A DNA stretch of 42,995 bases from Eubacteriales bacterium (GTDB lineage Bacteria; Bacillota; Clostridia; Oscillospirales; CAG-382). Under the pieces are notes generated by a model. The model was not told where the DNA came from. It saw only the letters and a list, made by a program, of their open reading frames with translations, and ran no database searches. This document shows positions 1-42,995 of this stretch, piece by piece; position 1 is the first letter of the stretch; the number at the start of each line of letters is the position of its first letter. The translations under genes and the position numbers were made by a program. The stretch lies in assembly GCA_045532495.1 (NCBI GenBank), contig JAZSGA010000186.1, forward strand, positions 1-42,995, read 5' to 3'.

Positions 1-362
1 AAAAAGTAACCAAAAAAGAACCTTGCTTTTTACGAAGTTCATGCGGTAAAGCTTTCCTTTAAGGCGCACGCTGGCATAACGCCTTTTTACGGCAGATTTA
101 CATGTGCCTTTTCCGCAACTGCGTGCGGATTTATTGTACCAACCTTTTACCGATATCAAAAAATGTGTTGGGGTATAAACGGCAACCGATATGAAGTGAG
201 GAGCCTACTTGCCTTCCTTGCGGAAAAACTGCGTATTTTCCAAAAACGGTGTATTTTTCCGTTGGGTAGCCTCGGGTTATATGATTTATGAACACATGTC
301 AAAGCCGTGCCGTTTTTTTGCACAATTATAAACTCTGCACTCTTTAAGTTTACAGTTTGTCA

Positions 363-391
363 TTGAAATCTGCCGCATTTGGTAATATAAT
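363..391 (+). promoter_or_regulatory. sigma-A promoter of the PBP2 operon
   Basis: TTGAAA (363-368), 17-nt spacer, TATAAT (386-391). Confidence 0.7.
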
Positions 392-428
392 TATAATCGG
401 AATAATACAACGAAAGGCGGTATACATC

Positions 429-2492
429 ATAAAACTCCGCAGCTTTGGTGAATCACGCACATCTGCCGTGCGTATAATACTTATACTGATAATATTTTTA
501 TTTGCCATAATTGCCTTTGTTACAAGGCTTTTGACATTGCAGATAACAAAAACCGATTATTACAAGGAACTTGCCGCGCCCAAAAACGAAAAAACCATAT
601 ATATACAAACCTCCCGTGGGGAAATTACCGACCGCAACGGCGAAAAGCTGGTTACAAACCGGGGCAAAAGCAACATTGTTTTAAATCGCTCTCTTTTGCC
701 TAAATCCACCGAAAACGAGGTGCTTTGCGAGCTTTTGCGCTTTTTTGATGCCAACGGCGTGCAAATACCCGATATAATGCCGGTTTCCGCAACAAAGCCT
801 TATATCTTTACCGAGCCTGCCGATGATGCGGGCAAACGCAAGTTGCGCACATTTTTGCGCAACACCCAGTTTACCGAAGAGGAAATTGCAGGCACCGGGC
901 TTTACGAAAAGTCATACAGCCGTTACAAGGCGGACACCATTGCGCAAAGCGTTTCCGAAGAGGAGCTGCGGCGTCTTATAGGCTTGCGCTATGCCATGGA
1001 AGCATCGGATTTTTCCCTTTCCGTGCCGTATACCGTACTTGCCGATGCGGATATAATAATCCTTTCAAAGCTTTCTGAGATCCTTCATACTTTGCCCGGT
1101 GTGGAAATTTCGGTTTCCACAAGCCGTTATTATCCCGGCGGAAGCCTGGCGGCACATCTGCTTGGACGTACCGGCCCCATTTATGCCGAGGAGGCAGAAA
1201 AATACAAAGCCATGGGTTATGCCATGGATGAAACCGTGGGCAAGGACGGTGCCGAGCTTGCATTTGAACAGTATCTGCGCGGCAAAAACGGCTACAAAAT
1301 TGTGGAATATACCGCCGACGGTGAGCAGATAATTTCCGAGGAATATTCCAAAAACAGTCCGCCCGAATACGGCAAAACCGTGCGCCTTACCATAAGCGCA
1401 GGCATGCAGCGGGCTGCCGAGCAGGCGCTTAAAACAACGGTGGATGCCATAAACATAGCCAATATACGCTCGGGCAACCCTGAACGTGCATCGGGTGCTG
1501 TGGTGGTTATGGATCCCGATACGGGTGCACTTTATGTTGAAGCAAGCTACCCGACCTATGATCAGAACACCTACCGCGACACCATTTCGGATATGCTTAC
1601 CGATAAACGCATGCCACTGCTCAACCGTGCGGTAAACGGTATTTATCCTCCCGGCTCCACCTTTAAAATAGCCACCGCCGCCGCCGCTCTTACAAACGGT
1701 GTCATAGACGAAAACACCAGGATCTATGACAGCGGTGTTTACGAAGAATACGAGGATTTCCAGCCCCATTGCTGGTATTACGACACCCATGGCGAAGGTC
1801 ATGGCTGGCAGAAAGTGGTGGACGCCATTTCCAACTCCTGCAACTATTACTTTTTTGAAGTGGGCAGGCTTTTGGGACTTGAAAACCTCAACAGCTACGC
1901 TTCAAAACTCGGTCTGGGACAAAAAACCGGCATAGAAACGGGCGAGGAGCAAGGCATACTTGCCAGCGATCAATACCGTGCAAGTGTGGGTTTGCCCTGG
2001 AACCCCGGCGATCTTATACAGTCAGCCATCGGTCAGTCCGATAACAGCTTTACGCCCATTCAGCTTGCCACCTTCTTTTCCACCGTGGTAAACGGAGGCA
2101 CACGCTACAAGGCACATGTGCTTCACTCTGTGGTGGATTACGGCACGGGCGAAATATTAAAGCGCACCACGCCCGAGGTGGTGGATACCGTACAAATTAC
2201 CGAACATCACCTTGATTTGCTAAAACGCGGCATGAGATCCGTTGTGGAGGACGGTACCGCCGCTTCGGTGTTTGTAAATTATCCGCATCCTGTGGGCGGC
2301 AAAACAGGTACCGCCCAGCGAGGAAGTGCAGGCGGCGACAATGCCGTTTTTGCAGGCTTTGCGCCCTATGACGATCCCGAAGTTGTAGTTGCCGTGGTTA
2401 TTGAAGCAGGTATCCACAGCTACACCGCTTCCACCGTGGCAAAAAGCGTTTTTGACTATTATTTTGAAAATACCCATGAATTTGTGGAGTGA
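429..2492 (+). CDS. mrdA: Class B penicillin-binding protein (PBP2/MrdA-type transpeptidase); start uncertain, probably ATA at 429
   Basis: N-terminal TM helix, dimerisation-domain motif RGEITDRNG, transpeptidase motifs STFK, SCN and KTG. The ORF-track TTG at 357 lies upstream of the promoter. Confidence 0.85.
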   Translation: MKLRSFGESRTSAVRIILILIIFLFAIIAFVTRLLTLQITKTDYYKELAAPKNEKTIYIQTSRGEITDRNGEKLVTNRGKSNIVLNRSLLPKSTENEVLCELLRFFDANGVQIPDIMPVSATKPYIFTEPADDAGKRKLRTFLRNTQFTEEEIAGTGLYEKSYSRYKADTIAQSVSEEELRRLIGLRYAMEASDFSLSVPYTVLADADIIILSKLSEILHTLPGVEISVSTSRYYPGGSLAAHLLGRTGPIYAEEAEKYKAMGYAMDETVGKDGAELAFEQYLRGKNGYKIVEYTADGEQIISEEYSKNSPPEYGKTVRLTISAGMQRAAEQALKTTVDAINIANIRSGNPERASGAVVVMDPDTGALYVEASYPTYDQNTYRDTISDMLTDKRMPLLNRAVNGIYPPGSTFKIATAAAALTNGVIDENTRIYDSGVYEEYEDFQPHCWYYDTHGEGHGWQKVVDAISNSCNYYFFEVGRLLGLENLNSYASKLGLGQKTGIETGEEQGILASDQYRASVGLPWNPGDLIQSAIGQSDNSFTPIQLATFFSTVVNGGTRYKAHVLHSVVDYGTGEILKRTTPEVVDTVQITEHHLDLLKRGMRSVVEDGTAASVFVNYPHPVGGKTGTAQRGSAGGDNAVFAGFAPYDDPEVVVAVVIEAGIHSYTASTVAKSVFDYYFENTHEFVE

Positions 2493-2498
2493 CATGCG

Positions 2499-3680
2499 AT
2501 GAATATTAACCCCGAACAATCAGATTTTGATACCGGCACCGATAATGTGCAGGACAACGGCTATAACGGAACTTTAAAATCTTTGTTAAAGTACACATCG
2601 GTAAAAATTGCTGCAATTTTTGCCCTTATCACTTTGCCCATACCCGTAATATCGCTGTTCTGGTCAGGCTTTGCCGAAGCCTACAGCCGCGGAGTGGGCG
2701 GGTTTTTCCGCATGGTACTGGCAAAAATAACGGGAATCCTGCCTTTTTCGCTGGCGGAGATTATTGTGGTTTTTGGTACATGCTACGTTGTGGCAGGGAT
2801 TTGCTACGGCATTGTACAGATATTCCGCAAAAACGAGTATATTTCCGATTTTGAAATAAATTTTAACCGCCGTGTTGCCTGCGCCGTGCTGGCGGCTTTG
2901 GCATTATACAACCTTGGCTTTGCATCCTGCAACCGCAGGTATCCCCTGGAAAAAAATCTGGGGCTTGAGCGTTCATCGCTTACGGCAGAGCAGCTTTACG
3001 ACTGTATGGTTATTGTAAACCGTGAGCTTGAAAAGTGCTTTGATGAAGGGGATATCCGCTATACCCCCGACGGTGCATCCTGCATGCCCTACGATTACAC
3101 CGAGCTCAACAAAAAGCTGAACGGAGCCTTTGCGGAATTTTCACAAAGCCACAGGTACATTAACGGCTTTTCCTCCGTGGCAAAAAGGCTTGCTTTATCA
3201 AAATACCTCACCTATACCCATATTTCGGGCATTTATATCCCCTACACGGGTGAGGTAAACATAAACACCAACTATCCCGATTATGTTGTAACCTTTACCC
3301 ATGCGCATGAAATGGCTCATCAGCGTGGCATTGCCCGTGAGGACGAGGCAAACTTTGTTGCCTTTATGCTGCTTTACGAAAACGGCGACAATTACATGCG
3401 TTACAGCGCACTTACCGAGCTTTTCAGCTATCTTTCCGATGCGCTGTATTCGGCAAGCCCTGAACTGTTTTCGCAGGTATTGCTTGACACAGACCCACGC
3501 ACCATTGACGAAATGATCGCCTTTGAAGAATTCTTTACCCCCTATGCCGATTCGGTAGCATCCGATGTTATGGGGGCGGTAAACGATACATCCATAAAAC
3601 TGCGCGGCGATGCCGACGGGGCAAAAAGCTACAACATGATGGTGGAGCTTGCCGCCGCATATTTTGGAGTTACAGACTGA
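2499..3680 (+). CDS. DUF3810-like membrane-anchored putative zinc metallopeptidase
   Basis: N-terminal TM segments, GIYIPYTGEVNIN, and HEMAHQRGIAREDEANF (HExxH plus downstream E). Confidence 0.75.
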   Translation: MNINPEQSDFDTGTDNVQDNGYNGTLKSLLKYTSVKIAAIFALITLPIPVISLFWSGFAEAYSRGVGGFFRMVLAKITGILPFSLAEIIVVFGTCYVVAGICYGIVQIFRKNEYISDFEINFNRRVACAVLAALALYNLGFASCNRRYPLEKNLGLERSSLTAEQLYDCMVIVNRELEKCFDEGDIRYTPDGASCMPYDYTELNKKLNGAFAEFSQSHRYINGFSSVAKRLALSKYLTYTHISGIYIPYTGEVNINTNYPDYVVTFTHAHEMAHQRGIAREDEANFVAFMLLYENGDNYMRYSALTELFSYLSDALYSASPELFSQVLLDTDPRTIDEMIAFEEFFTPYADSVASDVMGAVNDTSIKLRGDADGAKSYNMMVELAAAYFGVTD

Positions 3681-3681
3681 T

Positions 3682-4461
3682 ATGAAAAGTTTTGATAAAA
3701 GCAGGCTTCCCCGTGCTGTTTCGGATAAAATAACCGGAAGCTGTGTGCCCGAAGCCATAGGCAGAAGCGGCGACGATGTGCTGGTTTTTGAAAATTCGGT
3801 GCTTAAAATATCGGATTCCGCAGGGCTTTGCCGCGAACATGCCGCCATGAGCTTTCTTTACGGCAGGCTGAATGTGCCCCAACCCCTTGCTTTTGAAAAG
3901 CATGAGGGCAAATATTATCTGCTCATGTCAAAAATGGACGGTACCATGGTTTGTTATCTGGATTGCGATAACCGCACAAAGGCAAGGCTTTTGGCGCAGG
4001 CGGCAAGGCAGGTTTTGCAGGTATGCTGCAACGGACTGCCGGATGTGCTTTGCGATGCGGAGCAGTATGATCTTGATGCGGCAAAACGCAACATCGAGCA
4101 GGGCAAAGTGCCGTCCCACGGAGTTGGCGGTTTTTGCAGCACCTGCGGACTTTACGAGTATCTTTGCTCGGTAAAGCCTGCACCGCAGTATTTTACCCAC
4201 GGAGATTTTTGTTTGCCCAACATACTTTACGACGGCAAAAGCGTGGGCTTTATAGATCTCGGCGGAGCGGGAGCGGGCGGCAAATGGCGCGATATTGCCA
4301 TGTGCATATGGTCCATGCGCTACAATTTTGAGGGGCAGGAGCTTTGCGGTTTTGCCCTTTCCGATATGCGTGATTACGAAAGAGAATTCTTTTACACCCT
4401 GCAGCTTGAGCCCGATGAGCAGAGCATCAATTATTATCTGCTGCTGGCACAGCTGTTTTAA
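3682..4461 (+). CDS. APH(3')-family aminoglycoside phosphotransferase-like kinase
   Basis: GRSGDDV, VLKI, HGDFCLPN, FIDLG, WRDIA and C-terminal YYLLLAQLF; ATG at 3682 just after the upstream stop. Confidence 0.75.
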   Translation: MKSFDKSRLPRAVSDKITGSCVPEAIGRSGDDVLVFENSVLKISDSAGLCREHAAMSFLYGRLNVPQPLAFEKHEGKYYLLMSKMDGTMVCYLDCDNRTKARLLAQAARQVLQVCCNGLPDVLCDAEQYDLDAAKRNIEQGKVPSHGVGGFCSTCGLYEYLCSVKPAPQYFTHGDFCLPNILYDGKSVGFIDLGGAGAGGKWRDIAMCIWSMRYNFEGQELCGFALSDMRDYEREFFYTLQLEPDEQSINYYLLLAQLF

Positions 4462-4472
4462 AGGAGATAAAA

Positions 4473-5282
4473 ATGTACCCACAGTATAAATGCCCCGTAT
4501 GCGGCGAGATTCTTGAGCTTTGCGAAAAAAGCTTTACATGCCGCAATTCCCACAATTTTGATATGGCAAAAGAGGGCTATGTAAATTTTGCTCTGGGCAA
4601 GCATGACAGCGGCGACAGTGCCGAAATGTGTGCCAGCCGACGCAGTTTTCTCGGCAAGGGGTATTATGCCCCCTTTGCAAAACTTATCTGCGATACCGTT
4701 GAAAAATATGCGCCCCATACCGCTTGCCTTGTGGATGCAGGTTGCGGCGAGGGATATTATCTGAGATGCCTGCGTGAGCGTTTTGGGGAAGCGCACCTAT
4801 ACGGCATTGACCTTGCCAAAAACGCCGTAAAGCTTGCGGCAAAAAGCGAAAAACAGGTACAGGGTTTAAAAAATATGTACAGCGTTTGCGGCATATTTTC
4901 GCTGCCCTTTGCCGACAGCTTTGCAAATGCGGTAATATCGGTTTTTGCCCCCGTGGGTGATGCTGAAAATTTAAGGGTTTTAAAGCCGGGAGGCTTTATG
5001 TTTGTGGCAGGCCCGGGAAAACGCCACCTTTCGGGACTCAAAAGCGCATTGTACGATGTGCCCTATGATAACGAAGAAAAGCAGAAAAGCTACAACGGTT
5101 TTACATATGTGGGCAAGGAAACCGTAAGCTACACCGCAAAAATTGACGGTGCCGACATTTCTGACCTTTTTACCATGACACCCTATTACTGGAAAACAAA
5201 AAGGGAAGACAGCGCAAAGCTTGCCGCTTTGCCTGAGCTTGAAACCCAACTTGAATTTGAAATAAACGTTTATAAAAAATAA
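4473..5282 (+). CDS. rlmA: RlmA-family 23S rRNA m1G745/748 methyltransferase
   Basis: N-terminal zinc finger CPVC...C..SH, FDMAKEGYVN, SAM motif DAGCGEGYY, MTPYYW; RBS AAGGAG. Confidence 0.8.
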   Translation: MYPQYKCPVCGEILELCEKSFTCRNSHNFDMAKEGYVNFALGKHDSGDSAEMCASRRSFLGKGYYAPFAKLICDTVEKYAPHTACLVDAGCGEGYYLRCLRERFGEAHLYGIDLAKNAVKLAAKSEKQVQGLKNMYSVCGIFSLPFADSFANAVISVFAPVGDAENLRVLKPGGFMFVAGPGKRHLSGLKSALYDVPYDNEEKQKSYNGFTYVGKETVSYTAKIDGADISDLFTMTPYYWKTKREDSAKLAALPELETQLEFEINVYKK

Positions 5283-5286
5283 AAAT

Positions 5287-5312
5287 CGGGACGATGTGGC
5301 ATCGTCCTCTAC
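5287..5312 (-). repeat. Single GTAG-type REP hairpin
   Basis: Reverse complement reads GTAGAGGACGATGCCACATCGTCCCG, nearly identical to the copy at 27872. Confidence 0.7.
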
Positions 5313-5362
5313 ATTGTGCAAAACGATTGAGGAATTTAGATTGCAAAGCGTTTAATATAGCA

Positions 5363-5390
5363 AAAAAGGACCGCATGCACCGTCCTTTTT
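5363..5390. terminator. Probable bidirectional intrinsic terminator between convergent rlmA and nfnB
   Basis: AAAAAGGAC...GTCCTTTTT inverted repeat. Confidence 0.6.
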
Positions 5391-5402
5391 AAGCAACAAA
5401 AT

Positions 5403-6818
5403 TTATTTGTTTTTAAGATACTCGTCTATTGCCGCAGCGGCATTTTTACCTGCACCCATGGCAAGTATAACCGTTGCCGCACCCGTTACCGCATCGCCGC
5501 CTGCATAAATGCCACAGCGGGAAGTAAGGCCTGTTTGCTCATCTGCAATAATACCGCCCCACTTTTGGGTTTCAAGCCCTTCGGTGGTGGATTTTATAAG
5601 GGGGTTGGGCGATGTACCAAGCGCCATTATAACGCAGTCCACCTCCAGGGTAAATTCCGAATCCGGCTTTACCACGGGGCGACGTCTGCCCGATTCATCC
5701 GGCTCGCCCAGCTCCATTTCCACACATTTCATGCCGCAAACCGTACCATTTTGGGGATCACGCTTATCATCGGGATTGTTGTAACCCAATATTTCCGTGG
5801 GATTGCACAGCGTTTTGAACACAATGCCTTCTTCGATGGCGTGTTCTATTTCCTCGTGCCTTGCAGGAAGCTCCTCCATGCCGCGGCGGTAAACAATATA
5901 AACCTCCGATCCAAGGCGCTTTGCACAGCGTGCCGCATCCATGGCAACATTTCCGCCGCCCACAACAGCCGTGCGCTTTGCGCGCATTACGGGGGTATCG
6001 CTTCCCTCGCGGTATGCCTTCATAAGATTTATACGGGTTAAAAATTCGTTGGCAGAGTAAACGCCGTTAAGGTTTTCTCCGGGGATATTCATAAATTTGG
6101 GCAGGCCTGCGCCCGTGCCGATAAACACGGCATCGTAGCCTTCATCAGCCATAAGCTCATCCACAGAAATCGTTTTGCCCACCACGGTGTTGGTGCGGAA
6201 TTCCACACCCAAAGCGGCAAGGCCGTCTATTTCCTTTTGCACAATGCTTTTTGGCAAACGGAATTCGGGTATGCCGTAAACCAGCACACCGCCGGCAAGG
6301 TGCAGAGCTTCAAAAACCGTTACACCGTAGCCCAGCTTTATAAGATCGCCTGCGCAGGCAAGACCTGCAGGACCGGAGCCTATAATTGCCACCTTTTTGC
6401 CGCAGGTTTGTATCTTTTTTGGAGTTTCGCTGCTGTGGGCGTTGTGATAATCGGCAACAAAACGCTCAAGTCGGCCAATGGCAACGGGTTCGCCCTTTAT
6501 TCCGCGCACACATTTGCCCTCGCACTGGGTTTCCTGGGGGCATACTCTGCCGCACACGGCAGGCAGGGAAGAAGCCTGCGATATAATGCCGTAGGCCTGC
6601 TCAAATTCGCCCTTTGCCACACATTCAATAAAAGCAGGGATATGTATTTTTACGGGACAGCCTGCAATGCATGGCTTGTTTTTACAGTTAAGGCATCTTG
6701 CGGCTTCGTCCATCGCCTGCTCGGCGGTATAGCCCAGCGCCACCTCATCAAAATTCTTATTGCGTACCTCTGCCGGCTGTGCAGGCATGGGGTTCTTTTT
6801 AAGTGACATATTGGGCAT
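5403..6818 (-). CDS. nfnB: NfnB, large subunit of electron-bifurcating transhydrogenase (GltD/SudA-like flavo-Fe-S protein)
   Basis: CLNCKNKPCIAGCP and CGRVCPQETQCEGKC clusters, GSGPAG and GGGNVAMD Rossmann motifs; paired with NfnA and no gltB nearby. Confidence 0.85.
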   Translation of the reverse strand: MPNMSLKKNPMPAQPAEVRNKNFDEVALGYTAEQAMDEAARCLNCKNKPCIAGCPVKIHIPAFIECVAKGEFEQAYGIISQASSLPAVCGRVCPQETQCEGKCVRGIKGEPVAIGRLERFVADYHNAHSSETPKKIQTCGKKVAIIGSGPAGLACAGDLIKLGYGVTVFEALHLAGGVLVYGIPEFRLPKSIVQKEIDGLAALGVEFRTNTVVGKTISVDELMADEGYDAVFIGTGAGLPKFMNIPGENLNGVYSANEFLTRINLMKAYREGSDTPVMRAKRTAVVGGGNVAMDAARCAKRLGSEVYIVYRRGMEELPARHEEIEHAIEEGIVFKTLCNPTEILGYNNPDDKRDPQNGTVCGMKCVEMELGEPDESGRRRPVVKPDSEFTLEVDCVIMALGTSPNPLIKSTTEGLETQKWGGIIADEQTGLTSRCGIYAGGDAVTGAATVILAMGAGKNAAAAIDEYLKNK

Positions 6819-7664
6819 TTACTTTTCCTCCGCTGCTTTGAAAAGATTGCAGGTTTCTTCGTATTTGTGACGTTCAAAATCACGGTACATGCCCGATCGC
6901 TGCATGGCTTCGTCAAAATCTATTTCGTGACCGTCAAATTCAGGACCGTCAACACAGGCAAAAACGGTTTTTCCGCCCACGGTAAGTCGGCAGCCGCCGC
7001 ACATGCCCGTGCCGTCTATCATAACCGGGTTCATGGATGCCACGGTTTTTATGCCGTATTCCTTTGTAAGGGCACAAACGAATTTCATCATAATAAGGGG
7101 ACCTATGGTTATTACCTCGTCGTATTGCTCGCCGGATTCTATAAGGGCACGCAACGCATCGGTAACAAGACCTTTTTCGCCCCAGCTTCCGTCATCGCTC
7201 ATTTTTTTGACAAGAGTGCTTGCCGCATCAAATTCTTCTTCAAGAATAACAAGCTCCTTGCTGCGGAACCCTATGACAGAATGTACCGTACAGCCCAGGC
7301 TGTGCAGTTTTTTTGCCACGGGCAAAGCAATGGCGCATCCCACGCCGCCGCCAACAACGGCAACCTTTTTAAGTCCTTCGGTGTGGGTGGCACGTCCCAG
7401 CGGACCTACAAAATCGCAAAGGGCATCGCCCACGTTTACGCTGTCAAGCTTTTTTGTGGTGGCGCCCACTATCTGAAAAATAATTGTTACCGAGCCTTTT
7501 TCTGCATCGTAATCGGCAATGGTAAGGGGAATACGTTCACCGTTTTCATCGGTGCGCAGAATTATAAACTGTCCGGGCTGTGCCTTTTTTGCCACAGCAG
7601 GGGCATAAATTTCCATCAGAGTTACTGTGGGATTTAGGGATTGTTTTTTTAAAACGGTATACAT
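6819..7664 (-). CDS. nfnA: NfnA, small FAD/NAD/[2Fe-2S] subunit (PyrK/SudB-like)
   Basis: GERIPLTIAD, GGGVG and MIDGTGMCGGCR...CVDGPEFDGH. Confidence 0.85.
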   Translation of the reverse strand: MYTVLKKQSLNPTVTLMEIYAPAVAKKAQPGQFIILRTDENGERIPLTIADYDAEKGSVTIIFQIVGATTKKLDSVNVGDALCDFVGPLGRATHTEGLKKVAVVGGGVGCAIALPVAKKLHSLGCTVHSVIGFRSKELVILEEEFDAASTLVKKMSDDGSWGEKGLVTDALRALIESGEQYDEVITIGPLIMMKFVCALTKEYGIKTVASMNPVMIDGTGMCGGCRLTVGGKTVFACVDGPEFDGHEIDFDEAMQRSGMYRDFERHKYEETCNLFKAAEEK

Positions 7665-7708
7665 TTAACAAAACTTCCTTTTGGCAATTGAAAATAATAT
7701 ACAAAATA

Positions 7709-7750
7709 TTGTAACACAATTTGTGCAAAAAAACAATAGCTTTGCACAAA
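7709..7750 (-). promoter_or_regulatory. nfnAB promoter with overlapping inverted repeat
   Basis: Minus strand TTGTTT-N17-TACAAT with TG extended -10; TTTGTGCAAA-N11-TTTGCACAAA at 7720-7750. Confidence 0.5.
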
Positions 7751-7781
7751 AAAGTATAACTTTTTTAATGGCAAAAAGCCG

Positions 7782-8921
7782 TCAGTTGCGGCAAAAAGAG
7801 CTAAAAAGCTGTTGCGCCGCCAACTGTTTTTCAAATATCAACCGCTGATCCTGCGGCAGTTTTTTAATATCGGCAAGGCGTGACATGACAAAAAGAGTGC
7901 TGTCACTTTTTTTGATGCTTTTAAGCATGGCGGCGCCGTTTTGAGAATACGCCAGCAAAAATGCGCTTTGCGGCAATGCAGCAAGCTCATCGGCGCAGGT
8001 GTGGGTAATAAGATACATTAGCATGCGGCGAAGCTTTGCGTTGGTCATGTGGCGGGATTTAAGCTTTTCGAAAAAGCTTTCAAAATCTCCACATTCCTTT
8101 GCCGCCGATACAAGCTTTGGTACGTAATCGTGGGGAATTTCGGCGGTTTTTGCAAGGTTTTCGGGGGAATCAAACATCAGCCTTTGGCGCAAAGCGGCAT
8201 AAAACAGCACGTAATCCACCTGCGCAGGCGGTGTTTTTTGCATATATTCCGCAGTATATGGCGGACAGAATTTTATGAGATTTTCAGGAGTGGGGTTTTT
8301 GCGCAAATAGCTTGCGCTGCAGAAATTTCCGCAGGGGCTTCCGCTGTGGGGTGCGGTGCGCGGGATAACGGTTATATCCAGCTTTGAATTCTGTGCAAGA
8401 ATGGCTTTGGCATATTCCACTCCCAAAAGGGTGTTGGGCATGCTTAAAAGGTCGGCATATTTATCGCCGTAGGTATCACGCACATATTGCTCACGCAGGG
8501 CGGCAAAGCCTTGCTCCTTGCAGTTTTTAACGGCTTTGTTTATGCCGTCACGGCAGGCTTTTTCAAGCAGAATATGAGCTGTATCAAAAAAATCACGGGC
8601 ACAAAGGCCTTGGGTTTCCACACCAAAGGCAATGTTTTGGCATATACCCGATCCGTTGATTATTGAAATTGCGGCGGCGGCATATTTTTCTGCCGTGGCG
8701 CAGGAAAAGGGGTACGGTATTTCCGCAACCACATCCGCTCCGCCCTTTATTGCCCACTCCGCGCGGACAGCTCCCTTGTAGGCGGCAAGGCTTCCGCGCT
8801 GAACAAAATCTCCGCTCATGGCGCAAAAAATGTCGCTTCCGCAAAGTGCCCTTGCCTGCCCAAGCAGATACAGGTGACCGTTATGAAAGGGGTTGAACTC
8901 ACATACTATTCCTGTTGCCAT
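7782..8921 (-). CDS. tmcAL: tRNA(Met) cytidine acetate ligase (YlbM/TmcAL nucleotidyltransferase)
   Basis: GIVCEFNPFHNGH, MSGDFVQRG, PNTLLGVEY, SASYLR. Confidence 0.85.
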   Translation of the reverse strand: MATGIVCEFNPFHNGHLYLLGQARALCGSDIFCAMSGDFVQRGSLAAYKGAVRAEWAIKGGADVVAEIPYPFSCATAEKYAAAAISIINGSGICQNIAFGVETQGLCARDFFDTAHILLEKACRDGINKAVKNCKEQGFAALREQYVRDTYGDKYADLLSMPNTLLGVEYAKAILAQNSKLDITVIPRTAPHSGSPCGNFCSASYLRKNPTPENLIKFCPPYTAEYMQKTPPAQVDYVLFYAALRQRLMFDSPENLAKTAEIPHDYVPKLVSAAKECGDFESFFEKLKSRHMTNAKLRRMLMYLITHTCADELAALPQSAFLLAYSQNGAAMLKSIKKSDSTLFVMSRLADIKKLPQDQRLIFEKQLAAQQLFSSFCRN

Positions 8922-8923
8922 GC

Positions 8924-9583
8924 TTATTTACCGTAATACATATCAAAATAAGTGTCCTCGTCCACAAGGGTGTAATCCCCGGGAATCTTAAGCCAGCCAT
9001 CGGGAATACTGCGTGAAAACTCCGCCACATCACGCTCCACGGACGATGTGTCATCGTAATCCACAATGGCAACAAGAGCGCCATCGGCATCGGTAAAGAA
9101 CTTTACGCCGCAACGGGTGCCGTCATAGGTGGTGCAGGAAAAATCCTCGTAAAAGCAGTTTTCGGCAATGGCAATGTCCTCGTTGCCCGAACCCTTGAAT
9201 TTTGCGGTGGAGTAGTTTATAACACTGCGCAGGCCGTCATCAACGCCTGCATACGAAAGGAAGTAGACTTTGTGCTTATCGTCGATAAAATATGTTTTTC
9301 CATCCTTTGATAAGGTGTGGGAAACGCTTCCACCGTAGTTTGAGCGGCTTTCTATAACTCCGTCTGCCATGGCAATGGTGTTGTATATTATCATGCCGTC
9401 GACAAACAGCGAAACATCAAGATAATAATGCTCGTTGGCAAATCCTTCAAGATATTCGGCGCAGGCGTAATCCTCCATCACCACATAGGTGGTGTCCCTG
9501 AAATCCTCGGGTTTACTGCAGCCGCAGGCGGTTATGGCAAATGCCACCATCAGCGCCCACACTTTTTTTGCGCAATTTTTCAT
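8924..9583 (-). CDS. Putative lipoprotein, function unknown
   Basis: Basic N-terminus, hydrophobic stretch and lipobox-like ITACGC; RBS AAGGAGG. Confidence 0.65.
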   Translation of the reverse strand: MKNCAKKVWALMVAFAITACGCSKPEDFRDTTYVVMEDYACAEYLEGFANEHYYLDVSLFVDGMIIYNTIAMADGVIESRSNYGGSVSHTLSKDGKTYFIDDKHKVYFLSYAGVDDGLRSVINYSTAKFKGSGNEDIAIAENCFYEDFSCTTYDGTRCGVKFFTDADGALVAIVDYDDTSSVERDVAEFSRSIPDGWLKIPGDYTLVDEDTYFDMYYGK

Positions 9584-9610
9584 GGATAAACCTCCTTTTT
9601 GGGACTTTTA

Positions 9611-10372
9611 TTACAGCGGTTTTTTTAGTATCTGCGGATATCTTCTGGGATACTGCGTGGGTGTGGGTTTTGTTTTGCGGATGATTATAAGGCAATGCTT
9701 TTTATCCTCGTCCTCGCCGTCATAAAAATCGCACAGATCGTAATACAAAACATCCTCCACCTTGCCGCCAAGAGCTTTTATGCCTGCCTGCGAGCGTGAA
9801 AGCTCGCTTTGGGGATCTCGTGTATCCGCCGCAACAACTCCCTTATAGGCGGCAAAAAATCCGCCCACCTTTACAAAGGGCATGCACAGCTCGCACAGCA
9901 CGGGCAAATTTGCCATTGCGCGGGATACCGCCGCATCAAAACCTTCACGCAGGGTTTTATCCTTTGCGGCATCTTCGGCACGCAGGGGGTATATTCCTGC
10001 TTCAAACCCCAGGGTTTTTGCCGCATGGGATGTGAATTTAAGCTTTTTTTCGGTGCTGTCGAGAAAAGAAATGTCAATACTGCGGTCCGCAAGCTTTAGC
10101 GGCAAACCGGGAAAACCCGCTCCGCAACCCACATCAATAACCCTTGCATTTTGGGGCAAAAGCTTTTGTGAAAGCAAAAACAGCGAATCGGCGTGGTGCT
10201 TTATTGCCACCTCACGCTCCTCACGCACTGCGGTGAGATTTGTGTGGGAATTGTACTGCAAAAGCTCGTCGGTAAGCACGCAGAAATCGTTGTATGCGTT
10301 TTCTTGCAATGGGATATTGTATTTTTGGCAAAAATGCTTTATAATGGATACTGTAATGTTGTTTTCGGACAC
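9611..10372 (-). CDS. rsmG: 16S rRNA m7G527 methyltransferase
   Basis: NLTAV, HHADSL, DVGCGAGFPG, SRAMA, TPTQYPRR; GTG start. Confidence 0.93.
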   Translation of the reverse strand: MSENNITVSIIKHFCQKYNIPLQENAYNDFCVLTDELLQYNSHTNLTAVREEREVAIKHHADSLFLLSQKLLPQNARVIDVGCGAGFPGLPLKLADRSIDISFLDSTEKKLKFTSHAAKTLGFEAGIYPLRAEDAAKDKTLREGFDAAVSRAMANLPVLCELCMPFVKVGGFFAAYKGVVAADTRDPQSELSRSQAGIKALGGKVEDVLYYDLCDFYDGEDEDKKHCLIIIRKTKPTPTQYPRRYPQILKKPL

Positions 10373-10420
10373 GGAAACATTTCTCCTTTTGTATATATTA
10401 AGACCTTTAAGGGTATATTT

Positions 10421-11269
10421 ATGAAAAAGCTTTTACACGATTTTTTTAAAACCAACCATATAAAATACTACCGAGCTTTGCCCATAGAATGGCTTGCGGA
10501 AGATATTATAATATCGCCCCGAAGAATGCCTCAGGGGGCAAAATATGTTGTGCCGTTTTTAATACCATACCGCTGCGATGATAATGCCTGCCGCAACATA
10601 TCGGAATACGCGGTACCGCGGGATTACCACCTTTTTGCTTCAAATTTGGGAAAAGAGCTTAAAAGTGCCCTTTTGCAAAGCGGAATTGATGCGCATGCCG
10701 AGGTTTTTGCCGATACATCGCCCTTTGCGGAGGCAAAGCTTGCCTGCCTTGCAAAGCTTGGATTTATAGGACGCAACGGACTTGTTATAAACCCCGAATA
10801 CGGCAGCTATGTTTTTTTGGGCGAGGTGGTAACGGATGCCTGCCTTGAGGATTTTTACGGCATGCCGCCCATCCTTGAGCAAACCTGCATGCAATGCGGA
10901 GCTTGTGTTGCCGCATGCCCGGGAAAATGCCTTGGCTGCGATGACGGCATATGCTATTCCGCACTCAGCCAGCAAAAAAAGCTTACCGAGCACGAGCAGG
11001 CTTTGCTTTCAAAGCACAATCTTTTATGGGGCTGTGATACCTGCCAAAGCGTTTGCCCCCACAACAAAAATGCGGCGTACACTCAAATTGAATTTTTCCG
11101 CACCTGCCGTATACCAAAACTCAGCCTTGAGCTTATCAAGGGTATGAGCGATGAGGAGTTTTCACAGCGTGCATATTCCTGGCGCGGCAGGCAGGTAATT
11201 ATGCGCAACGCATCATTATTAGATATTATAACAGATTCTCATGATAAAATCAACAAGGAGAACCCATGA
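10421..11269 (+). CDS. queG: Epoxyqueuosine reductase QueG family protein
   Basis: DYH motif, GFIGRNGLVINPEYGSYVFLGE, two Fe-S motifs CMQCGACVAACP and GCDTCQSVCP; ATG at 10421 avoids overlap with rsmG. Confidence 0.8.
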   Translation: MKKLLHDFFKTNHIKYYRALPIEWLAEDIIISPRRMPQGAKYVVPFLIPYRCDDNACRNISEYAVPRDYHLFASNLGKELKSALLQSGIDAHAEVFADTSPFAEAKLACLAKLGFIGRNGLVINPEYGSYVFLGEVVTDACLEDFYGMPPILEQTCMQCGACVAACPGKCLGCDDGICYSALSQQKKLTEHEQALLSKHNLLWGCDTCQSVCPHNKNAAYTQIEFFRTCRIPKLSLELIKGMSDEEFSQRAYSWRGRQVIMRNASLLDIITDSHDKINKENP

Positions 11270-12171
11270 CCTTGCAGTCATTTTATTCCTATATCCAAAA
11301 AAATTTTCAAAACCCCGATGAGCTTTATGAAATATGTGCCATTTATGAAAAAGAAATCAAAAACACGCCCCTTTTAGACTCCCTTGAGCAGGCAATAAAG
11401 CACATTCCTCACAGGCTTTACGGCGAGTTCCCTTTTTACGGCGAATTCCGCTGTGTTGATTTTTTTGAAATACTCAATTCCGCCGCAAAGGCTGCTTTAA
11501 ACCGTGATGCCTTTTACCTTGCGGTATACATTGCCCTTTGCATCGGTGCAAAACAGCGGCTGTGCGGAATGGGTGTTGCGGAAAGTGTGGCGGAGCAAAC
11601 CCTTTCGGGCGTAGCTTTGTGGGCAAAAAAGCACAAAAGAATAAGCGGCAGCTATGGTCTTCCCGATTACCGCTGGTGCACACGCTATCTTTGCGGTGCG
11701 GTGTTGCGGTTTGGTTCGCTGGAATTTGAACCCTGCCTTAACCGTGATGTGCGTTTGCCGCAAAAAAGCGATGACGGATTGAAAATAAACGTGCATATCC
11801 CCGAAGGTACGGATTTTTCATACGGGGCACGCAAGGCATCGTACCTTGATGCCTACGATTTTTACAGCGGAGTGTTTTCAAAATCAAATCTGGTTTTTGT
11901 GTGCGAAAGCTGGCTTTTATCCCTTGACCACGAGGCTTTGGGGGAATGCAACATAAATTCCTTCCGCAGAGATTTTAACATTTACAACTATTACTACGAT
12001 GCCGAAAAGGAGTTTTTGTGGCGTATTTTCGGCAATGCGGATATAAACGATCCTTATAACCTGCCGCAATCAAACCGCCTTATGCGCCTTTACCGCCAAA
12101 AGCTTTTAAATGGCGAAAAGTTTTGCAGCGGCACGGGTTATTTTGTAATAAGCAACAGAAAAATACTTTAA
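11266..12171 (+). CDS. GNAT-like acyltransferase domain protein (DUF5596-like)
   Basis: LRFGSLEFE, INVHIPEG and FVCESWLL motifs; ATGA overlap with queG. Confidence 0.6.
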   Translation: MTLQSFYSYIQKNFQNPDELYEICAIYEKEIKNTPLLDSLEQAIKHIPHRLYGEFPFYGEFRCVDFFEILNSAAKAALNRDAFYLAVYIALCIGAKQRLCGMGVAESVAEQTLSGVALWAKKHKRISGSYGLPDYRWCTRYLCGAVLRFGSLEFEPCLNRDVRLPQKSDDGLKINVHIPEGTDFSYGARKASYLDAYDFYSGVFSKSNLVFVCESWLLSLDHEALGECNINSFRRDFNIYNYYYDAEKEFLWRIFGNADINDPYNLPQSNRLMRLYRQKLLNGEKFCSGTGYFVISNRKIL

Positions 12172-12187
12172 GGAGCAAACCTTCAGG

Positions 12188-13954
12188 ATGGAAAAAATAA
12201 AGCTCAACTGCGCTGTGCTGTGCGAGGGAAAGTACGATAAAATAAAGCTTTCCGCTTTGCTTGATGCCGTTATAATAACCACCGACGGTTTTTCGGTGTT
12301 CAACAATGCCGAAAAAAAGGCGCTTATACGCAAGCTGTGCGATGCCCGTGGGCTTGTTATAATAACCGACAGCGACAGGGCAGGCAATTTTATCCGCTCA
12401 AAGCTAAAGGGCATGCTGCCGCAGGGTAAGGTCAAAAACCTTTATATCCCCGAAATACGCGGCAGGGAAAAGCGCAAAAAGCAGGATTCCAAGGACGGTC
12501 TTCTGGGCGTTGAGGGCATGAGCATCGAAACTTTGCGCCGTGTGTTTGAAAAGGCAGGACTTACGGATACTGCCACCTGCCCCACAGCACCTGCCGTTAC
12601 AAAGGCACAGCTTTATACCCTTGGACTTTCGGGATGTGCCGACAGTGCCGAAAAGCGCGCACAGGTGCTTAAAAAACTGGATCTTCCGACGGGACTTACC
12701 GCCAACGCCATGCTTTGCGCCCTGGAGATGTTGGGTACCACATATAACGAGCTTGCCGCACTTTGCGGTTTTGATGAGCAAAAGCTGAAGTTTGAAAGCT
12801 TTTTTCCGTCATCGGTGCGTACCATTCTTTCAAACCTTATAAACGCAGGGTACGAGGCGCATTTTGTGGGCGGCTGTGTGCGTGATTTCTTTACAGACCG
12901 CACCCCCGGCGATTTTGACATAACCACCAATGCCGACAGCGATACGGTAATACGCATCCAAACCGCCTGCGGTGCACAGGCACAGCTTACGGGCGGCAAC
13001 TGCGGCACGGTAAAGGTGACTTATTGCACCTGCTCTGCGGAAATAACCCCCTACCGCACCGAAAGCGGATATACCGATCACCGCCATCCTTCCCGGGTGG
13101 AATATGTGCAAAACATAAACCAAGACCTTTGCCGCCGTGATTTTACGGTAAATGCGCTGGCGCTTACACTGGACATCAACGGAAATGTGGTGCTTACCGA
13201 CAATTTTGGCGGACTTGAGGATATAAAAAGCGGCACTCTGCGGTGCATAGGCGATCCGACGGTGCGTTTTACCGAGGATGCCCTGCGCATACTGCGCGCC
13301 TTAAGATTTTGTGTTCAGCTTGATTTTAAAATACATCCGCAAACGGCGGATGCCATAAACAAAACGGCACAGCTTTTGGACTATGTTTCGGCAGAACGCA
13401 GGTGTGAAGAACTTAAAAAAATGCTGATATGCGGTTGTCCTGAGGCGGTTTTGTGTGATTTTCCCACGGTTTTTTCGAAAATTTTGGGTAACTATGTGGG
13501 AAAAGGTGTGAATAAAGTGCCGCCTGTCTTTACAAAGCGGCTGTTTTACATATTAAAAAACAACGACCGCGGCATGTTTGAAAAAACGCTTTATGCCTTA
13601 AAGCTTACATCGGCACAGCATGACGAAATAATGCAATACAAAGAAATATACGATGCTTGCGGCGAAAATGTCAGCCGTGATGCGGGACTTGAGCTTATTG
13701 CACGCCACGGTGAATTTTTTGGAGAGTATCTTGAAATTTTCGGCAGATATTGCGATTTTGCCGACGTGTTGGAGGATGTTTGTGTGCCCAAAAGCCTGCG
13801 TCAGCTTGATATAAGCGGCAGCGACCTTGCCGCCATAGGCTTTGAAGGAGCACAGATTGGCACGGCACTTGAAAAGCTTTTGCTGTGTGCCGTATGCCGT
13901 AAAGTCAAAAACGAAAAACAAGAGCTCTTATCTTTTGCAAAAAAACTGCTTTAA
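12188..13954 (+). CDS. cca: Fusion of RNase M5-like Toprim/DUF4093 domain and class II CCA-adding tRNA nucleotidyltransferase
   Basis: N-terminal CEGKYD and TDSDRAG Toprim motifs plus GLLGVEG; C-terminal GGCVRD...DFD, RRDFTVNA and EDALR in one open frame. Confidence 0.8.
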   Translation: MEKIKLNCAVLCEGKYDKIKLSALLDAVIITTDGFSVFNNAEKKALIRKLCDARGLVIITDSDRAGNFIRSKLKGMLPQGKVKNLYIPEIRGREKRKKQDSKDGLLGVEGMSIETLRRVFEKAGLTDTATCPTAPAVTKAQLYTLGLSGCADSAEKRAQVLKKLDLPTGLTANAMLCALEMLGTTYNELAALCGFDEQKLKFESFFPSSVRTILSNLINAGYEAHFVGGCVRDFFTDRTPGDFDITTNADSDTVIRIQTACGAQAQLTGGNCGTVKVTYCTCSAEITPYRTESGYTDHRHPSRVEYVQNINQDLCRRDFTVNALALTLDINGNVVLTDNFGGLEDIKSGTLRCIGDPTVRFTEDALRILRALRFCVQLDFKIHPQTADAINKTAQLLDYVSAERRCEELKKMLICGCPEAVLCDFPTVFSKILGNYVGKGVNKVPPVFTKRLFYILKNNDRGMFEKTLYALKLTSAQHDEIMQYKEIYDACGENVSRDAGLELIARHGEFFGEYLEIFGRYCDFADVLEDVCVPKSLRQLDISGSDLAAIGFEGAQIGTALEKLLLCAVCRKVKNEKQELLSFAKKLL

Positions 13955-13974
13955 AGAATACAAGGAGAACAGCC

Positions 13975-14883
13975 ATGACAAACCAACAGTTTATCAAAAA
14001 TTTATCCGTACCTCAGGGCATGGTGGATGTGGTGATAGACACCGATGCATACAACGAAATAGACGATCAGTTTGCCATTTCCTACCTGCTTAAATCCACC
14101 GAAAAGCTTAACACCGTGGCGATATATGCCGCACCCTTTCTCAATTCCCGCTCGCAAAGCCCTGCCGACGGTATGCAGAAAAGCTATGATGAAATTTTAA
14201 AGCTTTTAAAACTTGCCGGTATAAAAAAGGACGTTTTTGCAGGTTCCGACAAATATATGGACGATGAGCACACTCCCGTTATTTCAGATGCGGCAAAGGA
14301 TCTTGCGGAGCGTGCAAATAATTACACCCCCGAAAAGCCTTTGTACGTTGTGGCAATAGGCGCCATAACAAATGTGGCATCCGCCATACTTTTAAATCCC
14401 GATGTGGCGCGCAACACCGTTGTTGTTTGGCTTGGCGGCCATGCACAGCATTATCACAACACCCGTGAATTCAACATGCGGCAGGATGTTGCTGCCGCAC
14501 GCATTGTATTTACCTGCGGTGTGCCGCTGGTACAGCTTCCCTGCATGGGTGTTGTAAATGCGTTTACAATTTCAAAGCCCGAGCTTGAATATTGGTTTGC
14601 AGGCAAAAATCCCCTTTCGGATTATCTTGCAAAAAACTCCATTGCCGCCGCCGAGAGTTATGCTTCGGGCAAGCCCTGGACAAGGGTTATATGGGACGTT
14701 ACCGCCGTGGCATGGCTGCTTAATGACGATAACAGATTTATGGAGTCTAAAATAATCAAAACTCCGCTGCCCACTTACGATAACCTTTATGACGAAAACC
14801 CCGACGGTTATGATATGCGCTATGTTTACTGCATAAATCGTGATGCGCTTATGGAAGATCTGGTAAAAAAGATAACGGAATAA
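13975..14883 (+). CDS. Inosine/uridine-preferring nucleoside hydrolase family protein
   Basis: DTDAYNEIDD Ca-binding motif, IGAITNVA, EFN, IWD; RBS AAGGAG. Confidence 0.8.
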   Translation: MTNQQFIKNLSVPQGMVDVVIDTDAYNEIDDQFAISYLLKSTEKLNTVAIYAAPFLNSRSQSPADGMQKSYDEILKLLKLAGIKKDVFAGSDKYMDDEHTPVISDAAKDLAERANNYTPEKPLYVVAIGAITNVASAILLNPDVARNTVVVWLGGHAQHYHNTREFNMRQDVAAARIVFTCGVPLVQLPCMGVVNAFTISKPELEYWFAGKNPLSDYLAKNSIAAAESYASGKPWTRVIWDVTAVAWLLNDDNRFMESKIIKTPLPTYDNLYDENPDGYDMRYVYCINRDALMEDLVKKITE

Positions 14884-14969
14884 TTGCTTTTTCCTGCGGT
14901 CGGTGCAACATCGGCCGCAGTTTTTTTGCCTGAAAAAAGGCGGCAAAAACGGCACAAAAACCGCCGCAC

Positions 14970-14998
14970 TTGCAATTTTTATAAATATGTGTTATAAT
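14970..14998 (+). promoter_or_regulatory. sigma-A promoter with extended -10
   Basis: TTGCAA-N17-TATAAT with TG at the extended position. Confidence 0.7.
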
Positions 14999-15122
14999 AT
15001 ATGCTACAATGGTACTAAAATGGATATTTGTGCGGCGAAAAAGCATTGCCGCCAAAACCGCAGTATCTTACAAAAATTGTCATAAAATCACATGTTTTTT
15101 AAAAAAGAAAGGAGCATTCCGG

Positions 15123-15611
15123 ATGAAATTTTTGCGTACATTGGCAAAAAAACCGCTGCTTACTGCGGCATGCGTGCTTTGCACCGTTGCAGTTTGTTTT
15201 CCGGCAGGTACTCTTGCCGCAGAATATCTTTCGGAAGGTGATCCCGTAATCACCTTAAGCTATCTCAAAAGCGTTTTTTCGCCTGCCTTGAAAGAAGAAA
15301 TCAAAAATGAGGTTTCTGTCGGCGGCACCTCCTACAGCGGCTACACCGTGGTGGAGCTTTCCGCAGGGCAGATACTTACATCCCAGAACGGTACCGTGGA
15401 GCTTATTCTGCGCCCCGGTGCGGAAGGAGTTGTTGTTTCCGATATTCCCGGTAACGGTCTTTCGGATATTTCGGAAATGCGAGAAATTTTAGACGGCGAA
15501 CCTGCAGGCATAAATCATGCACTTATAATACCCCGCAACGACGGCAGAGGGGTACGCATTACCTCGGAAAAGGCATATGTTCTTGTCCGCGGTTCATATG
15601 CAGTAAAATAA
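15123..15611 (+). CDS. Secreted or membrane-anchored hypothetical protein
   Basis: RBS AAAGGAG before ATG at 15123, signal-peptide-like N-terminus, DPVITLSYL motif. Confidence 0.7.
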   Translation: MKFLRTLAKKPLLTAACVLCTVAVCFPAGTLAAEYLSEGDPVITLSYLKSVFSPALKEEIKNEVSVGGTSYSGYTVVELSAGQILTSQNGTVELILRPGAEGVVVSDIPGNGLSDISEMREILDGEPAGINHALIIPRNDGRGVRITSEKAYVLVRGSYAVK

Positions 15612-15628
15612 AGGGTTTTTGATACAAA

Positions 15629-17050
15629 ATGAAGTTTTTTTCCACTTCAAAAAAATCCAAGACCGTAACTAAAATTCTTGCCGTTATACTTGCCGTTCTG
15701 TTTGTTCTGGGTACGCTTGCCACCGTGCTTCCCACCCTTGTAAATGCCACGGGCACATCAAGGTTTTTGCGTGTGGGACTTTATTACGGAGCAAGTGCGG
15801 TAACATCCCTTGCGCTGACATCCGATACAGGCTTTGAGCTTGGCAGCTTTGATTCCGCATCGGGCTACTTTGCGCCCTCCGCCAATTTATACAACACTGC
15901 CCTTGTGGCATCCTTTGCAAACGGTGCAGGCAGTATAATGACACCCGAATGGATGACACTTACATCGCTTTATGAGGGAACTCCCGTATATATCCGTGCC
16001 GCAGGCGGCGGAAACATTGGTGCAGGCGGAAACATTTACAGCGGTGTGCTGGAAATAACCTGCATGGGCGGCGGTTTGCGCGTTGTAAACATTGCCGATC
16101 TTGAAGATTATGTAAAGGGCGTTGTGGTTTCCGAGGTTTACAGCTCATGGCCCGCCGAGGCTCTTAAAAGTCAGGCGGTGGTGGCACGCAGCTTTACCCT
16201 TTACAGCTCCACAAAGCACACAGCCGATGGGTTTGATATTTGTGCAACCCAGCATTGTCAGGCATATAACGGCATAGGCAATGCCGTGCAGGCAACCAAC
16301 GATGCGGTGGATGCAACACGGGGACTTGTTGTGGCATACAACGGCAGACCTGCGCTTACCACCTACCATTCCTCCAGCGGACAGCGCACCGAAAGCGCCA
16401 GCAGCGCATGGGGAAGCAAGCCTGAGGCATATCCCTACCTTGCATCGGTGGATACAGGCTTTAACGATACGGTAAATTACCGCAACGGCAGATGGAGCTA
16501 TACCGTAAGCGCATCCGCACTTACCGATTACATAAACTCAAAGCCTGCCTATGAGGGAATATTAAAGGGCAATGTGGACAGCATCGTTTGCGAAAGCAAG
16601 CCCGATTCGCCCTATGTTTACAAGCTTACCGTATCCGATGCCCTGGGCAACAGCATAACCGTGGAAAAATCCACCCAGGTACGCAATTTTATCACGCAGT
16701 ACTGTAAAAGCGCGTGCTTTACGGTTTCGGCACACAAACCCATATATGCCAATGAAGGCGAGTATATGCTGGATTCCGAAAACATGTATGTAATTACCGC
16801 CGAAGGCCCCAAAACCTTAAAGGTTCCGTCATCGGGGCTTGAGGTTTTAACCGCCGATGGGCTTAAAACCGTGCAGTCCACCGTGGGCGAAAAGCTGTTT
16901 ACCATAACCGGCGAAGGCTACGGTCACGGCGTGGGTATGAGCCAGTACGGTGCCATGACTCTTGCACAGCAGGGGCATGATTATAACTACATCCTTTCGC
17001 TTTATTACCCCGGCACCACCATTGTGGATTATACAACACTTGCTCCGTGA
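15629..17050 (+). CDS. SpoIID/LytB-domain peptidoglycan lytic transglycosylase-like protein
   Basis: LEDYVKGVVVSE, EALKSQAVVARSF, CQAY, GYGHGVGMSQYGA, YYPGT; N-terminal signal/TM. Confidence 0.88.
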   Translation: MKFFSTSKKSKTVTKILAVILAVLFVLGTLATVLPTLVNATGTSRFLRVGLYYGASAVTSLALTSDTGFELGSFDSASGYFAPSANLYNTALVASFANGAGSIMTPEWMTLTSLYEGTPVYIRAAGGGNIGAGGNIYSGVLEITCMGGGLRVVNIADLEDYVKGVVVSEVYSSWPAEALKSQAVVARSFTLYSSTKHTADGFDICATQHCQAYNGIGNAVQATNDAVDATRGLVVAYNGRPALTTYHSSSGQRTESASSAWGSKPEAYPYLASVDTGFNDTVNYRNGRWSYTVSASALTDYINSKPAYEGILKGNVDSIVCESKPDSPYVYKLTVSDALGNSITVEKSTQVRNFITQYCKSACFTVSAHKPIYANEGEYMLDSENMYVITAEGPKTLKVPSSGLEVLTADGLKTVQSTVGEKLFTITGEGYGHGVGMSQYGAMTLAQQGHDYNYILSLYYPGTTIVDYTTLAP

Positions 17051-17105
17051 TATATAAAACAAAAATATTCTCACAAGGGCATGCAAACAGGGTTTTTGCA
17101 AAACA

Positions 17106-17223
17106 AAGGGCTGTATCAAAACAGTTTGATACAGCCTTAATTATATGAAAAACTCACAAATATTCGTAGGGGAGATCCATCATCGTCCCGAAAAAACGGA
17201 CAGATGTGGGCATCTGTCCCTAC
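17106..17223 (+). repeat. Repeat unit: GGCTGTATCAAA palindrome, linker and inverted REP doublet
   Basis: First 85 nt recur at 27812-27898; the GTAG...CTAC doublet at 17166-17223 recurs at 17394-17453. Confidence 0.75.
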
Positions 17224-17271
17224 AATACGCGGTACACTGATTTTATAATGATTTCATTGAAGATGAAAGCA

Positions 17272-17350
17272 ATGAATTGCCTTCGGCATGAATTGAAAAT
17301 TAAAATTTTCATGAATTGAGCCTTGCGGCTCATGAATTGCACTTTGTGCA
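17272..17350 (+). repeat. Array of four ATGAATT motifs, each followed by a different hairpin
   Basis: ATGAATT at 17272, 17288, 17311 and 17332, with perfect stems after each. Confidence 0.8.
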
Positions 17351-17393
17351 TTAAAAAGAACGGTATCTGCATCGTACAATCGATATGGACAAT

Positions 17394-17453
17394 GTAGGGG
17401 ACGATGCCTTCATCGTCCCGAAAAAACGGACAGATGTGGGCATCTGTCCCTAC
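17394..17453 (+). repeat. Inverted GTAG-type REP doublet
   Basis: GTAGGGGACGATG-CCTT-CATCGTCCCG, AAAAAA, CGGACAGATG-TGGG-CATCTGTCCCTAC. Confidence 0.8.
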
Positions 17454-17472
17454 ACATTTTTTGCCGGTTTTA

Positions 17473-17501
17473 AAAGGAGAAGCCTTTTGTGCTTCTCCTT
17501 T
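17473..17501. terminator. Intrinsic terminator at the end of mfd (probably bidirectional)
   Basis: AAAGGAGAAGC-N7-GCTTCTCCTTT. Confidence 0.7.
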
Positions 17502-17507
17502 GCTTTT

Positions 17508-20500
17508 TTATTCTGCGCTGTTACACAGCTTTTCTGCCTGTTCAACAAATTCCTGCGCCAATGCCAGCACATCCTCGTTTTGCTGCAGTTTTATGTTATA
17601 GCACGGGTGGTTGCCCATGGAAAGCAGCACCCTGCCTTTAAAGTACAGCGAAAGGCTTACCGCCGTGGATTTTTCCACGGTAAGGGGATAAATTATAAGC
17701 TTGTTTTCGCGCTGTTCTATTTTTTTAATGCCGCAGCCCTCGCACCTTGCACGCAAAAGCGATATTTTACAAAGAGCCTCGGTTTCCGCAGGAATGTTTC
17801 CGTAGCGGTCAAGCAGCTCATCACGAATCTCGTCGATCTCATCCTGCGTGCGTGCCGCCGCAATTTTTTTGTACATTTCTATACGACCGCCGGGCAGACG
17901 GATATATTTTTCGGGAATATATGCGTTGACACGCAGATCCAGCGTGCTCTGAGCCTCCTCGCCCCTGCCGGGAACAATGCCCTTTTCCTCCAGCACGGCT
18001 TCCTCAAGAATACGTATATAAAGCTCGTAGCCCACAGCCTCCATATGGCCAGATTGTTCCGCACCCAAAAGGTTGCCTGCACCACGGATCTCAAGGTCAC
18101 GCATGGCAATGCGGAAACCCGAACCGAACTCGGTAAACTCACGCAGGGCATCAAGCCTTTTTGTTGCCACCTCGGTAAGAGCGGCAGATTTTTTCCAGGT
18201 TATATATGCATAAGCTCTGCGGTTGCTGCGGCCTATTCTGCCTCGTATCTGATGCAGCTGTGCCAGGCCCAGACGGTCGGCATCCTCAATAATAAGAGTG
18301 TTGGCGTTGGGCACATCTATGCCCGTTTCTATAATCGTGGTGCACACAAGCACATCAATTTCGCCGTCCACCAAAGCCGCCCATATATCCGAAAGCTCCT
18401 CTTTGCTCATCTGACCGTGGGCGCAGGCTATTTCCGCATCGGGCAATGCCGCACGCAGTTTTGCGGCGGTTTCCTCTATACCCTCCACACGGTTGTGAAG
18501 ATAAAAAACCTGTCCTGCACGGCGAAGCTCTTTTTTTATCGCCTCAAGGATAATAAAATTATCGTGCTCCAGCACATAGGTCTGCACAGGGTATCGGTCG
18601 GTGGGGGCTTCCTCCAGCACCGACATATCACGGATGCCCGCCATTGCCATGTTAAGCGTACGGGGGATGGGCGTGGCGGTAAGCGTTAAAACGTCTATTT
18701 GCTTTGACATTTCCTTAAGGCGCTCCTTATGGGCAACGCCAAAGCGCTGTTCCTCATCCACCACCAAAAGTCCAAGATCCTTGAACTTTATGTTTTTGCC
18801 CAGCAGCTTGTGGGTACCTATAACAATATCCGTTTCGCCGGTGGCAAGCCTTTTTACCGTTGCCGCCGCTTCCTTGGGCTTGCTGAAGCGTGAAAGCATT
18901 TCTATTTTAAGCGGAAAGCCTTTCATTCGTGAAAGAACTGTTTGATAATGCTGCATGGCAAGTATGGTGGTGGGCACAAGGATAGCCGCCTGCTTGCCCT
19001 CAATAACACACTTAAAAACGGCACGCAAAGCCACCTCGGTTTTGCCAAAGCCCACATCGCCGCACAAAAGGCGGTCCATGGGATGGGGTTTTTCCATATC
19101 CGCTTTGATCTCGTTTATGGCGGCAAGCTGACCTTCTGTTTCCTCAAACTCAAAATCCGCTTCAAAATCCCTTTGCCATTCGGTATCGGCAGAAAAAGCG
19201 TAGCCTGCCAGCTTTGTGCGCTCGGCATAAAGCTGAATAAGCTGTTTTGCCATATCTTTTGCGGCTTTTTTTGCTTTGGCTTTGGTTTTTTGCCAGTCCT
19301 TTGATGACATGCTCGAAAGCTTTACCGCCTCTGCCGCGCCGGCATATTTTGATATGCGGTCCATCTGGTCAATGGGGATATAAAGTGCATCGCTACCGGC
19401 ATACTGAAGCATGACGTAATCACGGGTAAGACCGTCCACCGTAAGCGTTTTAAGCCCTTCGTAACGGGCAATGCCGTGCACGGTGTGCACAACGTAATCG
19501 CCCACCCGCAGATCCTGATAGGAAAGTATTTTTTGTCCCGAGCTTTTGCCCGAATGTGCCCTGCGGGTACGGGTGCGATTTTTTGCAAAGCCTGTTTCGC
19601 CCTCAGAAATAAGGGCAAAGGCTGTTTTGGGAAGCTCAAAACCGTGCAGCTCGCGAATATCTCCCACGCCGCCCACACAATAGCATATGCCCCCGTGTGC
19701 CTCGTCAGAAAAAACACCGTGGGCATCGCATACCTGGGCACGCAAGCCCTTTGCCGTAAGGGTATCGCAAAGCTCGGTTGCCGCTTTTGTATCCCTGGCG
19801 CAAACCACGGTGGTGTATCCAAGGGCGTTGTAGTTTTCTATATCGTCAAATAATATTTCTATGTTTTTGTCGGTGGCAGAGGTTTGCTTGGTTACAAAGC
19901 TGTAAAGCCCTGAAATTTCAAAGGGCAGACTTGATGTAAACGGGCTTGTTACCAACGACGGCTTTTTTGCCAGCACCGACTGCAAAAAGTCTTCGCCAAA
20001 CATAAAATCCGTGCAGGTGTGGTGAAGCTCGCCCGCACTTATAAGCGAAAGGATGTTTTCGTTAAGCTGCCAGACTGCGCTTTTTATGCGTTCGGAGATC
20101 TTTGGATAATCCACGGCAAAAATTCCGCCGGAAATATGGGATATAAGACATTCTTTGCCCGATACCGCAGGCAGATATTTGTCTATGTTGGGCAAACTGC
20201 CGTCGGTTATCATTTCCTTTTCGCGGCAAAGCTTTTCAAGGGTGGCATTTGCTGTTATAACATCCAGCTTTTCGCCGCTCTTTTTTGCCTTGGCAAGGCG
20301 TTTTTCCATGGCGGCAATAAGCTCGTTTACAAGAGTTGTGCATACATCACGCTGTTCCGGTGTAAGCAAAAGCTCTCTTGACGGAGTTATTACAAATTCC
20401 GTAACATTTTCTATTCTGCGCTGGGTAAGCACGTCAAAATATCCGCAGGCGTCTATTTCGTCGCCAAAAAACTCTATTCGCAAGGGATATTCCGCATCGG

Positions 20501-21104
20501 GCGGAAAAACATCCACAATATCACCCCGGTGCGAAAACTGTCCTTTTCCCTCCACGGTATCGCACGCACCGTAGCCAAAGGTGCACAGGGTTTCAAGAAA
20601 GGTTTCAACGGAAAGCTCGCTTCCCACGGCAATTTCAAGGCTTTGTGCGCCGCCTGATGGGGGCAAAAGCGAAAGCACCGCCTCGGGCACCGCCACCACG
20701 GCACGGGCGCTGCCGTCGGTTATTTTACGCAAAACCTCAAGACGCTCGTATTCCGCCTCATGGGAAAAAGCCTCGATGTTGTGGAATATAAAATCCCTCA
20801 TGGGAAAAAGGTAAACTCCGTCCATCATACAGCCCAGCACCTTTACAAGGTATGCCGCCGTTTTTTCATCGGGGGCAATAACAAGGCTTGTGCCGTTGTG
20901 GACAGGAAAAGCGGAAAGCTCATCTATAAGCGATGCTATAACGGTGCCCGTGGGGGTATCGCCAAGCCCCACCGCAAAGGCAGGCGGCTGACGGAAGCTT
21001 TTTATTTTATAATTTGCAACTGCTGCGGAAAGCTTTTTATACTGAGCATCGGCACCCATTGCCTTTGACAGCATATGCGCAGCGGGACTTTTTAAAACTG
21101 ACAT
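17508..21104 (-). CDS. mfd: Transcription-repair coupling factor
   Basis: GDYVVHTVHG, GDVGFGKT, DEEQRFGV, TAT, QIRGRIGR, DLEIRGAGNLLG; ATG at 21104 follows RBS GAAAGGCGG. Confidence 0.95.
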   Translation of the reverse strand: MSVLKSPAAHMLSKAMGADAQYKKLSAAVANYKIKSFRQPPAFAVGLGDTPTGTVIASLIDELSAFPVHNGTSLVIAPDEKTAAYLVKVLGCMMDGVYLFPMRDFIFHNIEAFSHEAEYERLEVLRKITDGSARAVVAVPEAVLSLLPPSGGAQSLEIAVGSELSVETFLETLCTFGYGACDTVEGKGQFSHRGDIVDVFPPDAEYPLRIEFFGDEIDACGYFDVLTQRRIENVTEFVITPSRELLLTPEQRDVCTTLVNELIAAMEKRLAKAKKSGEKLDVITANATLEKLCREKEMITDGSLPNIDKYLPAVSGKECLISHISGGIFAVDYPKISERIKSAVWQLNENILSLISAGELHHTCTDFMFGEDFLQSVLAKKPSLVTSPFTSSLPFEISGLYSFVTKQTSATDKNIEILFDDIENYNALGYTTVVCARDTKAATELCDTLTAKGLRAQVCDAHGVFSDEAHGGICYCVGGVGDIRELHGFELPKTAFALISEGETGFAKNRTRTRRAHSGKSSGQKILSYQDLRVGDYVVHTVHGIARYEGLKTLTVDGLTRDYVMLQYAGSDALYIPIDQMDRISKYAGAAEAVKLSSMSSKDWQKTKAKAKKAAKDMAKQLIQLYAERTKLAGYAFSADTEWQRDFEADFEFEETEGQLAAINEIKADMEKPHPMDRLLCGDVGFGKTEVALRAVFKCVIEGKQAAILVPTTILAMQHYQTVLSRMKGFPLKIEMLSRFSKPKEAAATVKRLATGETDIVIGTHKLLGKNIKFKDLGLLVVDEEQRFGVAHKERLKEMSKQIDVLTLTATPIPRTLNMAMAGIRDMSVLEEAPTDRYPVQTYVLEHDNFIILEAIKKELRRAGQVFYLHNRVEGIEETAAKLRAALPDAEIACAHGQMSKEELSDIWAALVDGEIDVLVCTTIIETGIDVPNANTLIIEDADRLGLAQLHQIRGRIGRSNRRAYAYITWKKSAALTEVATKRLDALREFTEFGSGFRIAMRDLEIRGAGNLLGAEQSGHMEAVGYELYIRILEEAVLEEKGIVPGRGEEAQSTLDLRVNAYIPEKYIRLPGGRIEMYKKIAAARTQDEIDEIRDELLDRYGNIPAETEALCKISLLRARCEGCGIKKIEQRENKLIIYPLTVEKSTAVSLSLYFKGRVLLSMGNHPCYNIKLQQNEDVLALAQEFVEQAEKLCNSAE

Positions 21105-21261
21105 GACAAAACCGCCTTTCTTTTGTTTTTGTGATTTTTTGCTGACAGCACAACAAGGCTTATGGCAGAGCGCCATGAGCCTTAGCTTTTTTGTTTTTTG
21201 TTATATAAGAAAAAAGTAATGAGTGGGTTGTGGGGGTGCAATAACACCTTGGGGGCAAATA

Positions 21262-21506
21262 AGGCTCCCTCCGGAAAATACTTCGTTTTTGAGGAGAAGC
21301 TGTCACCGCAGGTGACTGATGAGGTGTAGGTCACGCAGTGACCGTTATTCTTTGCCGTTTGCAAAAAGGTTTATTAAGGAAACGCTGCTACCGCAGCTAC
21401 ACCTCATCCGAGTTGCTTCGCAACCCACCTTCCCCTCAAGGGGAAGGCTTTATAGGCTCCCTCCGGAAAAACACGCAGTTTTTCGGAAAAACACGCAATT
21501 TTTCGG
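21262..21506. repeat. Palindrome-rich non-coding element with direct and tandem repeats
   Basis: 17-bp direct repeat at 21262 and 21454; hairpins GTCACC/GGTGAC and CCTTCCCCT/AGGGGAAGG; GATGAGGTGTAG/CTACACCTCATC long-range inverted repeat; 20-bp tandem duplication at 21464-21503. Confidence 0.7.
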
Positions 21507-21525
21507 GAATATTTTACCATATGTG

Positions 21526-21554
21526 TAAGGGACGCTGTGGGCAGCGTCCCCTTA
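21526..21554. terminator. REP-like hairpin downstream of thrS, possibly acting as terminator or 3' stabiliser
   Basis: TAAGGGACGCTG-TGGG-CAGCGTCCCCTTA, 14 nt past the thrS stop. Confidence 0.5.
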
Positions 21555-21568
21555 TTGTGCAATAAATA

Positions 21569-23509
21569 TCAGACGTTAAGAGTTCTTTCTCTTACTTCTC
21601 TGCAGATATCGTTGATAAACTCATCCACGGAAACAGCGCCCTTATCGCCGTCCTTGCGTGAACGTACCGCAACAGCATTTGCGCTTGCTTCCTTTTCGCC
21701 GATAACCAGCATATAAGGAACCTTTTCAAGCTGAGCTTCACGGATCTTGTAGCCGATTTTTTCGTTACGGGTATCAAGCTCGCAGCGCAGGCCGTTTTTG
21801 CGGAGTTTTTCGTAAACAGCCTCGGCATATTCATGCTGGCTTTCGCTTATGGGCAGGATCTTTACCTGTGTGGGCGCAAGCCATGTGGGGAACGCACCGG
21901 CATACTTTTCGATAAGCAGTGCAAGGGTTCTTTCGTAACAGCCGATAGAGGTTCTGTGAATGATGTAAGGATTCTTCTTTGTTCCGTCACTGTCGGTGTA
22001 TTCCATGCCGAATTTTTCGGCAAGCATCTGGTCGATCTGGATGGTGATAAGGGTATCTTCCTTACCGTGAACGTTTTTGATCTGGATATCAAGCTTGGGG
22101 CCGTAGAATGGGGCTTCGCCGATGCCTATTTTATACTGTATGCCGATATCGTCAAGGATATTCTTCATGATGCTCTGTGCTTCGTTCCACTGTTCTTCGG
22201 TGCCGATGTACTTTTCGCGGTTATCGGGATCCCACTGGGAGAAGCGGTAAGAAACATCCTCGTAAAGGCCAAGGGTTTTGAGCATGAAAATTGTAAGTTC
22301 AAGGCAACGCTTGAATTCATCCTCAAGCTGTGCGGGGGTACACATAAGGTGGCCTTCGGATATTGTAAACTGACGTACACGGATAAGGCCGTGCATTTCG
22401 CCGGAATCCTCGTTGCGGAACAGGGTGGATGTTTCGGAAAGGCGCATGGGCAGATCACGGTAGGAGCGTGCTCTGTTGAGGTATGCCTGATACTGGAAGG
22501 GGCAGGTCATGGGGCGCAGCGCAAAACATTCCTTGCCGTCTTCTTCATCGCCCATAACAAACATGCCTTCTTTGTAGTGATCCCAGTGACCGGAGATCTT
22601 GTAAAGATCGGATTTTGCCATAAGGGGAGTTTTAGTCATCTTCCAGCCCCATTCGGCTTCGATATCTTCAACAAAACGCTGAAGCAGCTGAATTATCTTT
22701 GCGCCCTTGGGCAGCATAATGGGCAGGCCCTGACCGATATAATCAACGGTGGTAAACAGTTCAAGCTCACGTCCAAGCTTGTTGTGGTCACGCTTTTTGG
22801 CTTCTTCCACCTGCAAAAGGTATTCGTCAAGCTGTGCCTGCTTGGGGAATGCAATACCGTAAACACGCTGAAGCATTTTGTTTTTGGCATCGCCCTTCCA
22901 GTAAGCACCTGTACACTGGGTAAGCTTTACAGCCTTGAGCTTGCCTGTGGAGGGAATATGAGGACCTGCGCAAAGGTCGGTAAATTCGCCCTGACGGTAG
23001 AAGGATATTTCTTCGCCCTCGGGAAGCTCTTGTATAAGCTCAACCTTGTAGGGCTCATTCTTTTCGGTCATAAGCGCAATAGCTTCTGCCTTGGGAAGAA
23101 CAAAGCGTTCTATTGCAAGGTTTTCTTTTATTATTTTTTTGATTTCCGCTTCGAGCTTTGTAAGAATGTCTGCGGTGAAGGGGATTTCGGAATCGATATC
23201 GTAATAGAATCCGTTATCAATGGCGGGGCCGATGGTAAGCTTGGATTCGGGGAAAAGGCGTTTTACAGCCTGGGCAAGCACGTGGGATGCGGTATGGTTG
23301 TAAACCTTTTTGCCTTCTTCGGAATCAAATGTGAGAATTTCAACTTCGCAATCTGCGGTAAGGGGAGCGGAAAGATCGGTAACAACACCGTCCACCTTTG
23401 CGGCAAGGGCAGCACGGGCAAGACCTCCGCTTATTTTTTCGGCAAGCTCCAATACGCTGCCGCCTTCAAATTCCAGAATTGTACCGTCTTTAAGCTTGAT
23501 ATTAAGCAT
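21569..23509 (-). CDS. thrS: Threonine--tRNA ligase
   Basis: TGS domain, HTASH and DLCAGPH editing motifs, RDHNKLG, LRPMTCP, FYGPKLD, C-terminal anticodon-binding domain. Confidence 0.97.
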   Translation of the reverse strand: MLNIKLKDGTILEFEGGSVLELAEKISGGLARAALAAKVDGVVTDLSAPLTADCEVEILTFDSEEGKKVYNHTASHVLAQAVKRLFPESKLTIGPAIDNGFYYDIDSEIPFTADILTKLEAEIKKIIKENLAIERFVLPKAEAIALMTEKNEPYKVELIQELPEGEEISFYRQGEFTDLCAGPHIPSTGKLKAVKLTQCTGAYWKGDAKNKMLQRVYGIAFPKQAQLDEYLLQVEEAKKRDHNKLGRELELFTTVDYIGQGLPIMLPKGAKIIQLLQRFVEDIEAEWGWKMTKTPLMAKSDLYKISGHWDHYKEGMFVMGDEEDGKECFALRPMTCPFQYQAYLNRARSYRDLPMRLSETSTLFRNEDSGEMHGLIRVRQFTISEGHLMCTPAQLEDEFKRCLELTIFMLKTLGLYEDVSYRFSQWDPDNREKYIGTEEQWNEAQSIMKNILDDIGIQYKIGIGEAPFYGPKLDIQIKNVHGKEDTLITIQIDQMLAEKFGMEYTDSDGTKKNPYIIHRTSIGCYERTLALLIEKYAGAFPTWLAPTQVKILPISESQHEYAEAVYEKLRKNGLRCELDTRNEKIGYKIREAQLEKVPYMLVIGEKEASANAVAVRSRKDGDKGAVSVDEFINDICREVRERTLNV

Positions 23510-23556
23510 GGTAGTTTCTTCCTTTCGTGAAAATATATAAATTAAATTTTAAACAT

Positions 23557-23787
23557 AAAAACAAAAAACGCCCTGCAGAAAAAATCTGCGGGGCGTGGAT
23601 AAACACGCGGTTCCACCCGGTTTAGTGCAAAAAAGCACCCTCATTTGCCTTAACGCGGCATACGCCGAAGCATTTCCTCAACGGAGCAAAAAAGCGGTAA
23701 CCACAAAGCTTTGCGTAAGCACCTTGCAGCAAACGGTGCTCTCTCTGAACGAAAGGGGATTGCGGTCGTATCTTTTTTATTGCGATA
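23557..23787 (-). ncRNA. Thr T-box riboswitch (thrS leader)
   Basis: AGAGAG and GCTG stem-I motifs, probable specifier ACC (23696-23698), T-box GGGTGGAACCGCG (23606-23618), terminator ACGCCCCGCAGA...TCTGCAGGGCGTTTTTT. Confidence 0.9.
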
Positions 23788-23792
23788 ACAAC

Positions 23793-23821
23793 ATTATAAT
23801 TATACTTTTTCCTTTTGTCAA
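23793..23821 (-). promoter_or_regulatory. sigma-A promoter of thrS
   Basis: Perfect TTGACA-N17-TATAAT. Confidence 0.9.
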
Positions 23822-23917
23822 GAAGTTTATGCAATTTTTTTGCCTTGCAGGCTCAAAAAACGTTCCCTCAGACTCTTTGCCGCCGCACATATATGCACAA
23901 AAAATTTTACTTTGTGC

Positions 23918-23946
23918 TTTACAAACCCAAAAAAATAGTATATAAT
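23918..23946 (+). promoter_or_regulatory. sigma-A promoter of thioesterase-Lrp-aminotransferase operon
   Basis: TTTACA-N17-TATAAT. Confidence 0.75.
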
Positions 23947-23975
23947 AAAATATTATAAAAAAGGAGGCGGTAAAA

Positions 23976-24446
23976 ACGGATAAAAACACCCCATCCGCAT
24001 CGCGCAGCGAAATGACACAGTTTTTGCCGCATTATGCCATAAACGGTGCCAACAGATTGCTGGGCGGATACATGCTTAACTGGATAGATGAAATAGCCGC
24101 CGCCGCGGCAAAGCGGTTTTGCCGCAGCATGGTAACCACCGCAAGTCTTGATTCCGTGGAATTTATATATCCCGCAAGCCTGGGCGAGCTTTTTTCGGTA
24201 ACGGGCATTGTTACCCGAGCCGGCAAAACATCTGTTGAAGTAAAAGTCGAAGGCTTTACCGAGCAGGATGACGGCACAAAAAACCTTATATGCCGTGCAT
24301 ACGCCGTGCTTGTGGCGATTGACAAAAACGGAAACCCCACAGCTGTTCCTCAGCTTGTGTGCGAAAACGACGATCAGCGTGCCGAGCTTGAAAAAGCCGA
24401 AAAACGCAACGAACTGCGCAAACAGCGCCGTGCGCTTGACCTTTAA
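23976..24446 (+). CDS. Acyl-CoA thioesterase (hotdog fold, YciA-like); probable ACG start at 23976, first ATG at 24012
   Basis: NRLLGGYMLNWIDE, VTTASLDSVEF, AGKTSVEV, VAID..G.P..VP; AAGGAGG lies 8 nt before an in-frame ACG. Confidence 0.8.
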   Translation, partial: TDKNTPSASRSEMTQFLPHYAINGANRLLGGYMLNWIDEIAAAAAKRFCRSMVTTASLDSVEFIYPASLGELFSVTGIVTRAGKTSVEVKVEGFTEQDDGTKNLICRAYAVLVAIDKNGNPTAVPQLVCENDDQRAELEKAEKRNELRKQRRALDL

Positions 24447-24470
24447 TACAAAGACGAAAGGAAATTTTTT

Positions 24471-24947
24471 ATGAATATACTTGATCTTCTTGAAAACGAC
24501 GGCAGACTTACCCCCAAGGAGCTTGCTCTTATGCTTCAAAAAGAAACCGGCGATATTACCGCCGAAATTGCAGACCTTGAAGCAAAAGGCATTATTCTCG
24601 GCTACAAAACCATTATCGACTGGGATAAGACCGACCGTGAAATAGTAACCGCACTTATCGAAATTAAAGTTATTCCCCAGCGTGACAGGGGTTTTGACGA
24701 GATAGCTGCAAAAATATGCCGCTACCCCGAGGTAAAGAGCGCGTACCTTATGTCGGGCGGATTTGACATTGCCGTTATCATCGAGGGCAAAACCATGCGT
24801 GAGGTGGCTTTGTTTGTTGCCGAAAAACTGGCGCTTATTGAGTCGGTAACCTCCACTGCCACACACTTTATTCTGCGCAGATACAAGGACAAGGGCGTTA
24901 TTTACAAAGCACCCTCAAAGGACAAAAGGGACGAGGGCTGCATATGA
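24471..24947 (+). CDS. Lrp/AsnC family transcriptional regulator (YugG/AlaR-like)
   Basis: N-terminal HTH, YLMSGGFD, TATHFILRRYK; ATGA-coupled to the aminotransferase. Confidence 0.88.
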   Translation: MNILDLLENDGRLTPKELALMLQKETGDITAEIADLEAKGIILGYKTIIDWDKTDREIVTALIEIKVIPQRDRGFDEIAAKICRYPEVKSAYLMSGGFDIAVIIEGKTMREVALFVAEKLALIESVTSTATHFILRRYKDKGVIYKAPSKDKRDEGCI

Positions 24948-26110
24948 TAGATTATTCAAAAATACTCTCGCAAAAAATACTCAACGTAAAACCTTCGGGT
25001 ATACGCAAATTCTTCGATCTGCTCAACGGTGCGGATGATATTGTCGGCCTTACTGTAGGTCAGCCGGATTTTCCCACGCCGTGGCACATAAGCGAGCAGG
25101 CAATACGCAGCATTGAGGATGGCAGAACCTATTACACAGCCAACAGCGGCCTTGTTGAACTGCGTGAGGGCATTGCGGAATACCTTTACCGCAGATTTGA
25201 GCTTAAATATGAGCCCCATGACGAAATTATCGTAACCGTGGGCGGCAGCGAAGCCATTGATGTGGCTTTGCGTTCTGTCATAAACCCCGGTGATGAGGTT
25301 ATTCTTCCCCAGCCCGCCTTTGTATGCTATGCTCCCATAATAGAGCTGTGCGGCGGCACCGTGGTGGAAATTAACACCAAAGCCGAAAACGATTTTAAAC
25401 TTACCCCGGATGAGCTGCGTGCAGCAATATCCGAAAAAACCAAGCTTCTTATACTTCCTTATCCCAACAACCCCACGGGTGCCATACTTACAAAGGAAGA
25501 GCTTGAAGCACTGGCGGATATTTTGCGTCCCACAAACATAGCCGTGCTTTCTGACGAAATTTACGCCGAGCTTACCTACGGCAGACGCCATGTTTCAATA
25601 GCAAACCTGCCCGGCATGCACGAGCGCACAATTATAGCCAGCGGTTTTTCCAAGGCCTATGCCATGACAGGCTGGCGTTTGGGTTATATTGCGGCACCCG
25701 CCGAAATTGCAGCTCAGATGTACAAAATACACCAGTACGGCATAATGTGTGCCCCCACGGCAAGCCAGTTTGCAGGGCTTGAAGCCGTGCGTGCCGGCGA
25801 TGAGGATATTGAGTACATGAAGGCTCAGTATAACCGCCGCCGTGTTATGCTGCTGGAAGGTCTGCACACCCTTGGCTTTGAATGTTTTGAGCCCGAAGGA
25901 GCTTTTTATATGTTCCCACGGGTTACCGATGGCAGCGAAACCGCCGAAAGCTTTTGCCAGCGATTGCTTACGCAAGGCAAGGTTGCCATTGTACCAGGCA
26001 CGGCATTTGGCGATTGCGGCGAAGGCTTTGCACGTATTTCCTATGCCTACTCCGTTTCACATATCGAGCAGGCGCTGGACAGAATGGAAAAATTTCTTAA
26101 AAACAAATAA
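24944..26110 (+). CDS. PLP-dependent class I/II aminotransferase (YugH/AlaT-like)
   Basis: PSGIRKFFD, PNNPTG, SDEIY, GFSKAYAMTGWRLG. Confidence 0.9.
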   Translation: MIDYSKILSQKILNVKPSGIRKFFDLLNGADDIVGLTVGQPDFPTPWHISEQAIRSIEDGRTYYTANSGLVELREGIAEYLYRRFELKYEPHDEIIVTVGGSEAIDVALRSVINPGDEVILPQPAFVCYAPIIELCGGTVVEINTKAENDFKLTPDELRAAISEKTKLLILPYPNNPTGAILTKEELEALADILRPTNIAVLSDEIYAELTYGRRHVSIANLPGMHERTIIASGFSKAYAMTGWRLGYIAAPAEIAAQMYKIHQYGIMCAPTASQFAGLEAVRAGDEDIEYMKAQYNRRRVMLLEGLHTLGFECFEPEGAFYMFPRVTDGSETAESFCQRLLTQGKVAIVPGTAFGDCGEGFARISYAYSVSHIEQALDRMEKFLKNK

Positions 26111-26124
26111 AACATATCTTCAAC

Positions 26125-26162
26125 AATACGGTGTATCCAAAAAGGGTATGCCGTATTTTTTT
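26125..26162 (+). terminator. Intrinsic terminator
   Basis: AATACGGTGTATCC-AAAA-GGGTATGCCGTATT followed by a T run. Confidence 0.75.
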
Positions 26163-26191
26163 GTGACAAGGGAAAGCAAAAAAAGCTACCC

Positions 26192-27706
26192 TTATTTTTC
26201 CGCACACAGCTGTTTTTTCAATATATCAAAAATTCCTGCCGCCTCATGGCTATTGCCGAAAACTGCGGCAAAAAACAGGCACGGCACCGCAAGGCATATT
26301 GCCGCACGGCATGAAAACAACGGAACAAAGCGGCAAAGGGCAAAGCAACAAAGGCAGGACAAAGCCGTAACAGAGCAGTATTTTATCATAAGCGCATAGT
26401 GCCTGCGCACGGGCATATGGAAGCCGTATTTGTAAAGCACCCACGGCTCGTACCAAAGGCAAACAAAAAATGCCGAGGCCGCCTGCCCTGCATATACCCC
26501 CGCAATACCTGCCTTGCCGCCCAGCCACCACGAAAGAGCAAGAAAAGCGGCAAGCTCCGCAAAGGGCTTTATGCGTTCCTTTTTATATAATCCGTAGGCA
26601 TCACGGAAAATAGCTGTACACCTGCGCATGCCCGACATAAAAAAGGCTGCCGCCACGGCAAAGGAAGCCCCCTGCGGCAATGCCAGGCTGCTGCCCAGCC
26701 ACAGCGTTATAACATCATCCGACAGCGTAAAAAGTGCCGCAGTGCATATGTTTACGGCAAAAAACACCGCCGTGCACAGCCTGCGGAAAACCTTTTCGGC
26801 ATGCTGCGGCGATGATGCGGCACCCAGGTTTCCCACACACGCCGCCACGGCACCCACGGGAGTTACCGAAACCATAAATGCGTAGGACAGCAGCATGTTG
26901 TAGTTGGAATAAACTCCGTTTGCCGCAACTCCGAAAAGCCGTACCACCAGAAAATTGTCGGCGGTGCGGAGCAAAGTGGCGGCAATGTTTGACGGCTGGC
27001 TGTAAAGCATTTCTTTTATAAGCACTTTAAAGGTGCCTTTGCGTGCGGCGGAGGTGGAAAAATTTATCCACGGGTATTTTTTGCGCACATAAATGCACAA
27101 TGCCGCATCCTCGGCCAAAGTTATTGCGGCATGCAATGCCACATATGCGGTATAACTGCCCGTAAAAACAAGCACGGCACTTTCCGCAAAGGCAGCAGGT
27201 ATACCGAAAGCGTATGAAAAAACCTGACCCACATAGTTTTTACGGTCGGCATATATAAGCGCACGCTCTGCCGAAAACAAAAAACCCAGGGAATTTGACA
27301 CAATATAAATGCCAAAAATTATATAAAGCGTTTTTTTATCGTCAAACCCCTTTACCGCCTGTGTTAGCTGCGGCAAAAGCAGTGTGCCTGCCGCAAAAGT
27401 AACAACGGCGGAAAGCCTGCAGATTTTGCGGTAACAGTAAAGAAGTGCGGAGGCGGCAGCGGCATCATCCTTTGCCAAAGGCGCATACAAACGGTATATT
27501 ACCGCGCCTGCCGCGCCAAAATCCAACAGCGAAAGCACCGCCATCATATTGCCCATAAGGCTGGAAAGTCCCACAAATTCCTTGCCCAGCACAAAAACAA
27601 ATATCTTGCGTGAAAATGAGCCGAATATCAGGCTGAACAAAATGCCTGCCGCCGACCATCTGAGGTTTATCCGTGCGGCATCGGTGCGGCTGATGTTTTT
27701 TTGCAT
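26192..27706 (-). CDS. Wzx/MOP-superfamily polysaccharide flippase-like membrane protein
   Basis: Many hydrophobic segments, LYAPLA, DNFLV..LFG, GVYSNY, WLG motifs. Confidence 0.75.
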   Translation of the reverse strand: MQKNISRTDAARINLRWSAAGILFSLIFGSFSRKIFVFVLGKEFVGLSSLMGNMMAVLSLLDFGAAGAVIYRLYAPLAKDDAAAASALLYCYRKICRLSAVVTFAAGTLLLPQLTQAVKGFDDKKTLYIIFGIYIVSNSLGFLFSAERALIYADRKNYVGQVFSYAFGIPAAFAESAVLVFTGSYTAYVALHAAITLAEDAALCIYVRKKYPWINFSTSAARKGTFKVLIKEMLYSQPSNIAATLLRTADNFLVVRLFGVAANGVYSNYNMLLSYAFMVSVTPVGAVAACVGNLGAASSPQHAEKVFRRLCTAVFFAVNICTAALFTLSDDVITLWLGSSLALPQGASFAVAAAFFMSGMRRCTAIFRDAYGLYKKERIKPFAELAAFLALSWWLGGKAGIAGVYAGQAASAFFVCLWYEPWVLYKYGFHMPVRRHYALMIKYCSVTALSCLCCFALCRFVPLFSCRAAICLAVPCLFFAAVFGNSHEAAGIFDILKKQLCAEK

Positions 27707-27811
27707 GGCATAAAAAAGCTTCTCCTTTTAACGGTTACAGTATTATATTTATTGCAGCGCAATGTTTTTTATGCCGTGGTTGCCTGATTGCAGCCTTTGA
27801 TAGGCTAAAAA

Positions 27812-27932
27812 AGGGGCTGTATCAAACCAGCATGATACAGCCTGAATTATATAAAAAATTCACAAATATTCGTAGGGGACGATGCCCACATCGTCCCGTT
27901 TTTTGGTGCACAATGTGCATTTTGATATAGCC
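27812..27932 (+). repeat. Second copy of the palindrome+REP unit, closed by an inverted terminal motif (MITE-like)
   Basis: GGCTGTATCA/TGATACAGCC hairpin, REP at 27872-27898, TTTGATATAGCC at 27921-27932. Confidence 0.7.
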
Positions 27933-27964
27933 TCAAATTTTTATATTTGCATAAGCCGCGGGGC

Positions 27965-30424
27965 TTACTTTTTAAGTCCGAGATCTTCAATGGACATTTC
28001 GCGCATTTTGTACTTAAGTATTTTTCCTGCCGCATTCATCGGAAACTCTTTCACAAACACAAAGTATCGGGGCACTTTATGGCGGGCGATGGAAGCGTTG
28101 CCGTATTCACGCATTTCGTTTTCGTCGGCGGTTTCGCCCTTATGCAGGATTATCCATGCACAACATTCCTCGCCGTACTTTTCGTCGGGCACGCCAACCA
28201 CCTGCACATCACGCACTTTGGGGTTGGTGAGGTAAAACTCCTCGATCTCACGGGGGTAAAGATTTTCGCCGCCGCGGATAATCATATCCTTAAGGCGTCC
28301 CGTAACCTTAAAATATCCGTCGGGGGTACGGCAGCATATATCTCCGCTGTGCAACCAACCGTCGGCATCAATGGTCTGTGCTGTGGCCTCGGGCATTTTG
28401 TAATAACCCTTCATTATGTTGAAGCCGCGTGCCACAAATTCGCCGTTTTCGCCATCGGGAACTTCAAGACCTGTTTCGGGATCAATAACTTTACATTCCA
28501 CACCGGGGAACGGGCTGCCTACGGTTTCAACACGGTGGTCAAGATCCTCGTTTACCTCGCCCATGGTGCATCCGGGGGATGCTTCGGTCTGACCGTAAAC
28601 GGAAATTATTTCTTTCATGTTCATTTCGTCCGCCGCACGGCGCATAAGGTCGGCAGGGCAGTTGGCACCTGCCATAATGCCGGTACGCATATACGAAAAA
28701 TCGGTTTTTGCAAAATCCGCATGTCCAAACATGGCAATAAACATGGTGGGCACACCGTTAAAACAGGTTATGCGCTCGTTGTTTATACATGCCAGCGACG
28801 ATTTGGGTGAAAAATACGGCATGGGCGAAAGTGTGCCGCCGTGGGTCATGGTGGATGTCATGGAAAGCACCATGCCAAAGCAATGGAACATGGGCACCTG
28901 TATCATCATGCGGTCGGCGGTGGAAAGATCCATTCTGTCGCCTATGATTTTGCCGTTGTTTACAATGTTGCGGTGGGTAAGCATAACGCCCTTGGGGAAA
29001 CCCGTTGTGCCCGATGTATACTGCATGTTGCAAACATCGTCGGGTTTAACAAGGGATGCTCTGCGGCGCACTTCCTCGTGGGGGACAAGGGATGCCCGTG
29101 AAAGCATCTGCTCCCATGTAAGACAGCCTGTCATTGAAAATCCCACGGTTACCACGTTGCGCAAAAAGGGCAGATTTTTGGAATAAAGAGCGTCGCCCGG
29201 CTTTGTCTTTTGCAATTCGGGGCAAAGTTCTTCGATAATTTCACGGTAGTTTATATCCTTGCAGTCCTCTATCATAACAAGGGTATGGGTATCGGACTGA
29301 CGGAGCAGATATTCTATTTCGTGTATTTTATAGGCGGTGTTTACCGTTACAAGCACGGCGCCGATTTTTGTGGTTGCCCAAAAGGTAATAAACCACGCAG
29401 GCACATTTGTTGCCCACACAGCCACATGGTCGCCTGCCTTTACGCCCAGCGATATAAGTGCGGCGGCACATTCATCCACATCCCTGCGGAACTCGGCATA
29501 TGTGCGTGTGTAATCCAGCGTTGTGTATTTGAATACGTACTGGTCGGGGTATTTTTCCACCATGGTATCCAACACATCGGAAAATGTTGCATCGATGATA
29601 TCGTACTTTTTCCAGGGGAAAGTACCTGTTTTTGAACGGTTGTAATATGCCTTGTCACGGTCGGTTTTTTTGCGTCCCAGCGAGGCAATGTAATTTGAAA
29701 AGTGGGTAAGAACTATATCCGCATCGTTTATTTCATCGTTCCATGCGGCACATACATAACCGTCAAAATTGAGGGATGAAAGCGCATTTACAAAGGAATC
29801 CACGGGCAAATCGCCTTCGCCTATAAGCACGGTTTTGCCGTCCTTCATATCGCCAAGGCGTACATATTTGATATATGCGCCCAAATTTTTGATGGTGGTT
29901 TCCGCACTTTCGCCTGCGCCGAAGTGGGTACCGCGCACATTCCATGCGGCACCAAGAACCGCCGACGAAAAGTAGTTTATAACCTCGGTAACGTTTTCGG
30001 TTTCGGAAAGCCAGCCCACGGTTTCAAGCAGAATACGCACATCCGCCTTTTCGGCAAGCTTTATTGCCGCCTGAAGCTTTTCGGCAAGCTTATCAAAGGG
30101 CATTTTTTCCTCGGCGCGGACAATTATCTGCTCTATTCCCGCAGAGCCCGCAAGGGTTACATATTTTGCCACTTCATCAACCAAAGCCTCATCCGTGTGC
30201 AGCGAATGTGGATAATGGAGTGCGGAAACGGCAAGCTGACGGTTTATAAGCTTGCGCTTTGAATCCGCTGTGCGGTCGCTGCGCAAAACACTGTCGTAAT
30301 GCTGTTTGCGCTCCTTTATTGCATCGTATATTTCAAAACCTGCGTAACCGTAATCGTAAGCATAGCGGCAGGTATCTATAAATGTGGCACGGGTGACATT
30401 TTTTGTCGAAAAAACCAGCTTCAT
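27965..30424 (-). CDS. Fusion of a degenerate xylose-isomerase-like TIM barrel and an AMP-forming acyl-CoA ligase
   Basis: C-terminal YTSGTTGFPKG, YGQTE, LHSGD, GRLKDMIIRGGEN and GKILK; N-terminal ~255 aa sugar-phosphate isomerase-like; RBS GAGGAGG before ATG at 30424. Confidence 0.85.
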   Translation of the reverse strand: MKLVFSTKNVTRATFIDTCRYAYDYGYAGFEIYDAIKERKQHYDSVLRSDRTADSKRKLINRQLAVSALHYPHSLHTDEALVDEVAKYVTLAGSAGIEQIIVRAEEKMPFDKLAEKLQAAIKLAEKADVRILLETVGWLSETENVTEVINYFSSAVLGAAWNVRGTHFGAGESAETTIKNLGAYIKYVRLGDMKDGKTVLIGEGDLPVDSFVNALSSLNFDGYVCAAWNDEINDADIVLTHFSNYIASLGRKKTDRDKAYYNRSKTGTFPWKKYDIIDATFSDVLDTMVEKYPDQYVFKYTTLDYTRTYAEFRRDVDECAAALISLGVKAGDHVAVWATNVPAWFITFWATTKIGAVLVTVNTAYKIHEIEYLLRQSDTHTLVMIEDCKDINYREIIEELCPELQKTKPGDALYSKNLPFLRNVVTVGFSMTGCLTWEQMLSRASLVPHEEVRRRASLVKPDDVCNMQYTSGTTGFPKGVMLTHRNIVNNGKIIGDRMDLSTADRMMIQVPMFHCFGMVLSMTSTMTHGGTLSPMPYFSPKSSLACINNERITCFNGVPTMFIAMFGHADFAKTDFSYMRTGIMAGANCPADLMRRAADEMNMKEIISVYGQTEASPGCTMGEVNEDLDHRVETVGSPFPGVECKVIDPETGLEVPDGENGEFVARGFNIMKGYYKMPEATAQTIDADGWLHSGDICCRTPDGYFKVTGRLKDMIIRGGENLYPREIEEFYLTNPKVRDVQVVGVPDEKYGEECCAWIILHKGETADENEMREYGNASIARHKVPRYFVFVKEFPMNAAGKILKYKMREMSIEDLGLKK

Positions 30425-30425
30425 T

Positions 30426-31814
30426 TTATTCCTCCTCAAACACTATCTTGTTGAGAGCGTTTATATATGCACGCACGCTTGCCGCCATAATGTCGGTGGA
30501 GCTTCCGTTGCCTGCATAAAGCTTGCCGTTGTTGCGGAGTCTTACAAGAACGGAGCCAAGCGCTTCCTTGCCCTCGGTAACGGCCTGAATCTGGAAATCG
30601 TCCAGCTCGTAATGGTGGCCGATGCACTGTTCGATGGCACGGAACAAAGAATCCACGGGGCCGTCGCCTGTGCTTACACCGCAAAGCATTTCATCGCCGC
30701 AGCGCAGAGTTACCTGTGACATGGAGCTTGTGAGGTTTCCGCAGTTGGTGGTATAGTTTTCAAGATGATATGTGGAAGGAGCCTGCATTGCAAAGCTGGC
30801 AATAAGGGATTCAAATTCCTTTGCACCCACGGAGCCCTTCTTTTCGCATACCTGCATAAGAGCCTTGTATACGTTGCCGCAATCCTCATCGGAAAGGTCA
30901 TAGCCCAGCACATTTGCCGCCTGGGCAACCTGGGAAATGGTGCTTTCGGAATCAAGCAGTATCTTTTTGCGCTCGCTTACCTGAGCGGCGGTTTCGTATG
31001 CCTGATGGTTTATGCCTGCCAGCATATCCTCAACGCTTGCATGTATTTTTGTGTTTTGAAGTCCTGTGCAGATGCCCAAAACATCGCCGCGGGCGGTAAC
31101 CGCATCGGAAAATTTGCCCACAGAAAGAGCTTCGTTTCCTGCCATGGCGCATTTTATACCTTCTGCACCTGCGGAAATTGCCGCCAGAGCACATGCAACT
31201 GCCATGCCCAGCTTATCGGAAACCTGAACGTAAACGGACACATCCACCGCTTGCTTTACACATTTTACAAGCTGTGCCAGCTCCTCGGGAAGGGCTGTGC
31301 CTGCGGTATCGCAAAGGGTTATCATGCCTGCACCGTTATCTGCCGCCTGCTTTACCGCCGCAACGATAAAATCGGTATCGGCGCGGGTGGCATCCTGCGC
31401 ACAGAATTCCACGTCGTTGCAAAGTGCTTTTGCGGCGGCGCAAAGCTCGCCTATTTTTGCCGCCATTTTATCGGCTTTCATGTGGTAGGTATATTCCATC
31501 TGAACGGTGGAAACAGGCACTTCGATCTGAAGACGGGGATTTGCCGCATCCTTTATGCAGTCCCAGGCATCGCCAACGCCTGCCACATCAAAGCCCACGG
31601 GAACTGCCACGGTGCAATTTGCAAGATTCTGAGCTATTGTTTTGTATATTATGGTATCCTCACGCAGGTTTTTAATGGGCGCAAGCTCCACGGCATCGGC
31701 ACCAAGGGATGCCGCGCAGGAAGCGATGGCAGTTTTTTCACGGAACAGCAAAGAAACTTCACGCTGAGCCGCCAGTGTTTTAAGTGTGATGTCGGTGATG
31801 TTGATTCTTTTCAT
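30426..31814 (-). CDS. LeuA (2-isopropylmalate synthase)-like protein with degenerate active site and intact allosteric domain
   Basis: Aligns by eye with LeuA (VEF..QDATR, DTAG, GDGPVD, STDIMAAS) but lacks the RDGEQ, HxH and GERAGN motifs; RBS GGAGG. Confidence 0.8.
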   Translation of the reverse strand: MKRINITDITLKTLAAQREVSLLFREKTAIASCAASLGADAVELAPIKNLREDTIIYKTIAQNLANCTVAVPVGFDVAGVGDAWDCIKDAANPRLQIEVPVSTVQMEYTYHMKADKMAAKIGELCAAAKALCNDVEFCAQDATRADTDFIVAAVKQAADNGAGMITLCDTAGTALPEELAQLVKCVKQAVDVSVYVQVSDKLGMAVACALAAISAGAEGIKCAMAGNEALSVGKFSDAVTARGDVLGICTGLQNTKIHASVEDMLAGINHQAYETAAQVSERKKILLDSESTISQVAQAANVLGYDLSDEDCGNVYKALMQVCEKKGSVGAKEFESLIASFAMQAPSTYHLENYTTNCGNLTSSMSQVTLRCGDEMLCGVSTGDGPVDSLFRAIEQCIGHHYELDDFQIQAVTEGKEALGSVLVRLRNNGKLYAGNGSSTDIMAASVRAYINALNKIVFEEE

Positions 31815-31889
31815 TTTCTAAAACCTCCGTTTGTTGTTTGCGGTAAAAATTTTGCAACGCTGATGTGGAGAACAAGGGTACATATTGTA

Positions 31890-32160
31890 TAAAAAAAACG
31901 CCCCCGTCTCATTGAAAACCAAAGAGACGAAAGCGTAAAAAGCAAAACTTCCGCGGTACCACTCTTCTTCACCAAAAAGGTGCACTTTGATGCAAACACA
32001 TCTTAACTCTGTTACGGGAGTACCCGTCTGCCCCTACTGGAGAAAATTCACGGCAGCCGCTCCGCGGTGAGTTCTGTAAAATTCCGCCCACTGCCTTGCA
32101 GCAACCGGCAGCTCTCTGAATGGGGGAAAAGCACATACTATTCCGCATCATTGCGTTTGT
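31890..32160 (-). ncRNA. Leu T-box riboswitch
   Basis: AGAGAG and GCTG stem-I motifs, specifier GAA-CTC (CTC at 32069-32071), T-box AGAGTGGTACCGCG (31952-31965), terminator ending GAGACGGGGGCGTTTTTTTT. Confidence 0.9.
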
Positions 32161-32179
32161 AATTGGAATTAATGGAACG

Positions 32180-32208
32180 ATTATAGCACGCAAAAACCCG
32201 TTTGTCAA
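32180..32208 (-). promoter_or_regulatory. sigma-A promoter of Leu T-box operon
   Basis: Perfect TTGACA-N17-TATAAT with TG extension. Confidence 0.9.
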
Positions 32209-32247
32209 GGGATTTTTTAATTTTTTTAACTTTTTTTGCAAAACCCC

Positions 32248-32292
32248 TTGACAAAATGCGCATTTAACTGTATTATCTGTAATAGTACAGTT
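32248..32292 (+). promoter_or_regulatory. Promoter of the GntR-ABC operon with YtrA-type operator over the -10
   Basis: TTGACA (32248)-N17-TATTAT; palindrome AACTGTATTA-N7-TAGTACAGTT at 32266-32292. Confidence 0.8.
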
Positions 32293-32317
32293 AATACATA
32301 CGAAAGGGGAATGATAA

Positions 32318-32710
32318 ATGTTTCAGCTTGATCTTGGCGATCACCGTCCAATTTATGAGCAGATCAAAGAAAAGCTCAAATTTCTTATCATCGGCGGAAG
32401 CCTTTCCGACGGCGATAAAATTCCATCGGTGCGTGAGCTTGCCGTAAGCATGGCAATAAACCCCAACACCATCCAAAAAGCTTACAAGGAGCTGGAAAGC
32501 GAGGGTTACATACACTCGCAAAAGGCAAAAGGCTATTTTGTTTCGCCACGAAGCGAGGCCGAAAAGTCGGATACCGGTGAGCTTATGGCACGCTTTACCG
32601 ATGCATCCCGCGAGCTTATGTATATGGGCAAAACCTACGCCGAGCTTTGCGGAATTCTTGAGCAGATTTACAAAGGAGGTAACAGTAATGGAAATGACAA
32701 CGCAGAATGA
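32318..32710 (+). CDS. GntR family regulator, YtrA subfamily
   Basis: PIYEQI, IPSVRELA, INPNTIQKAYKELE; 130 aa; precedes an ABC transporter. Confidence 0.9.
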   Translation: MFQLDLGDHRPIYEQIKEKLKFLIIGGSLSDGDKIPSVRELAVSMAINPNTIQKAYKELESEGYIHSQKAKGYFVSPRSEAEKSDTGELMARFTDASRELMYMGKTYAELCGILEQIYKGGNSNGNDNAE

Positions 32711-33626
32711 CACCATGATAAGTGCCGTAAACGTGACCAAAACCTTTGATGGTTTCCGTGCGCTGGATAACTTAAGCCTTAACGTAAAAAAAGGCTCGGT
32801 TTACGGTCTTGTGGGGCCAAACGGTGCAGGCAAAACCACCTTTATAAAAGCCCTTATGGGCGTTTACCGTGCCGACAGCGGCGAAATGATGCTTGACGGC
32901 AAGGTTATTTACGAAAACGAGCAGGTAAAAAGCCGCATGATATATGTTTGCGACGACTTGTTTTTTTACCCCACCTATACCATAGAGCAAACAGCAAAAA
33001 TGTATGCGGATATTTACCCCAAATGGAGCTGGGAGCTTTTTAACAAGCTGCACGAAATATATAAAATGGATCTTAAGCGCAAGGTCATACGCCTTTCAAA
33101 GGGTATGCAAAAGCAGGTGGCTTTTTGGCTCGGAATATCTGCCCAGCCCGATGTTATGATACTGGATGAGCCCATTGACGGACTTGACCCGGTAATGCGC
33201 CGCAACACATGGCGCCTTGTGCTTAATGAGGTGGCAGAGCGTGGCATGACAGTGCTTATTTCCAGCCACAACCTGCGCGAGCTTGAGGATGTATGCGACC
33301 ACGTGGGCATAATGTTTGGCGGAAAAATGGTTATAGAAAAATCGCTGGACGATGTAAAAGGCAATATCCATAAAATTCAGCTTGCCTTTGAAAAAGGCGG
33401 CAGCGACGAAAAGCTTGCGCAGCTTGAAGCAAAGCTTGATATACTTCACACAGGCCGTATGGGCAGCGTTGCAAGCCTTATTGTAAAAGGCGATATCGAC
33501 GAGGTGCGCAGGGTTATTACGGAATATTCGCCCGTGGTATTTGATATAATTCCGCTTACGCTTGAGGAAGTGTTTATTTACGAACTGGGAGGTATGGGTT
33601 ATGAGTTTGAAAACATCCTTATCTGA
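32688..33626 (+). CDS. ABC-2 type transporter ATP-binding protein (YtrB-like)
   Basis: GPNGAGKTT, LSKGM, ILDEP, SSH; RBS AAGGAGG before ATG at 32688. Confidence 0.9.
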   Translation: MEMTTQNDTMISAVNVTKTFDGFRALDNLSLNVKKGSVYGLVGPNGAGKTTFIKALMGVYRADSGEMMLDGKVIYENEQVKSRMIYVCDDLFFYPTYTIEQTAKMYADIYPKWSWELFNKLHEIYKMDLKRKVIRLSKGMQKQVAFWLGISAQPDVMILDEPIDGLDPVMRRNTWRLVLNEVAERGMTVLISSHNLRELEDVCDHVGIMFGGKMVIEKSLDDVKGNIHKIQLAFEKGGSDEKLAQLEAKLDILHTGRMGSVASLIVKGDIDEVRRVITEYSPVVFDIIPLTLEEVFIYELGGMGYEFENILI

Positions 33627-35697
33627 AAAGCCCGTTTCACGTGCTCTTATAAAATCCGATCTGCGCAACCACTGGCCATGGCCCGTTGTGGCGTTTGTTA
33701 TAATGCTTTTAAACTTCATGGCGGCAACGGATTCTTATTACCGCATGGATATTGTAAAAGTAACACGCTTTACAAACGATTTTACCTTCACATATTTTGC
33801 AATGTGCGTTTACGGTCTTTTTGTGGGCACAAAGCTGTTTATGTATTTGGATAAAATAAACTCCGTTTCATGCATGCACGGCCTGCCTTTTTCAAGGCTT
33901 AAGCTTTATCTTTCCCACATTTGCTCCGGCTGTATTCTTATGTTTGCACCAGCCGTTGCAACATCGCTTATAATCCTTGTTTCACGCACGGTGCCCGCAG
34001 AATATGCCTTTATGTTTTTGGTTTCCTGCATTATTTATGCATCCATGGCATTTGCCGTGGCGGTATTTGCCATGACAGTATGCGGAAACATGGTGGTTTC
34101 CGTACTGTTTTCGCTGGCCATTGCCATTTTCCCTGCGGCAATACTTGCTTTTTCCGTATATATTTGCAATATGAATCTTTACGGCTATGCGGAGCCCGAG
34201 CTGCTTGAGCAGATAATGTATTTTCTTTATGTTATGCCCGATAAGCTGTTCCCATGGCGGTTTGCCATATATCTTGTGGCGTCGCTGGGCTTCCTTGCGG
34301 CAGGCTATGCCGTTTACCGTGTACGTCCGTTGGAAAACTGCGAGGAGGTTGTGGCTTTCAAAAAACTGCGCCCCATGTTTATTTACGCCGTGGGCCTGGT
34401 TACGGGTATGATAAGCTACTTTTTCTTCTGCAGCATACTTGACGGCACATCCGTTATGTATATGCTGCCCCTGGGACTTGTGGGTGTTGTAGCCGCAGTT
34501 ATGATAGCACGCAAAACCGTATCGCTTAAAGGTTCGGGGCGCCATGTTATAATATACACCGCCGCAGTTACAGCTATTATGCTGTGCATGCAGTATGATA
34601 TAACAGGTTACGAAACCCGTGTGCCCGATGCCGATAAAATAGCGTATGCCGAAATCAACGGCGGCATAGGTTCAGGCTCCCGTTATTACCGCGATTTTGA
34701 ATTCAGATACGATTCTCTGCCCGAAAACCGCCTCACCGAGCTTAATGAGCTGGAGGCTCTTACTCAGCTGCACGCAGCATACGCATCCGAGCATGACAGA
34801 ATCCACCTGCACACCAACAGCATTTTCGGAATGTATAACCGTGATAATATTGAGATCACATACAAGCTCAAAAACGGCACGGTGATGAAGCGCCGTTACG
34901 ACGGACTTTCCGTGGAAAACTTTGACAAATACATGCTTCCCTTCCTCAACCTTGAAAAGGTAAAATCGTGGCAGTATCCTCTTATCGACAGCACCGCCAA
35001 GGAAATACTTTCCGCCGCAGTATATGACAGCAGAATCCAGAATGCGGCAAAAGGCTTTGAGGCAGCGGATGCCGTTATACTTTACGATGCATTGTGTGCC
35101 GATATCCGCTCTTTGCCCGTGGATAAACTTTATTCAAGGGGCAAAATAACCGTTGATATCGAGTATTATGTGCCCGGTACCATAATTGCAACGGGCATAC
35201 GTCCCAAAGGCATGCAGCAAAAACGCGCATACGGTACGGAAACAAGTATAAAGATCAACGAAAACTATACCCACACCCTGGCGGCACTAAAAAGGCTGGG
35301 CTACGATATAACAAATCCCAAAGATTTTGAAAAAGTAAAATCGGCGGTGGTTTCGAATATAACGGAAAACGAACAGTATTATTATGACAGTGTTATCGTT
35401 GAGGAAACCACATCCTTCCCCATGGCTGCGGTTACCGAGGAATATGTAAAATATGCCGATGAATACGGTAAGGATTATACCGTTGTTACCGACAGAGCCG
35501 ACCTTGAAAAGCTTTATGATCTTTGCGGAAAAGGCTTTATGGGCAACGCGCAAGTGGAGGATTTTGAAAAGCTTGAGGTTTATATCATATCTCTCCGCGA
35601 TGAAAACGATAAGGAAATTTTCGGCAGCGAATTTGTTGTTATCCACGATAAACTTCCGCAAACGCTGAAAAAATATTTCCTGCAGCCGCAGAAATAA
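33601..35697 (+). CDS. ABC transporter permease with large C-terminal soluble domain
   Basis: Multiple TM segments in the N-terminal half, HGLPFSR motif; RBS GGAGG before ATG at 33601. Confidence 0.75.
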   Translation: MSLKTSLSEKPVSRALIKSDLRNHWPWPVVAFVIMLLNFMAATDSYYRMDIVKVTRFTNDFTFTYFAMCVYGLFVGTKLFMYLDKINSVSCMHGLPFSRLKLYLSHICSGCILMFAPAVATSLIILVSRTVPAEYAFMFLVSCIIYASMAFAVAVFAMTVCGNMVVSVLFSLAIAIFPAAILAFSVYICNMNLYGYAEPELLEQIMYFLYVMPDKLFPWRFAIYLVASLGFLAAGYAVYRVRPLENCEEVVAFKKLRPMFIYAVGLVTGMISYFFFCSILDGTSVMYMLPLGLVGVVAAVMIARKTVSLKGSGRHVIIYTAAVTAIMLCMQYDITGYETRVPDADKIAYAEINGGIGSGSRYYRDFEFRYDSLPENRLTELNELEALTQLHAAYASEHDRIHLHTNSIFGMYNRDNIEITYKLKNGTVMKRRYDGLSVENFDKYMLPFLNLEKVKSWQYPLIDSTAKEILSAAVYDSRIQNAAKGFEAADAVILYDALCADIRSLPVDKLYSRGKITVDIEYYVPGTIIATGIRPKGMQQKRAYGTETSIKINENYTHTLAALKRLGYDITNPKDFEKVKSAVVSNITENEQYYYDSVIVEETTSFPMAAVTEEYVKYADEYGKDYTVVTDRADLEKLYDLCGKGFMGNAQVEDFEKLEVYIISLRDENDKEIFGSEFVVIHDKLPQTLKKYFLQPQK

Positions 35698-35715
35698 TAT
35701 AATAAGGCAAAACAA

Positions 35716-35742
35716 AAGGGCAAGCCGCACGGTTTGCCCTTT
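35716..35742 (+). terminator. Terminator-like hairpin after the ABC operon
   Basis: AAGGGCAAGCCG-CA-CGGTTTGCCCTT with a short T tail. Confidence 0.6.
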
Positions 35743-35847
35743 GCCGTCATTTTGCGGTATACGGCAAAGTAACTACTGCTTTTTATGGACTCCGGATATG
35801 CCAAAACCTTGAAAAATGTGAATTTTTTAAAAAATATTAATTTGGGG

Positions 35848-35876
35848 TTGACAAATCAAAACGGCGGTGGTATAAT
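35848..35876 (+). promoter_or_regulatory. sigma-A promoter of leader-ilvE-vor operon
   Basis: Perfect TTGACA-N17-TATAAT with TG extension. Confidence 0.9.
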
Positions 35877-35909
35877 ATTCGACATATTAATAAAGGAGAA
35901 GTACCAACA

Positions 35910-36023
35910 ATGGCCTCGGCAGTTAATTTCGGTATAATTTGCATCGGCTTTATTATCGCTATTATTATTGCAATTGCAGTCATTATTAACAGCAATTCGG
36001 ATAGCGCTATTTGTCGTGCATAA
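35910..36023 (+). CDS. Putative Ile-rich attenuator leader peptide, 37 aa (MASAVNFGIICIGFIIAIIIAIAVIINSNSDSAICRA)
   Basis: RBS AAAGGAG 11 nt upstream, 12 Ile codons, located between the promoter and a terminator upstream of ilvE. Confidence 0.7.
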   Translation: MASAVNFGIICIGFIIAIIIAIAVIINSNSDSAICRA

Positions 36024-36071
36024 AACCGTAAATTACTAATTGGTTCTACCTTTAATTCTACAGTAATTTTT

Positions 36072-36101
36072 AGGCTTGCGGCATTTAGCTGCAAGCCTTT
36101 T
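36072..36101 (+). terminator. Attenuator terminator upstream of ilvE
   Basis: AGGCTTGCGGC-ATTTA-GCTGCAAGCCT followed by TTT, ending just before the ilvE RBS. Confidence 0.7.
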
Positions 36102-36125
36102 ATAATTTAATCGGAGGAATTGAAA

Positions 36126-37196
36126 ATGCTTGACATTAAAATCCAGAAGAATCCCGCGCCCAAGGCAAAGCCTGCGGACGAAACAAAGCTTGGCTTCGGC
36201 AAAGTGTTTACCGACCACATGTTTATTATGAACTACACCGAAGGCACCGGCTGGCACGATGCACGCATCGTTCCCTACGCACCCATAAGCCTTGAACCTT
36301 CCGCAATGGTTTTCCATTACGGTCAGGAAATGTTTGAAGGCCTTAAGGCTTACCGCGGAAAGGACGGCAAAAGCCGCCTGTTCCGCCCCGACATGAACGC
36401 AAAGCGTGCAAACGAATCCAACCGCCGTCTTTGCATCCCGGAGATCCCCGAAGAAGATTTTGTTCAGGCAATAAAAGCCCTTGTTAAAGTTGACGAGGAC
36501 TGGATCCCCACAGCAGAGGGCACATCCCTTTATATCCGTCCCTTTGTTATTGCAACCGATGAATTTTTGGGTGTTGCTCCTTCAAAAACCTACCTTTTTA
36601 TTATAATACTTTCTCCCAGCGGAGCATACTACGCTTCCGGCCTTGCACCCGTTGGTATTTGGATCGAAGACGAATACGTGCGTGCGGTTAAGGGCGGTAT
36701 CGGCTACGCAAAAACCGGCGGCAACTATGCAGCCAGCCTTAAGGCTCAGGTTAAGGCGCATGATGACGGCTATTCCCAGGTGCTTTGGCTTGACGGTGTT
36801 GAAAGAAAGTACATTGAAGAAGTTGGCGCAATGAACATCTTCTTCAAGATCGACGGAAAAATCGTAACCCCCATGCTCAACGGCAGCATACTTCCCGGTA
36901 TAACACGCAACTCGGTTATTCACCTTTGCAAATCCTGGGGTATGGAAGTTGAAGAACGCAGAATCTCTGTTGACGAGCTTATCGAAGCCCAAAACAACGG
37001 CAAGCTTGAAGAATGTTTCGGCACAGGTACAGCCGCAGTTATATCCCCCGTTGGCAAGCTCCGTTACAAGGACGAGGTTATGACCATCGGCGATGGCGGC
37101 ATCGGAACCACCAGCCAGAAGATATACGATACCGTAACAGGAATTCAGTGGGGCACCTCCGAAGACAAGTTCGGCTGGTCTGTTGTTGTTGAATAA
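36126..37196 (+). CDS. ilvE: Branched-chain amino acid aminotransferase
   Basis: FGKVFTDHM, HYGQEMFEGLKAY, KTGGNY, EEVGAMN, LPGITR, GTGTAAVISP; GGAGG 8 nt before ATG at 36126. Confidence 0.95.
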   Translation: MLDIKIQKNPAPKAKPADETKLGFGKVFTDHMFIMNYTEGTGWHDARIVPYAPISLEPSAMVFHYGQEMFEGLKAYRGKDGKSRLFRPDMNAKRANESNRRLCIPEIPEEDFVQAIKALVKVDEDWIPTAEGTSLYIRPFVIATDEFLGVAPSKTYLFIIILSPSGAYYASGLAPVGIWIEDEYVRAVKGGIGYAKTGGNYAASLKAQVKAHDDGYSQVLWLDGVERKYIEEVGAMNIFFKIDGKIVTPMLNGSILPGITRNSVIHLCKSWGMEVEERRISVDELIEAQNNGKLEECFGTGTAAVISPVGKLRYKDEVMTIGDGGIGTTSQKIYDTVTGIQWGTSEDKFGWSVVVE

Positions 37197-37864
37197 TGAA
37201 GCGCATAACAATTTTTGCCGGCCATTACGGCAGCGGCAAAACCAATGTGGCTGTAAATTATGCCCTGGGCATTGCGGGCGAGGGCAAAAAGGTTTCACTT
37301 TCCGACCTTGACATTGTAAACCCCTACTTCCGCTCCAAGGACAGCGAAAAGCTGCTGCGTGATGCAGGCATACGCTTTATATCGTCGGAATACGCAAACT
37401 CCAATGTGGATGTGCCGGCACTTCCGCCGGAAGCATATGCCGTAACCGCCGATAAAACCGCCTTTGCCGTGGTGGATGTGGGCGGCGATGACAGGGGCGC
37501 TTTGGCGCTGGGCAGATACGTGCCCGATATCCTTGCCGAAAACAGCTACGAAATGCTTTTTGTTATAAACAAATTCCGTCCGCTTACACGGGATGCGGCA
37601 AGCACCGTGGAGGTAATGCGTGAGATCGAGCAGGCGGCAAAAATAAAATTTACCGGCATAGTAAACAACTCAAACCTTGGTGATGAAACCACGGCAGATG
37701 ATGTTATCGCATCGTTGGATTATGCGGAACAAGTTTCCGCCGCCACAGGGTTGCCCATAAAATTTACTTCCGTTCATCACACTCTTGCGCCGCAGCTTGA
37801 CGGAAAAATTCCGGATATATTCCCCATAAAGCTGTATATACGTCAGTCCTGGGGAACCGTTTAA
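37196..37864 (+). CDS. Uncharacterised P-loop NTPase (MinD/ParA/CobQ-like)
   Basis: GHYGSGKT, DLDIVNPYFRS, DVGGDDRGA; TAATG overlap with ilvE. Confidence 0.75.
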   Translation: MKRITIFAGHYGSGKTNVAVNYALGIAGEGKKVSLSDLDIVNPYFRSKDSEKLLRDAGIRFISSEYANSNVDVPALPPEAYAVTADKTAFAVVDVGGDDRGALALGRYVPDILAENSYEMLFVINKFRPLTRDAASTVEVMREIEQAAKIKFTGIVNNSNLGDETTADDVIASLDYAEQVSAATGLPIKFTSVHHTLAPQLDGKIPDIFPIKLYIRQSWGTV

Positions 37865-37895
37865 AAAGTTATTATTACCGAAAGGAACAATAATT

Positions 37896-38099
37896 ATGGC
37901 AAAAGTTACATTTAACGAGGATCTTTGCAAAGGCTGCGGTCTTTGCGTGGGTGCTTGTCCCAAAAAAATTGTAAAGCTTAAAACCGAAATCAACATCAAG
38001 GGTTACAACCCTGCCCATGTTGAAGATCAATCCGCATGTATAGGCTGCGCTTTCTGCGCCACCATGTGCCCCGACTGTGTTATAACAGTTGAAAAGTAA
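37896..38099 (+). CDS. 2[4Fe-4S] ferredoxin-like delta subunit of 2-oxoacid:ferredoxin oxidoreductase
   Basis: CKGCGLCVGACP and CIGCAFCATMCP. Confidence 0.9.
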   Translation: MAKVTFNEDLCKGCGLCVGACPKKIVKLKTEINIKGYNPAHVEDQSACIGCAFCATMCPDCVITVEK

Positions 38100-38117
38100 T
38101 CCAAGGAGGAACATAAA

Positions 38118-39185
38118 ATGTCAGATAAAGTCTTGATGAAGGGCAACGAAGCCCTTGCGGAAGCTGCCATTATGGCAGGCTGCCGCCATTATTTCGGTTA
38201 TCCCATTACTCCCCAAACCGAAGTTGCGGCTTACATGGCCAAGAGAATGCCCAAAATTGACGGCGTTTTCCTTCAGGCAGAAAGTGAAATTGCCGCTATC
38301 AATATGGTTATAGGCGTTGCCGCCACCGGCAAACGCGTTATGACATCCAGCTCATCCCCCGGAATTTCGCTTAAGAGCGAAGGTATTTCCTACCTTGCAG
38401 GCTGCGATCTGCCTGCTCTTATCGTAAACGTACAGCGAGGCGGCCCCGGTCTTGGCGGCATCCAGCCTTCTCAGGCAGATTACTTCCAGGCAACCCGCGG
38501 CGCAGGCCACGGCGATTTCCATTTGCTTGTACTTGCACCTGCTTCTGTTCAGGAAATGGTAAATCTGGTGTTCAAGGGCTTTGACCTTGCCGAAAAATAC
38601 AGAATGCCTGCCATGATCCTTTCCGACGGTACCATGGGACAAATGATGGAACCCGTAAGCCTTGATACGCTTCCCATCAACGAATATGATAAATCCTGGG
38701 CTCTTACCGGTACAAAGTGCCAGCGCAAGCCCAACATTATAAACTCCCTTTGCCTTAAGGCAGAAGAGCTTGAACGCTTAAACATTGAGCGTTACCAGCG
38801 TTACGCCGAGGTGGAAAAGAACGAAGTAATGTACGAAGAATATCGCATGGAAGATGCCGAAATATGCATCGTTGCCTTTGGTGTTGCGGCGCGTGTTTCG
38901 CAGAATGCCATCGATAAGGCACGCGAGCAGGGCATAAAAGTGGGCATGATCCGTCCCATTACCCTGTGGCCTTTCCCCAAAAAGGCGCTTTGCGATGCGG
39001 CAGATAAAGTTAAATCCTTTATTTCCGTTGAGCTTTCCATGGGCCAGATGGTAGAAGATATTGAACTGGCTATCCGCTGCAAAAAGCCCGTTACCCTTTG
39101 CTCCAGAGTGGGCGGTATGATTCCCTCCACCGAAGATGTTCTTGCAAAGATTTACGAGGCAAATTCCACAGGAGGTAACAACTGA
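38118..39185 (+). CDS. vorB: Branched-chain 2-oxoacid:ferredoxin oxidoreductase alpha subunit (VorB-type)
   Basis: MKGNEALAEAA, YPITPQ, QAESE, SSSSPG, RGGPGLG. Confidence 0.88.
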   Translation: MSDKVLMKGNEALAEAAIMAGCRHYFGYPITPQTEVAAYMAKRMPKIDGVFLQAESEIAAINMVIGVAATGKRVMTSSSSPGISLKSEGISYLAGCDLPALIVNVQRGGPGLGGIQPSQADYFQATRGAGHGDFHLLVLAPASVQEMVNLVFKGFDLAEKYRMPAMILSDGTMGQMMEPVSLDTLPINEYDKSWALTGTKCQRKPNIINSLCLKAEELERLNIERYQRYAEVEKNEVMYEEYRMEDAEICIVAFGVAARVSQNAIDKAREQGIKVGMIRPITLWPFPKKALCDAADKVKSFISVELSMGQMVEDIELAIRCKKPVTLCSRVGGMIPSTEDVLAKIYEANSTGGNN

Positions 39186-39943
39186 TGACAACTGTATTTA
39201 AAAAACCCGAGGCTCTTACCGATGCACCGCTTCATTATTGCCCCGGCTGTACCCACGGTATTATTCACAGACTTGTTGCCGAAGCCATTGACGAGCTGGG
39301 CATAAGAGGCAGAACCTTTGGTGTTGCTTCTGTCGGCTGCTCGGTATTTACTTACAACTACTTTAACTGCGATATGGTTCAGGCGGCTCACGGCCGTGCA
39401 CCCGCAGTTGCCACCGGCGTTAAAAGATCCGATCCCCAAAACAACATCGTATTTACATATCAGGGTGACGGCGACCTTGCCGCCATCGGTACCGCCGAAA
39501 CAGTTCATTCCGCTGCCCGCGGCGAAAACATTACCGTTATTTTCGTTAACAACGCAATTTACGGTATGACAGGCGGTCAGATGGCACCCACCACGCTTCC
39601 CGGTCAGGTTACACAAACATCTCCTTACGGCCGTGATGTAAACACCGTTGGTTACCCCGTTAAGGTTTGCGAAATGCTTTCCAAGGTGGACGGTGCCACA
39701 TACCTTGAACGTGTTGCCGTTAATAACGTTAAAAACGTGCGTGCCGCAAAGGCTGCCATTAAAAAGGCTTTCCAGAATCAGATCGAAGGCAAGGGCTTCT
39801 CTTTGGTAGAAGTACTTTCCACCTGCCCCACCAACTGGGGTATGACTCCCGATAAAGCCCTTAACTGGCTTGAAGAAAACATGATTCCTTATTACCCCTT
39901 AGGCGTATACAAGGACAAGTACGCAGAAAGCGAGGTAAAATAA
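39185..39943 (+). CDS. 2-oxoacid:ferredoxin oxidoreductase beta (TPP-binding) subunit
   Basis: HYCPGCTHG, HGRA, QGDGD...NN, YGMTGGQ, CPTNWG. Confidence 0.9.
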   Translation: MTTVFKKPEALTDAPLHYCPGCTHGIIHRLVAEAIDELGIRGRTFGVASVGCSVFTYNYFNCDMVQAAHGRAPAVATGVKRSDPQNNIVFTYQGDGDLAAIGTAETVHSAARGENITVIFVNNAIYGMTGGQMAPTTLPGQVTQTSPYGRDVNTVGYPVKVCEMLSKVDGATYLERVAVNNVKNVRAAKAAIKKAFQNQIEGKGFSLVEVLSTCPTNWGMTPDKALNWLEENMIPYYPLGVYKDKYAESEVK

Positions 39944-39944
39944 G

Positions 39945-40481
39945 ATGACAACTCAAATACTTTTTGCAGGCTTTGGCGGCCAGGGTATTCTTTTCTCGGG
40001 AAAATTCTTGGCATACGAGGGCTTGCTTGCCGATAAAGAAGTAAGCTGGCTTCCCTCATACGGCCCCGAAATGCGCGGCGGTACAGCCAACTGCAGCGTA
40101 ATTATAAGCGATACAAAGATCGGCTCTCCCATCGTTACCGAGCCCGATGTACTTATCGCCATGAACCTGCCCTCCCTTGACAAATACGAGGGCGACACAG
40201 CAAAGGGCGGCAAAATTTTTGTTGACAGCTCGCTTATTTCCAAAAAGGTTGAAAGAACCGACGTTGAAGCATATTATATTCCTGCCACAGCGTTAGCGTC
40301 CGAAAGCGGACTTACAGGCCTTGCAAATATGATCATGCTGGGCTACATTATCAAAAAAACCGGCATTATGCCCATCGAAAACATCGACAGAGCTCTGGCA
40401 AAGGTGGTTTCTGCAAGAAAACAGGATCTTCTCGGCGCCAACAAAAAGGCTCTTGAGCTGGGTTATAACTACGCCGAATAA
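39945..40481 (+). CDS. 2-oxoacid:ferredoxin oxidoreductase gamma subunit
   Basis: [27 protein letters not shown]. Confidence 0.9.
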
Positions 40482-40517
40482 TTTATATTAAAAAAATACT
40501 TATGGAGGAACTTTACG

Positions 40518-41072
40518 ATGAATGATCAGCTTAAAGATATAGGCATGCGTCTTGCCTGCATCCGTGAGGACTGTGAAATGACCGATGTACAATTGGCCGA
40601 AAAGCTGGGTGTTGATATTGACACCTATCGCTCATATGAAAAAGGAGAGATCGATTTTTCGTTCAGCTTTGTTTACAATGCTGCCGAAATTCTCGGCGTG
40701 GATGTGCTTGATATTATAAGCGGATCTTCTCCCACTCTCTCCACCTGTTGTATGGTTAAAAAAGGCAGAGGCTATTCTGTTAAACGCGAGGAAGACTACG
40801 ATTACAAGCACCTGGCGTACACCTTTAAAAACAAAAAGTCCGAGCCTTTCCTTGTAACCATCACCCCCGAAGAAAAAGCTCCCGTGCTCCACGGCCACGA
40901 AGGACAGGAGTTTAACTACATCCTTGAAGGAAAAATTACCTTCTACATTGGTGAAATTTGCTACGAGCTTGAAGAGGGCGACAGTGTTTATTTTGATTCC
41001 ACCGTGCCCCACGCCATTAAAACCACCGACGATAACCCTGCAAAATTTATTGCAGTGGTGGTTAAAAACTAA
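40518..41072 (+). CDS. XRE-family HTH regulator with C-terminal cupin domain
   Basis: N-terminal HTH (YEKGE), HEGQEFNYILEG and GDSVYFDSTVPH. Confidence 0.9.
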   Translation: MNDQLKDIGMRLACIREDCEMTDVQLAEKLGVDIDTYRSYEKGEIDFSFSFVYNAAEILGVDVLDIISGSSPTLSTCCMVKKGRGYSVKREEDYDYKHLAYTFKNKKSEPFLVTITPEEKAPVLHGHEGQEFNYILEGKITFYIGEICYELEEGDSVYFDSTVPHAIKTTDDNPAKFIAVVVKN

Positions 41073-41105
41073 AATTTCCACTTACTGAAAGAAGGTACAA
41101 TTCCA

Positions 41106-42800
41106 ATGGCAATATACGAAAAATTTGTGGGCGCCAGCCGTGACGATTTCCTTTCGCTCAAGGATGCCCAGAAAAACTACAAACTCACCTGGAACGAGGA
41201 TTTTAACTTCGCCTATGACGTTATGGACGAGCTTGCCCGTACAAAACCCGATAAGCTTGCCATGCTTTGGGTTTCCCGCGAGGGCGAAGAAAAACGCTTT
41301 ACGTTCCACGATATGATGATATACTCCAACAAGGTGGCAAATTATCTGCGCTACCTGGGTGTTAAAAAAGGCGATAAGGTTTTGCTTGTTATGAAGCGCA
41401 GCCACTATTTTTGGCACACCGTTATGGCATTGCATAAAATCGGTGCCGTTATGGTGCAGGCAACCTTTATGCTTACCCCCAAGGAATACGTTTACCGCTG
41501 TAACAAGGCAGGCATAAAATATGCCATCCTCACCGGCGACGGCAACTGCACCGAGCAGTTTGACGAGCGTGCGGACGAATACGAAACAGTAGTAAAAAAG
41601 ATGGTTCTCGGCCACAAAAAGGCAGAGGGCTGGCTGGATTTTGAGGACGGTGTTGCCACCGCCAGCGATGAATGGACAAGACCCACCGGCAAGGATGCCA
41701 TCTATGCCAACGACACATCCATCCTTGGCTTTACATCCGGCACAAACGGTTACCCCAAAATGGTTTTCCATGATTTCCGCTACCCCTTGGGCCACATCAT
41801 GACAGGTGTTTTTTGGCACCGTGTTGTGGACGGCGGTTTGCATTTTACAATTTCCGATACCGGCTGGCTTAAATCGCTGTGGGGCAAAATGTACGGTCAG
41901 TGGTTTGGTGAATCCGCCGTGCTGGTTTACGATTTTGATAAGTTTGATGCGCAGGATATTCTTTCCAAGCTGGAAAAATACAAGGTTACCACCTTCTGCG
42001 TACCCCCCACAATGTACCGTCTGCTTTTGCAGCAGGATGTAAAGAGCTATGATCTTTCATCGCTCACCCATTGCTGTACTGCAGGTGAGGCGCTTAATCC
42101 CGAAATTTTCAACAAATGGAAGGAAGCCACAGGCCTTGAGCTTTATGAGGGCTTCGGTCAGACCGAAACCACCCTTTGCGTTGCCACCATCTACCCCTGG
42201 ACAAAGCCCGTTCCCGGTGCCATGGGCCTGCCCGTGCCCGGTTTTGATGTACATATCCTGGGTGATGACGGCGAAAACGTGCCCCACGGTACCAACGGCG
42301 AGATCTGCATACGCACATTAAGCTCCGACAGACACCCCTGCGGCCTTATGCGCTCCTACAACGAAAGCGCAGAGGATACCGACAGAGCAATTTATCAGGG
42401 CTACTACCACACAGGTGACGTGGCATACCGTGATGAATTCGGTCTTTACCGCTACATCGGCAGAAACGATGACGTTATCAAGTCCAGCGGCTACCGCATA
42501 AGCCCGTTTGAAATCGAAAGCGTTATGCTTGAGCACCCTGCGGTGTTTGAGGTTGCGGTTACAGGCGTTCCCGATCCCGTGCGCGGCTTTGCCGTTAAGG
42601 CAACAGTTGCTCTTGCCGAAGGCTATGAGGGCAGCGATGAGCTTACCAAGGAGCTGCAGACCTACGTTAAAAAGAATACCGCTCCCTATAAATACCCCCG
42701 CGTTATCGAATACGTTAAGGCGTTGCCCAAAACATTTAACGGCAAAATCCGCCGTGTTGAAATACGTAACAGCGATCAGCAGAAGTACGAAAATAAATAA
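41106..42800 (+). CDS. AMP-forming short/medium-chain acyl-CoA synthetase (ACSM/MACS-like)
   Basis: FNFAYDV, FTSGTNGYPKMV, SDTGW, GFGQTET, YHTGD, IKSSGYRI, PYKYPR, GKIRR. Confidence 0.9.
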   Translation: MAIYEKFVGASRDDFLSLKDAQKNYKLTWNEDFNFAYDVMDELARTKPDKLAMLWVSREGEEKRFTFHDMMIYSNKVANYLRYLGVKKGDKVLLVMKRSHYFWHTVMALHKIGAVMVQATFMLTPKEYVYRCNKAGIKYAILTGDGNCTEQFDERADEYETVVKKMVLGHKKAEGWLDFEDGVATASDEWTRPTGKDAIYANDTSILGFTSGTNGYPKMVFHDFRYPLGHIMTGVFWHRVVDGGLHFTISDTGWLKSLWGKMYGQWFGESAVLVYDFDKFDAQDILSKLEKYKVTTFCVPPTMYRLLLQQDVKSYDLSSLTHCCTAGEALNPEIFNKWKEATGLELYEGFGQTETTLCVATIYPWTKPVPGAMGLPVPGFDVHILGDDGENVPHGTNGEICIRTLSSDRHPCGLMRSYNESAEDTDRAIYQGYYHTGDVAYRDEFGLYRYIGRNDDVIKSSGYRISPFEIESVMLEHPAVFEVAVTGVPDPVRGFAVKATVALAEGYEGSDELTKELQTYVKKNTAPYKYPRVIEYVKALPKTFNGKIRRVEIRNSDQQKYENK

Positions 42801-42802
42801 TA

Positions 42803-42832
42803 AAAAAGCCACGGTTAAACCCGTGGCTTTTT
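42803..42832. terminator. Intrinsic terminator of the ilvE-vor operon (likely bidirectional)
   Basis: AAAAAGCCACGG-TTAAAC-CCGTGGCTTTTT. Confidence 0.85.
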
Positions 42833-42877
42833 CTATGTTCCCGGTTGCAATGCGATGGAGGCAAAAAGTTGGTACAA

Positions 42878-42994
42878 TCAATCTTTGTAAAAATCAGCTT
42901 TGCTTGCAAACTCATAGTTGGAGTTGCCAAGCAGGGCACGCGGTACCCACTTGTGCGTACTTGTTGGGAAGCACCCCAAACCCTTTAACAATTT
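42878..42994 (-). CDS. Possible 3' end of a gene entering from beyond the window
   Basis: Frame open from the window edge (...RALLGNSNYEFASKADFYKD*) converging on the terminator; too short to identify. Confidence 0.3.
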   Translation of the reverse strand, partial: KLLKGLGCFPTSTHKWVPRALLGNSNYEFASKADFYKD

Positions 42995-42995
42995 C

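Follow-up and report, generated by a model that had tools for sequence, protein, structure and literature searches.

A candidate regulon for salvage of branched short-chain acids into leucine, isoleucine and valine in an Eubacteriales bacterium

The region between positions 27,965 and 42,800 of a 42,995-nucleotide contig from an Eubacteriales bacterium (the whole stretch is called the window below) is probably one piece of a regulon by which branched short-chain acids are salvaged for the synthesis of branched-chain amino acids, a reading to which we assign a probability of about 0.7. In the proposed scheme, each branched acid would be converted to its CoA thioester by an AMP-forming ligase of its own, a common VorB-type 2-oxoacid:ferredoxin oxidoreductase (VOR) would reductively carboxylate the acyl-CoA to the 2-oxoacid, and a common IlvE would transaminate the latter to the amino acid. 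Each ligase gene would be turned on when the cell is starved of the amino acid that it serves to make, through RNA elements that are visible in the DNA and that would act as the sensors. A Leu T-box (specifier CUC) would control pseudo-LeuA and a TIM-barrel/ligase fusion, with isovalerate as the proposed substrate; an Ile-codon leader-peptide attenuator would control ilvE, an ATPase, VOR, an XRE-cupin protein and an MbcS-like ligase, with 2-methylbutyrate as the proposed substrate; and a Val T-box (GUA) on another contig would control an HTH-cupin-ligase, with isobutyrate as the proposed substrate. The biosynthetic interpretation of an earlier note on this DNA is partly supported, the computational checks that it had suggested having turned out in its favour. 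The elements that it had read in the Leu operon, as well as the Ile-rich leader and the genes downstream of it, are all present, at or close to where it had placed them.

The Leu operon lies on the minus strand. Its σ70-type promoter (32180–32208) has the arrangement TTGACA-17-TATAAT, with 12 of 12 matches and a TG before the -10 hexamer, and is followed by a T-box leader with terminator and U-run (31891–32160). The match to RF00230, the only Rfam match in the window, covers the full length of the model at 31920–32160 (minus strand) and scores 121.6 bits (gathering score 93). The leader contains the specifier GAA-CUC-A (Leu), UGGUACCGCG, a UGGU box that pairs with the discriminator, and a CGUCUC...GAGACG hairpin followed by U8. 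Pseudo-LeuA comes next, then the TIM-barrel/acyl-CoA-ligase fusion, and a terminator-like hairpin with a 10-pair stem and a T-run (27815–27842, minus strand) is found 3′ of the operon. While the leader resembles other RF00230 leaders in having a specifier loop, a UGGN box and a terminator, the targets of such elements here are acyl-CoA ligases and a pseudoenzyme rather than the usual ilv/leu genes, synthetases and transporters. Control by a T-box implies induction on starvation, which fits biosynthesis.

The first gene of the operon (30426–31814, minus strand) codes for a 462-aa protein, named “hypothetical protein” by NCBI. Like 2-isopropylmalate synthase (LeuA), it consists of an HMGL-like barrel (97 bits, Pfam) and a LeuA_dimer domain (108 bits), with a highly conserved regulatory domain (mean column identity 0.83 vs. 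0.70 for the barrel). Among NCBIfam LeuA models, the best reaches 253 bits, with a cutoff of 532, and the protein is shorter than LeuA models by about 50 residues. Unlike LeuA, it has DITLKTLAAQ in place of the canonical DTTLRDGEQ and QxS in place of the HxH metal site, and neither the catalytic Arg-Asp pair nor either metal-binding His was found in any of 38 family members. As the earlier note had anticipated, there is no catalytic leuA at the locus, the LeuA homologue lacking the Arg-Asp pair and both metal-binding histidines. Judged from these residues, pseudo-LeuA is a catalytically dead barrel joined to a conserved LeuA regulatory domain. It is, again unlike LeuA, always paired with the TIM-ligase: its stop codon is 1 nt from the ligase ATG, and in 77 of 80 loci the fusion is the gene directly downstream of it, while the remaining three have no DNA upstream of the fusion.

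The fusion ORF (27965–30439, minus strand, 824 codons) combines an AP_endonuc_2 domain, i.e., a xylose-isomerase-like TIM barrel (residues 25–236), with AMP-binding and AMP-binding_C domains (residues 293–806; Pfam). The gene likely starts at the ATG at 30424, yielding an 819-aa product (27965–30424), the proposed isovalerate-CoA ligase. The ligase motifs are intact in the translation; the ligase domain matches only a generic family, PRK12583, at 676 bits, which is below the cutoff of 832. The modelled TIM domain (pLDDT 88.8) resembles ketose epimerases (TM ca. 0.75) and keeps many invariant polar residues, including E134, R189, D192 and H241, so that catalysis, and not docking, may be its function. 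One can imagine that pseudo-LeuA and the fusion act on another leucine precursor, with the TIM domain being a real isomerase, epimerase or dehydratase and the substrate not being isovalerate; the good fold of this domain, its likeness to ketose epimerases and dehydratases and its invariant residues would agree with this. Such a role is nevertheless unlikely, given that N162 and R189 occupy the positions of the canonical metal-binding Asp and His (according to one weak pairwise alignment), that pseudo-LeuA has no catalytic residues, and that carboxylation of isovalerate needs no extra enzyme, merged operons of relatives adding only ilvE, VOR and a ligase.

With isovalerate as the substrate, pseudo-LeuA could, speculatively, be the Leu-sensing subunit of the ligase, which by binding the TIM domain would impose leucine feedback on isovalerate activation. 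Structure prediction for the pair gave a score of 0.54, compared with 0.01 for the best control, with at least 82% of contacts shared between runs and a partner pLDDT of at least 84. Of 80 solved complexes, 58 reached the mark used for complex prediction, as against 2 of 110 mismatched pairs; at scores of 0.60 or lower, it was reached by only 7 of the 80 solved complexes and by both mismatches. The predicted complex thus lends weak support to docking of pseudo-LeuA on the TIM domain.

The second operon is on the plus strand. The earlier note had put the two about 4 kb apart; the rough distance holds, but the gap is not empty, housing a divergent GntR regulator, an ABC ATPase and a 711-aa membrane protein, none of which is conserved beside the system in related loci. 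The σ70-type promoter (35848–35876) also has the form TTGACA-17-TATAAT, with 12/12 matches and a TG before the -10 hexamer. It is followed by a leader ORF of 37 codons (35910–36023) preceded by a ribosome-binding site, whose product, MASAVNFGIICIGFIIAIIIAIAVIINSNSDSAICRA, contains 12 Ile, no Leu and 2 Val and which ranks first in Ile fraction among the genome's 11,060 ATG-started ORFs of 25–60 codons. An attenuator terminator (36072–36108; 11-pair stem, 7 GC pairs, T-run) is located just 5′ of ilvE. The terminator match itself, at 36072–36098, is the best-scoring one of the region, and the element is kept with compensatory changes in a 7-sequence alignment.

Homologous leaders were found in six merged-operon loci that have no T-box. 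These leaders contain LLL and III runs, with 4–5 Leu and 6–7 Ile, compared with 0 Leu and 12 Ile in the window, and the merged loci look like a natural swap of sensors, in which the T-box would have been lost and the leader would have gained Leu codons. The Ile-codon run of the leader pairs with a conserved segment; TTTGTCGTG is invariant in 7/7 aligned leader sequences, and the six merged loci share CTGCGGCA, where the window reads TTGCGGCA. Pairing of the RNA with the Ile-codon run would account for the conserved C-terminal codons of the leader. An antiterminator is absent from the minimum-energy fold, and the one we propose is drawn from conserved segments. Since no clear antiterminator is seen in that fold, since the hydrophobic leader peptide could be membrane-spanning, and since the operon codes for an HTH regulator, the ORF might instead specify a small membrane peptide or be untranslated, with constitutive termination or the XRE-cupin protein governing the operon. 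We regard this as doubtful, because the ORF has a perfect promoter in front of it and, behind it, a terminator directly 5′ of ilvE, heads the ranking by Ile fraction, and has homologues in which Leu codons appear in just those loci that have no Leu T-box, while the conserved C-terminal codons are explained by the pairing.

The attenuated operon itself begins with ilvE (36120–37196, likely starting at the ATG at 36126), a type II branched-chain aminotransferase (NF009897, 509 vs. cutoff 307; TIGR01123, 420 vs. 250). Then comes a CbiA/MinD-like P-loop NTPase (37196–37864; Pfam CbiA, 25.5 bits) with no Cys in its translation, which is directly upstream of vorD-vorA-vorB in 24 of 29 loci from other Bacillota, is present in 198 of 301 sampled genomes and, by this conservation of gene order, is a partner of this VOR type. 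The VOR genes follow in the order vorDABG: the delta subunit, 2x[4Fe-4S] ferredoxin-like (37896–38099; Fer4 family matches, OFOR delta models); alpha, of the VorB type (38118–39185; NF005507, 540 bits vs. cutoff 399; Pfam POR_N, PFOR_II); the TPP-binding beta (39185–39943; Pfam TPP_enzyme_C, with OFOR beta models below cutoffs); and gamma (39945–40481; Pfam POR, 133.6 bits). In the window, the common ilvE and VOR are behind an Ile-only leader, though all three amino acids need them, which counts against the scheme. An XRE-HTH and cupin protein (40518–41072; Pfam HTH_3, Cupin_2) precedes the 564-aa MbcS-like short-chain acyl-CoA ligase (41106–42800), the proposed 2-methylbutyrate-CoA ligase, and a hairpin with a 13-pair stem and T-runs (42802–42833) ends the operon. 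In most relatives, the XRE-cupin part is fused to the N-terminus of the ligase (755–820 aa, HTH + Cupin_2 + AMP-binding).

A survey of 80 related loci retrieved 119 T-box matches. The specifiers in front of pseudo-LeuA were CTC (60), CTG (1) and CCC (2), with one more T-box having its specifier column in an alignment gap, while those in front of HTH-cupin-ligases were ATC (25) and GTA (15); 12 T-boxes (7 ATC, 3 GTA, 1 CTC and 1 CTG) were at a locus end or had no gene within reach, and three (TCC, TTC and one unreadable) preceded other AMP ligases. Relatives thus have separate Ile and Val T-box HTH-cupin-ligases, the Val one followed by ilvE, ATPase and VOR (the GTA ligase is followed by ilvE and/or ATPase in 13 of 15 cases). 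In nine loci, ilvE is directly 3′ of the fusion, and the two operons, for which the earlier note had asked for a co-occurrence profile, are adjacent or fused in related genomes. Its count of two sensors and two ligases, in contrast, has to be raised to three of each, because contig C9 of the window's own genome carries a GTA (Val) T-box followed by an HTH-cupin-ligase. Ligase fragments on C9 and C28 fall inside the Val-T-box ligase clade (SH-aLRT 96) and the plus-strand ligase of the window outside it; on the ligase tree, regulator labels require 5 changes, compared with a shuffled mean of 19.7.

Since the ligase family matches are below cutoffs, the substrates are proposals drawn from regulation alone. 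The existence of a separate Val T-box ligase makes it more likely that the window's Ile-controlled ligase is a 2-methylbutyrate enzyme alone, not one shared with isobutyrate. Its best NCBIfam model and best curated match is MbcS, the methylbutyryl-CoA synthetase of Staphylococcus aureus (NF047394), at 410 bits, below the equivalog cutoff of 850. Also unlike MbcS, its relatives are fused to an HTH-cupin domain. MbcS activates 2-methylbutyrate and isobutyrate selectively and is poor with isovalerate (PMC10026030), which fits the presence of a different ligase family under the Leu T-box. MbcS feeds fatty-acid synthesis, and, with MbcS as the closest curated family, the ligases could mainly supply branched acyl-CoA primers for membrane fatty acids, their role in amino acid synthesis being secondary or absent. 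This appears improbable: the plus-strand ligase is linked to ilvE and VOR under amino-acid sensors, the ligases are in operons with these genes, tRNA-charging control with one sensor per amino acid fits the demand of protein synthesis, and the de novo pathway was not found. The two roles are, moreover, not mutually exclusive.

The window's genome is a MAG (80% complete, 279 contigs) in which ilvD, KARI_C and ilvB had no match; leuCD-type genes were found neither there nor in near-complete relatives. Its only aconitase and Iso_dh genes are together on contig C157, beside another HMGL-like gene. Five relatives (91–99% complete) present the same picture, with KARI_C in 0/5 and a single aconitase of ca. 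650 aa in each, and the absence of de novo ilv/leu genes, a check suggested by the earlier note, held in this 80% complete genome and the five relatives. The 30 tRNA genes found in the MAG include tRNA-Val(UAC) and, as a further point against the scheme, do not include tRNA-Leu(GAG) or tRNA-Ile(GAU). The organism appears to be without the canonical ilv/leu pathway, in which case the salvage route would be its only way to leucine, isoleucine and valine. Among 121 family genomes, ilvD is present in 24 of 27 without the fusion and in 32 of 94 with it; the latter group indicates that the system does not always take the place of the canonical pathway.

These absences also bear on the opposite, catabolic direction, in which IlvE and VOR would oxidise branched-chain amino acids to acyl-CoAs in a Stickland-type production of branched acids and the ligases would run in reverse or detoxify acids. 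IlvE and VOR are reversible in principle, and related oxidoreductases make branched acids. One study (10.1101/401489) deals with microbiome-derived molecules made by gut Clostridia. We nevertheless consider catabolism highly improbable, as T-boxes turn genes on with uncharged cognate tRNA, the opposite of catabolic need, and neither the genome nor its near-complete relatives yielded the canonical biosynthetic genes. AMP-forming ligases are, in addition, poor at conserving energy.

The chemistry proposed here is that of rumen anaerobes and methanogens, which reductively carboxylate isovalerate, 2-methylbutyrate and isobutyrate; the classical work is reportedly that of Allison and co-workers. 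That physiology was defined by labelling, whereas a specific gene set, in which every amino acid has a ligase and an RNA sensor of its own, is proposed here. Leucine can arise by direct carboxylation of isovalerate and subsequent amination (PMC7356843). On the side of regulation, enterobacterial ilv and leu operons have leader-peptide attenuators. The S. aureus ilv-leu operon has a Leu-rich attenuator peptide (PMC5794164). The Ile leader is like these in having a promoter, a short ORF rich in regulatory codons and an intrinsic terminator directly 5′ of the first gene, but it would control a salvage operon and its antiterminator is a proposed one; its codon content tracks the downstream ligases, with Ile only in the window and Leu and Ile in merged operons. 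The three T-box specifiers (Leu, Ile and Val) would split one salvage pathway by substrate.

A parallel logic is seen, outside the window, in iorAB and paaK clusters for aromatic 2-oxoacids and arylacetates, which differ in substrates and oxidoreductase; in one related locus (L028), a Phe T-box (UUC) precedes genes for a PaaK-like ligase and an ACT-pair protein. The window's genome carries a ligase-iorA-iorB-paaK-like cluster on contig C157. The ACT protein beside the Phe-T-box PaaK and the cupin domains of the Ile and Val ligases may, speculatively, act as pseudo-LeuA would.

The physiology is old; a full-text literature search found no description of the gene system and its regulatory logic. 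The salvage genes are common in gut bacteria and still unnamed. The bacterium, itself from the gut, appears to use them to build leucine, isoleucine and valine from branched acids of fermentation, each amino acid having a starvation switch of its own.

The Leu operon lies on the minus strand of contig C44, which is part of a metagenome-assembled genome of 2.43 Mb (279 contigs, ca. 80% complete). It starts with a promoter that matches at 12/12 positions (32208-32180) and a T-box (RF00230, 31920-32160; 121.6 bits where the gathering score is 93, with all of the model covered, 1-219 of 219), which is the sole Rfam element found across the window. The specifier in the Stem I loop is GAA-CUC-A (Leu), the UGGN-type box for pairing with the acceptor end of the tRNA is GUGGUACCGCG / UGGUACCGCG, and the terminator is a CGUCUC/GAGACG hairpin followed by eight U (U8). 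Switching by uncharged tRNA is predicted. The first gene codes for pseudo-LeuA (462 aa, minus strand), with an HMGL-like barrel and a LeuA_dimer domain. The second, on the same strand, is the TIM-ligase fusion, an 824-codon ORF (probable start at the ATG at 30424, for a product of 819 aa) in which a xylose-isomerase-like TIM barrel is linked to an AMP-forming acyl-CoA ligase that is complete. Just 1 nt separates the pseudo-LeuA stop codon from the fusion ATG; the two genes are tightly coupled, and the operon ends with a terminator-like hairpin (27842-27815, minus strand).

The Ile operon is read from the plus strand. Its promoter (35848-35876, 12/12) is followed by a leader ORF of 37 codons (35910-36023) with the ribosome-binding site GGAG 11 nt before the ATG. 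The leader contains 12 Ile, no Leu and 2 Val codons and ranks first for Ile fraction when all 11,060 ORFs of the genome that start with ATG and span 25-60 codons are compared; the strongest terminator of the region (36072-36098, plus strand) follows, before ilvE. Translation of the leader is predicted. The genes are, in order, ilvE, a Cys-free CbiA/MinD-like P-loop protein, the four VOR subunits, the XRE-cupin and a 564-aa ligase, and an end hairpin is located at 42802-42833. Every element that the earlier note had listed was thus found in the window.

Between the two operons (32318-35697) there is a divergent unit of a GntR regulator, an ABC ATPase and a 711-aa membrane protein without a Pfam match, a unit that related loci do not keep next to the system. 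The region 357-26110 is housekeeping: it encodes a PBP transpeptidase, DUF3810, a gltD-like oxidoreductase, an enzyme of the CCA-adding/poly(A) polymerase family, SpoIID, Mfd and ThrRS, as well as, at 24944-26110, a class I/II aminotransferase. No T-box was reported by Rfam in front of thrS. Aragorn identified 30 tRNA genes in the genome, tRNA-Val(UAC) among them and tRNA-Leu(GAG) and tRNA-Ile(GAU) not, an absence that is uninformative since the assembly is 80% complete.

Six related loci carry both operons as one, in the order pseudo-LeuA, TIM-ligase, ilvE, ATPase, VOR, XRE-cupin and ligase. No T-box was found in any of the six; instead, the merged operons are preceded by a homologous leader with 4-5 Leu and 6-7 Ile codons, arranged as ILLLIAIIIL, and then a terminator. 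Since the leader gains Leu codons where it governs Leu-specific genes, we consider this the strongest single argument both for a codon-sensing attenuator and for a role of the fusion in leucine supply. In the alignment of seven leaders, a conserved stem is formed by CGCUAUU, within the Ile-codon run, and AAUAGCG, within the codons for conserved NSA residues, and the terminator carries compensatory changes. One further segment, UUUGUCGUG / TTTGTCGTG, is invariant in all seven sequences; another, CUGCGGCA / CTGCGGCA, is the same in the six merged loci and reads UUGCGGCA / TTGCGGCA in the window. The two segments could pair as an antiterminator, a pairing that is absent from the minimum-energy fold of the leader region (z = -3.4). 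We infer that the Ile operon is controlled by attenuation. In the metatranscriptome run X1, 11% of the sampled words were found. Of its 1598 contigs on 27900-42900, 1179 are just 90-95% alike, and the few near-identical pieces, 200-330 nt long, fall in ilvE, vorA, the XRE-cupin gene, the ligase and the ABC gene. Because these are contigs, and because DNA is possible in such a library, X1 says nothing on transcription or leader termination.

The LeuA homologue of the window is a pseudoenzyme, judging by its residues. It scored about half of the cutoffs of the LeuA models TIGR00973 (253 against 532 bits) and NF002086 (237 against 599 bits). When aligned to solved LeuA structures, the canonical DTTLRDGEQ is replaced by DITLKTLAAQ, with K-T in place of Arg-Asp, and the HxH metal site is replaced by QxS. 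We extended the comparison to 38 sequences, namely the window and 37 of 74 loci with both genes full length, every second one in order of identity. The catalytic Arg-Asp pair was present in 0/38 sequences and a His at either metal position also in 0/38. While both catalytic features of LeuA are lost, the C-terminal allosteric domain type is kept (PF08502, 108 bits, positions 4-130 of 131) and is the best-conserved part of the protein: mean column identity is 0.83, with 35/132 columns invariant, against 0.70 and 27/230 for the barrel. A regulatory role of pseudo-LeuA, including putative leucine binding, would be consistent with this pattern. Close relatives are named "hypothetical protein" by NCBI, and the public-record names of the key proteins of the system are only "AMP-binding protein" and "hypothetical protein".

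The system is common: relatives of the fusion number thousands in gut and rumen Clostridia metagenomes, with at least 596 confirmed among species-representative genomes. In the window's family, the fusion was found in 94 of the 121 sampled genomes; four of the 94 match the ligase part only. The TIM-ligase match of five genomes (G004, G006, G014, G056 and G090) contains a single in-frame stop (TAG, TGA or TAA), which could reflect either a pseudogene or an error of the assembly. Of the 80 best loci, 77 have pseudo-LeuA immediately before the fusion according to tblastn, and upstream DNA is missing from the remaining three; we use this figure in place of the 75/80 obtained by ORF-based annotation. 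ATPase or VOR genes are present inside the fetched flanks of at least 27 of the 80 loci. The association of the two operons put forward in the earlier note was also recovered, as they are fused or neighbouring in relatives, and in 9/80 loci ilvE directly follows the fusion in a single operon.

To survey the sensors, a nhmmer profile was built from 15 Rfam-confirmed T-boxes; it retrieved 119 T-boxes in the 80 loci, for which the specifier column and the first downstream gene were tallied. The specifier is CTC in 61 of the 119, and 60 of these are upstream of pseudo-LeuA. Further T-boxes in front of pseudo-LeuA have CTG (1), CCC (2) or an alignment gap (1) at this column. The Pro codon CCC that replaces CTC in L008:2587-2831 and L015:6314-6553 could stem from a shifted alignment or a sequencing variant, or could be genuine. 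Genes for an HTH-cupin-ligase fusion are preceded by 25 T-boxes with ATC and 15 with GTA, and ilvE and/or the ATPase follow the GTA ligase in 13/15. Three T-boxes (TCC, TTC and unreadable) precede other AMP ligases, and the remaining 12 (seven ATC, three GTA, one CTC, one CTG) have the locus end or no gene within reach. The window (40518-42800) and the merged-operon loci encode the XRE-HTH/cupin and the ligase separately, and T-box-controlled relatives encode them as one polypeptide of 755-820 aa; both ligases of one such locus (L019:10775-13087 and L019:13424-15730) match HTH, Cupin_2 and AMP-binding in Pfam. The fusion of an enzyme to a DNA-binding domain resembles BirA, a bifunctional ligase-repressor.

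In a tree of 48 ligase domains, the enzymes under Val T-boxes form one clade (SH-aLRT 96), and the regulator labels require 5 changes on the tree, against a mean of 19.7 for shuffled labels. The window's own genome contributes to the Val clade twice, with a GTA T-box followed by an HTH-cupin-ligase on a 2.2-kb contig (C9) and with a further ligase fragment on another contig (C28). The Val-T-box ligase gene exits C9 (2202 nt) at its start and the matching fragment begins at the end of C28 (2011 nt); the two are probably one gene split by assembly. The 564-aa ligase of the window and the merged-operon ligases make up a separate long branch outside the Val clade, and no Ile-T-box ligase was found in the own genome. 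Thus, of the proposed scheme of two ligases and two sensors, the sharing of IlvE and VOR stands, and the count must be raised to three of each, the third ligase being that under the Val T-box on C9.

MbcS is the closest family of the 564-aa ligase, which is not a member of it (410 bits against an equivalog cutoff of 850 for NF047394). The available text of PMC10026030 describes MbcS as taking 2-methylbutyrate and isobutyrate and as poor with isovalerate. This range agrees with the placing of MbcS-like enzymes behind the Ile and Val sensors, and the poor use of isovalerate fits a ligase of a different, PRK12583-like family under the Leu sensor; substrate assignments for the three ligases are putative. 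Carboxylation of isovalerate on the way to leucine is described in the available text of PMC7356843.

The canonical pathway could not be found. No match to ilvD, KARI_C or ilvB was obtained in the own genome (ca. 80% complete), while each was matched in 14/14 control genomes. Five relatives that are 91-99% complete gave the same picture, with KARI_C in 0/5. The sole aconitase and the sole isocitrate/isopropylmalate-type dehydrogenase adjoin another HMGL-like gene on contig C157 of the own genome, a cluster that we read as a citrate-synthase-type route to 2-oxoglutarate. Each of the five near-complete relatives has one aconitase of ca. 650 aa and, in all, three HMGL-like kinds were seen in them: the aconitase neighbour, pseudo-LeuA and a partial-match kind, which we interpret as the oxaloacetate-decarboxylase type. 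Two of these kinds were seen in one relative, and another has an additional weak, sub-cutoff fourth match. Family genomes with the fusion comprise 32 with and 62 without ilvD (94 in total), and those without the fusion 24 with and 3 without ilvD (27 in total), counts that are descriptive and carry no statistical test because the genomes are mutually related. Within the genus of the window, 9/9 relatives carry the fusion; ilvD occurs in a single one of them, whose genome is 58% complete.

IlvE scored above both cutoffs (NF009897, 509 against 307; TIGR01123, 420 against 250), as did VOR alpha (NF005507, 540 against 399); VOR beta, gamma and delta were recognised by Pfam with NCBIfam scores under the cutoffs, so that all four subunit types are present. 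The substrate range and flux direction of this VorB-type enzyme are predictions. Of 301 Bacillota genomes sampled, 198 gave a match to the P-loop protein (37196-37864), and in 24 of the 29 loci retrieved from diverse Bacillota (L088-L116) its gene immediately precedes vorD-vorA-vorB. It is thus a general partner of this VOR type, and our guess is that it serves maturation or assembly. The protein has no NCBIfam match, its PDB matches are confined to the P-loop, and its atlas clusters are generic CbiA/MinD. In some genomes it lies within open frames of 680-830 aa. A role as a NifH-like electron pump was ruled out, since the protein contains no Cys.

The TIM domain of the fusion matches PF01261 (52.1 bits against a Pfam gathering score of 31.1), and its model (pLDDT 88.8) has the fold of a xylose-isomerase-like barrel. 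The top PDB fold match is UlaE (3cqj, TM 0.75, 14% identity); among solved structures, ketose epimerases come closest, with 13-18% identity. The fold search pointed to the superfamily and to no specific function, the PDB sequence search gave weak matches only, and the atlas clusters are generic AP_endonuc_2. Invariant residues include E134, R189, D192 and H241. In a tentative mapping of the Glu-Asp-His-Glu metal site, based on one weak pairwise alignment and the strand positions of the model, N162 and R189 fall at the places of the metal-binding Asp and His; an acidic pair at 230-231 is conserved. The predicted complex of pseudo-LeuA with the TIM domain scored 0.54, against 0.01 for the best control, in a range (0.60 or lower) where just 7 of 80 solved complexes, plus both mismatches, reached the mark that 58/80 solved complexes and 2/110 mismatched pairs reached overall. 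Contact agreement between runs was at least 82% and partner pLDDT at least 84. The model thus weakly suggests that pseudo-LeuA binds the TIM domain.

On the RNA elements, synteny and specifier-gene pairing, which are direct observations like the domain content, the loss of catalytic residues and the unfound canonical genes, the conversion of branched acids to amino acids is the best reading, with a probability of roughly 0.7. The biosynthetic direction argued in the earlier note is thereby retained, without its count of two ligases; flux would run from acid to amino acid. Three ligases and three sensors would split the pathway, with IlvE and VOR common to all.

A parallel arrangement was seen for an aromatic amino acid. 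At L028:4150-6189, a Phe T-box (UUC) is followed by a PaaK-like phenylacetate-CoA ligase (534 bits against a cutoff of 646) and a 143-aa ACT-pair protein, and the own genome carries an AMP ligase, iorA-like, iorB-like and paaK-like genes at C157:20916-26207, the last being 61% identical to that of L028. Salvage of acids to amino acids may thus follow the same logic in the case of phenylalanine. The ACT-pair protein beside the Phe-T-box ligase makes amino-acid-binding partners of salvage ligases more plausible. We also put forward, as a tentative and rather unlikely extension, that gut Clostridia possess a modular acid-to-amino-acid salvage regulon in which each CoA ligase is doubly gated by its end product. 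The first gate would sense tRNA charging at the RNA level, through a T-box or a leader peptide with matching codons, and the second would be a dedicated amino-acid-binding protein module per ligase: for Leu, the dead LeuA, retained solely on account of its leucine-binding domain; for Ile and Val, cupin domains; and for Phe, the ACT pair. On this view, pseudo-LeuA would have started as a biosynthetic enzyme and been exapted to serve as the allosteric subunit of the enzyme that replaced its own pathway.

Branched-chain volatile fatty acids are growth factors of rumen and gut anaerobes and are known in ruminant feed as "isoacids"; to our knowledge, the genes and controls for their conversion to amino acids are poorly defined. 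A full-text literature search found no description of the gene system, the regulatory partition or the pseudoenzyme, and none of the terms sought occurs in PMC4902934; the physiology is long known, and these three are without counterpart in the literature searched. Recognising the system would alter auxotrophy predictions for many gut Clostridia. It also yields three candidate substrate-specific ligases, provides a clean natural example of a sensor swap (T-box versus leader peptide) with amino-acid specificity kept, and highlights an unstudied P-loop partner of VOR across Bacillota.

Follow-up and report, generated by a model that had tools for sequence, protein, structure and literature searches.

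A catalytically dead LeuA homologue coupled to an acyl-CoA ligase behind a leucine T-box, a candidate leucine sensor in gut and rumen Clostridia

What is the role of a homologue of 2-isopropylmalate synthase (LeuA) that lacks the residues of LeuA catalysis and is nevertheless maintained as an intact gene? The question is raised by a locus of an Eubacteriales bacterium (assembly GCA_045532495.1), where such a gene was found in a window of 42,995 nucleotides, i.e., the whole stretch of contig JAZSGA010000186.1 analysed here. A first-pass annotation made from the DNA alone had described an uninterrupted frame of 462 codons with a strong ribosome-binding site. Both are present; the frame is intact, and GGAGG is located at positions 31828-31824, 9 nt before the ATG. 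The features of the locus are listed in Table 1.

Table 1. Features of the LeuA-like operon and its surroundings (positions within the window).
Feature	Position	Strand	Remarks
Promoter-like TTGACA-17-TATAAT with TG, upstream of leader	32180..32208	minus	12/12 hexamer matches; consensus match only
T-box leader RF00230, Leu specifier CUC (GAA-CUC-A)	31920..32160	minus	121.6 bits vs gathering score 93
Terminator-like hairpin CGTCTC...GAGACG plus T-run	31891..31929	minus	Found by eye; overlaps T-box 3' end
Putative LeuA-like pseudoenzyme CDS, 462 aa	30426..31814	minus	ATG 31814-31812, stop TAA 30428-30426
Degenerate DRE-TIM (HMGL-like) barrel, residues 1-260	31035..31814	minus	Metal and catalytic motifs gone; pLDDT >90
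LeuA_dimer regulatory domain, residues 331-462	30429..30824	minus	E 4e-31; most conserved part
GAGGAGG Shine-Dalgarno box of ligase	30431..30437	minus	In last Glu codons of LeuA-like gene; GAGGAGGAATAAAATG
Xylose-isomerase-like TIM barrel fused to AMP-forming acyl-CoA ligase	27965..30439	minus	AP_endonuc_2, AMP-binding, AMP-binding_C
ilvE, branched-chain amino acid aminotransferase	36120..37196	plus	NF009897, 509 bits vs cut-off 307
P-loop NTPase (CbiA/ParA-like)	37196..37864	plus	CbiA 25.5 bits; co-occurs with ilvE and oxidoreductase
2-Oxoacid:ferredoxin oxidoreductase, three subunits	38118..40481	plus	Alpha 38118-39185, beta 39185-39943, gamma 39945-40481
XRE-cupin regulator	40518..41072	plus	HTH_3 and Cupin_2
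MbcS-like second acyl-CoA ligase	41106..42800	plus	NF047394 MbcS 410 bits, under cut-off 850

Pfam assigns residues 4-227 of the LeuA-like protein to the HMGL-like family PF00682 (97 bits, cut-off 29) and residues 331-457 to LeuA_dimer PF08502 (108 bits, cut-off 24.9). The LeuA equivalog models of NCBIfam all score the protein far under their cut-offs, the best matches being NF002086 (253 vs 532) and TIGR00973 (237 vs 599). Judged by these NCBIfam models, the earlier expectation that automated pipelines would misname the gene leuA is not supported; source names are given for 4 of 120 listed homologue clusters, and all four read "hypothetical protein". The NCBIfam LeuA models align to residues 281-461, whereas the CimA models match the barrel only, which identifies the retained regulatory domain of the annotation as LeuA-type. 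An AlphaFold2 model of the protein reached a pLDDT of 90.7, with a low-confidence linker at residues 271-282. Its best fold matches were MAM synthase, M. tuberculosis LeuA (including the leucine-bound structure 3fig), and N. meningitidis IPMS; Foldseek superimposed it on 3ewb with an rmsd of 1.7 over 275 columns. The only solved regulatory domain matched by sequence was that of LiCMS (3f6g, E 4e-5).

The catalytic motifs were read from an alignment to the solved LeuA barrels 3ewb and 3rmj and to P0247 and P0258, which represent intact LeuA. As previously noted, DTTLRDGEQ is replaced by DITLKTLAA, and HCHND, the metal-binding HxHND motif, stands opposite QVSDK. The supposed change of GERAGN into GNEALS was a small misreading, as GNEALS pairs with GNAALE just past the motif; GER itself falls within a 6-residue deletion that leaves AGN alone. 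The HESGIH segment is absent as claimed, the corresponding HEAGIH/HSSGVH of P0247 and P0258 being located within a deletion of ~33 residues, and at the C-terminal end GDGPVD, VTEGKEALG, and STDIMAAS stand opposite the same motifs of intact LeuA. The losses extend to the family: RDGxQ, HxHxD, GERxGN, and HxSGIH each occur in 0 of 86 aligned members, and no conserved residues have taken their place. Median dN/dS values (82 pairs with dS below 1) are 0.11 for the barrel, 0.10 for the linker, and 0.04 for the regulatory domain; together with a frame that is open in 99 of 100 loci, the remaining one having an in-frame stop, this per-domain check suggested in the annotation speaks against neutral decay. 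The absence of the motifs and the low dN/dS agree with the first reading, and judged by its sequence the gene is a catalytically dead descendant of 2-isopropylmalate synthase with the LeuA fold and a LeuA-type regulatory domain. Within that domain, 26 columns are invariant among 22 sequences whose identity falls to 36%, with GDGPxD and STDIxxAS invariant or nearly so. According to PMC9860122, His379 and Tyr410 of M. tuberculosis LeuA, located in the HxxGIH-bearing subdomain, are needed to transmit the leucine signal. This subdomain is deleted in the LeuA-like protein, and the canonical path of leucine-signal transmission is therefore missing.

The coupled ligase proposed in the annotation is a real gene directly downstream, with its Shine-Dalgarno box inside the end of the LeuA-like gene. 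The product comprises 824 aa if started at TTG 30439 or, more likely, 819 aa from ATG 30424; homologues start with MK(I/L)xFST, and the ATG lies 1 nt past the LeuA-like stop codon, whereas the TTG start would create an overlap of 14 nt. AMP-binding (PF00501) and AMP-binding_C (PF13193) match with 315 and 58 bits, respectively, and the core motifs (TSGTTGFPKG, YGQTE, C-terminal GK) show no variation. The best NCBIfam model is NF009233 (676 bits, under the cut-off of 832), which describes a "fatty acid CoA ligase family" in generic terms. The ligase directly follows the LeuA-like gene in 76 of 80 close loci, the sequence of the other four ending inside the LeuA-like gene or at most 131 nt beyond it, and in 20 of 20 distant loci, where the LeuA-like protein is 30-47% identical; the coupling is thus kept over deep divergence.

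The link to leucine made in the annotation was much strengthened by a leucine-specific T-box ahead of the operon; Rfam gave no other match within the window. The specifier codon was read off the cmscan alignment; the hairpin overlapping the leader escaped the terminator scan, as its loop exceeds the permitted length. Of 30 close loci, 26 have a T-box ahead of the LeuA-like operon (23 CUC, 2 CUG, 1 CCC); among the 20 distant loci there are 4, and among the 14 stand-alone orthologous ligases 7, every one of these with CUC. Leu codons (CUC/CUG) are thus found in 36 of the 37 T-boxes ahead of this ligase family, with CCC in one. At two loci the MbcS-like ligase follows an Ile (AUC) or Val (GUA) T-box. 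Parallel T-box-controlled ligases carry Ile, Val, and Tyr specifiers.

The genes on the plus strand bear on the pathway. The oxidoreductase alpha subunit matches NF005507 VorB with 540 bits (cut-off 399), and the beta and gamma subunits match 2-oxoacid oxidoreductase models below their cut-offs. The XRE-cupin regulator and the MbcS-like ligase occur near the LeuA-like operon in 25-26 of 80 close loci, and in the distant clade ilvE adjoins the operon in 10 of 20 loci and VorA in 8 of 20. In the window's genome, which is 80% complete, neither KARI_N (ilvC) nor ILVD_EDD (ilvD) was matched, no leuA, leuB, or leuCD was found, and the LeuA-like frame is the sole LeuA_dimer match. The one Iso_dh and the one full aconitase of this genome are both located on contig C157 next to an HMGL-like gene that is itself intact, a grouping that resembles a branch from citrate to oxoglutarate. 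A true KARI was found in 1 of 10 high-quality genomes with the LeuA-like/ligase pair (ilvC in carrier G065); KARI_N matches of 19-35 bits in carriers were rejected as ilvC, being partial, Rossmann-type, and located in frames of 277-481 aa. No other LeuA-type match was present in 76 of 79 carrier genomes, canonical LeuA-type genes accompanying the LeuA-like gene in the other three, all of one genus, whereas 127 of 320 non-carriers had a LeuA-type match; these counts rest on at most 4 scored candidates per genome, and the comparison is confounded by relatedness. The carriers are metagenome-assembled genomes of gut and rumen Clostridia. Leucine synthesis via isovalerate carboxylation is described as established physiology of rumen bacteria in PMC7356843. 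In PMC10026030, S. aureus MbcS is reported to use 2-methylbutyrate and isobutyrate and to use isovalerate poorly, which leaves room for a separate isovalerate ligase. No description of this family, or of an isovalerate ligase under T-box control, emerged from a literature search that took in few subscription journals.

The ligase probably allows gut bacteria to make leucine from isovalerate. The explanation that we favour, although we consider the evidence for it evenly poised, is that the LeuA-like protein senses leucine and, as a regulatory subunit, controls an isovalerate-CoA ligase of the isovalerate-carboxylation route. We infer the substrate of the ligase, the physical complex, the binding of leucine, and the sign of the regulation. 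In the proposed scheme, the operon transcript would be read through only with uncharged tRNA-Leu because of the Leu T-box, and the dead LeuA and the acyl-CoA ligase would be made from it in fixed proportion. The ligase would convert isovalerate to isovaleryl-CoA, the neighbouring VorB-type ferredoxin oxidoreductase would carboxylate this reductively to 2-oxoisocaproate, and IlvE would transaminate the latter to leucine. The dead LeuA would bind the ligase, and leucine occupying the regulatory domain would damp its activity. The T-box and the end-product feedback of an ordinary leuA would thereby be restored in organisms without the isopropylmalate pathway. More tentatively, and with somewhat less confidence than in the sensor itself, we suggest that LeuA was retained when an ancestor of these Clostridia lost the isopropylmalate pathway, and that it gave up catalysis and was exapted to sense leucine for an unrelated enzyme, the isovalerate-CoA ligase at the entry to the reductive-carboxylation route. 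This route would be under dual control by tRNA-Leu charging and free leucine, and the ligases behind Ile, Val, and Tyr T-boxes would represent a general, amino-acid-specific salvage of fermentation acids into amino acids.

The dead LeuA might instead be an obligatory structural or activating subunit of the ligase, i.e., a scaffold, stabiliser, or assembly factor whose regulatory domain only dimerises and does not respond to leucine. The strict gene coupling and the deletion of the signal-transmitting subdomain would suit such a role, and so would the ligase of the window's clade, in whose N-terminal barrel E, N, R, A stand in place of the conserved E, D, H, E, so that 3 of the 4 putative metal ligands are lost and a compensating partner is conceivable. 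In the distant associated clade, however, the ligase barrel looks intact and the LeuA-like partner is still present. Against the sensor proposal itself, ligases without a LeuA-like gene upstream were found in 14 of 14 stand-alone loci examined; they had been considered as a distant paralogous family, which was rejected because they are orthologues, 64-70% identical to the LeuA-associated ligases in the AMP domain. Ligase function as such therefore does not require the LeuA-like partner. A match to the ligase barrel domain was obtained in 203 of 399 Clostridia genomes, compared to 79 of 399 for the LeuA-like gene. The 50 LeuA-associated ligases are monophyletic (midpoint rooting; 13 true outgroup sequences, not counting L138, an 833-aa wrong ORF), and only 12 ligase positions set the associated clade apart; they occur in every domain, are mostly conservative, and point to no interface. 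No fusion of LeuA-like protein and ligase was found, proteins of >810 aa yielding only a pyruvate carboxylase, which is weak evidence for its absence.

A complex of the full LeuA-like protein with ligase residues 287-824 was predicted with a median score of 0.47 (0.47, 0.28, and 0.59), the best control reaching 0.01; one run (0.28) remained under the mark, and no interface is reported. Of 157 solved complexes, 116 attain this mark, as do 2 of 215 mismatched pairs. Scores of up to 0.60 comprise only 18 of the 157 solved complexes and both mismatches that passed. The runs share at least 78% of their contacts, with a partner pLDDT of at least 81. This modelling hints that the LeuA-like protein may bind the ligase, as both a sensory and a purely structural subunit would. 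Between the two, the regulatory domain argues for the sensor: it is the most constrained part of the protein (dN/dS 0.04), with GDGPxD and STDIxxAS kept and 26 invariant columns, a constraint that seemingly exceeds the needs of dimerisation alone. We regard the structural role as unlikely, though it deserves serious attention.

Less probable still is a barrel with a new function, which would bind a small molecule (2-oxoisocaproate, CoA, or acyl-CoA) or catalyse a metal-independent step tied to the ligase product. The barrel is under purifying selection (dN/dS 0.11), and its invariant or near-invariant columns across the family include D8, T10, E43, P100, S102, E107, Y108, K113, D141, R144, and D169; in the model, several invariant residues appear to be located at the C-terminal ends of strands 1, 2, 4, 5, and 6, the old active-site face. 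Most of the retained residues, however, are conserved in ordinary LeuA as well and may be structural. Every member of the family lacks the two metal histidines, the Asp of RD, and the GER loop, with nothing conserved in their place, and no family or structure match suggests another chemistry.

Slightly more doubtful again is a leucine sensor with a target other than the ligase, such as the ferredoxin oxidoreductase, a transporter, or gene expression, the sensor gene being merely co-transcribed with that of the ligase. A kept regulatory domain in a leucine-controlled operon and the faint signal of the complex prediction would fit it, but no gene other than that of the ligase is always next to it; the oxidoreductase and ilvE lie close by at a minority of loci (for VorA, 7 of 80 close and 8 of 20 distant ones), and the translational coupling suggests that LeuA-like protein and ligase are made in fixed proportion. 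Finally, a decaying leuA pseudogene left over from a lost isopropylmalate pathway, for which the lost motifs and the missing leuB, leuCD, and ilvCD of the 80% complete genome might speak, is refuted by the open frames, the low dN/dS (0.04-0.11), a constant length (461-463 aa in all 74 complete genes of the close clade), a breadth of >100 clusters at 50% identity with the same motif losses, the gene's own Shine-Dalgarno box, and the T-box ahead, and we attach practically no probability to it.

If the LeuA-like protein is indeed a leucine sensor of the ligase, genes including a candidate activating enzyme could be assigned to the isovalerate-to-leucine route of rumen and gut anaerobes, the physiology of which has been known for sixty years. 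It would also be a clear bacterial case of a pseudoenzyme in which a biosynthetic enzyme was turned into the feedback sensor of a different enzyme. Branched-chain volatile fatty acids serve as ruminant feed additives, and genomes might then be used to predict which bacteria turn branched-chain acids into amino acids and how leucine throttles this conversion. For annotation, a family of this breadth is presently a "hypothetical protein" wherever it is named.

Compared with LeuA of the short bacterial form (3ewb, 3rmj) and of M. tuberculosis (1sr9/3fig), the LeuA-like protein has the same order of DRE-TIM barrel, helical linker, and LeuA_dimer domain and shares GDGPxD, TEGxEAxG, and STDIxxAS. 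In contrast to LeuA, it is without the RD of DTTLRDGEQ, HxH, GER, and the HxxGIH subdomain and is ~45 aa shorter; it scores under half of the equivalog cut-offs, and its gene has an acyl-CoA ligase as partner instead of a leuBCD context. Many leu genes of Firmicutes are located behind a Leu T-box, as is the LeuA-like gene. A conceptual parallel is HisZ, which PMC9734150 and PMC10795190 describe as a catalytically dead paralogue of histidyl-tRNA synthetase that acts as the regulatory subunit of the short-form ATP phosphoribosyltransferase HisG. By analogy, both cases would combine a dead paralogue from the same amino acid system with an unrelated catalytic partner and end-product control. Fold and partner differ. 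HisZ is also an activator, and both the complex and the ligand binding of the LeuA-like protein are putative.

The isovalerate-carboxylation route to leucine in rumen bacteria was reportedly described by Allison and co-workers in the 1960s, and to our knowledge neither a ligase gene nor a feedback device has been linked to it so far; the literature search turned up none. The gene set of the window, i.e., acid-CoA ligase, 2-oxoacid:ferredoxin oxidoreductase, and branched-chain aminotransferase, fits this route, and the carriers of the LeuA-like gene are gut and rumen Clostridia, mostly without the de novo pathway; the classical work was physiological. MbcS, finally, provides the best NCBIfam model for the second ligase of the window, and MbcS of S. 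aureus shows that dedicated ligases for branched short acids exist (PMC10026030). MbcS feeds fatty-acid synthesis according to the same paper. The LeuA-coupled ligase is a member of a different ANL subfamily (NF009233-like) and has an additional barrel at its N-terminus.

Pfam assigns residues 4 to 227 of the LeuA-like protein to an HMGL-like barrel and residues 331 to 457 to a LeuA_dimer domain, both well over cut-off; the NCBIfam LeuA equivalogs all match it as well, each at less than half its own cut-off (best, 253 bits against 532). The uninterrupted 462-aa ORF with ribosome binding site proposed in the first-pass annotation is real: the ATG-to-TAA frame lies on the minus strand, with a GGAGG box 9 nt 5' of the ATG. 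When the protein was aligned with solved LeuA barrels and two intact LeuA representatives, DTTLRDGEQ was found replaced by DITLKTLAA and HCHND by QVSDK, a 6-residue deletion takes out GER of GERAGN, a deletion of approximately 33 residues covers the HxxGIH subdomain, and GDGPVD, VTEGKEALG, and STDIMAAS are retained. The motifs had been read correctly in the first-pass annotation, with only the register of its "GNEALS" proving wrong on alignment to LeuA. AlphaFold2 models the protein with confidence (pLDDT 90.7) as a barrel of eight strands and a C-terminal domain of the βββα type, with residues 271 to 282 disordered; in the PDB, the folds that match this model best are those of MAM synthase, Mycobacterium tuberculosis LeuA (including leucine-bound 3fig), and Neisseria meningitidis IPMS. 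We class the protein as a member of the LeuA superfamily and, by its proposed role, as a pseudoenzyme regulatory subunit; the literature searched contained no description of this family nor of an isovalerate ligase controlled by a leucine T-box.

A word-indexed search listed 120 clusters of 71 to 99% identity, nearly all of 461 to 462 aa; a source name was present in four of these, in each case "hypothetical protein." An exhaustive profile-free search returned 279 cluster representatives at E ≤ 1e-30. Among 111 aligned full-length representatives, the members of approximately 455 to 480 aa, down to approximately 26 to 33% identity, are uniformly devoid of the catalytic motifs yet retain those of the C terminus; the full LeuA motif set occurs only in the intact references P0247 and P0258 (approximately 505 aa), and intermediate sequences are few. 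None of the four catalytic motifs is present in any of 86 members in an 86-member alignment. An in-frame stop interrupts the LeuA-like gene in 1 of 100 fetched loci, and Nei-Gojobori estimates from the 82 pairs whose dS is below 1 give dN/dS of 0.11 (barrel), 0.10 (linker), and 0.04 (regulatory domain), ratios that are rough because dS is near saturation, yet far below 1. The neutral decay considered in the first-pass annotation (frameshifts, dN/dS near 1) is not seen, and the LeuA-like proteins are a maintained family, not a decaying remnant. The window's protein shares 73 to 77% identity with its counterparts from other families of the class, but just 40 to 42% with those of three carriers of its own order (G093, G150, and G308), a pattern pointing to horizontal transfer of the gene pair or to an error of binning or taxonomy.

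On the same strand, the LeuA-like gene is followed by one for a fusion protein, a xylose-isomerase-like TIM barrel (AP_endonuc_2) joined to an AMP-forming ligase; among NCBIfam models it matches NF009233 (a fatty-acid-CoA-ligase family) best, below cut-off. The ligase gene likely starts 1 nt past the LeuA-like stop, at ATG 30424; homologous ligases begin at the equivalent Met, and the terminal Glu codons of the LeuA-like gene supply the ligase's GAGGAGG box. The coupled ligase claimed earlier thus exists, and it lies immediately downstream of the LeuA-like gene at 76 of 80 close-clade loci (species genomes), the remaining four ending at or just past that gene, and at all 20 distant-clade loci (class-wide sample), where the LeuA-like proteins are merely 30 to 47% identical. 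A fusion of the two was searched for and none was found, which is weak evidence. Genome G057 holds a second ligase copy whose preceding 88-aa open frame matches regulatory-domain residues 374 to 461 only (64% identity) and may be a truncated partner.

In 399 sampled Clostridia genomes, the ligase barrel domain matches frames of approximately 840 to 880 aa in 203, and 79 carry the LeuA-like protein. No LeuA-like gene lies upstream of any of 14 ligases from genomes without one; these stand-alone ligases (AMP domain 64 to 70%, barrel 29 to 34% identical to the window's ligase) are as close to it as the distant associated clade. The ligase therefore functions in many lineages without this partner, which is dispensable there. 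The 50 ligases that have the partner group as a single clade in a FastTree phylogeny rooted at the midpoint, a result that rests on 13 true stand-alone outgroup sequences. In the close clade, three of four conserved positions of the ligase barrel, which we take to be metal ligands of the barrel family, are replaced: E, D, H, and E, as in the other 30 aligned sequences, have become E, N, R, and A in the window's clade, the changed residues falling in the WD.H, H.KD, and EW motifs (ligase-barrel alignment A5). Since this barrel has also lost putative ligands, the window's operon holds two degenerate TIM barrels. The nearest solved relatives of the ligase barrel are Art22, MJ1311, AsbF, IolI, and tagatose 3-epimerase.

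Features discussed, with locations where available (L, fetched loci; G, genomes; C, contigs)
Feature	Location	Strand	Remarks
LeuA-like CDS, 462 aa	30426-31814	minus	ATG 31814, TAA 30428-30426
Ligase	27965-30424	minus	barrel at residues ~1-262
GntR regulator, ABC ATPase, 711-aa membrane protein	32318-35697	plus	between LeuA-like operon and ilvE
IlvE	window		over equivalog cut-off
P-loop NTPase, 222 aa	37196-37864	plus	weak CbiA/ParA match
2-Oxoacid:ferredoxin oxidoreductase, three subunits	window		alpha subunit passes VorB model
XRE-cupin regulator	window
Second ligase	window		best model, branched short-chain synthetase MbcS
HMGL-like synthase, 462 aa, with adjacent aconitase and Iso_dh	G000 (window's genome), C157, ~36361-41394 (L002, L005, L150)		TDTTMRDGQQ, HGHND, GERTGN
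Second ligase copy with 88-aa frame	G057:C27:58631-59727
T-box, close clade	L108:1192-1435		CCC (Pro) in place of CUC
T-box before MbcS-like ligase	L124:3156-3396	minus	AUC (Ile)
T-box before MbcS-like ligase	L132:3720-3979	plus	GUA (Val)
T-box before further acyl-CoA ligase	L130:10987-11231	plus	UAC (Tyr)
TwoAYGGAY RNA motif	L139:2319-2477	minus	RF01731, 52.8 bits

The 390-nt leader of the LeuA-like operon has a perfect promoter-like site and a T-box (RF00230; 121.6 bits, with a gathering score of 93), the window's sole Rfam match, followed 3' by a terminator-like hairpin read by eye. The cmscan alignment places CUC (Leu) at the specifier position, with the conserved A after it. T-boxes were found at 26 of 30 close-clade loci scanned (23 CUC, 2 CUG, and 1 CCC), directly 5' of the LeuA-like gene at 4 of 20 distant-clade loci, and directly 5' of the ligase at 7 of 14 stand-alone loci, the last two groups all with CUC. 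The CUC/CUG switch is synonymous, as expected of a specifier; the CCC of L108 may be genuine or may stem from misassembly. Leucine specifiers before paired and stand-alone ligases alike predict that the ligase is induced by leucine starvation across the class, whether or not it has the partner. The Ile, Val, and Tyr T-boxes on other ligases hint at a wider amino-acid-specific system of acid-salvage ligases. A stand-alone-ligase locus also holds a TwoAYGGAY RNA motif.

The 222-aa P-loop NTPase, which no NCBIfam model matched, is translationally coupled to ilvE and, both in the window and in many related loci, lies 5' of the ferredoxin oxidoreductase. The GntR, ABC ATPase, and membrane-protein genes (the last with no Pfam match) run divergently from the T-box promoter region and are not conserved beside the pair in other loci. 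Near the pair, XRE-cupin genes occur at 25 of 80 close and 2 of 20 distant loci, MbcS-like genes at 26 and 5, vorA at 7 and 8, and ilvE at 4 and 10, respectively, many of the close loci being short. The window's genome (80% complete) yielded no LeuA_dimer match besides the LeuA-like ORF and none to KARI_N or ILVD_EDD; its one Iso_dh and one full aconitase both lie beside the intact HMGL-like gene of C157, which is without a LeuA_dimer domain. This gene set looks like a branch to 2-oxoglutarate of what we presume to be the Re-citrate-synthase type. Only one of ten carrier genomes 97 to 100% complete (G065) has a true KARI, and another LeuA-type match (E ≤ 1e-20) is absent from 76 of 79 carriers, against its presence in 127 of 320 non-carriers of the class sample, a comparison confounded by relatedness. 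These absences are offered as evidence that carriers are without de novo branched-chain amino acid synthesis. Isovalerate carboxylation leading to leucine, with analogous valine and isoleucine routes, is established rumen physiology (PMC7356843), and MbcS of Staphylococcus aureus activates 2-methylbutyrate and isobutyrate, and isovalerate hardly at all (PMC10026030).

We propose that the ligase would activate isovalerate, its putative substrate, that the oxidoreductase would reductively carboxylate isovaleryl-CoA to 2-oxoisocaproate, and that IlvE would convert the latter to leucine. Dead LeuA, produced at a constant ratio to the ligase, would bind it, and free leucine on the regulatory domain, where binding is predicted, would be passed on as ligase inhibition, while the T-box would sense tRNA-Leu charging. 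The whole mechanism, with dead LeuA as leucine-sensing regulatory subunit of an isovalerate-CoA ligase in a leucine route, has in our judgment an even chance of being right. Complex prediction for the LeuA-like protein with ligase residues 287 to 824 gave weak support for binding, with a median ipSAE of 0.47 (runs 0.47, 0.28, and 0.59; best control, 0.01); of 157 solved complexes, 116 attain the ipSAE mark, as do 2 of 215 mismatches, and values up to 0.60 comprise only 18 of the 157 along with both passing mismatches. The runs share at least 78% of contacts, with partner pLDDT of at least 81.

Against the proposed mechanism count the dispensability of the partner in many lineages, the one CCC T-box, and the genus in which canonical LeuA and the dead copy occur together. 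So does the loss of the HxxGIH subdomain, residues of which, according to a study of M. tuberculosis LeuA, are needed for allosteric transmission (PMC9860122). Dead LeuA might be a plain structural subunit of the ligase, which we consider unlikely. Neo-functionalization of its barrel, which has lost its catalytic motifs and is itself conserved, seems quite improbable, and slightly more so a sensor with a target other than the ligase, which adjoins the gene in both clades. A decaying leuA pseudogene is ruled out by the shared motif losses, open frames, dN/dS of 0.04 to 0.11, and confident fold model. Under the preferred reading, a leucine-sensing subunit, the proposed control of the pair mirrors that of ordinary leuA, and the proposed arrangement of dead LeuA and ligase resembles that of HisZ and HisG.

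Follow-up and report, generated by a model that had tools for sequence, protein, structure and literature searches.

The window analysed here is a stretch of 42,995 nt from a metagenome-assembled genome (MAG) of the Clostridia, and the locus of interest lies on its forward strand, where a promoter, a short leader open reading frame (ORF), and an intrinsic terminator precede ilvE and a series of further genes that ends at a second hairpin (Table 1). The promoter is of the sigma-70 type, with hexamer starts at 35848 (-35) and 35876 (-10), and both hexamers are conserved in all ten homologues from the genus, each of which also has a comparable purine-rich site ahead of the leader ATG. A preliminary description of this DNA had listed the promoter with a perfect match to consensus, the ribosome-binding site with its 37-codon, isoleucine-rich ORF, and the terminator, and all three were borne out; the start of ilvE is at 36126 and not at 36127. 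It had also raised the question of whether ilvE is transcribed from a promoter of its own beyond the hairpin. The terminator stem is followed by just 27 nt before ilvE begins, and a look for promoter-like sites in this interval found none; it holds the ilvE ribosome-binding site (36113-36117).

Table 1. Features of the leader and of the operon behind it, in positions of the window
Feature	Position	Strand	Remarks
Sigma-70-type promoter	35848..35876	+	-35 and -10 hexamers with 12 of 12 consensus matches, 17-nt spacer, TG extension
Leader-ORF ribosome-binding site	35893..35898	+	11 nt before the ATG
Leader ORF (protein P0001)	35910..36023	+	37 codons plus stop; 12 Ile, 2 Val, 0 Leu
Region 1	35921..35963	+	pairs with region 2 in the fold of the untranslated RNA
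Regulatory Ile codon stretch, proposed ribosome stall zone	35934..35987	+	codons 9-26, 11 Ile
Region 2	36000..36037	+	last codons, stop codon 36021-36023, then 14 nt
Region 3	36062..36089	+	inner hairpin 3' arm (36062-36069) and antiterminator 3' strand (36074-36089)
Intrinsic terminator (regions 3:4)	36072..36108	+	stem 36072-36082 / 36088-36098, 5-nt loop, U-rich tail 36099-36108
ilvE, branched-chain amino acid aminotransferase	36126..37196	+	NF009897 508.9 bits (cut-off 307); TIGR01123 419.8 (cut-off 250)
CbiA/ParA-like P-loop protein	37196..37864	+	weak Pfam matches; no NCBIfam family
2-oxoacid:ferredoxin oxidoreductase genes	37896..40481	+	POR_N, TPP_enzyme_C, POR domains
67-aa ferredoxin-type delta subunit	37896-38099	+	
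Alpha/VorB subunit	38118-39185	+	VorB subfamily NF005507 540.3 bits (cut-off 399)
Oxidoreductase beta subunit	39185-39943	+	
Oxidoreductase gamma subunit	39945-40481	+	
HTH-cupin transcription regulator	40518..41072	+	
Short-chain acyl-CoA synthetase, MbcS-like	41106..42800	+	best family MbcS NF047394 410.4 bits, below cut-off 850
Two-way terminator hairpin ending the operon	42802..42833	.	13 pairs, found on the minus strand

The oxidoreductase (VOR) is of the VorB type, with an alpha subunit scoring above the subfamily cut-off and the genes for the beta, gamma, and delta subunits adjacent to it. The acyl-CoA synthetase is, judging from its family scores, a probable relative of MbcS (methylbutyryl-CoA synthetase) with a putative substrate. 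The gene for the CbiA/ParA-like protein was kept inside the module in all eight loci compared, and the gene order of the operon was kept in the five genus members that were fetched. The hairpin that closes the operon is taken to act on the plus strand as well, because runs of A and T flank it symmetrically. The search for ilvB covered the window's genome alone and did not find the gene; ilvC and ilvD were not found in nine of the ten genus genomes, and many sister genera have both. The genus appears to be without the usual ilvC/ilvD route. Gene sets composed of an acyl-CoA synthetase, VOR, and IlvE are usually annotated as amino-acid fermentation.

Isoleucine occupies codons 9, 10, 12, 15, 16, 18, 19, 20, 22, 25, 26, and 34 of the leader, and valine codons 5 and 24. 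The composition was compared with two backgrounds from the same genome. The first consisted of 5751 small ORFs (10-65 codons, each with an upstream ribosome-binding site), which were filtered for at least five of one residue in a 12-residue window and a terminator within 160 nt; 34 of them passed, and the leader ORF ranked first with eight of one residue. The second consisted of 832 membrane-helix-like windows of 20 residues drawn from 2364 long ORFs, in which the highest isoleucine count was eight (two windows) and none combined at least ten isoleucines with an absence of leucine, as against 11 isoleucines and no leucine in the leader window. A protein homology search with a 42-residue in-frame stretch returned two proteins, of which one was that of the window itself and the other was 89% identical.

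Among the ten homologues the reading frame is always kept, and differences in length (34-38 codons) are whole codons. The 12 isoleucine columns hold isoleucine in 83 of 108 cells of the relatives, and eight of the columns are at least 90% isoleucine. The 25 other cells comprise nine polar residues (N, T, S, Y, D), five leucines, four valines (all from L011, a divergent leader), one phenylalanine, one alanine, and five gaps, and polar or acidic residues interrupt the hydrophobic stretch in several homologues. Leucine, valine, and phenylalanine thus do not freely replace isoleucine; their free replacement is what the preliminary description had named as damaging to its reading, and the result is in its favour. 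Leaders of the main clade have only one or two valine codons and none to two leucine codons. The codons of the isoleucine core also form part of a conserved short helix, so their conservation could partly be RNA-level.

The preliminary description had pointed to relatives as a place to look for isoleucine- or valine-rich upstream ORFs, and a homologous leader was found before ilvE in every one of the ten genomes of the window's genus. These account for all ten positives among the 29 relatives' loci with upstream sequence; the ORF is absent from the other 19 loci compared, all of them outside the genus. A covariance model of the element (R1) recovered it in the ten genus genomes with E-values of 1e-23 to 1e-38 and gave weak matches in 17 of the 141 other genomes of the family. 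Eighteen of the 19 weak places were inspected (all but L059); 17 are terminators ending unrelated genes, and one, L051, has a different leader-like ORF, before ilvB. When 80 named ilvE loci were surveyed, the leader was present only in L060, which is a contig of the genus member G001. Scanning metagenomes with a degenerate 19-nt pattern of region 2 gave at least 120 stretches, and these matches are regarded as chance because none of the 80 loci fetched from them agrees with R1. Metatranscriptomes (two runs of one study) yielded contigs over conserved pieces of ilvE only, most at less than 95% identity, with no usable coverage of the leader. In a sister genus, leader ORFs rich in branched-chain residues, with terminators, lie before ilvBNC.

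Sequence identity was averaged over the 36 pairs among nine species, with the synonymous third positions of ilvE as the neutral reference. The 23-nt core of region 2, which covers the last five codons of the leader, is 97% identical and the terminator 93%, compared with 58% at the reference positions.

The leader as a whole folds better than its shuffles (z -3.41; 1 of 200 as good). Its terminator stem has 11 pairs, seven of them G-C; across the alignment 100% of the cells are paired, five pairs are changed on both sides, no shuffle of 500 did as well, and the hairpin energies range from -15.8 to -20.5 kcal/mol among homologues. The preliminary description had proposed that a hairpin formed by 36030-36037 with 36062-36069 competes with this terminator through an imperfect four-pair extension (36017-36020 with 36077-36080). 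The hairpin is indeed present in the minimum-energy fold; it stands there together with the terminator and, because the two coexist, is by itself no competitor, so that we rejected it as the antiterminator. The helix that does compete lies in another register than the proposed extension, pairing 36006-36019 with 36074-36089 in 12 pairs. Its 5' strand ends just before the stop codon, and its 3' strand takes in the terminator's 5' arm, the loop, and two nucleotides of the 3' arm. Region 2 holds the antiterminator 5' strand as well as the 5' arm of the inner hairpin, and as modelled here that hairpin would form the inner section of an extended 2:3 structure. In L008, L009, and L011, shuffled sequences do as well as the inner hairpin.

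On alignment A1, 87.1% of the antiterminator cells are paired, with two pairs changed on both sides and four on one side; three of 500 shuffles were as good, and registers slid along the alignment reached only 27-49% paired. For the duplex, L001-L009 give energies of -15.7 to -16.5 kcal/mol and L011 gives -22.4, and over 35990-36107 of the window the antiterminator state has -23.1 and the terminator state -30.9 kcal/mol. Ranked by complementarity to the segment 40-80 nt upstream, the leader's terminator comes ninth among the 397 terminator-like hairpins of the genome. Region 1 contributes one strand of a long-range helix (35926-35931) and one of a short helix (35957-35963). The long-range 1:2 helix shows compensatory changes, and its duplex beats shuffles in all ten homologues (2-21 of 300 as good). 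The covariation in these pairings comes from few independent lineages, namely the main clade, the L008/L009 pair, and L011. The central part of 1:2 does not outperform shuffles in seven of the ten homologues, leaving a strong anti-antiterminator made of regions 1 and 2 unsupported in those seven.

The fold was also computed with and without the region that a ribosome would cover, a check suggested in the preliminary description, by equilibrium folding under a ribosome mask of RNA cut just before region 4. All ten leaders give an antiterminator probability of 0 once the A site is within the last ~6-11 codons (the number varies among them) or has reached the stop codon, and all ten reach at least 0.8 with the A site at some codons upstream. 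A ribosome at the stop codon thus blocks the antiterminator in this model, and one further upstream permits it at some positions, which are not every isoleucine codon: in the window's leader the probability is low (0.02-0.03) with the A site at codons 23-26, and in L003 and L008 it does not exceed 0.05 once the A site is at or beyond the 14th codon after the start, which makes most of their isoleucine codons non-permissive in the model. Without a ribosome, the antiterminator probability is at most 0.23 in six of the ten leaders and 0.48-0.98 in the other four; default-off behaviour is therefore not general. When the full-length leader is folded with the ribosome mask at equilibrium, the terminator wins at every ribosome position, and the switch must therefore be kinetic. 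The stop codon lies directly beside the antiterminator strand in nine of the ten leaders, and L011 is the exception, its stop codon being displaced three codons downstream into an extended pairing.

With these parts present and conserved, able to pair in alternative ways, and set in this geometry relative to the stop codon, the element is likely to be a classical four-region, ribosome-mediated (leader-peptide) transcription attenuator that would sense isoleucine. Transcription would start a few bases beyond the -10 box, and the leader ORF would be translated while RNA polymerase advances. As long as charged Ile-tRNA is plentiful, the ribosome would reach the stop codon and cover region 2 (36006-36037), region 3 would pair with region 4, and the resulting terminator would end transcription before ilvE. 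Scarcity of charged Ile-tRNA would stall the ribosome at the isoleucine codons and so keep region 1 off region 2; the freed region 2 would then pair with region 3 through the antiterminator, extended by the inner hairpin, no terminator would form, and the polymerase would presumably read through into the operon. In RNA that is not translated, region 1 would tend to pair with region 2, which would again favour the terminator. Conservation, covariation, the modelling of ribosome positions, and the gene context all support the ilvL/thrL-type attenuation put forward in the preliminary description.

Valine, and perhaps leucine, likewise depend on VOR and IlvE, and the poverty of the main-clade leader in codons for these two amino acids is a point against this reading.

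Among the closest known systems are the leaders of the enterobacterial ilvGMEDA (ilvL) and ilvBN (ivbL) operons, in which a short ORF near the promoter carries many codons for the amino acids under regulation, regions 1:2, 2:3, and 3:4 can pair as alternatives with an intrinsic terminator at the end, and stalling leads to read-through. General descriptions of such attenuators are given in PMC5794164 and PMC9413887. The element described here shares with them the codon-rich short ORF, the alternative pairings, the logic by which a stall would permit read-through, and the hydrophobic-looking peptide. It differs in having no sequence or Rfam relationship to the enterobacterial leaders, in being almost purely isoleucine-specific in the main clade, in its host, a Clostridia MAG, and in its apparent targets, which are ilvE, vor, and an acyl-CoA synthetase and not the acetolactate pathway.

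Within the Firmicutes, several specific cases have been described. In Listeria monocytogenes, Rli60 is a proven ribosome-mediated attenuator before ilvD with a 13-aa peptide, an antiterminator (2:3) of -10.3 kcal/mol, and a terminator (3:4) of -17.1 kcal/mol (PMC5864092). Rli60 resembles the present element in its leader ORF with branched-chain codons and in an antiterminator weaker than the terminator; it is experimentally proven and serves a canonical ilv-leu operon that is also under CodY, whereas the element here has a 37-aa peptide and another target and is predicted by computation. According to PMC5794164, the ilvD leader of Staphylococcus aureus encodes a 26-aa, leucine-dominated peptide with isoleucine and leucine codons and has genetic support, and the operon is induced by mupirocin, which blocks the charging of Ile-tRNA. 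This leader, too, combines a terminator with an alternative antiterminator; it controls the canonical pathway, in contrast to the target here, and no homology between the two was detected. Branched-chain leader attenuation in Lactococcus and Streptococcus is cited in the same reports (PMC5864092, PMC5794164). In the class Clostridia itself, PMC9413887 predicts histidine leader-peptide attenuators in Peptostreptococcaceae and Lutispora by comparative genomics; these share the mode of regulation and differ in using histidine codons, in controlling his operons, and in belonging to other families, and their sequences are unrelated. The preliminary description had set the attenuator against a background in which Firmicutes mostly use T-boxes or CodY for these genes, and the attenuator itself stands, but it is less exceptional than implied because branched-chain leader attenuation has already been shown or predicted in the phylum.

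T-boxes (RF00230) nonetheless occur on the same genes in related bacteria. Two further families of this order carry a homologous acs-vor-ilvE module with a T-box upstream, whose specifier was read as GUA (Val), and this is an independent tRNA-charging sensor on the same genes. It shares with the leader the gene set, the readout of tRNA charging, and the choice between terminator and antiterminator; unlike the leader, a T-box binds uncharged tRNA directly, without translation, and the specifier is for valine and not for isoleucine. Nearer to the leader, the preliminary description had noted a leucine T-box "next door" and suggested that the leader's lack of leucine codons complements it. The T-box is present, but ~3.7 kb away on the other strand, where it controls a leuA-like gene. 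That the isoleucine leader and the leucine T-box complement each other is plausible, and the idea is strengthened because the same genome has a further T-box, read as valine-specific, elsewhere.

We infer that the operon makes isoleucine, and probably valine, from 2-methylbutyrate or isobutyrate, by activation of the acid by the acyl-CoA synthetase, reductive carboxylation by VOR, and transamination by IlvE. The formation of isoleucine from 2-methylbutyrate by reductive carboxylation is an old observation from the rumen, mentioned in PMC2812497. An amino-acid-starvation switch on this set of genes speaks for a pathway that runs toward synthesis in this genus, with branched fatty acids converted into amino acids. 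Alternatively, the attenuator could be real and the operon could degrade branched-chain amino acids to branched fatty acids or supply branched acyl-CoA primers for lipids, with the leader tuning the flux: the VOR and IlvE reactions are reversible, the formation of isobutyrate, 2-methylbutyrate, and isovalerate from branched-chain amino acids is widely reported for gut bacteria, and MbcS of S. aureus feeds lipid synthesis according to PMC10026030. We consider this unlikely, as a degradative route induced at low charging of Ile-tRNA would make no regulatory sense, and an AMP-forming acyl-CoA synthetase spends ATP on activating free acids and so fits uptake and not excretion. The failure to find ilvC and ilvD in nine of the ten genomes, or ilvB in the one searched, also speaks against it, as does the presence of the same module behind T-boxes elsewhere, given that T-boxes induce on uncharged tRNA.

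A second alternative accepts the RNA switch and has it respond to another factor, which could be a metabolite, a tRNA, or some protein (the HTH-cupin regulator and RNA-binding proteins are examples), with the ORF incidental or auxiliary. The strong RNA-level conservation of region 2 and the terminator, the covarying long-range helix, the overlap of the isoleucine core with a conserved helix, and the T-box RNA on the same gene module in other families would all be in keeping with such a factor. However, the leader matches no Rfam family: the best hit of the scan belongs to an unrelated family (E-value 0.27; 20.2 bits against a gathering score of 76), the leader region is empty at gathering level, where only the distant T-box was found, and T-box features are absent from the leader. 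Moreover, the ribosome-binding site, start codon, and frame are kept in all ten homologues despite insertions and deletions, the isoleucine excess reaches beyond the paired segments, and the stop codon abuts the antiterminator strand in nine of ten leaders, all of which make control by another factor quite improbable.

Very improbable is a small hydrophobic membrane peptide (a micropeptide or toxin-like product) with its own promoter and terminator and with ilvE reached by incidental read-through, for even though residues 7-26 resemble one membrane helix, the genome has at least one other small isoleucine-rich hydrophobic peptide gene with its own terminator (contig C222), and even L011 with its divergent leader keeps the last six residues of the peptide, three of the four nucleotide changes there being at third codon positions, the isoleucine content of the leader is matched by none of the helix-like windows of the genome, lost isoleucines give way to polar residues as often as to hydrophobic ones and acidic residues occur mid-stretch, whereas a membrane peptide or type I toxin would be expected to have a mixed hydrophobic composition in which Ile, Leu, Val, and Phe exchange freely and a helix core without polar residues, the synonymous positions of the last codons are conserved far above neutral and the pairing of these codons with the terminator shows compensatory changes, there is no room for an ilvE promoter beyond the terminator, and enterobacterial branched-chain amino acid leader peptides look equally hydrophobic.

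The attenuator thus most likely switches its operon on when isoleucine is short, in an uncultured gut bacterium. Its mechanism is that of the textbook, and what is new is its placement in this group of Clostridia and its unusual ilvE-vor target; searches of the literature turned up no earlier account of a leader peptide controlling branched-chain amino acid genes in Clostridia, nor of one controlling an ilvE-vor operon anywhere. For annotation, small ORFs of this kind deserve the label of leader and not that of hypothetical membrane protein. With ilvC and ilvD not found in nine of ten genomes and no ilvB found in that of the window, a dependence of the genus on the branched short-chain fatty acids of its neighbours is predicted, and this predicted cross-feeding is a checkable link. 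The module, carrying a T-box in some families and a leader peptide in a related one, offers a clean comparison for asking how one charging sensor may take the place of another.

Tentatively, and with somewhat less than even confidence, these observations may be joined into a single reading, in which a whole genus of uncultured gut and rumen Clostridia has abandoned the acetolactate pathway, obtains its branched-chain amino acids from salvaged branched short-chain fatty acids through acyl-CoA synthetase, VOR, and IlvE, and senses the three amino acids separately, the isoleucine leader having replaced a T-box. If this is true, the isoleucine leader peptide would control the ilvE-vor-acs operon, a valine-codon T-box an HTH-cupin::acyl-CoA-synthetase fusion, and a leucine-codon T-box the leuA-like gene together with a third synthetase fusion. 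The leader would then have arisen in a genus whose sister families keep the T-box, which would amount to a natural replacement, and the arrangement would provide regulatory evidence for the synthetic direction of VOR in these gut anaerobes.

The sequence upstream of ilvE holds what, judged from its features, is a real isoleucine leader-peptide attenuator of a known mechanistic type, and the preliminary description, which had read the region as a ribosome-mediated attenuator of the ilvE-vor operon, was right in substance given the conserved open reading frame (ORF), the terminator, a covarying antiterminator, and the geometry of the stop codon. The promoter, ribosome-binding site, 37-codon Ile-rich ORF, and terminator all lie where they had been described, and codons 9–26 of the ORF hold 11 of its 12 Ile. 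A promoter scan found no promoter-like site of the kind that could give ilvE its own transcript between the terminator and the gene; thus, transcripts from the strong promoter must cross the terminator to reach ilvE. The fold of the whole leader exceeded that of shuffled sequences (z = −3.41; 1 of 200 shuffles equally good).

Coordinates of the leader, the downstream operon, and the T-box loci of the same genome (VOR, VorB-type 2-oxoacid:ferredoxin oxidoreductase; C9, another contig of the genome)
Feature	Position	Strand	Remarks
Promoter	-35 hexamer 35848, -10 hexamer 35876	+	12/12 consensus matches, 17-nt spacer, TG extension
Leader ribosome-binding site	35893-35898	+	
Leader ORF (peptide P0001)	35910-36023	+	37 codons; 12 Ile, 2 Val, no Leu
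Intrinsic terminator	36072-36098	+	11-pair hairpin, U-rich tail
ilvE ribosome-binding site	36113-36117	+	inside the 27 nt between terminator and ilvE
ilvE start	36126	+	
ilvE	36126-37196	+	above two NCBIfam cut-offs
CbiA/ParA-like P-loop protein, 222 aa	37196-37864	+	no NCBIfam family
Ferredoxin-type delta subunit, 67 aa	37896-38099	+	
VorB-type alpha subunit	38118-39185	+	540 bits vs cut-off 399
Beta subunit	39185-39943	+	
Gamma subunit	39945-40481	+	
HTH-cupin regulator	40518-41072	+	
Acyl-CoA synthetase	41106-42800	+	best family MbcS, 410 bits, below cut-off 850
Hairpin closing the transcription unit	42802-42833		
T-box of the window	31920-32160	-	specifier read as CUC (Leu)
leuA-like gene behind the Leu T-box	30426-31814	-	HMGL-like and LeuA_dimer domains
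TIM-barrel::AMP-binding fusion, 824 aa	27965-30439	-	xylose-isomerase-like barrel and acyl-CoA synthetase, after the leuA-like gene
Second T-box of the genome	C9, L293:1173-1408	-	specifier read as GUA (Val)
HTH-cupin::acyl-CoA-synthetase fusion behind the C9 T-box	L293:307-1125	-	cut by contig end

An ilvE gene was detected in 40 of 41 related genomes, and at ten of the 29 ilvE loci with upstream sequence a homologous small ORF is flanked by a promoter and a terminator, both conserved (the window's leader L001, L002–L009, and the divergent L011). All ten loci belong to the window's genus, where the check for Ile/Val-rich upstream ORFs in relatives is thus positive; the leader is absent before ilvE at each of the 19 remaining loci, which come from other genera. 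A covariance model (R1) built on the alignment of the ten homologues (A2) matched all ten genus genomes with E values of 1e-23 to 1e-38, and outside the genus 17 of the 141 family genomes tested gave matches, all of them weak; 17 of the 18 weak places inspected, from a total of 19, were ordinary terminators after unrelated genes. No Rfam family matches the leader, and among 80 named ilvE loci in public genomes it was present in one only, a genus member. The leader-bearing group is placed among uncultured Clostridia, with Oscillospiraceae- or Acutalibacteraceae-type labels, from the animal and human gut and the rumen.

The ribosome-binding site, ATG, and frame of the leader ORF are kept in all ten homologues, and ORF lengths of 34–38 codons differ by whole codons. 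Across the 36 pairs among the nine closer species, identity was 91% for the IlvE protein and 58% at synonymous third positions of ilvE; within the leader, it was 97% over the 23 nt spanning the last codons and the stop codon, 93% in the terminator, 49% in the spacer between this core and the terminator, and 59% in the 5′ part of the ORF.

A rival explanation, that the ORF encodes an ordinary hydrophobic membrane peptide in which Leu, Val, or Phe would freely replace Ile, was weighed against the composition of the window's own genome (2.43 Mb, 279 contigs, approximately 80% complete). A scan of 5751 ORFs of 10–65 codons with an upstream ribosome-binding site returned 34 that combined at least five of one residue per 12-residue window with a terminator within 160 nt, and the leader ORF ranked first among them, with eight of one residue per window. 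The next Ile-rich candidate, a 30-codon ORF that has several Cys, a hydrophobic core rich in Ile, and its own terminator (contig C222, minus strand, 4611–4703), was rejected as a leader, a separate promoter and then a lipoprotein-like gene lying downstream. The leader's run contains 11 Ile and lacks Leu, and at least ten Ile without Leu occurred in none of the 832 membrane-helix-like 20-residue windows found within 2364 long ORFs, in which Ile makes up 13% and Leu 14% of residues and the highest Ile count was eight (two windows). In the relatives, the 12 Ile columns are filled by Ile in 83 of 108 cells, which reaches 90% or more in eight columns; the remaining 25 cells comprise nine polar residues, five Leu, four Val (all in L011), one Phe, one Ala, and five gaps. 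Asn, Tyr, Asp, or Glu stands within the hydrophobic stretch of several homologues, and the composition of L011 is shifted to five Ile and six Val, Val being the other amino acid served by the VOR/IlvE route. This substitution pattern fits a run of regulatory codons and is unlike the evolution of a membrane helix.

The terminator (3:4) pairs fully in all ten homologues, with five pairs changed on both sides and hairpin energies of −15.8 to −20.5 kcal/mol. The antiterminator (2:3) joins 36006–36019, the last five codons, to 36074–36089, which covers the larger part of the terminator's 5′ arm, the loop, and two bases at the start of the 3′ arm; the antiterminator has 12 pairs in the window's sequence and duplex energies of −16.0 kcal/mol there, −15.7 to −16.5 in L002–L009, and −22.4 in L011. 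Pairing within this helix explains why the terminator loop is unusually conserved. On the alignment, 87.1% of antiterminator cells are paired, and the unpaired cells are two U-U columns, both of which become pairs in L011 and one in L008. Covariation comprises two pairs with changes in both partners, plus four with a change in a single partner, from few independent lineages; three of 500 shuffles paired equally well, and slid registers paired at 27–49%. By complementarity of its 5′ arm to the segment 40–80 nt upstream, the leader terminator ranks ninth among 397 terminator-like hairpins of the genome. Three hairpins with stronger upstream complementarity, on contigs C152, C56, and C199, may represent further attenuators or expression platforms of riboswitches.

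The hairpin that the preliminary description had proposed as the alternative pairing (36030–36037 with 36062–36069) does fold, but it coexists with the terminator and sits in the loop of the antiterminator, with which it forms one long 2:3 structure. It was better than shuffles in seven of the ten homologues (at most 21 of 200 equally good) and not in L008, L009, and L011. A long-range helix between codons 6–8 (35926–35931) and the bases just past the stop codon (36026–36031) beats shuffles in all ten (2–21 of 300 equally good), with compensatory changes in L008, L009, and L011. Together with a short helix (35957–35963/36000–36006) it makes up region 1:2 in the best fold of the free leader; some species have an additional 1:2 helix (35940–35948/36013–36020), and the central part of the region was not significant against shuffles in seven of ten homologues.

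When the complete terminator is present, it wins at equilibrium for every ribosome position (−30.9 kcal/mol for the terminator state vs −23.1 for the antiterminator state over 35990–36107), as is usual for attenuators. A second folding model was therefore one in which the RNA was cut just before region 4 and a 28-nt ribosome footprint was masked. In this model, the antiterminator probability was 0 in all ten homologues with the A site in the last ~6–11 codons (depending on the homologue) or at the stop codon, and at least 0.8 in all ten for some A-site positions farther upstream. The permissive share of the Ile run varies widely: values were low in L001 when the ribosome occupied the final Ile codons of its run, and at most 0.05 in L003 and L008 from the 14th codon after the start onward, which covers most of their Ile codons. 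Without a ribosome, the probability was at most 0.23 in L001, L003, L004, L006, L008, and L009 and 0.48–0.98 in L002, L005, L007, and L011. The modeled gate between a ribosome at the stop codon and a stalled one is therefore clear, and the default-off arm is variable.

The operon has the same gene order in all five genus members fetched. Upstream of the leader, 32318–35697 encodes a GntR-family regulator, an ABC-type ATPase, and a 711-aa protein without a Pfam or NCBIfam family. The P-loop protein is kept inside the vor module at all eight loci compared, across families, at 58–79% identity, and may help to mature the oxidoreductase or deliver iron-sulfur clusters to it. MbcS is described as the Staphylococcus aureus enzyme activating 2-methylbutyrate and isobutyrate (PMC10026030). 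By their family assignments, the synthetase, VOR, and IlvE represent the steps of the reductive-carboxylation route by which branched short-chain fatty acids become branched-chain amino acids. This route is known in rumen organisms. Conversion of 2-methylbutyrate to Ile is mentioned in PMC2812497 and that of isovalerate to Leu in PMC7356843.

Models of ilvB, ilvD, and ilvC, each positive in 14 of 14 control genomes, found no match in the window's genome. Both ilvD and ilvC occur in one of the ten genus genomes (G002, 58% complete), at the start of one contig, and were not found in the other nine (75–97% complete); many sister genera possess both. Nine of the ten genomes are consistent with a loss of ilvC and ilvD in the genus; as the assemblies are incomplete, this does not prove the loss. 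The leuC and leuB models gave only weak matches below cut-offs in the window's genome, read from open-frame lengths only as aconitase-like and isocitrate-dehydrogenase-like.

Three genomes from other families of the order (G028, G036, and G038) have the same gene set in a different arrangement: an HTH-cupin::acyl-CoA-synthetase fusion, the P-loop protein, ferredoxin, three vor genes, and ilvE. In two of them a T-box (RF00230; 100.6 and 101.6 bits) lies directly before the fusion gene. The fusion proteins of the three (L260, L261, and L262) have ~760–800 aa and correspond to separate genes in the operon of the window's genus; G028 and G036 each have a tandem pair of such synthetase genes. Matches to the N-terminal 272 residues of the fusion, which include paralogues, occurred in 193 of the 301 genomes examined from the order, and a T-box above the gathering score lies upstream at four of 20 further fusion loci, one being C9 of the window's own genome. 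In G006, a genus member, no second vor cluster accompanies the fusion; it is a lone gene upstream of a short-chain dehydrogenase-like gene. The six T-boxes are identical in the five bases that precede the stem closing the specifier loop. Their specifiers are probably GUA (Val), the reading in the register of the model alignment; the neighbouring register would give a Cys codon. Counting the Leu T-box, each of the three branched-chain amino acids seems to have its own charging sensor in this genome, in every case upstream of an acyl-CoA synthetase paralogue.

Enterobacteria provide the classical examples of branched-chain amino acid operons under leader-peptide attenuation. Among Firmicutes, such control is shown for Listeria Rli60 (PMC5864092) and supported genetically for the S. 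aureus ilvD leader (PMC5794164, which cites Lactococcus and Streptococcus predictions); regular leader peptides in place of T-boxes are described by Naville and Gautheret (PMC2965389), and His leaders are predicted in Peptostreptococcaceae (PMC9413887). In the literature covered, which mostly excludes subscription journals, we found no report of a branched-chain leader peptide in Clostridia or before ilvE-vor. In a sister genus, other leader ORFs rich in Ile, Val, and Leu and followed by a terminator precede ilvB-ilvN-ilvC (39 codons in G014, L264:4014–4133; 44 codons in G102, L051); these are probably separate leader-peptide attenuators, and ribosome-mediated attenuation would thus be no one-off in the family. 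Three points take the finding beyond the routine: the controlled pathway, which suggests that VOR runs in the synthetic direction; the seeming absence of the standard pathway from the genus; and the occurrence, among related families, of both T-box and leader-peptide control of a single gene module.
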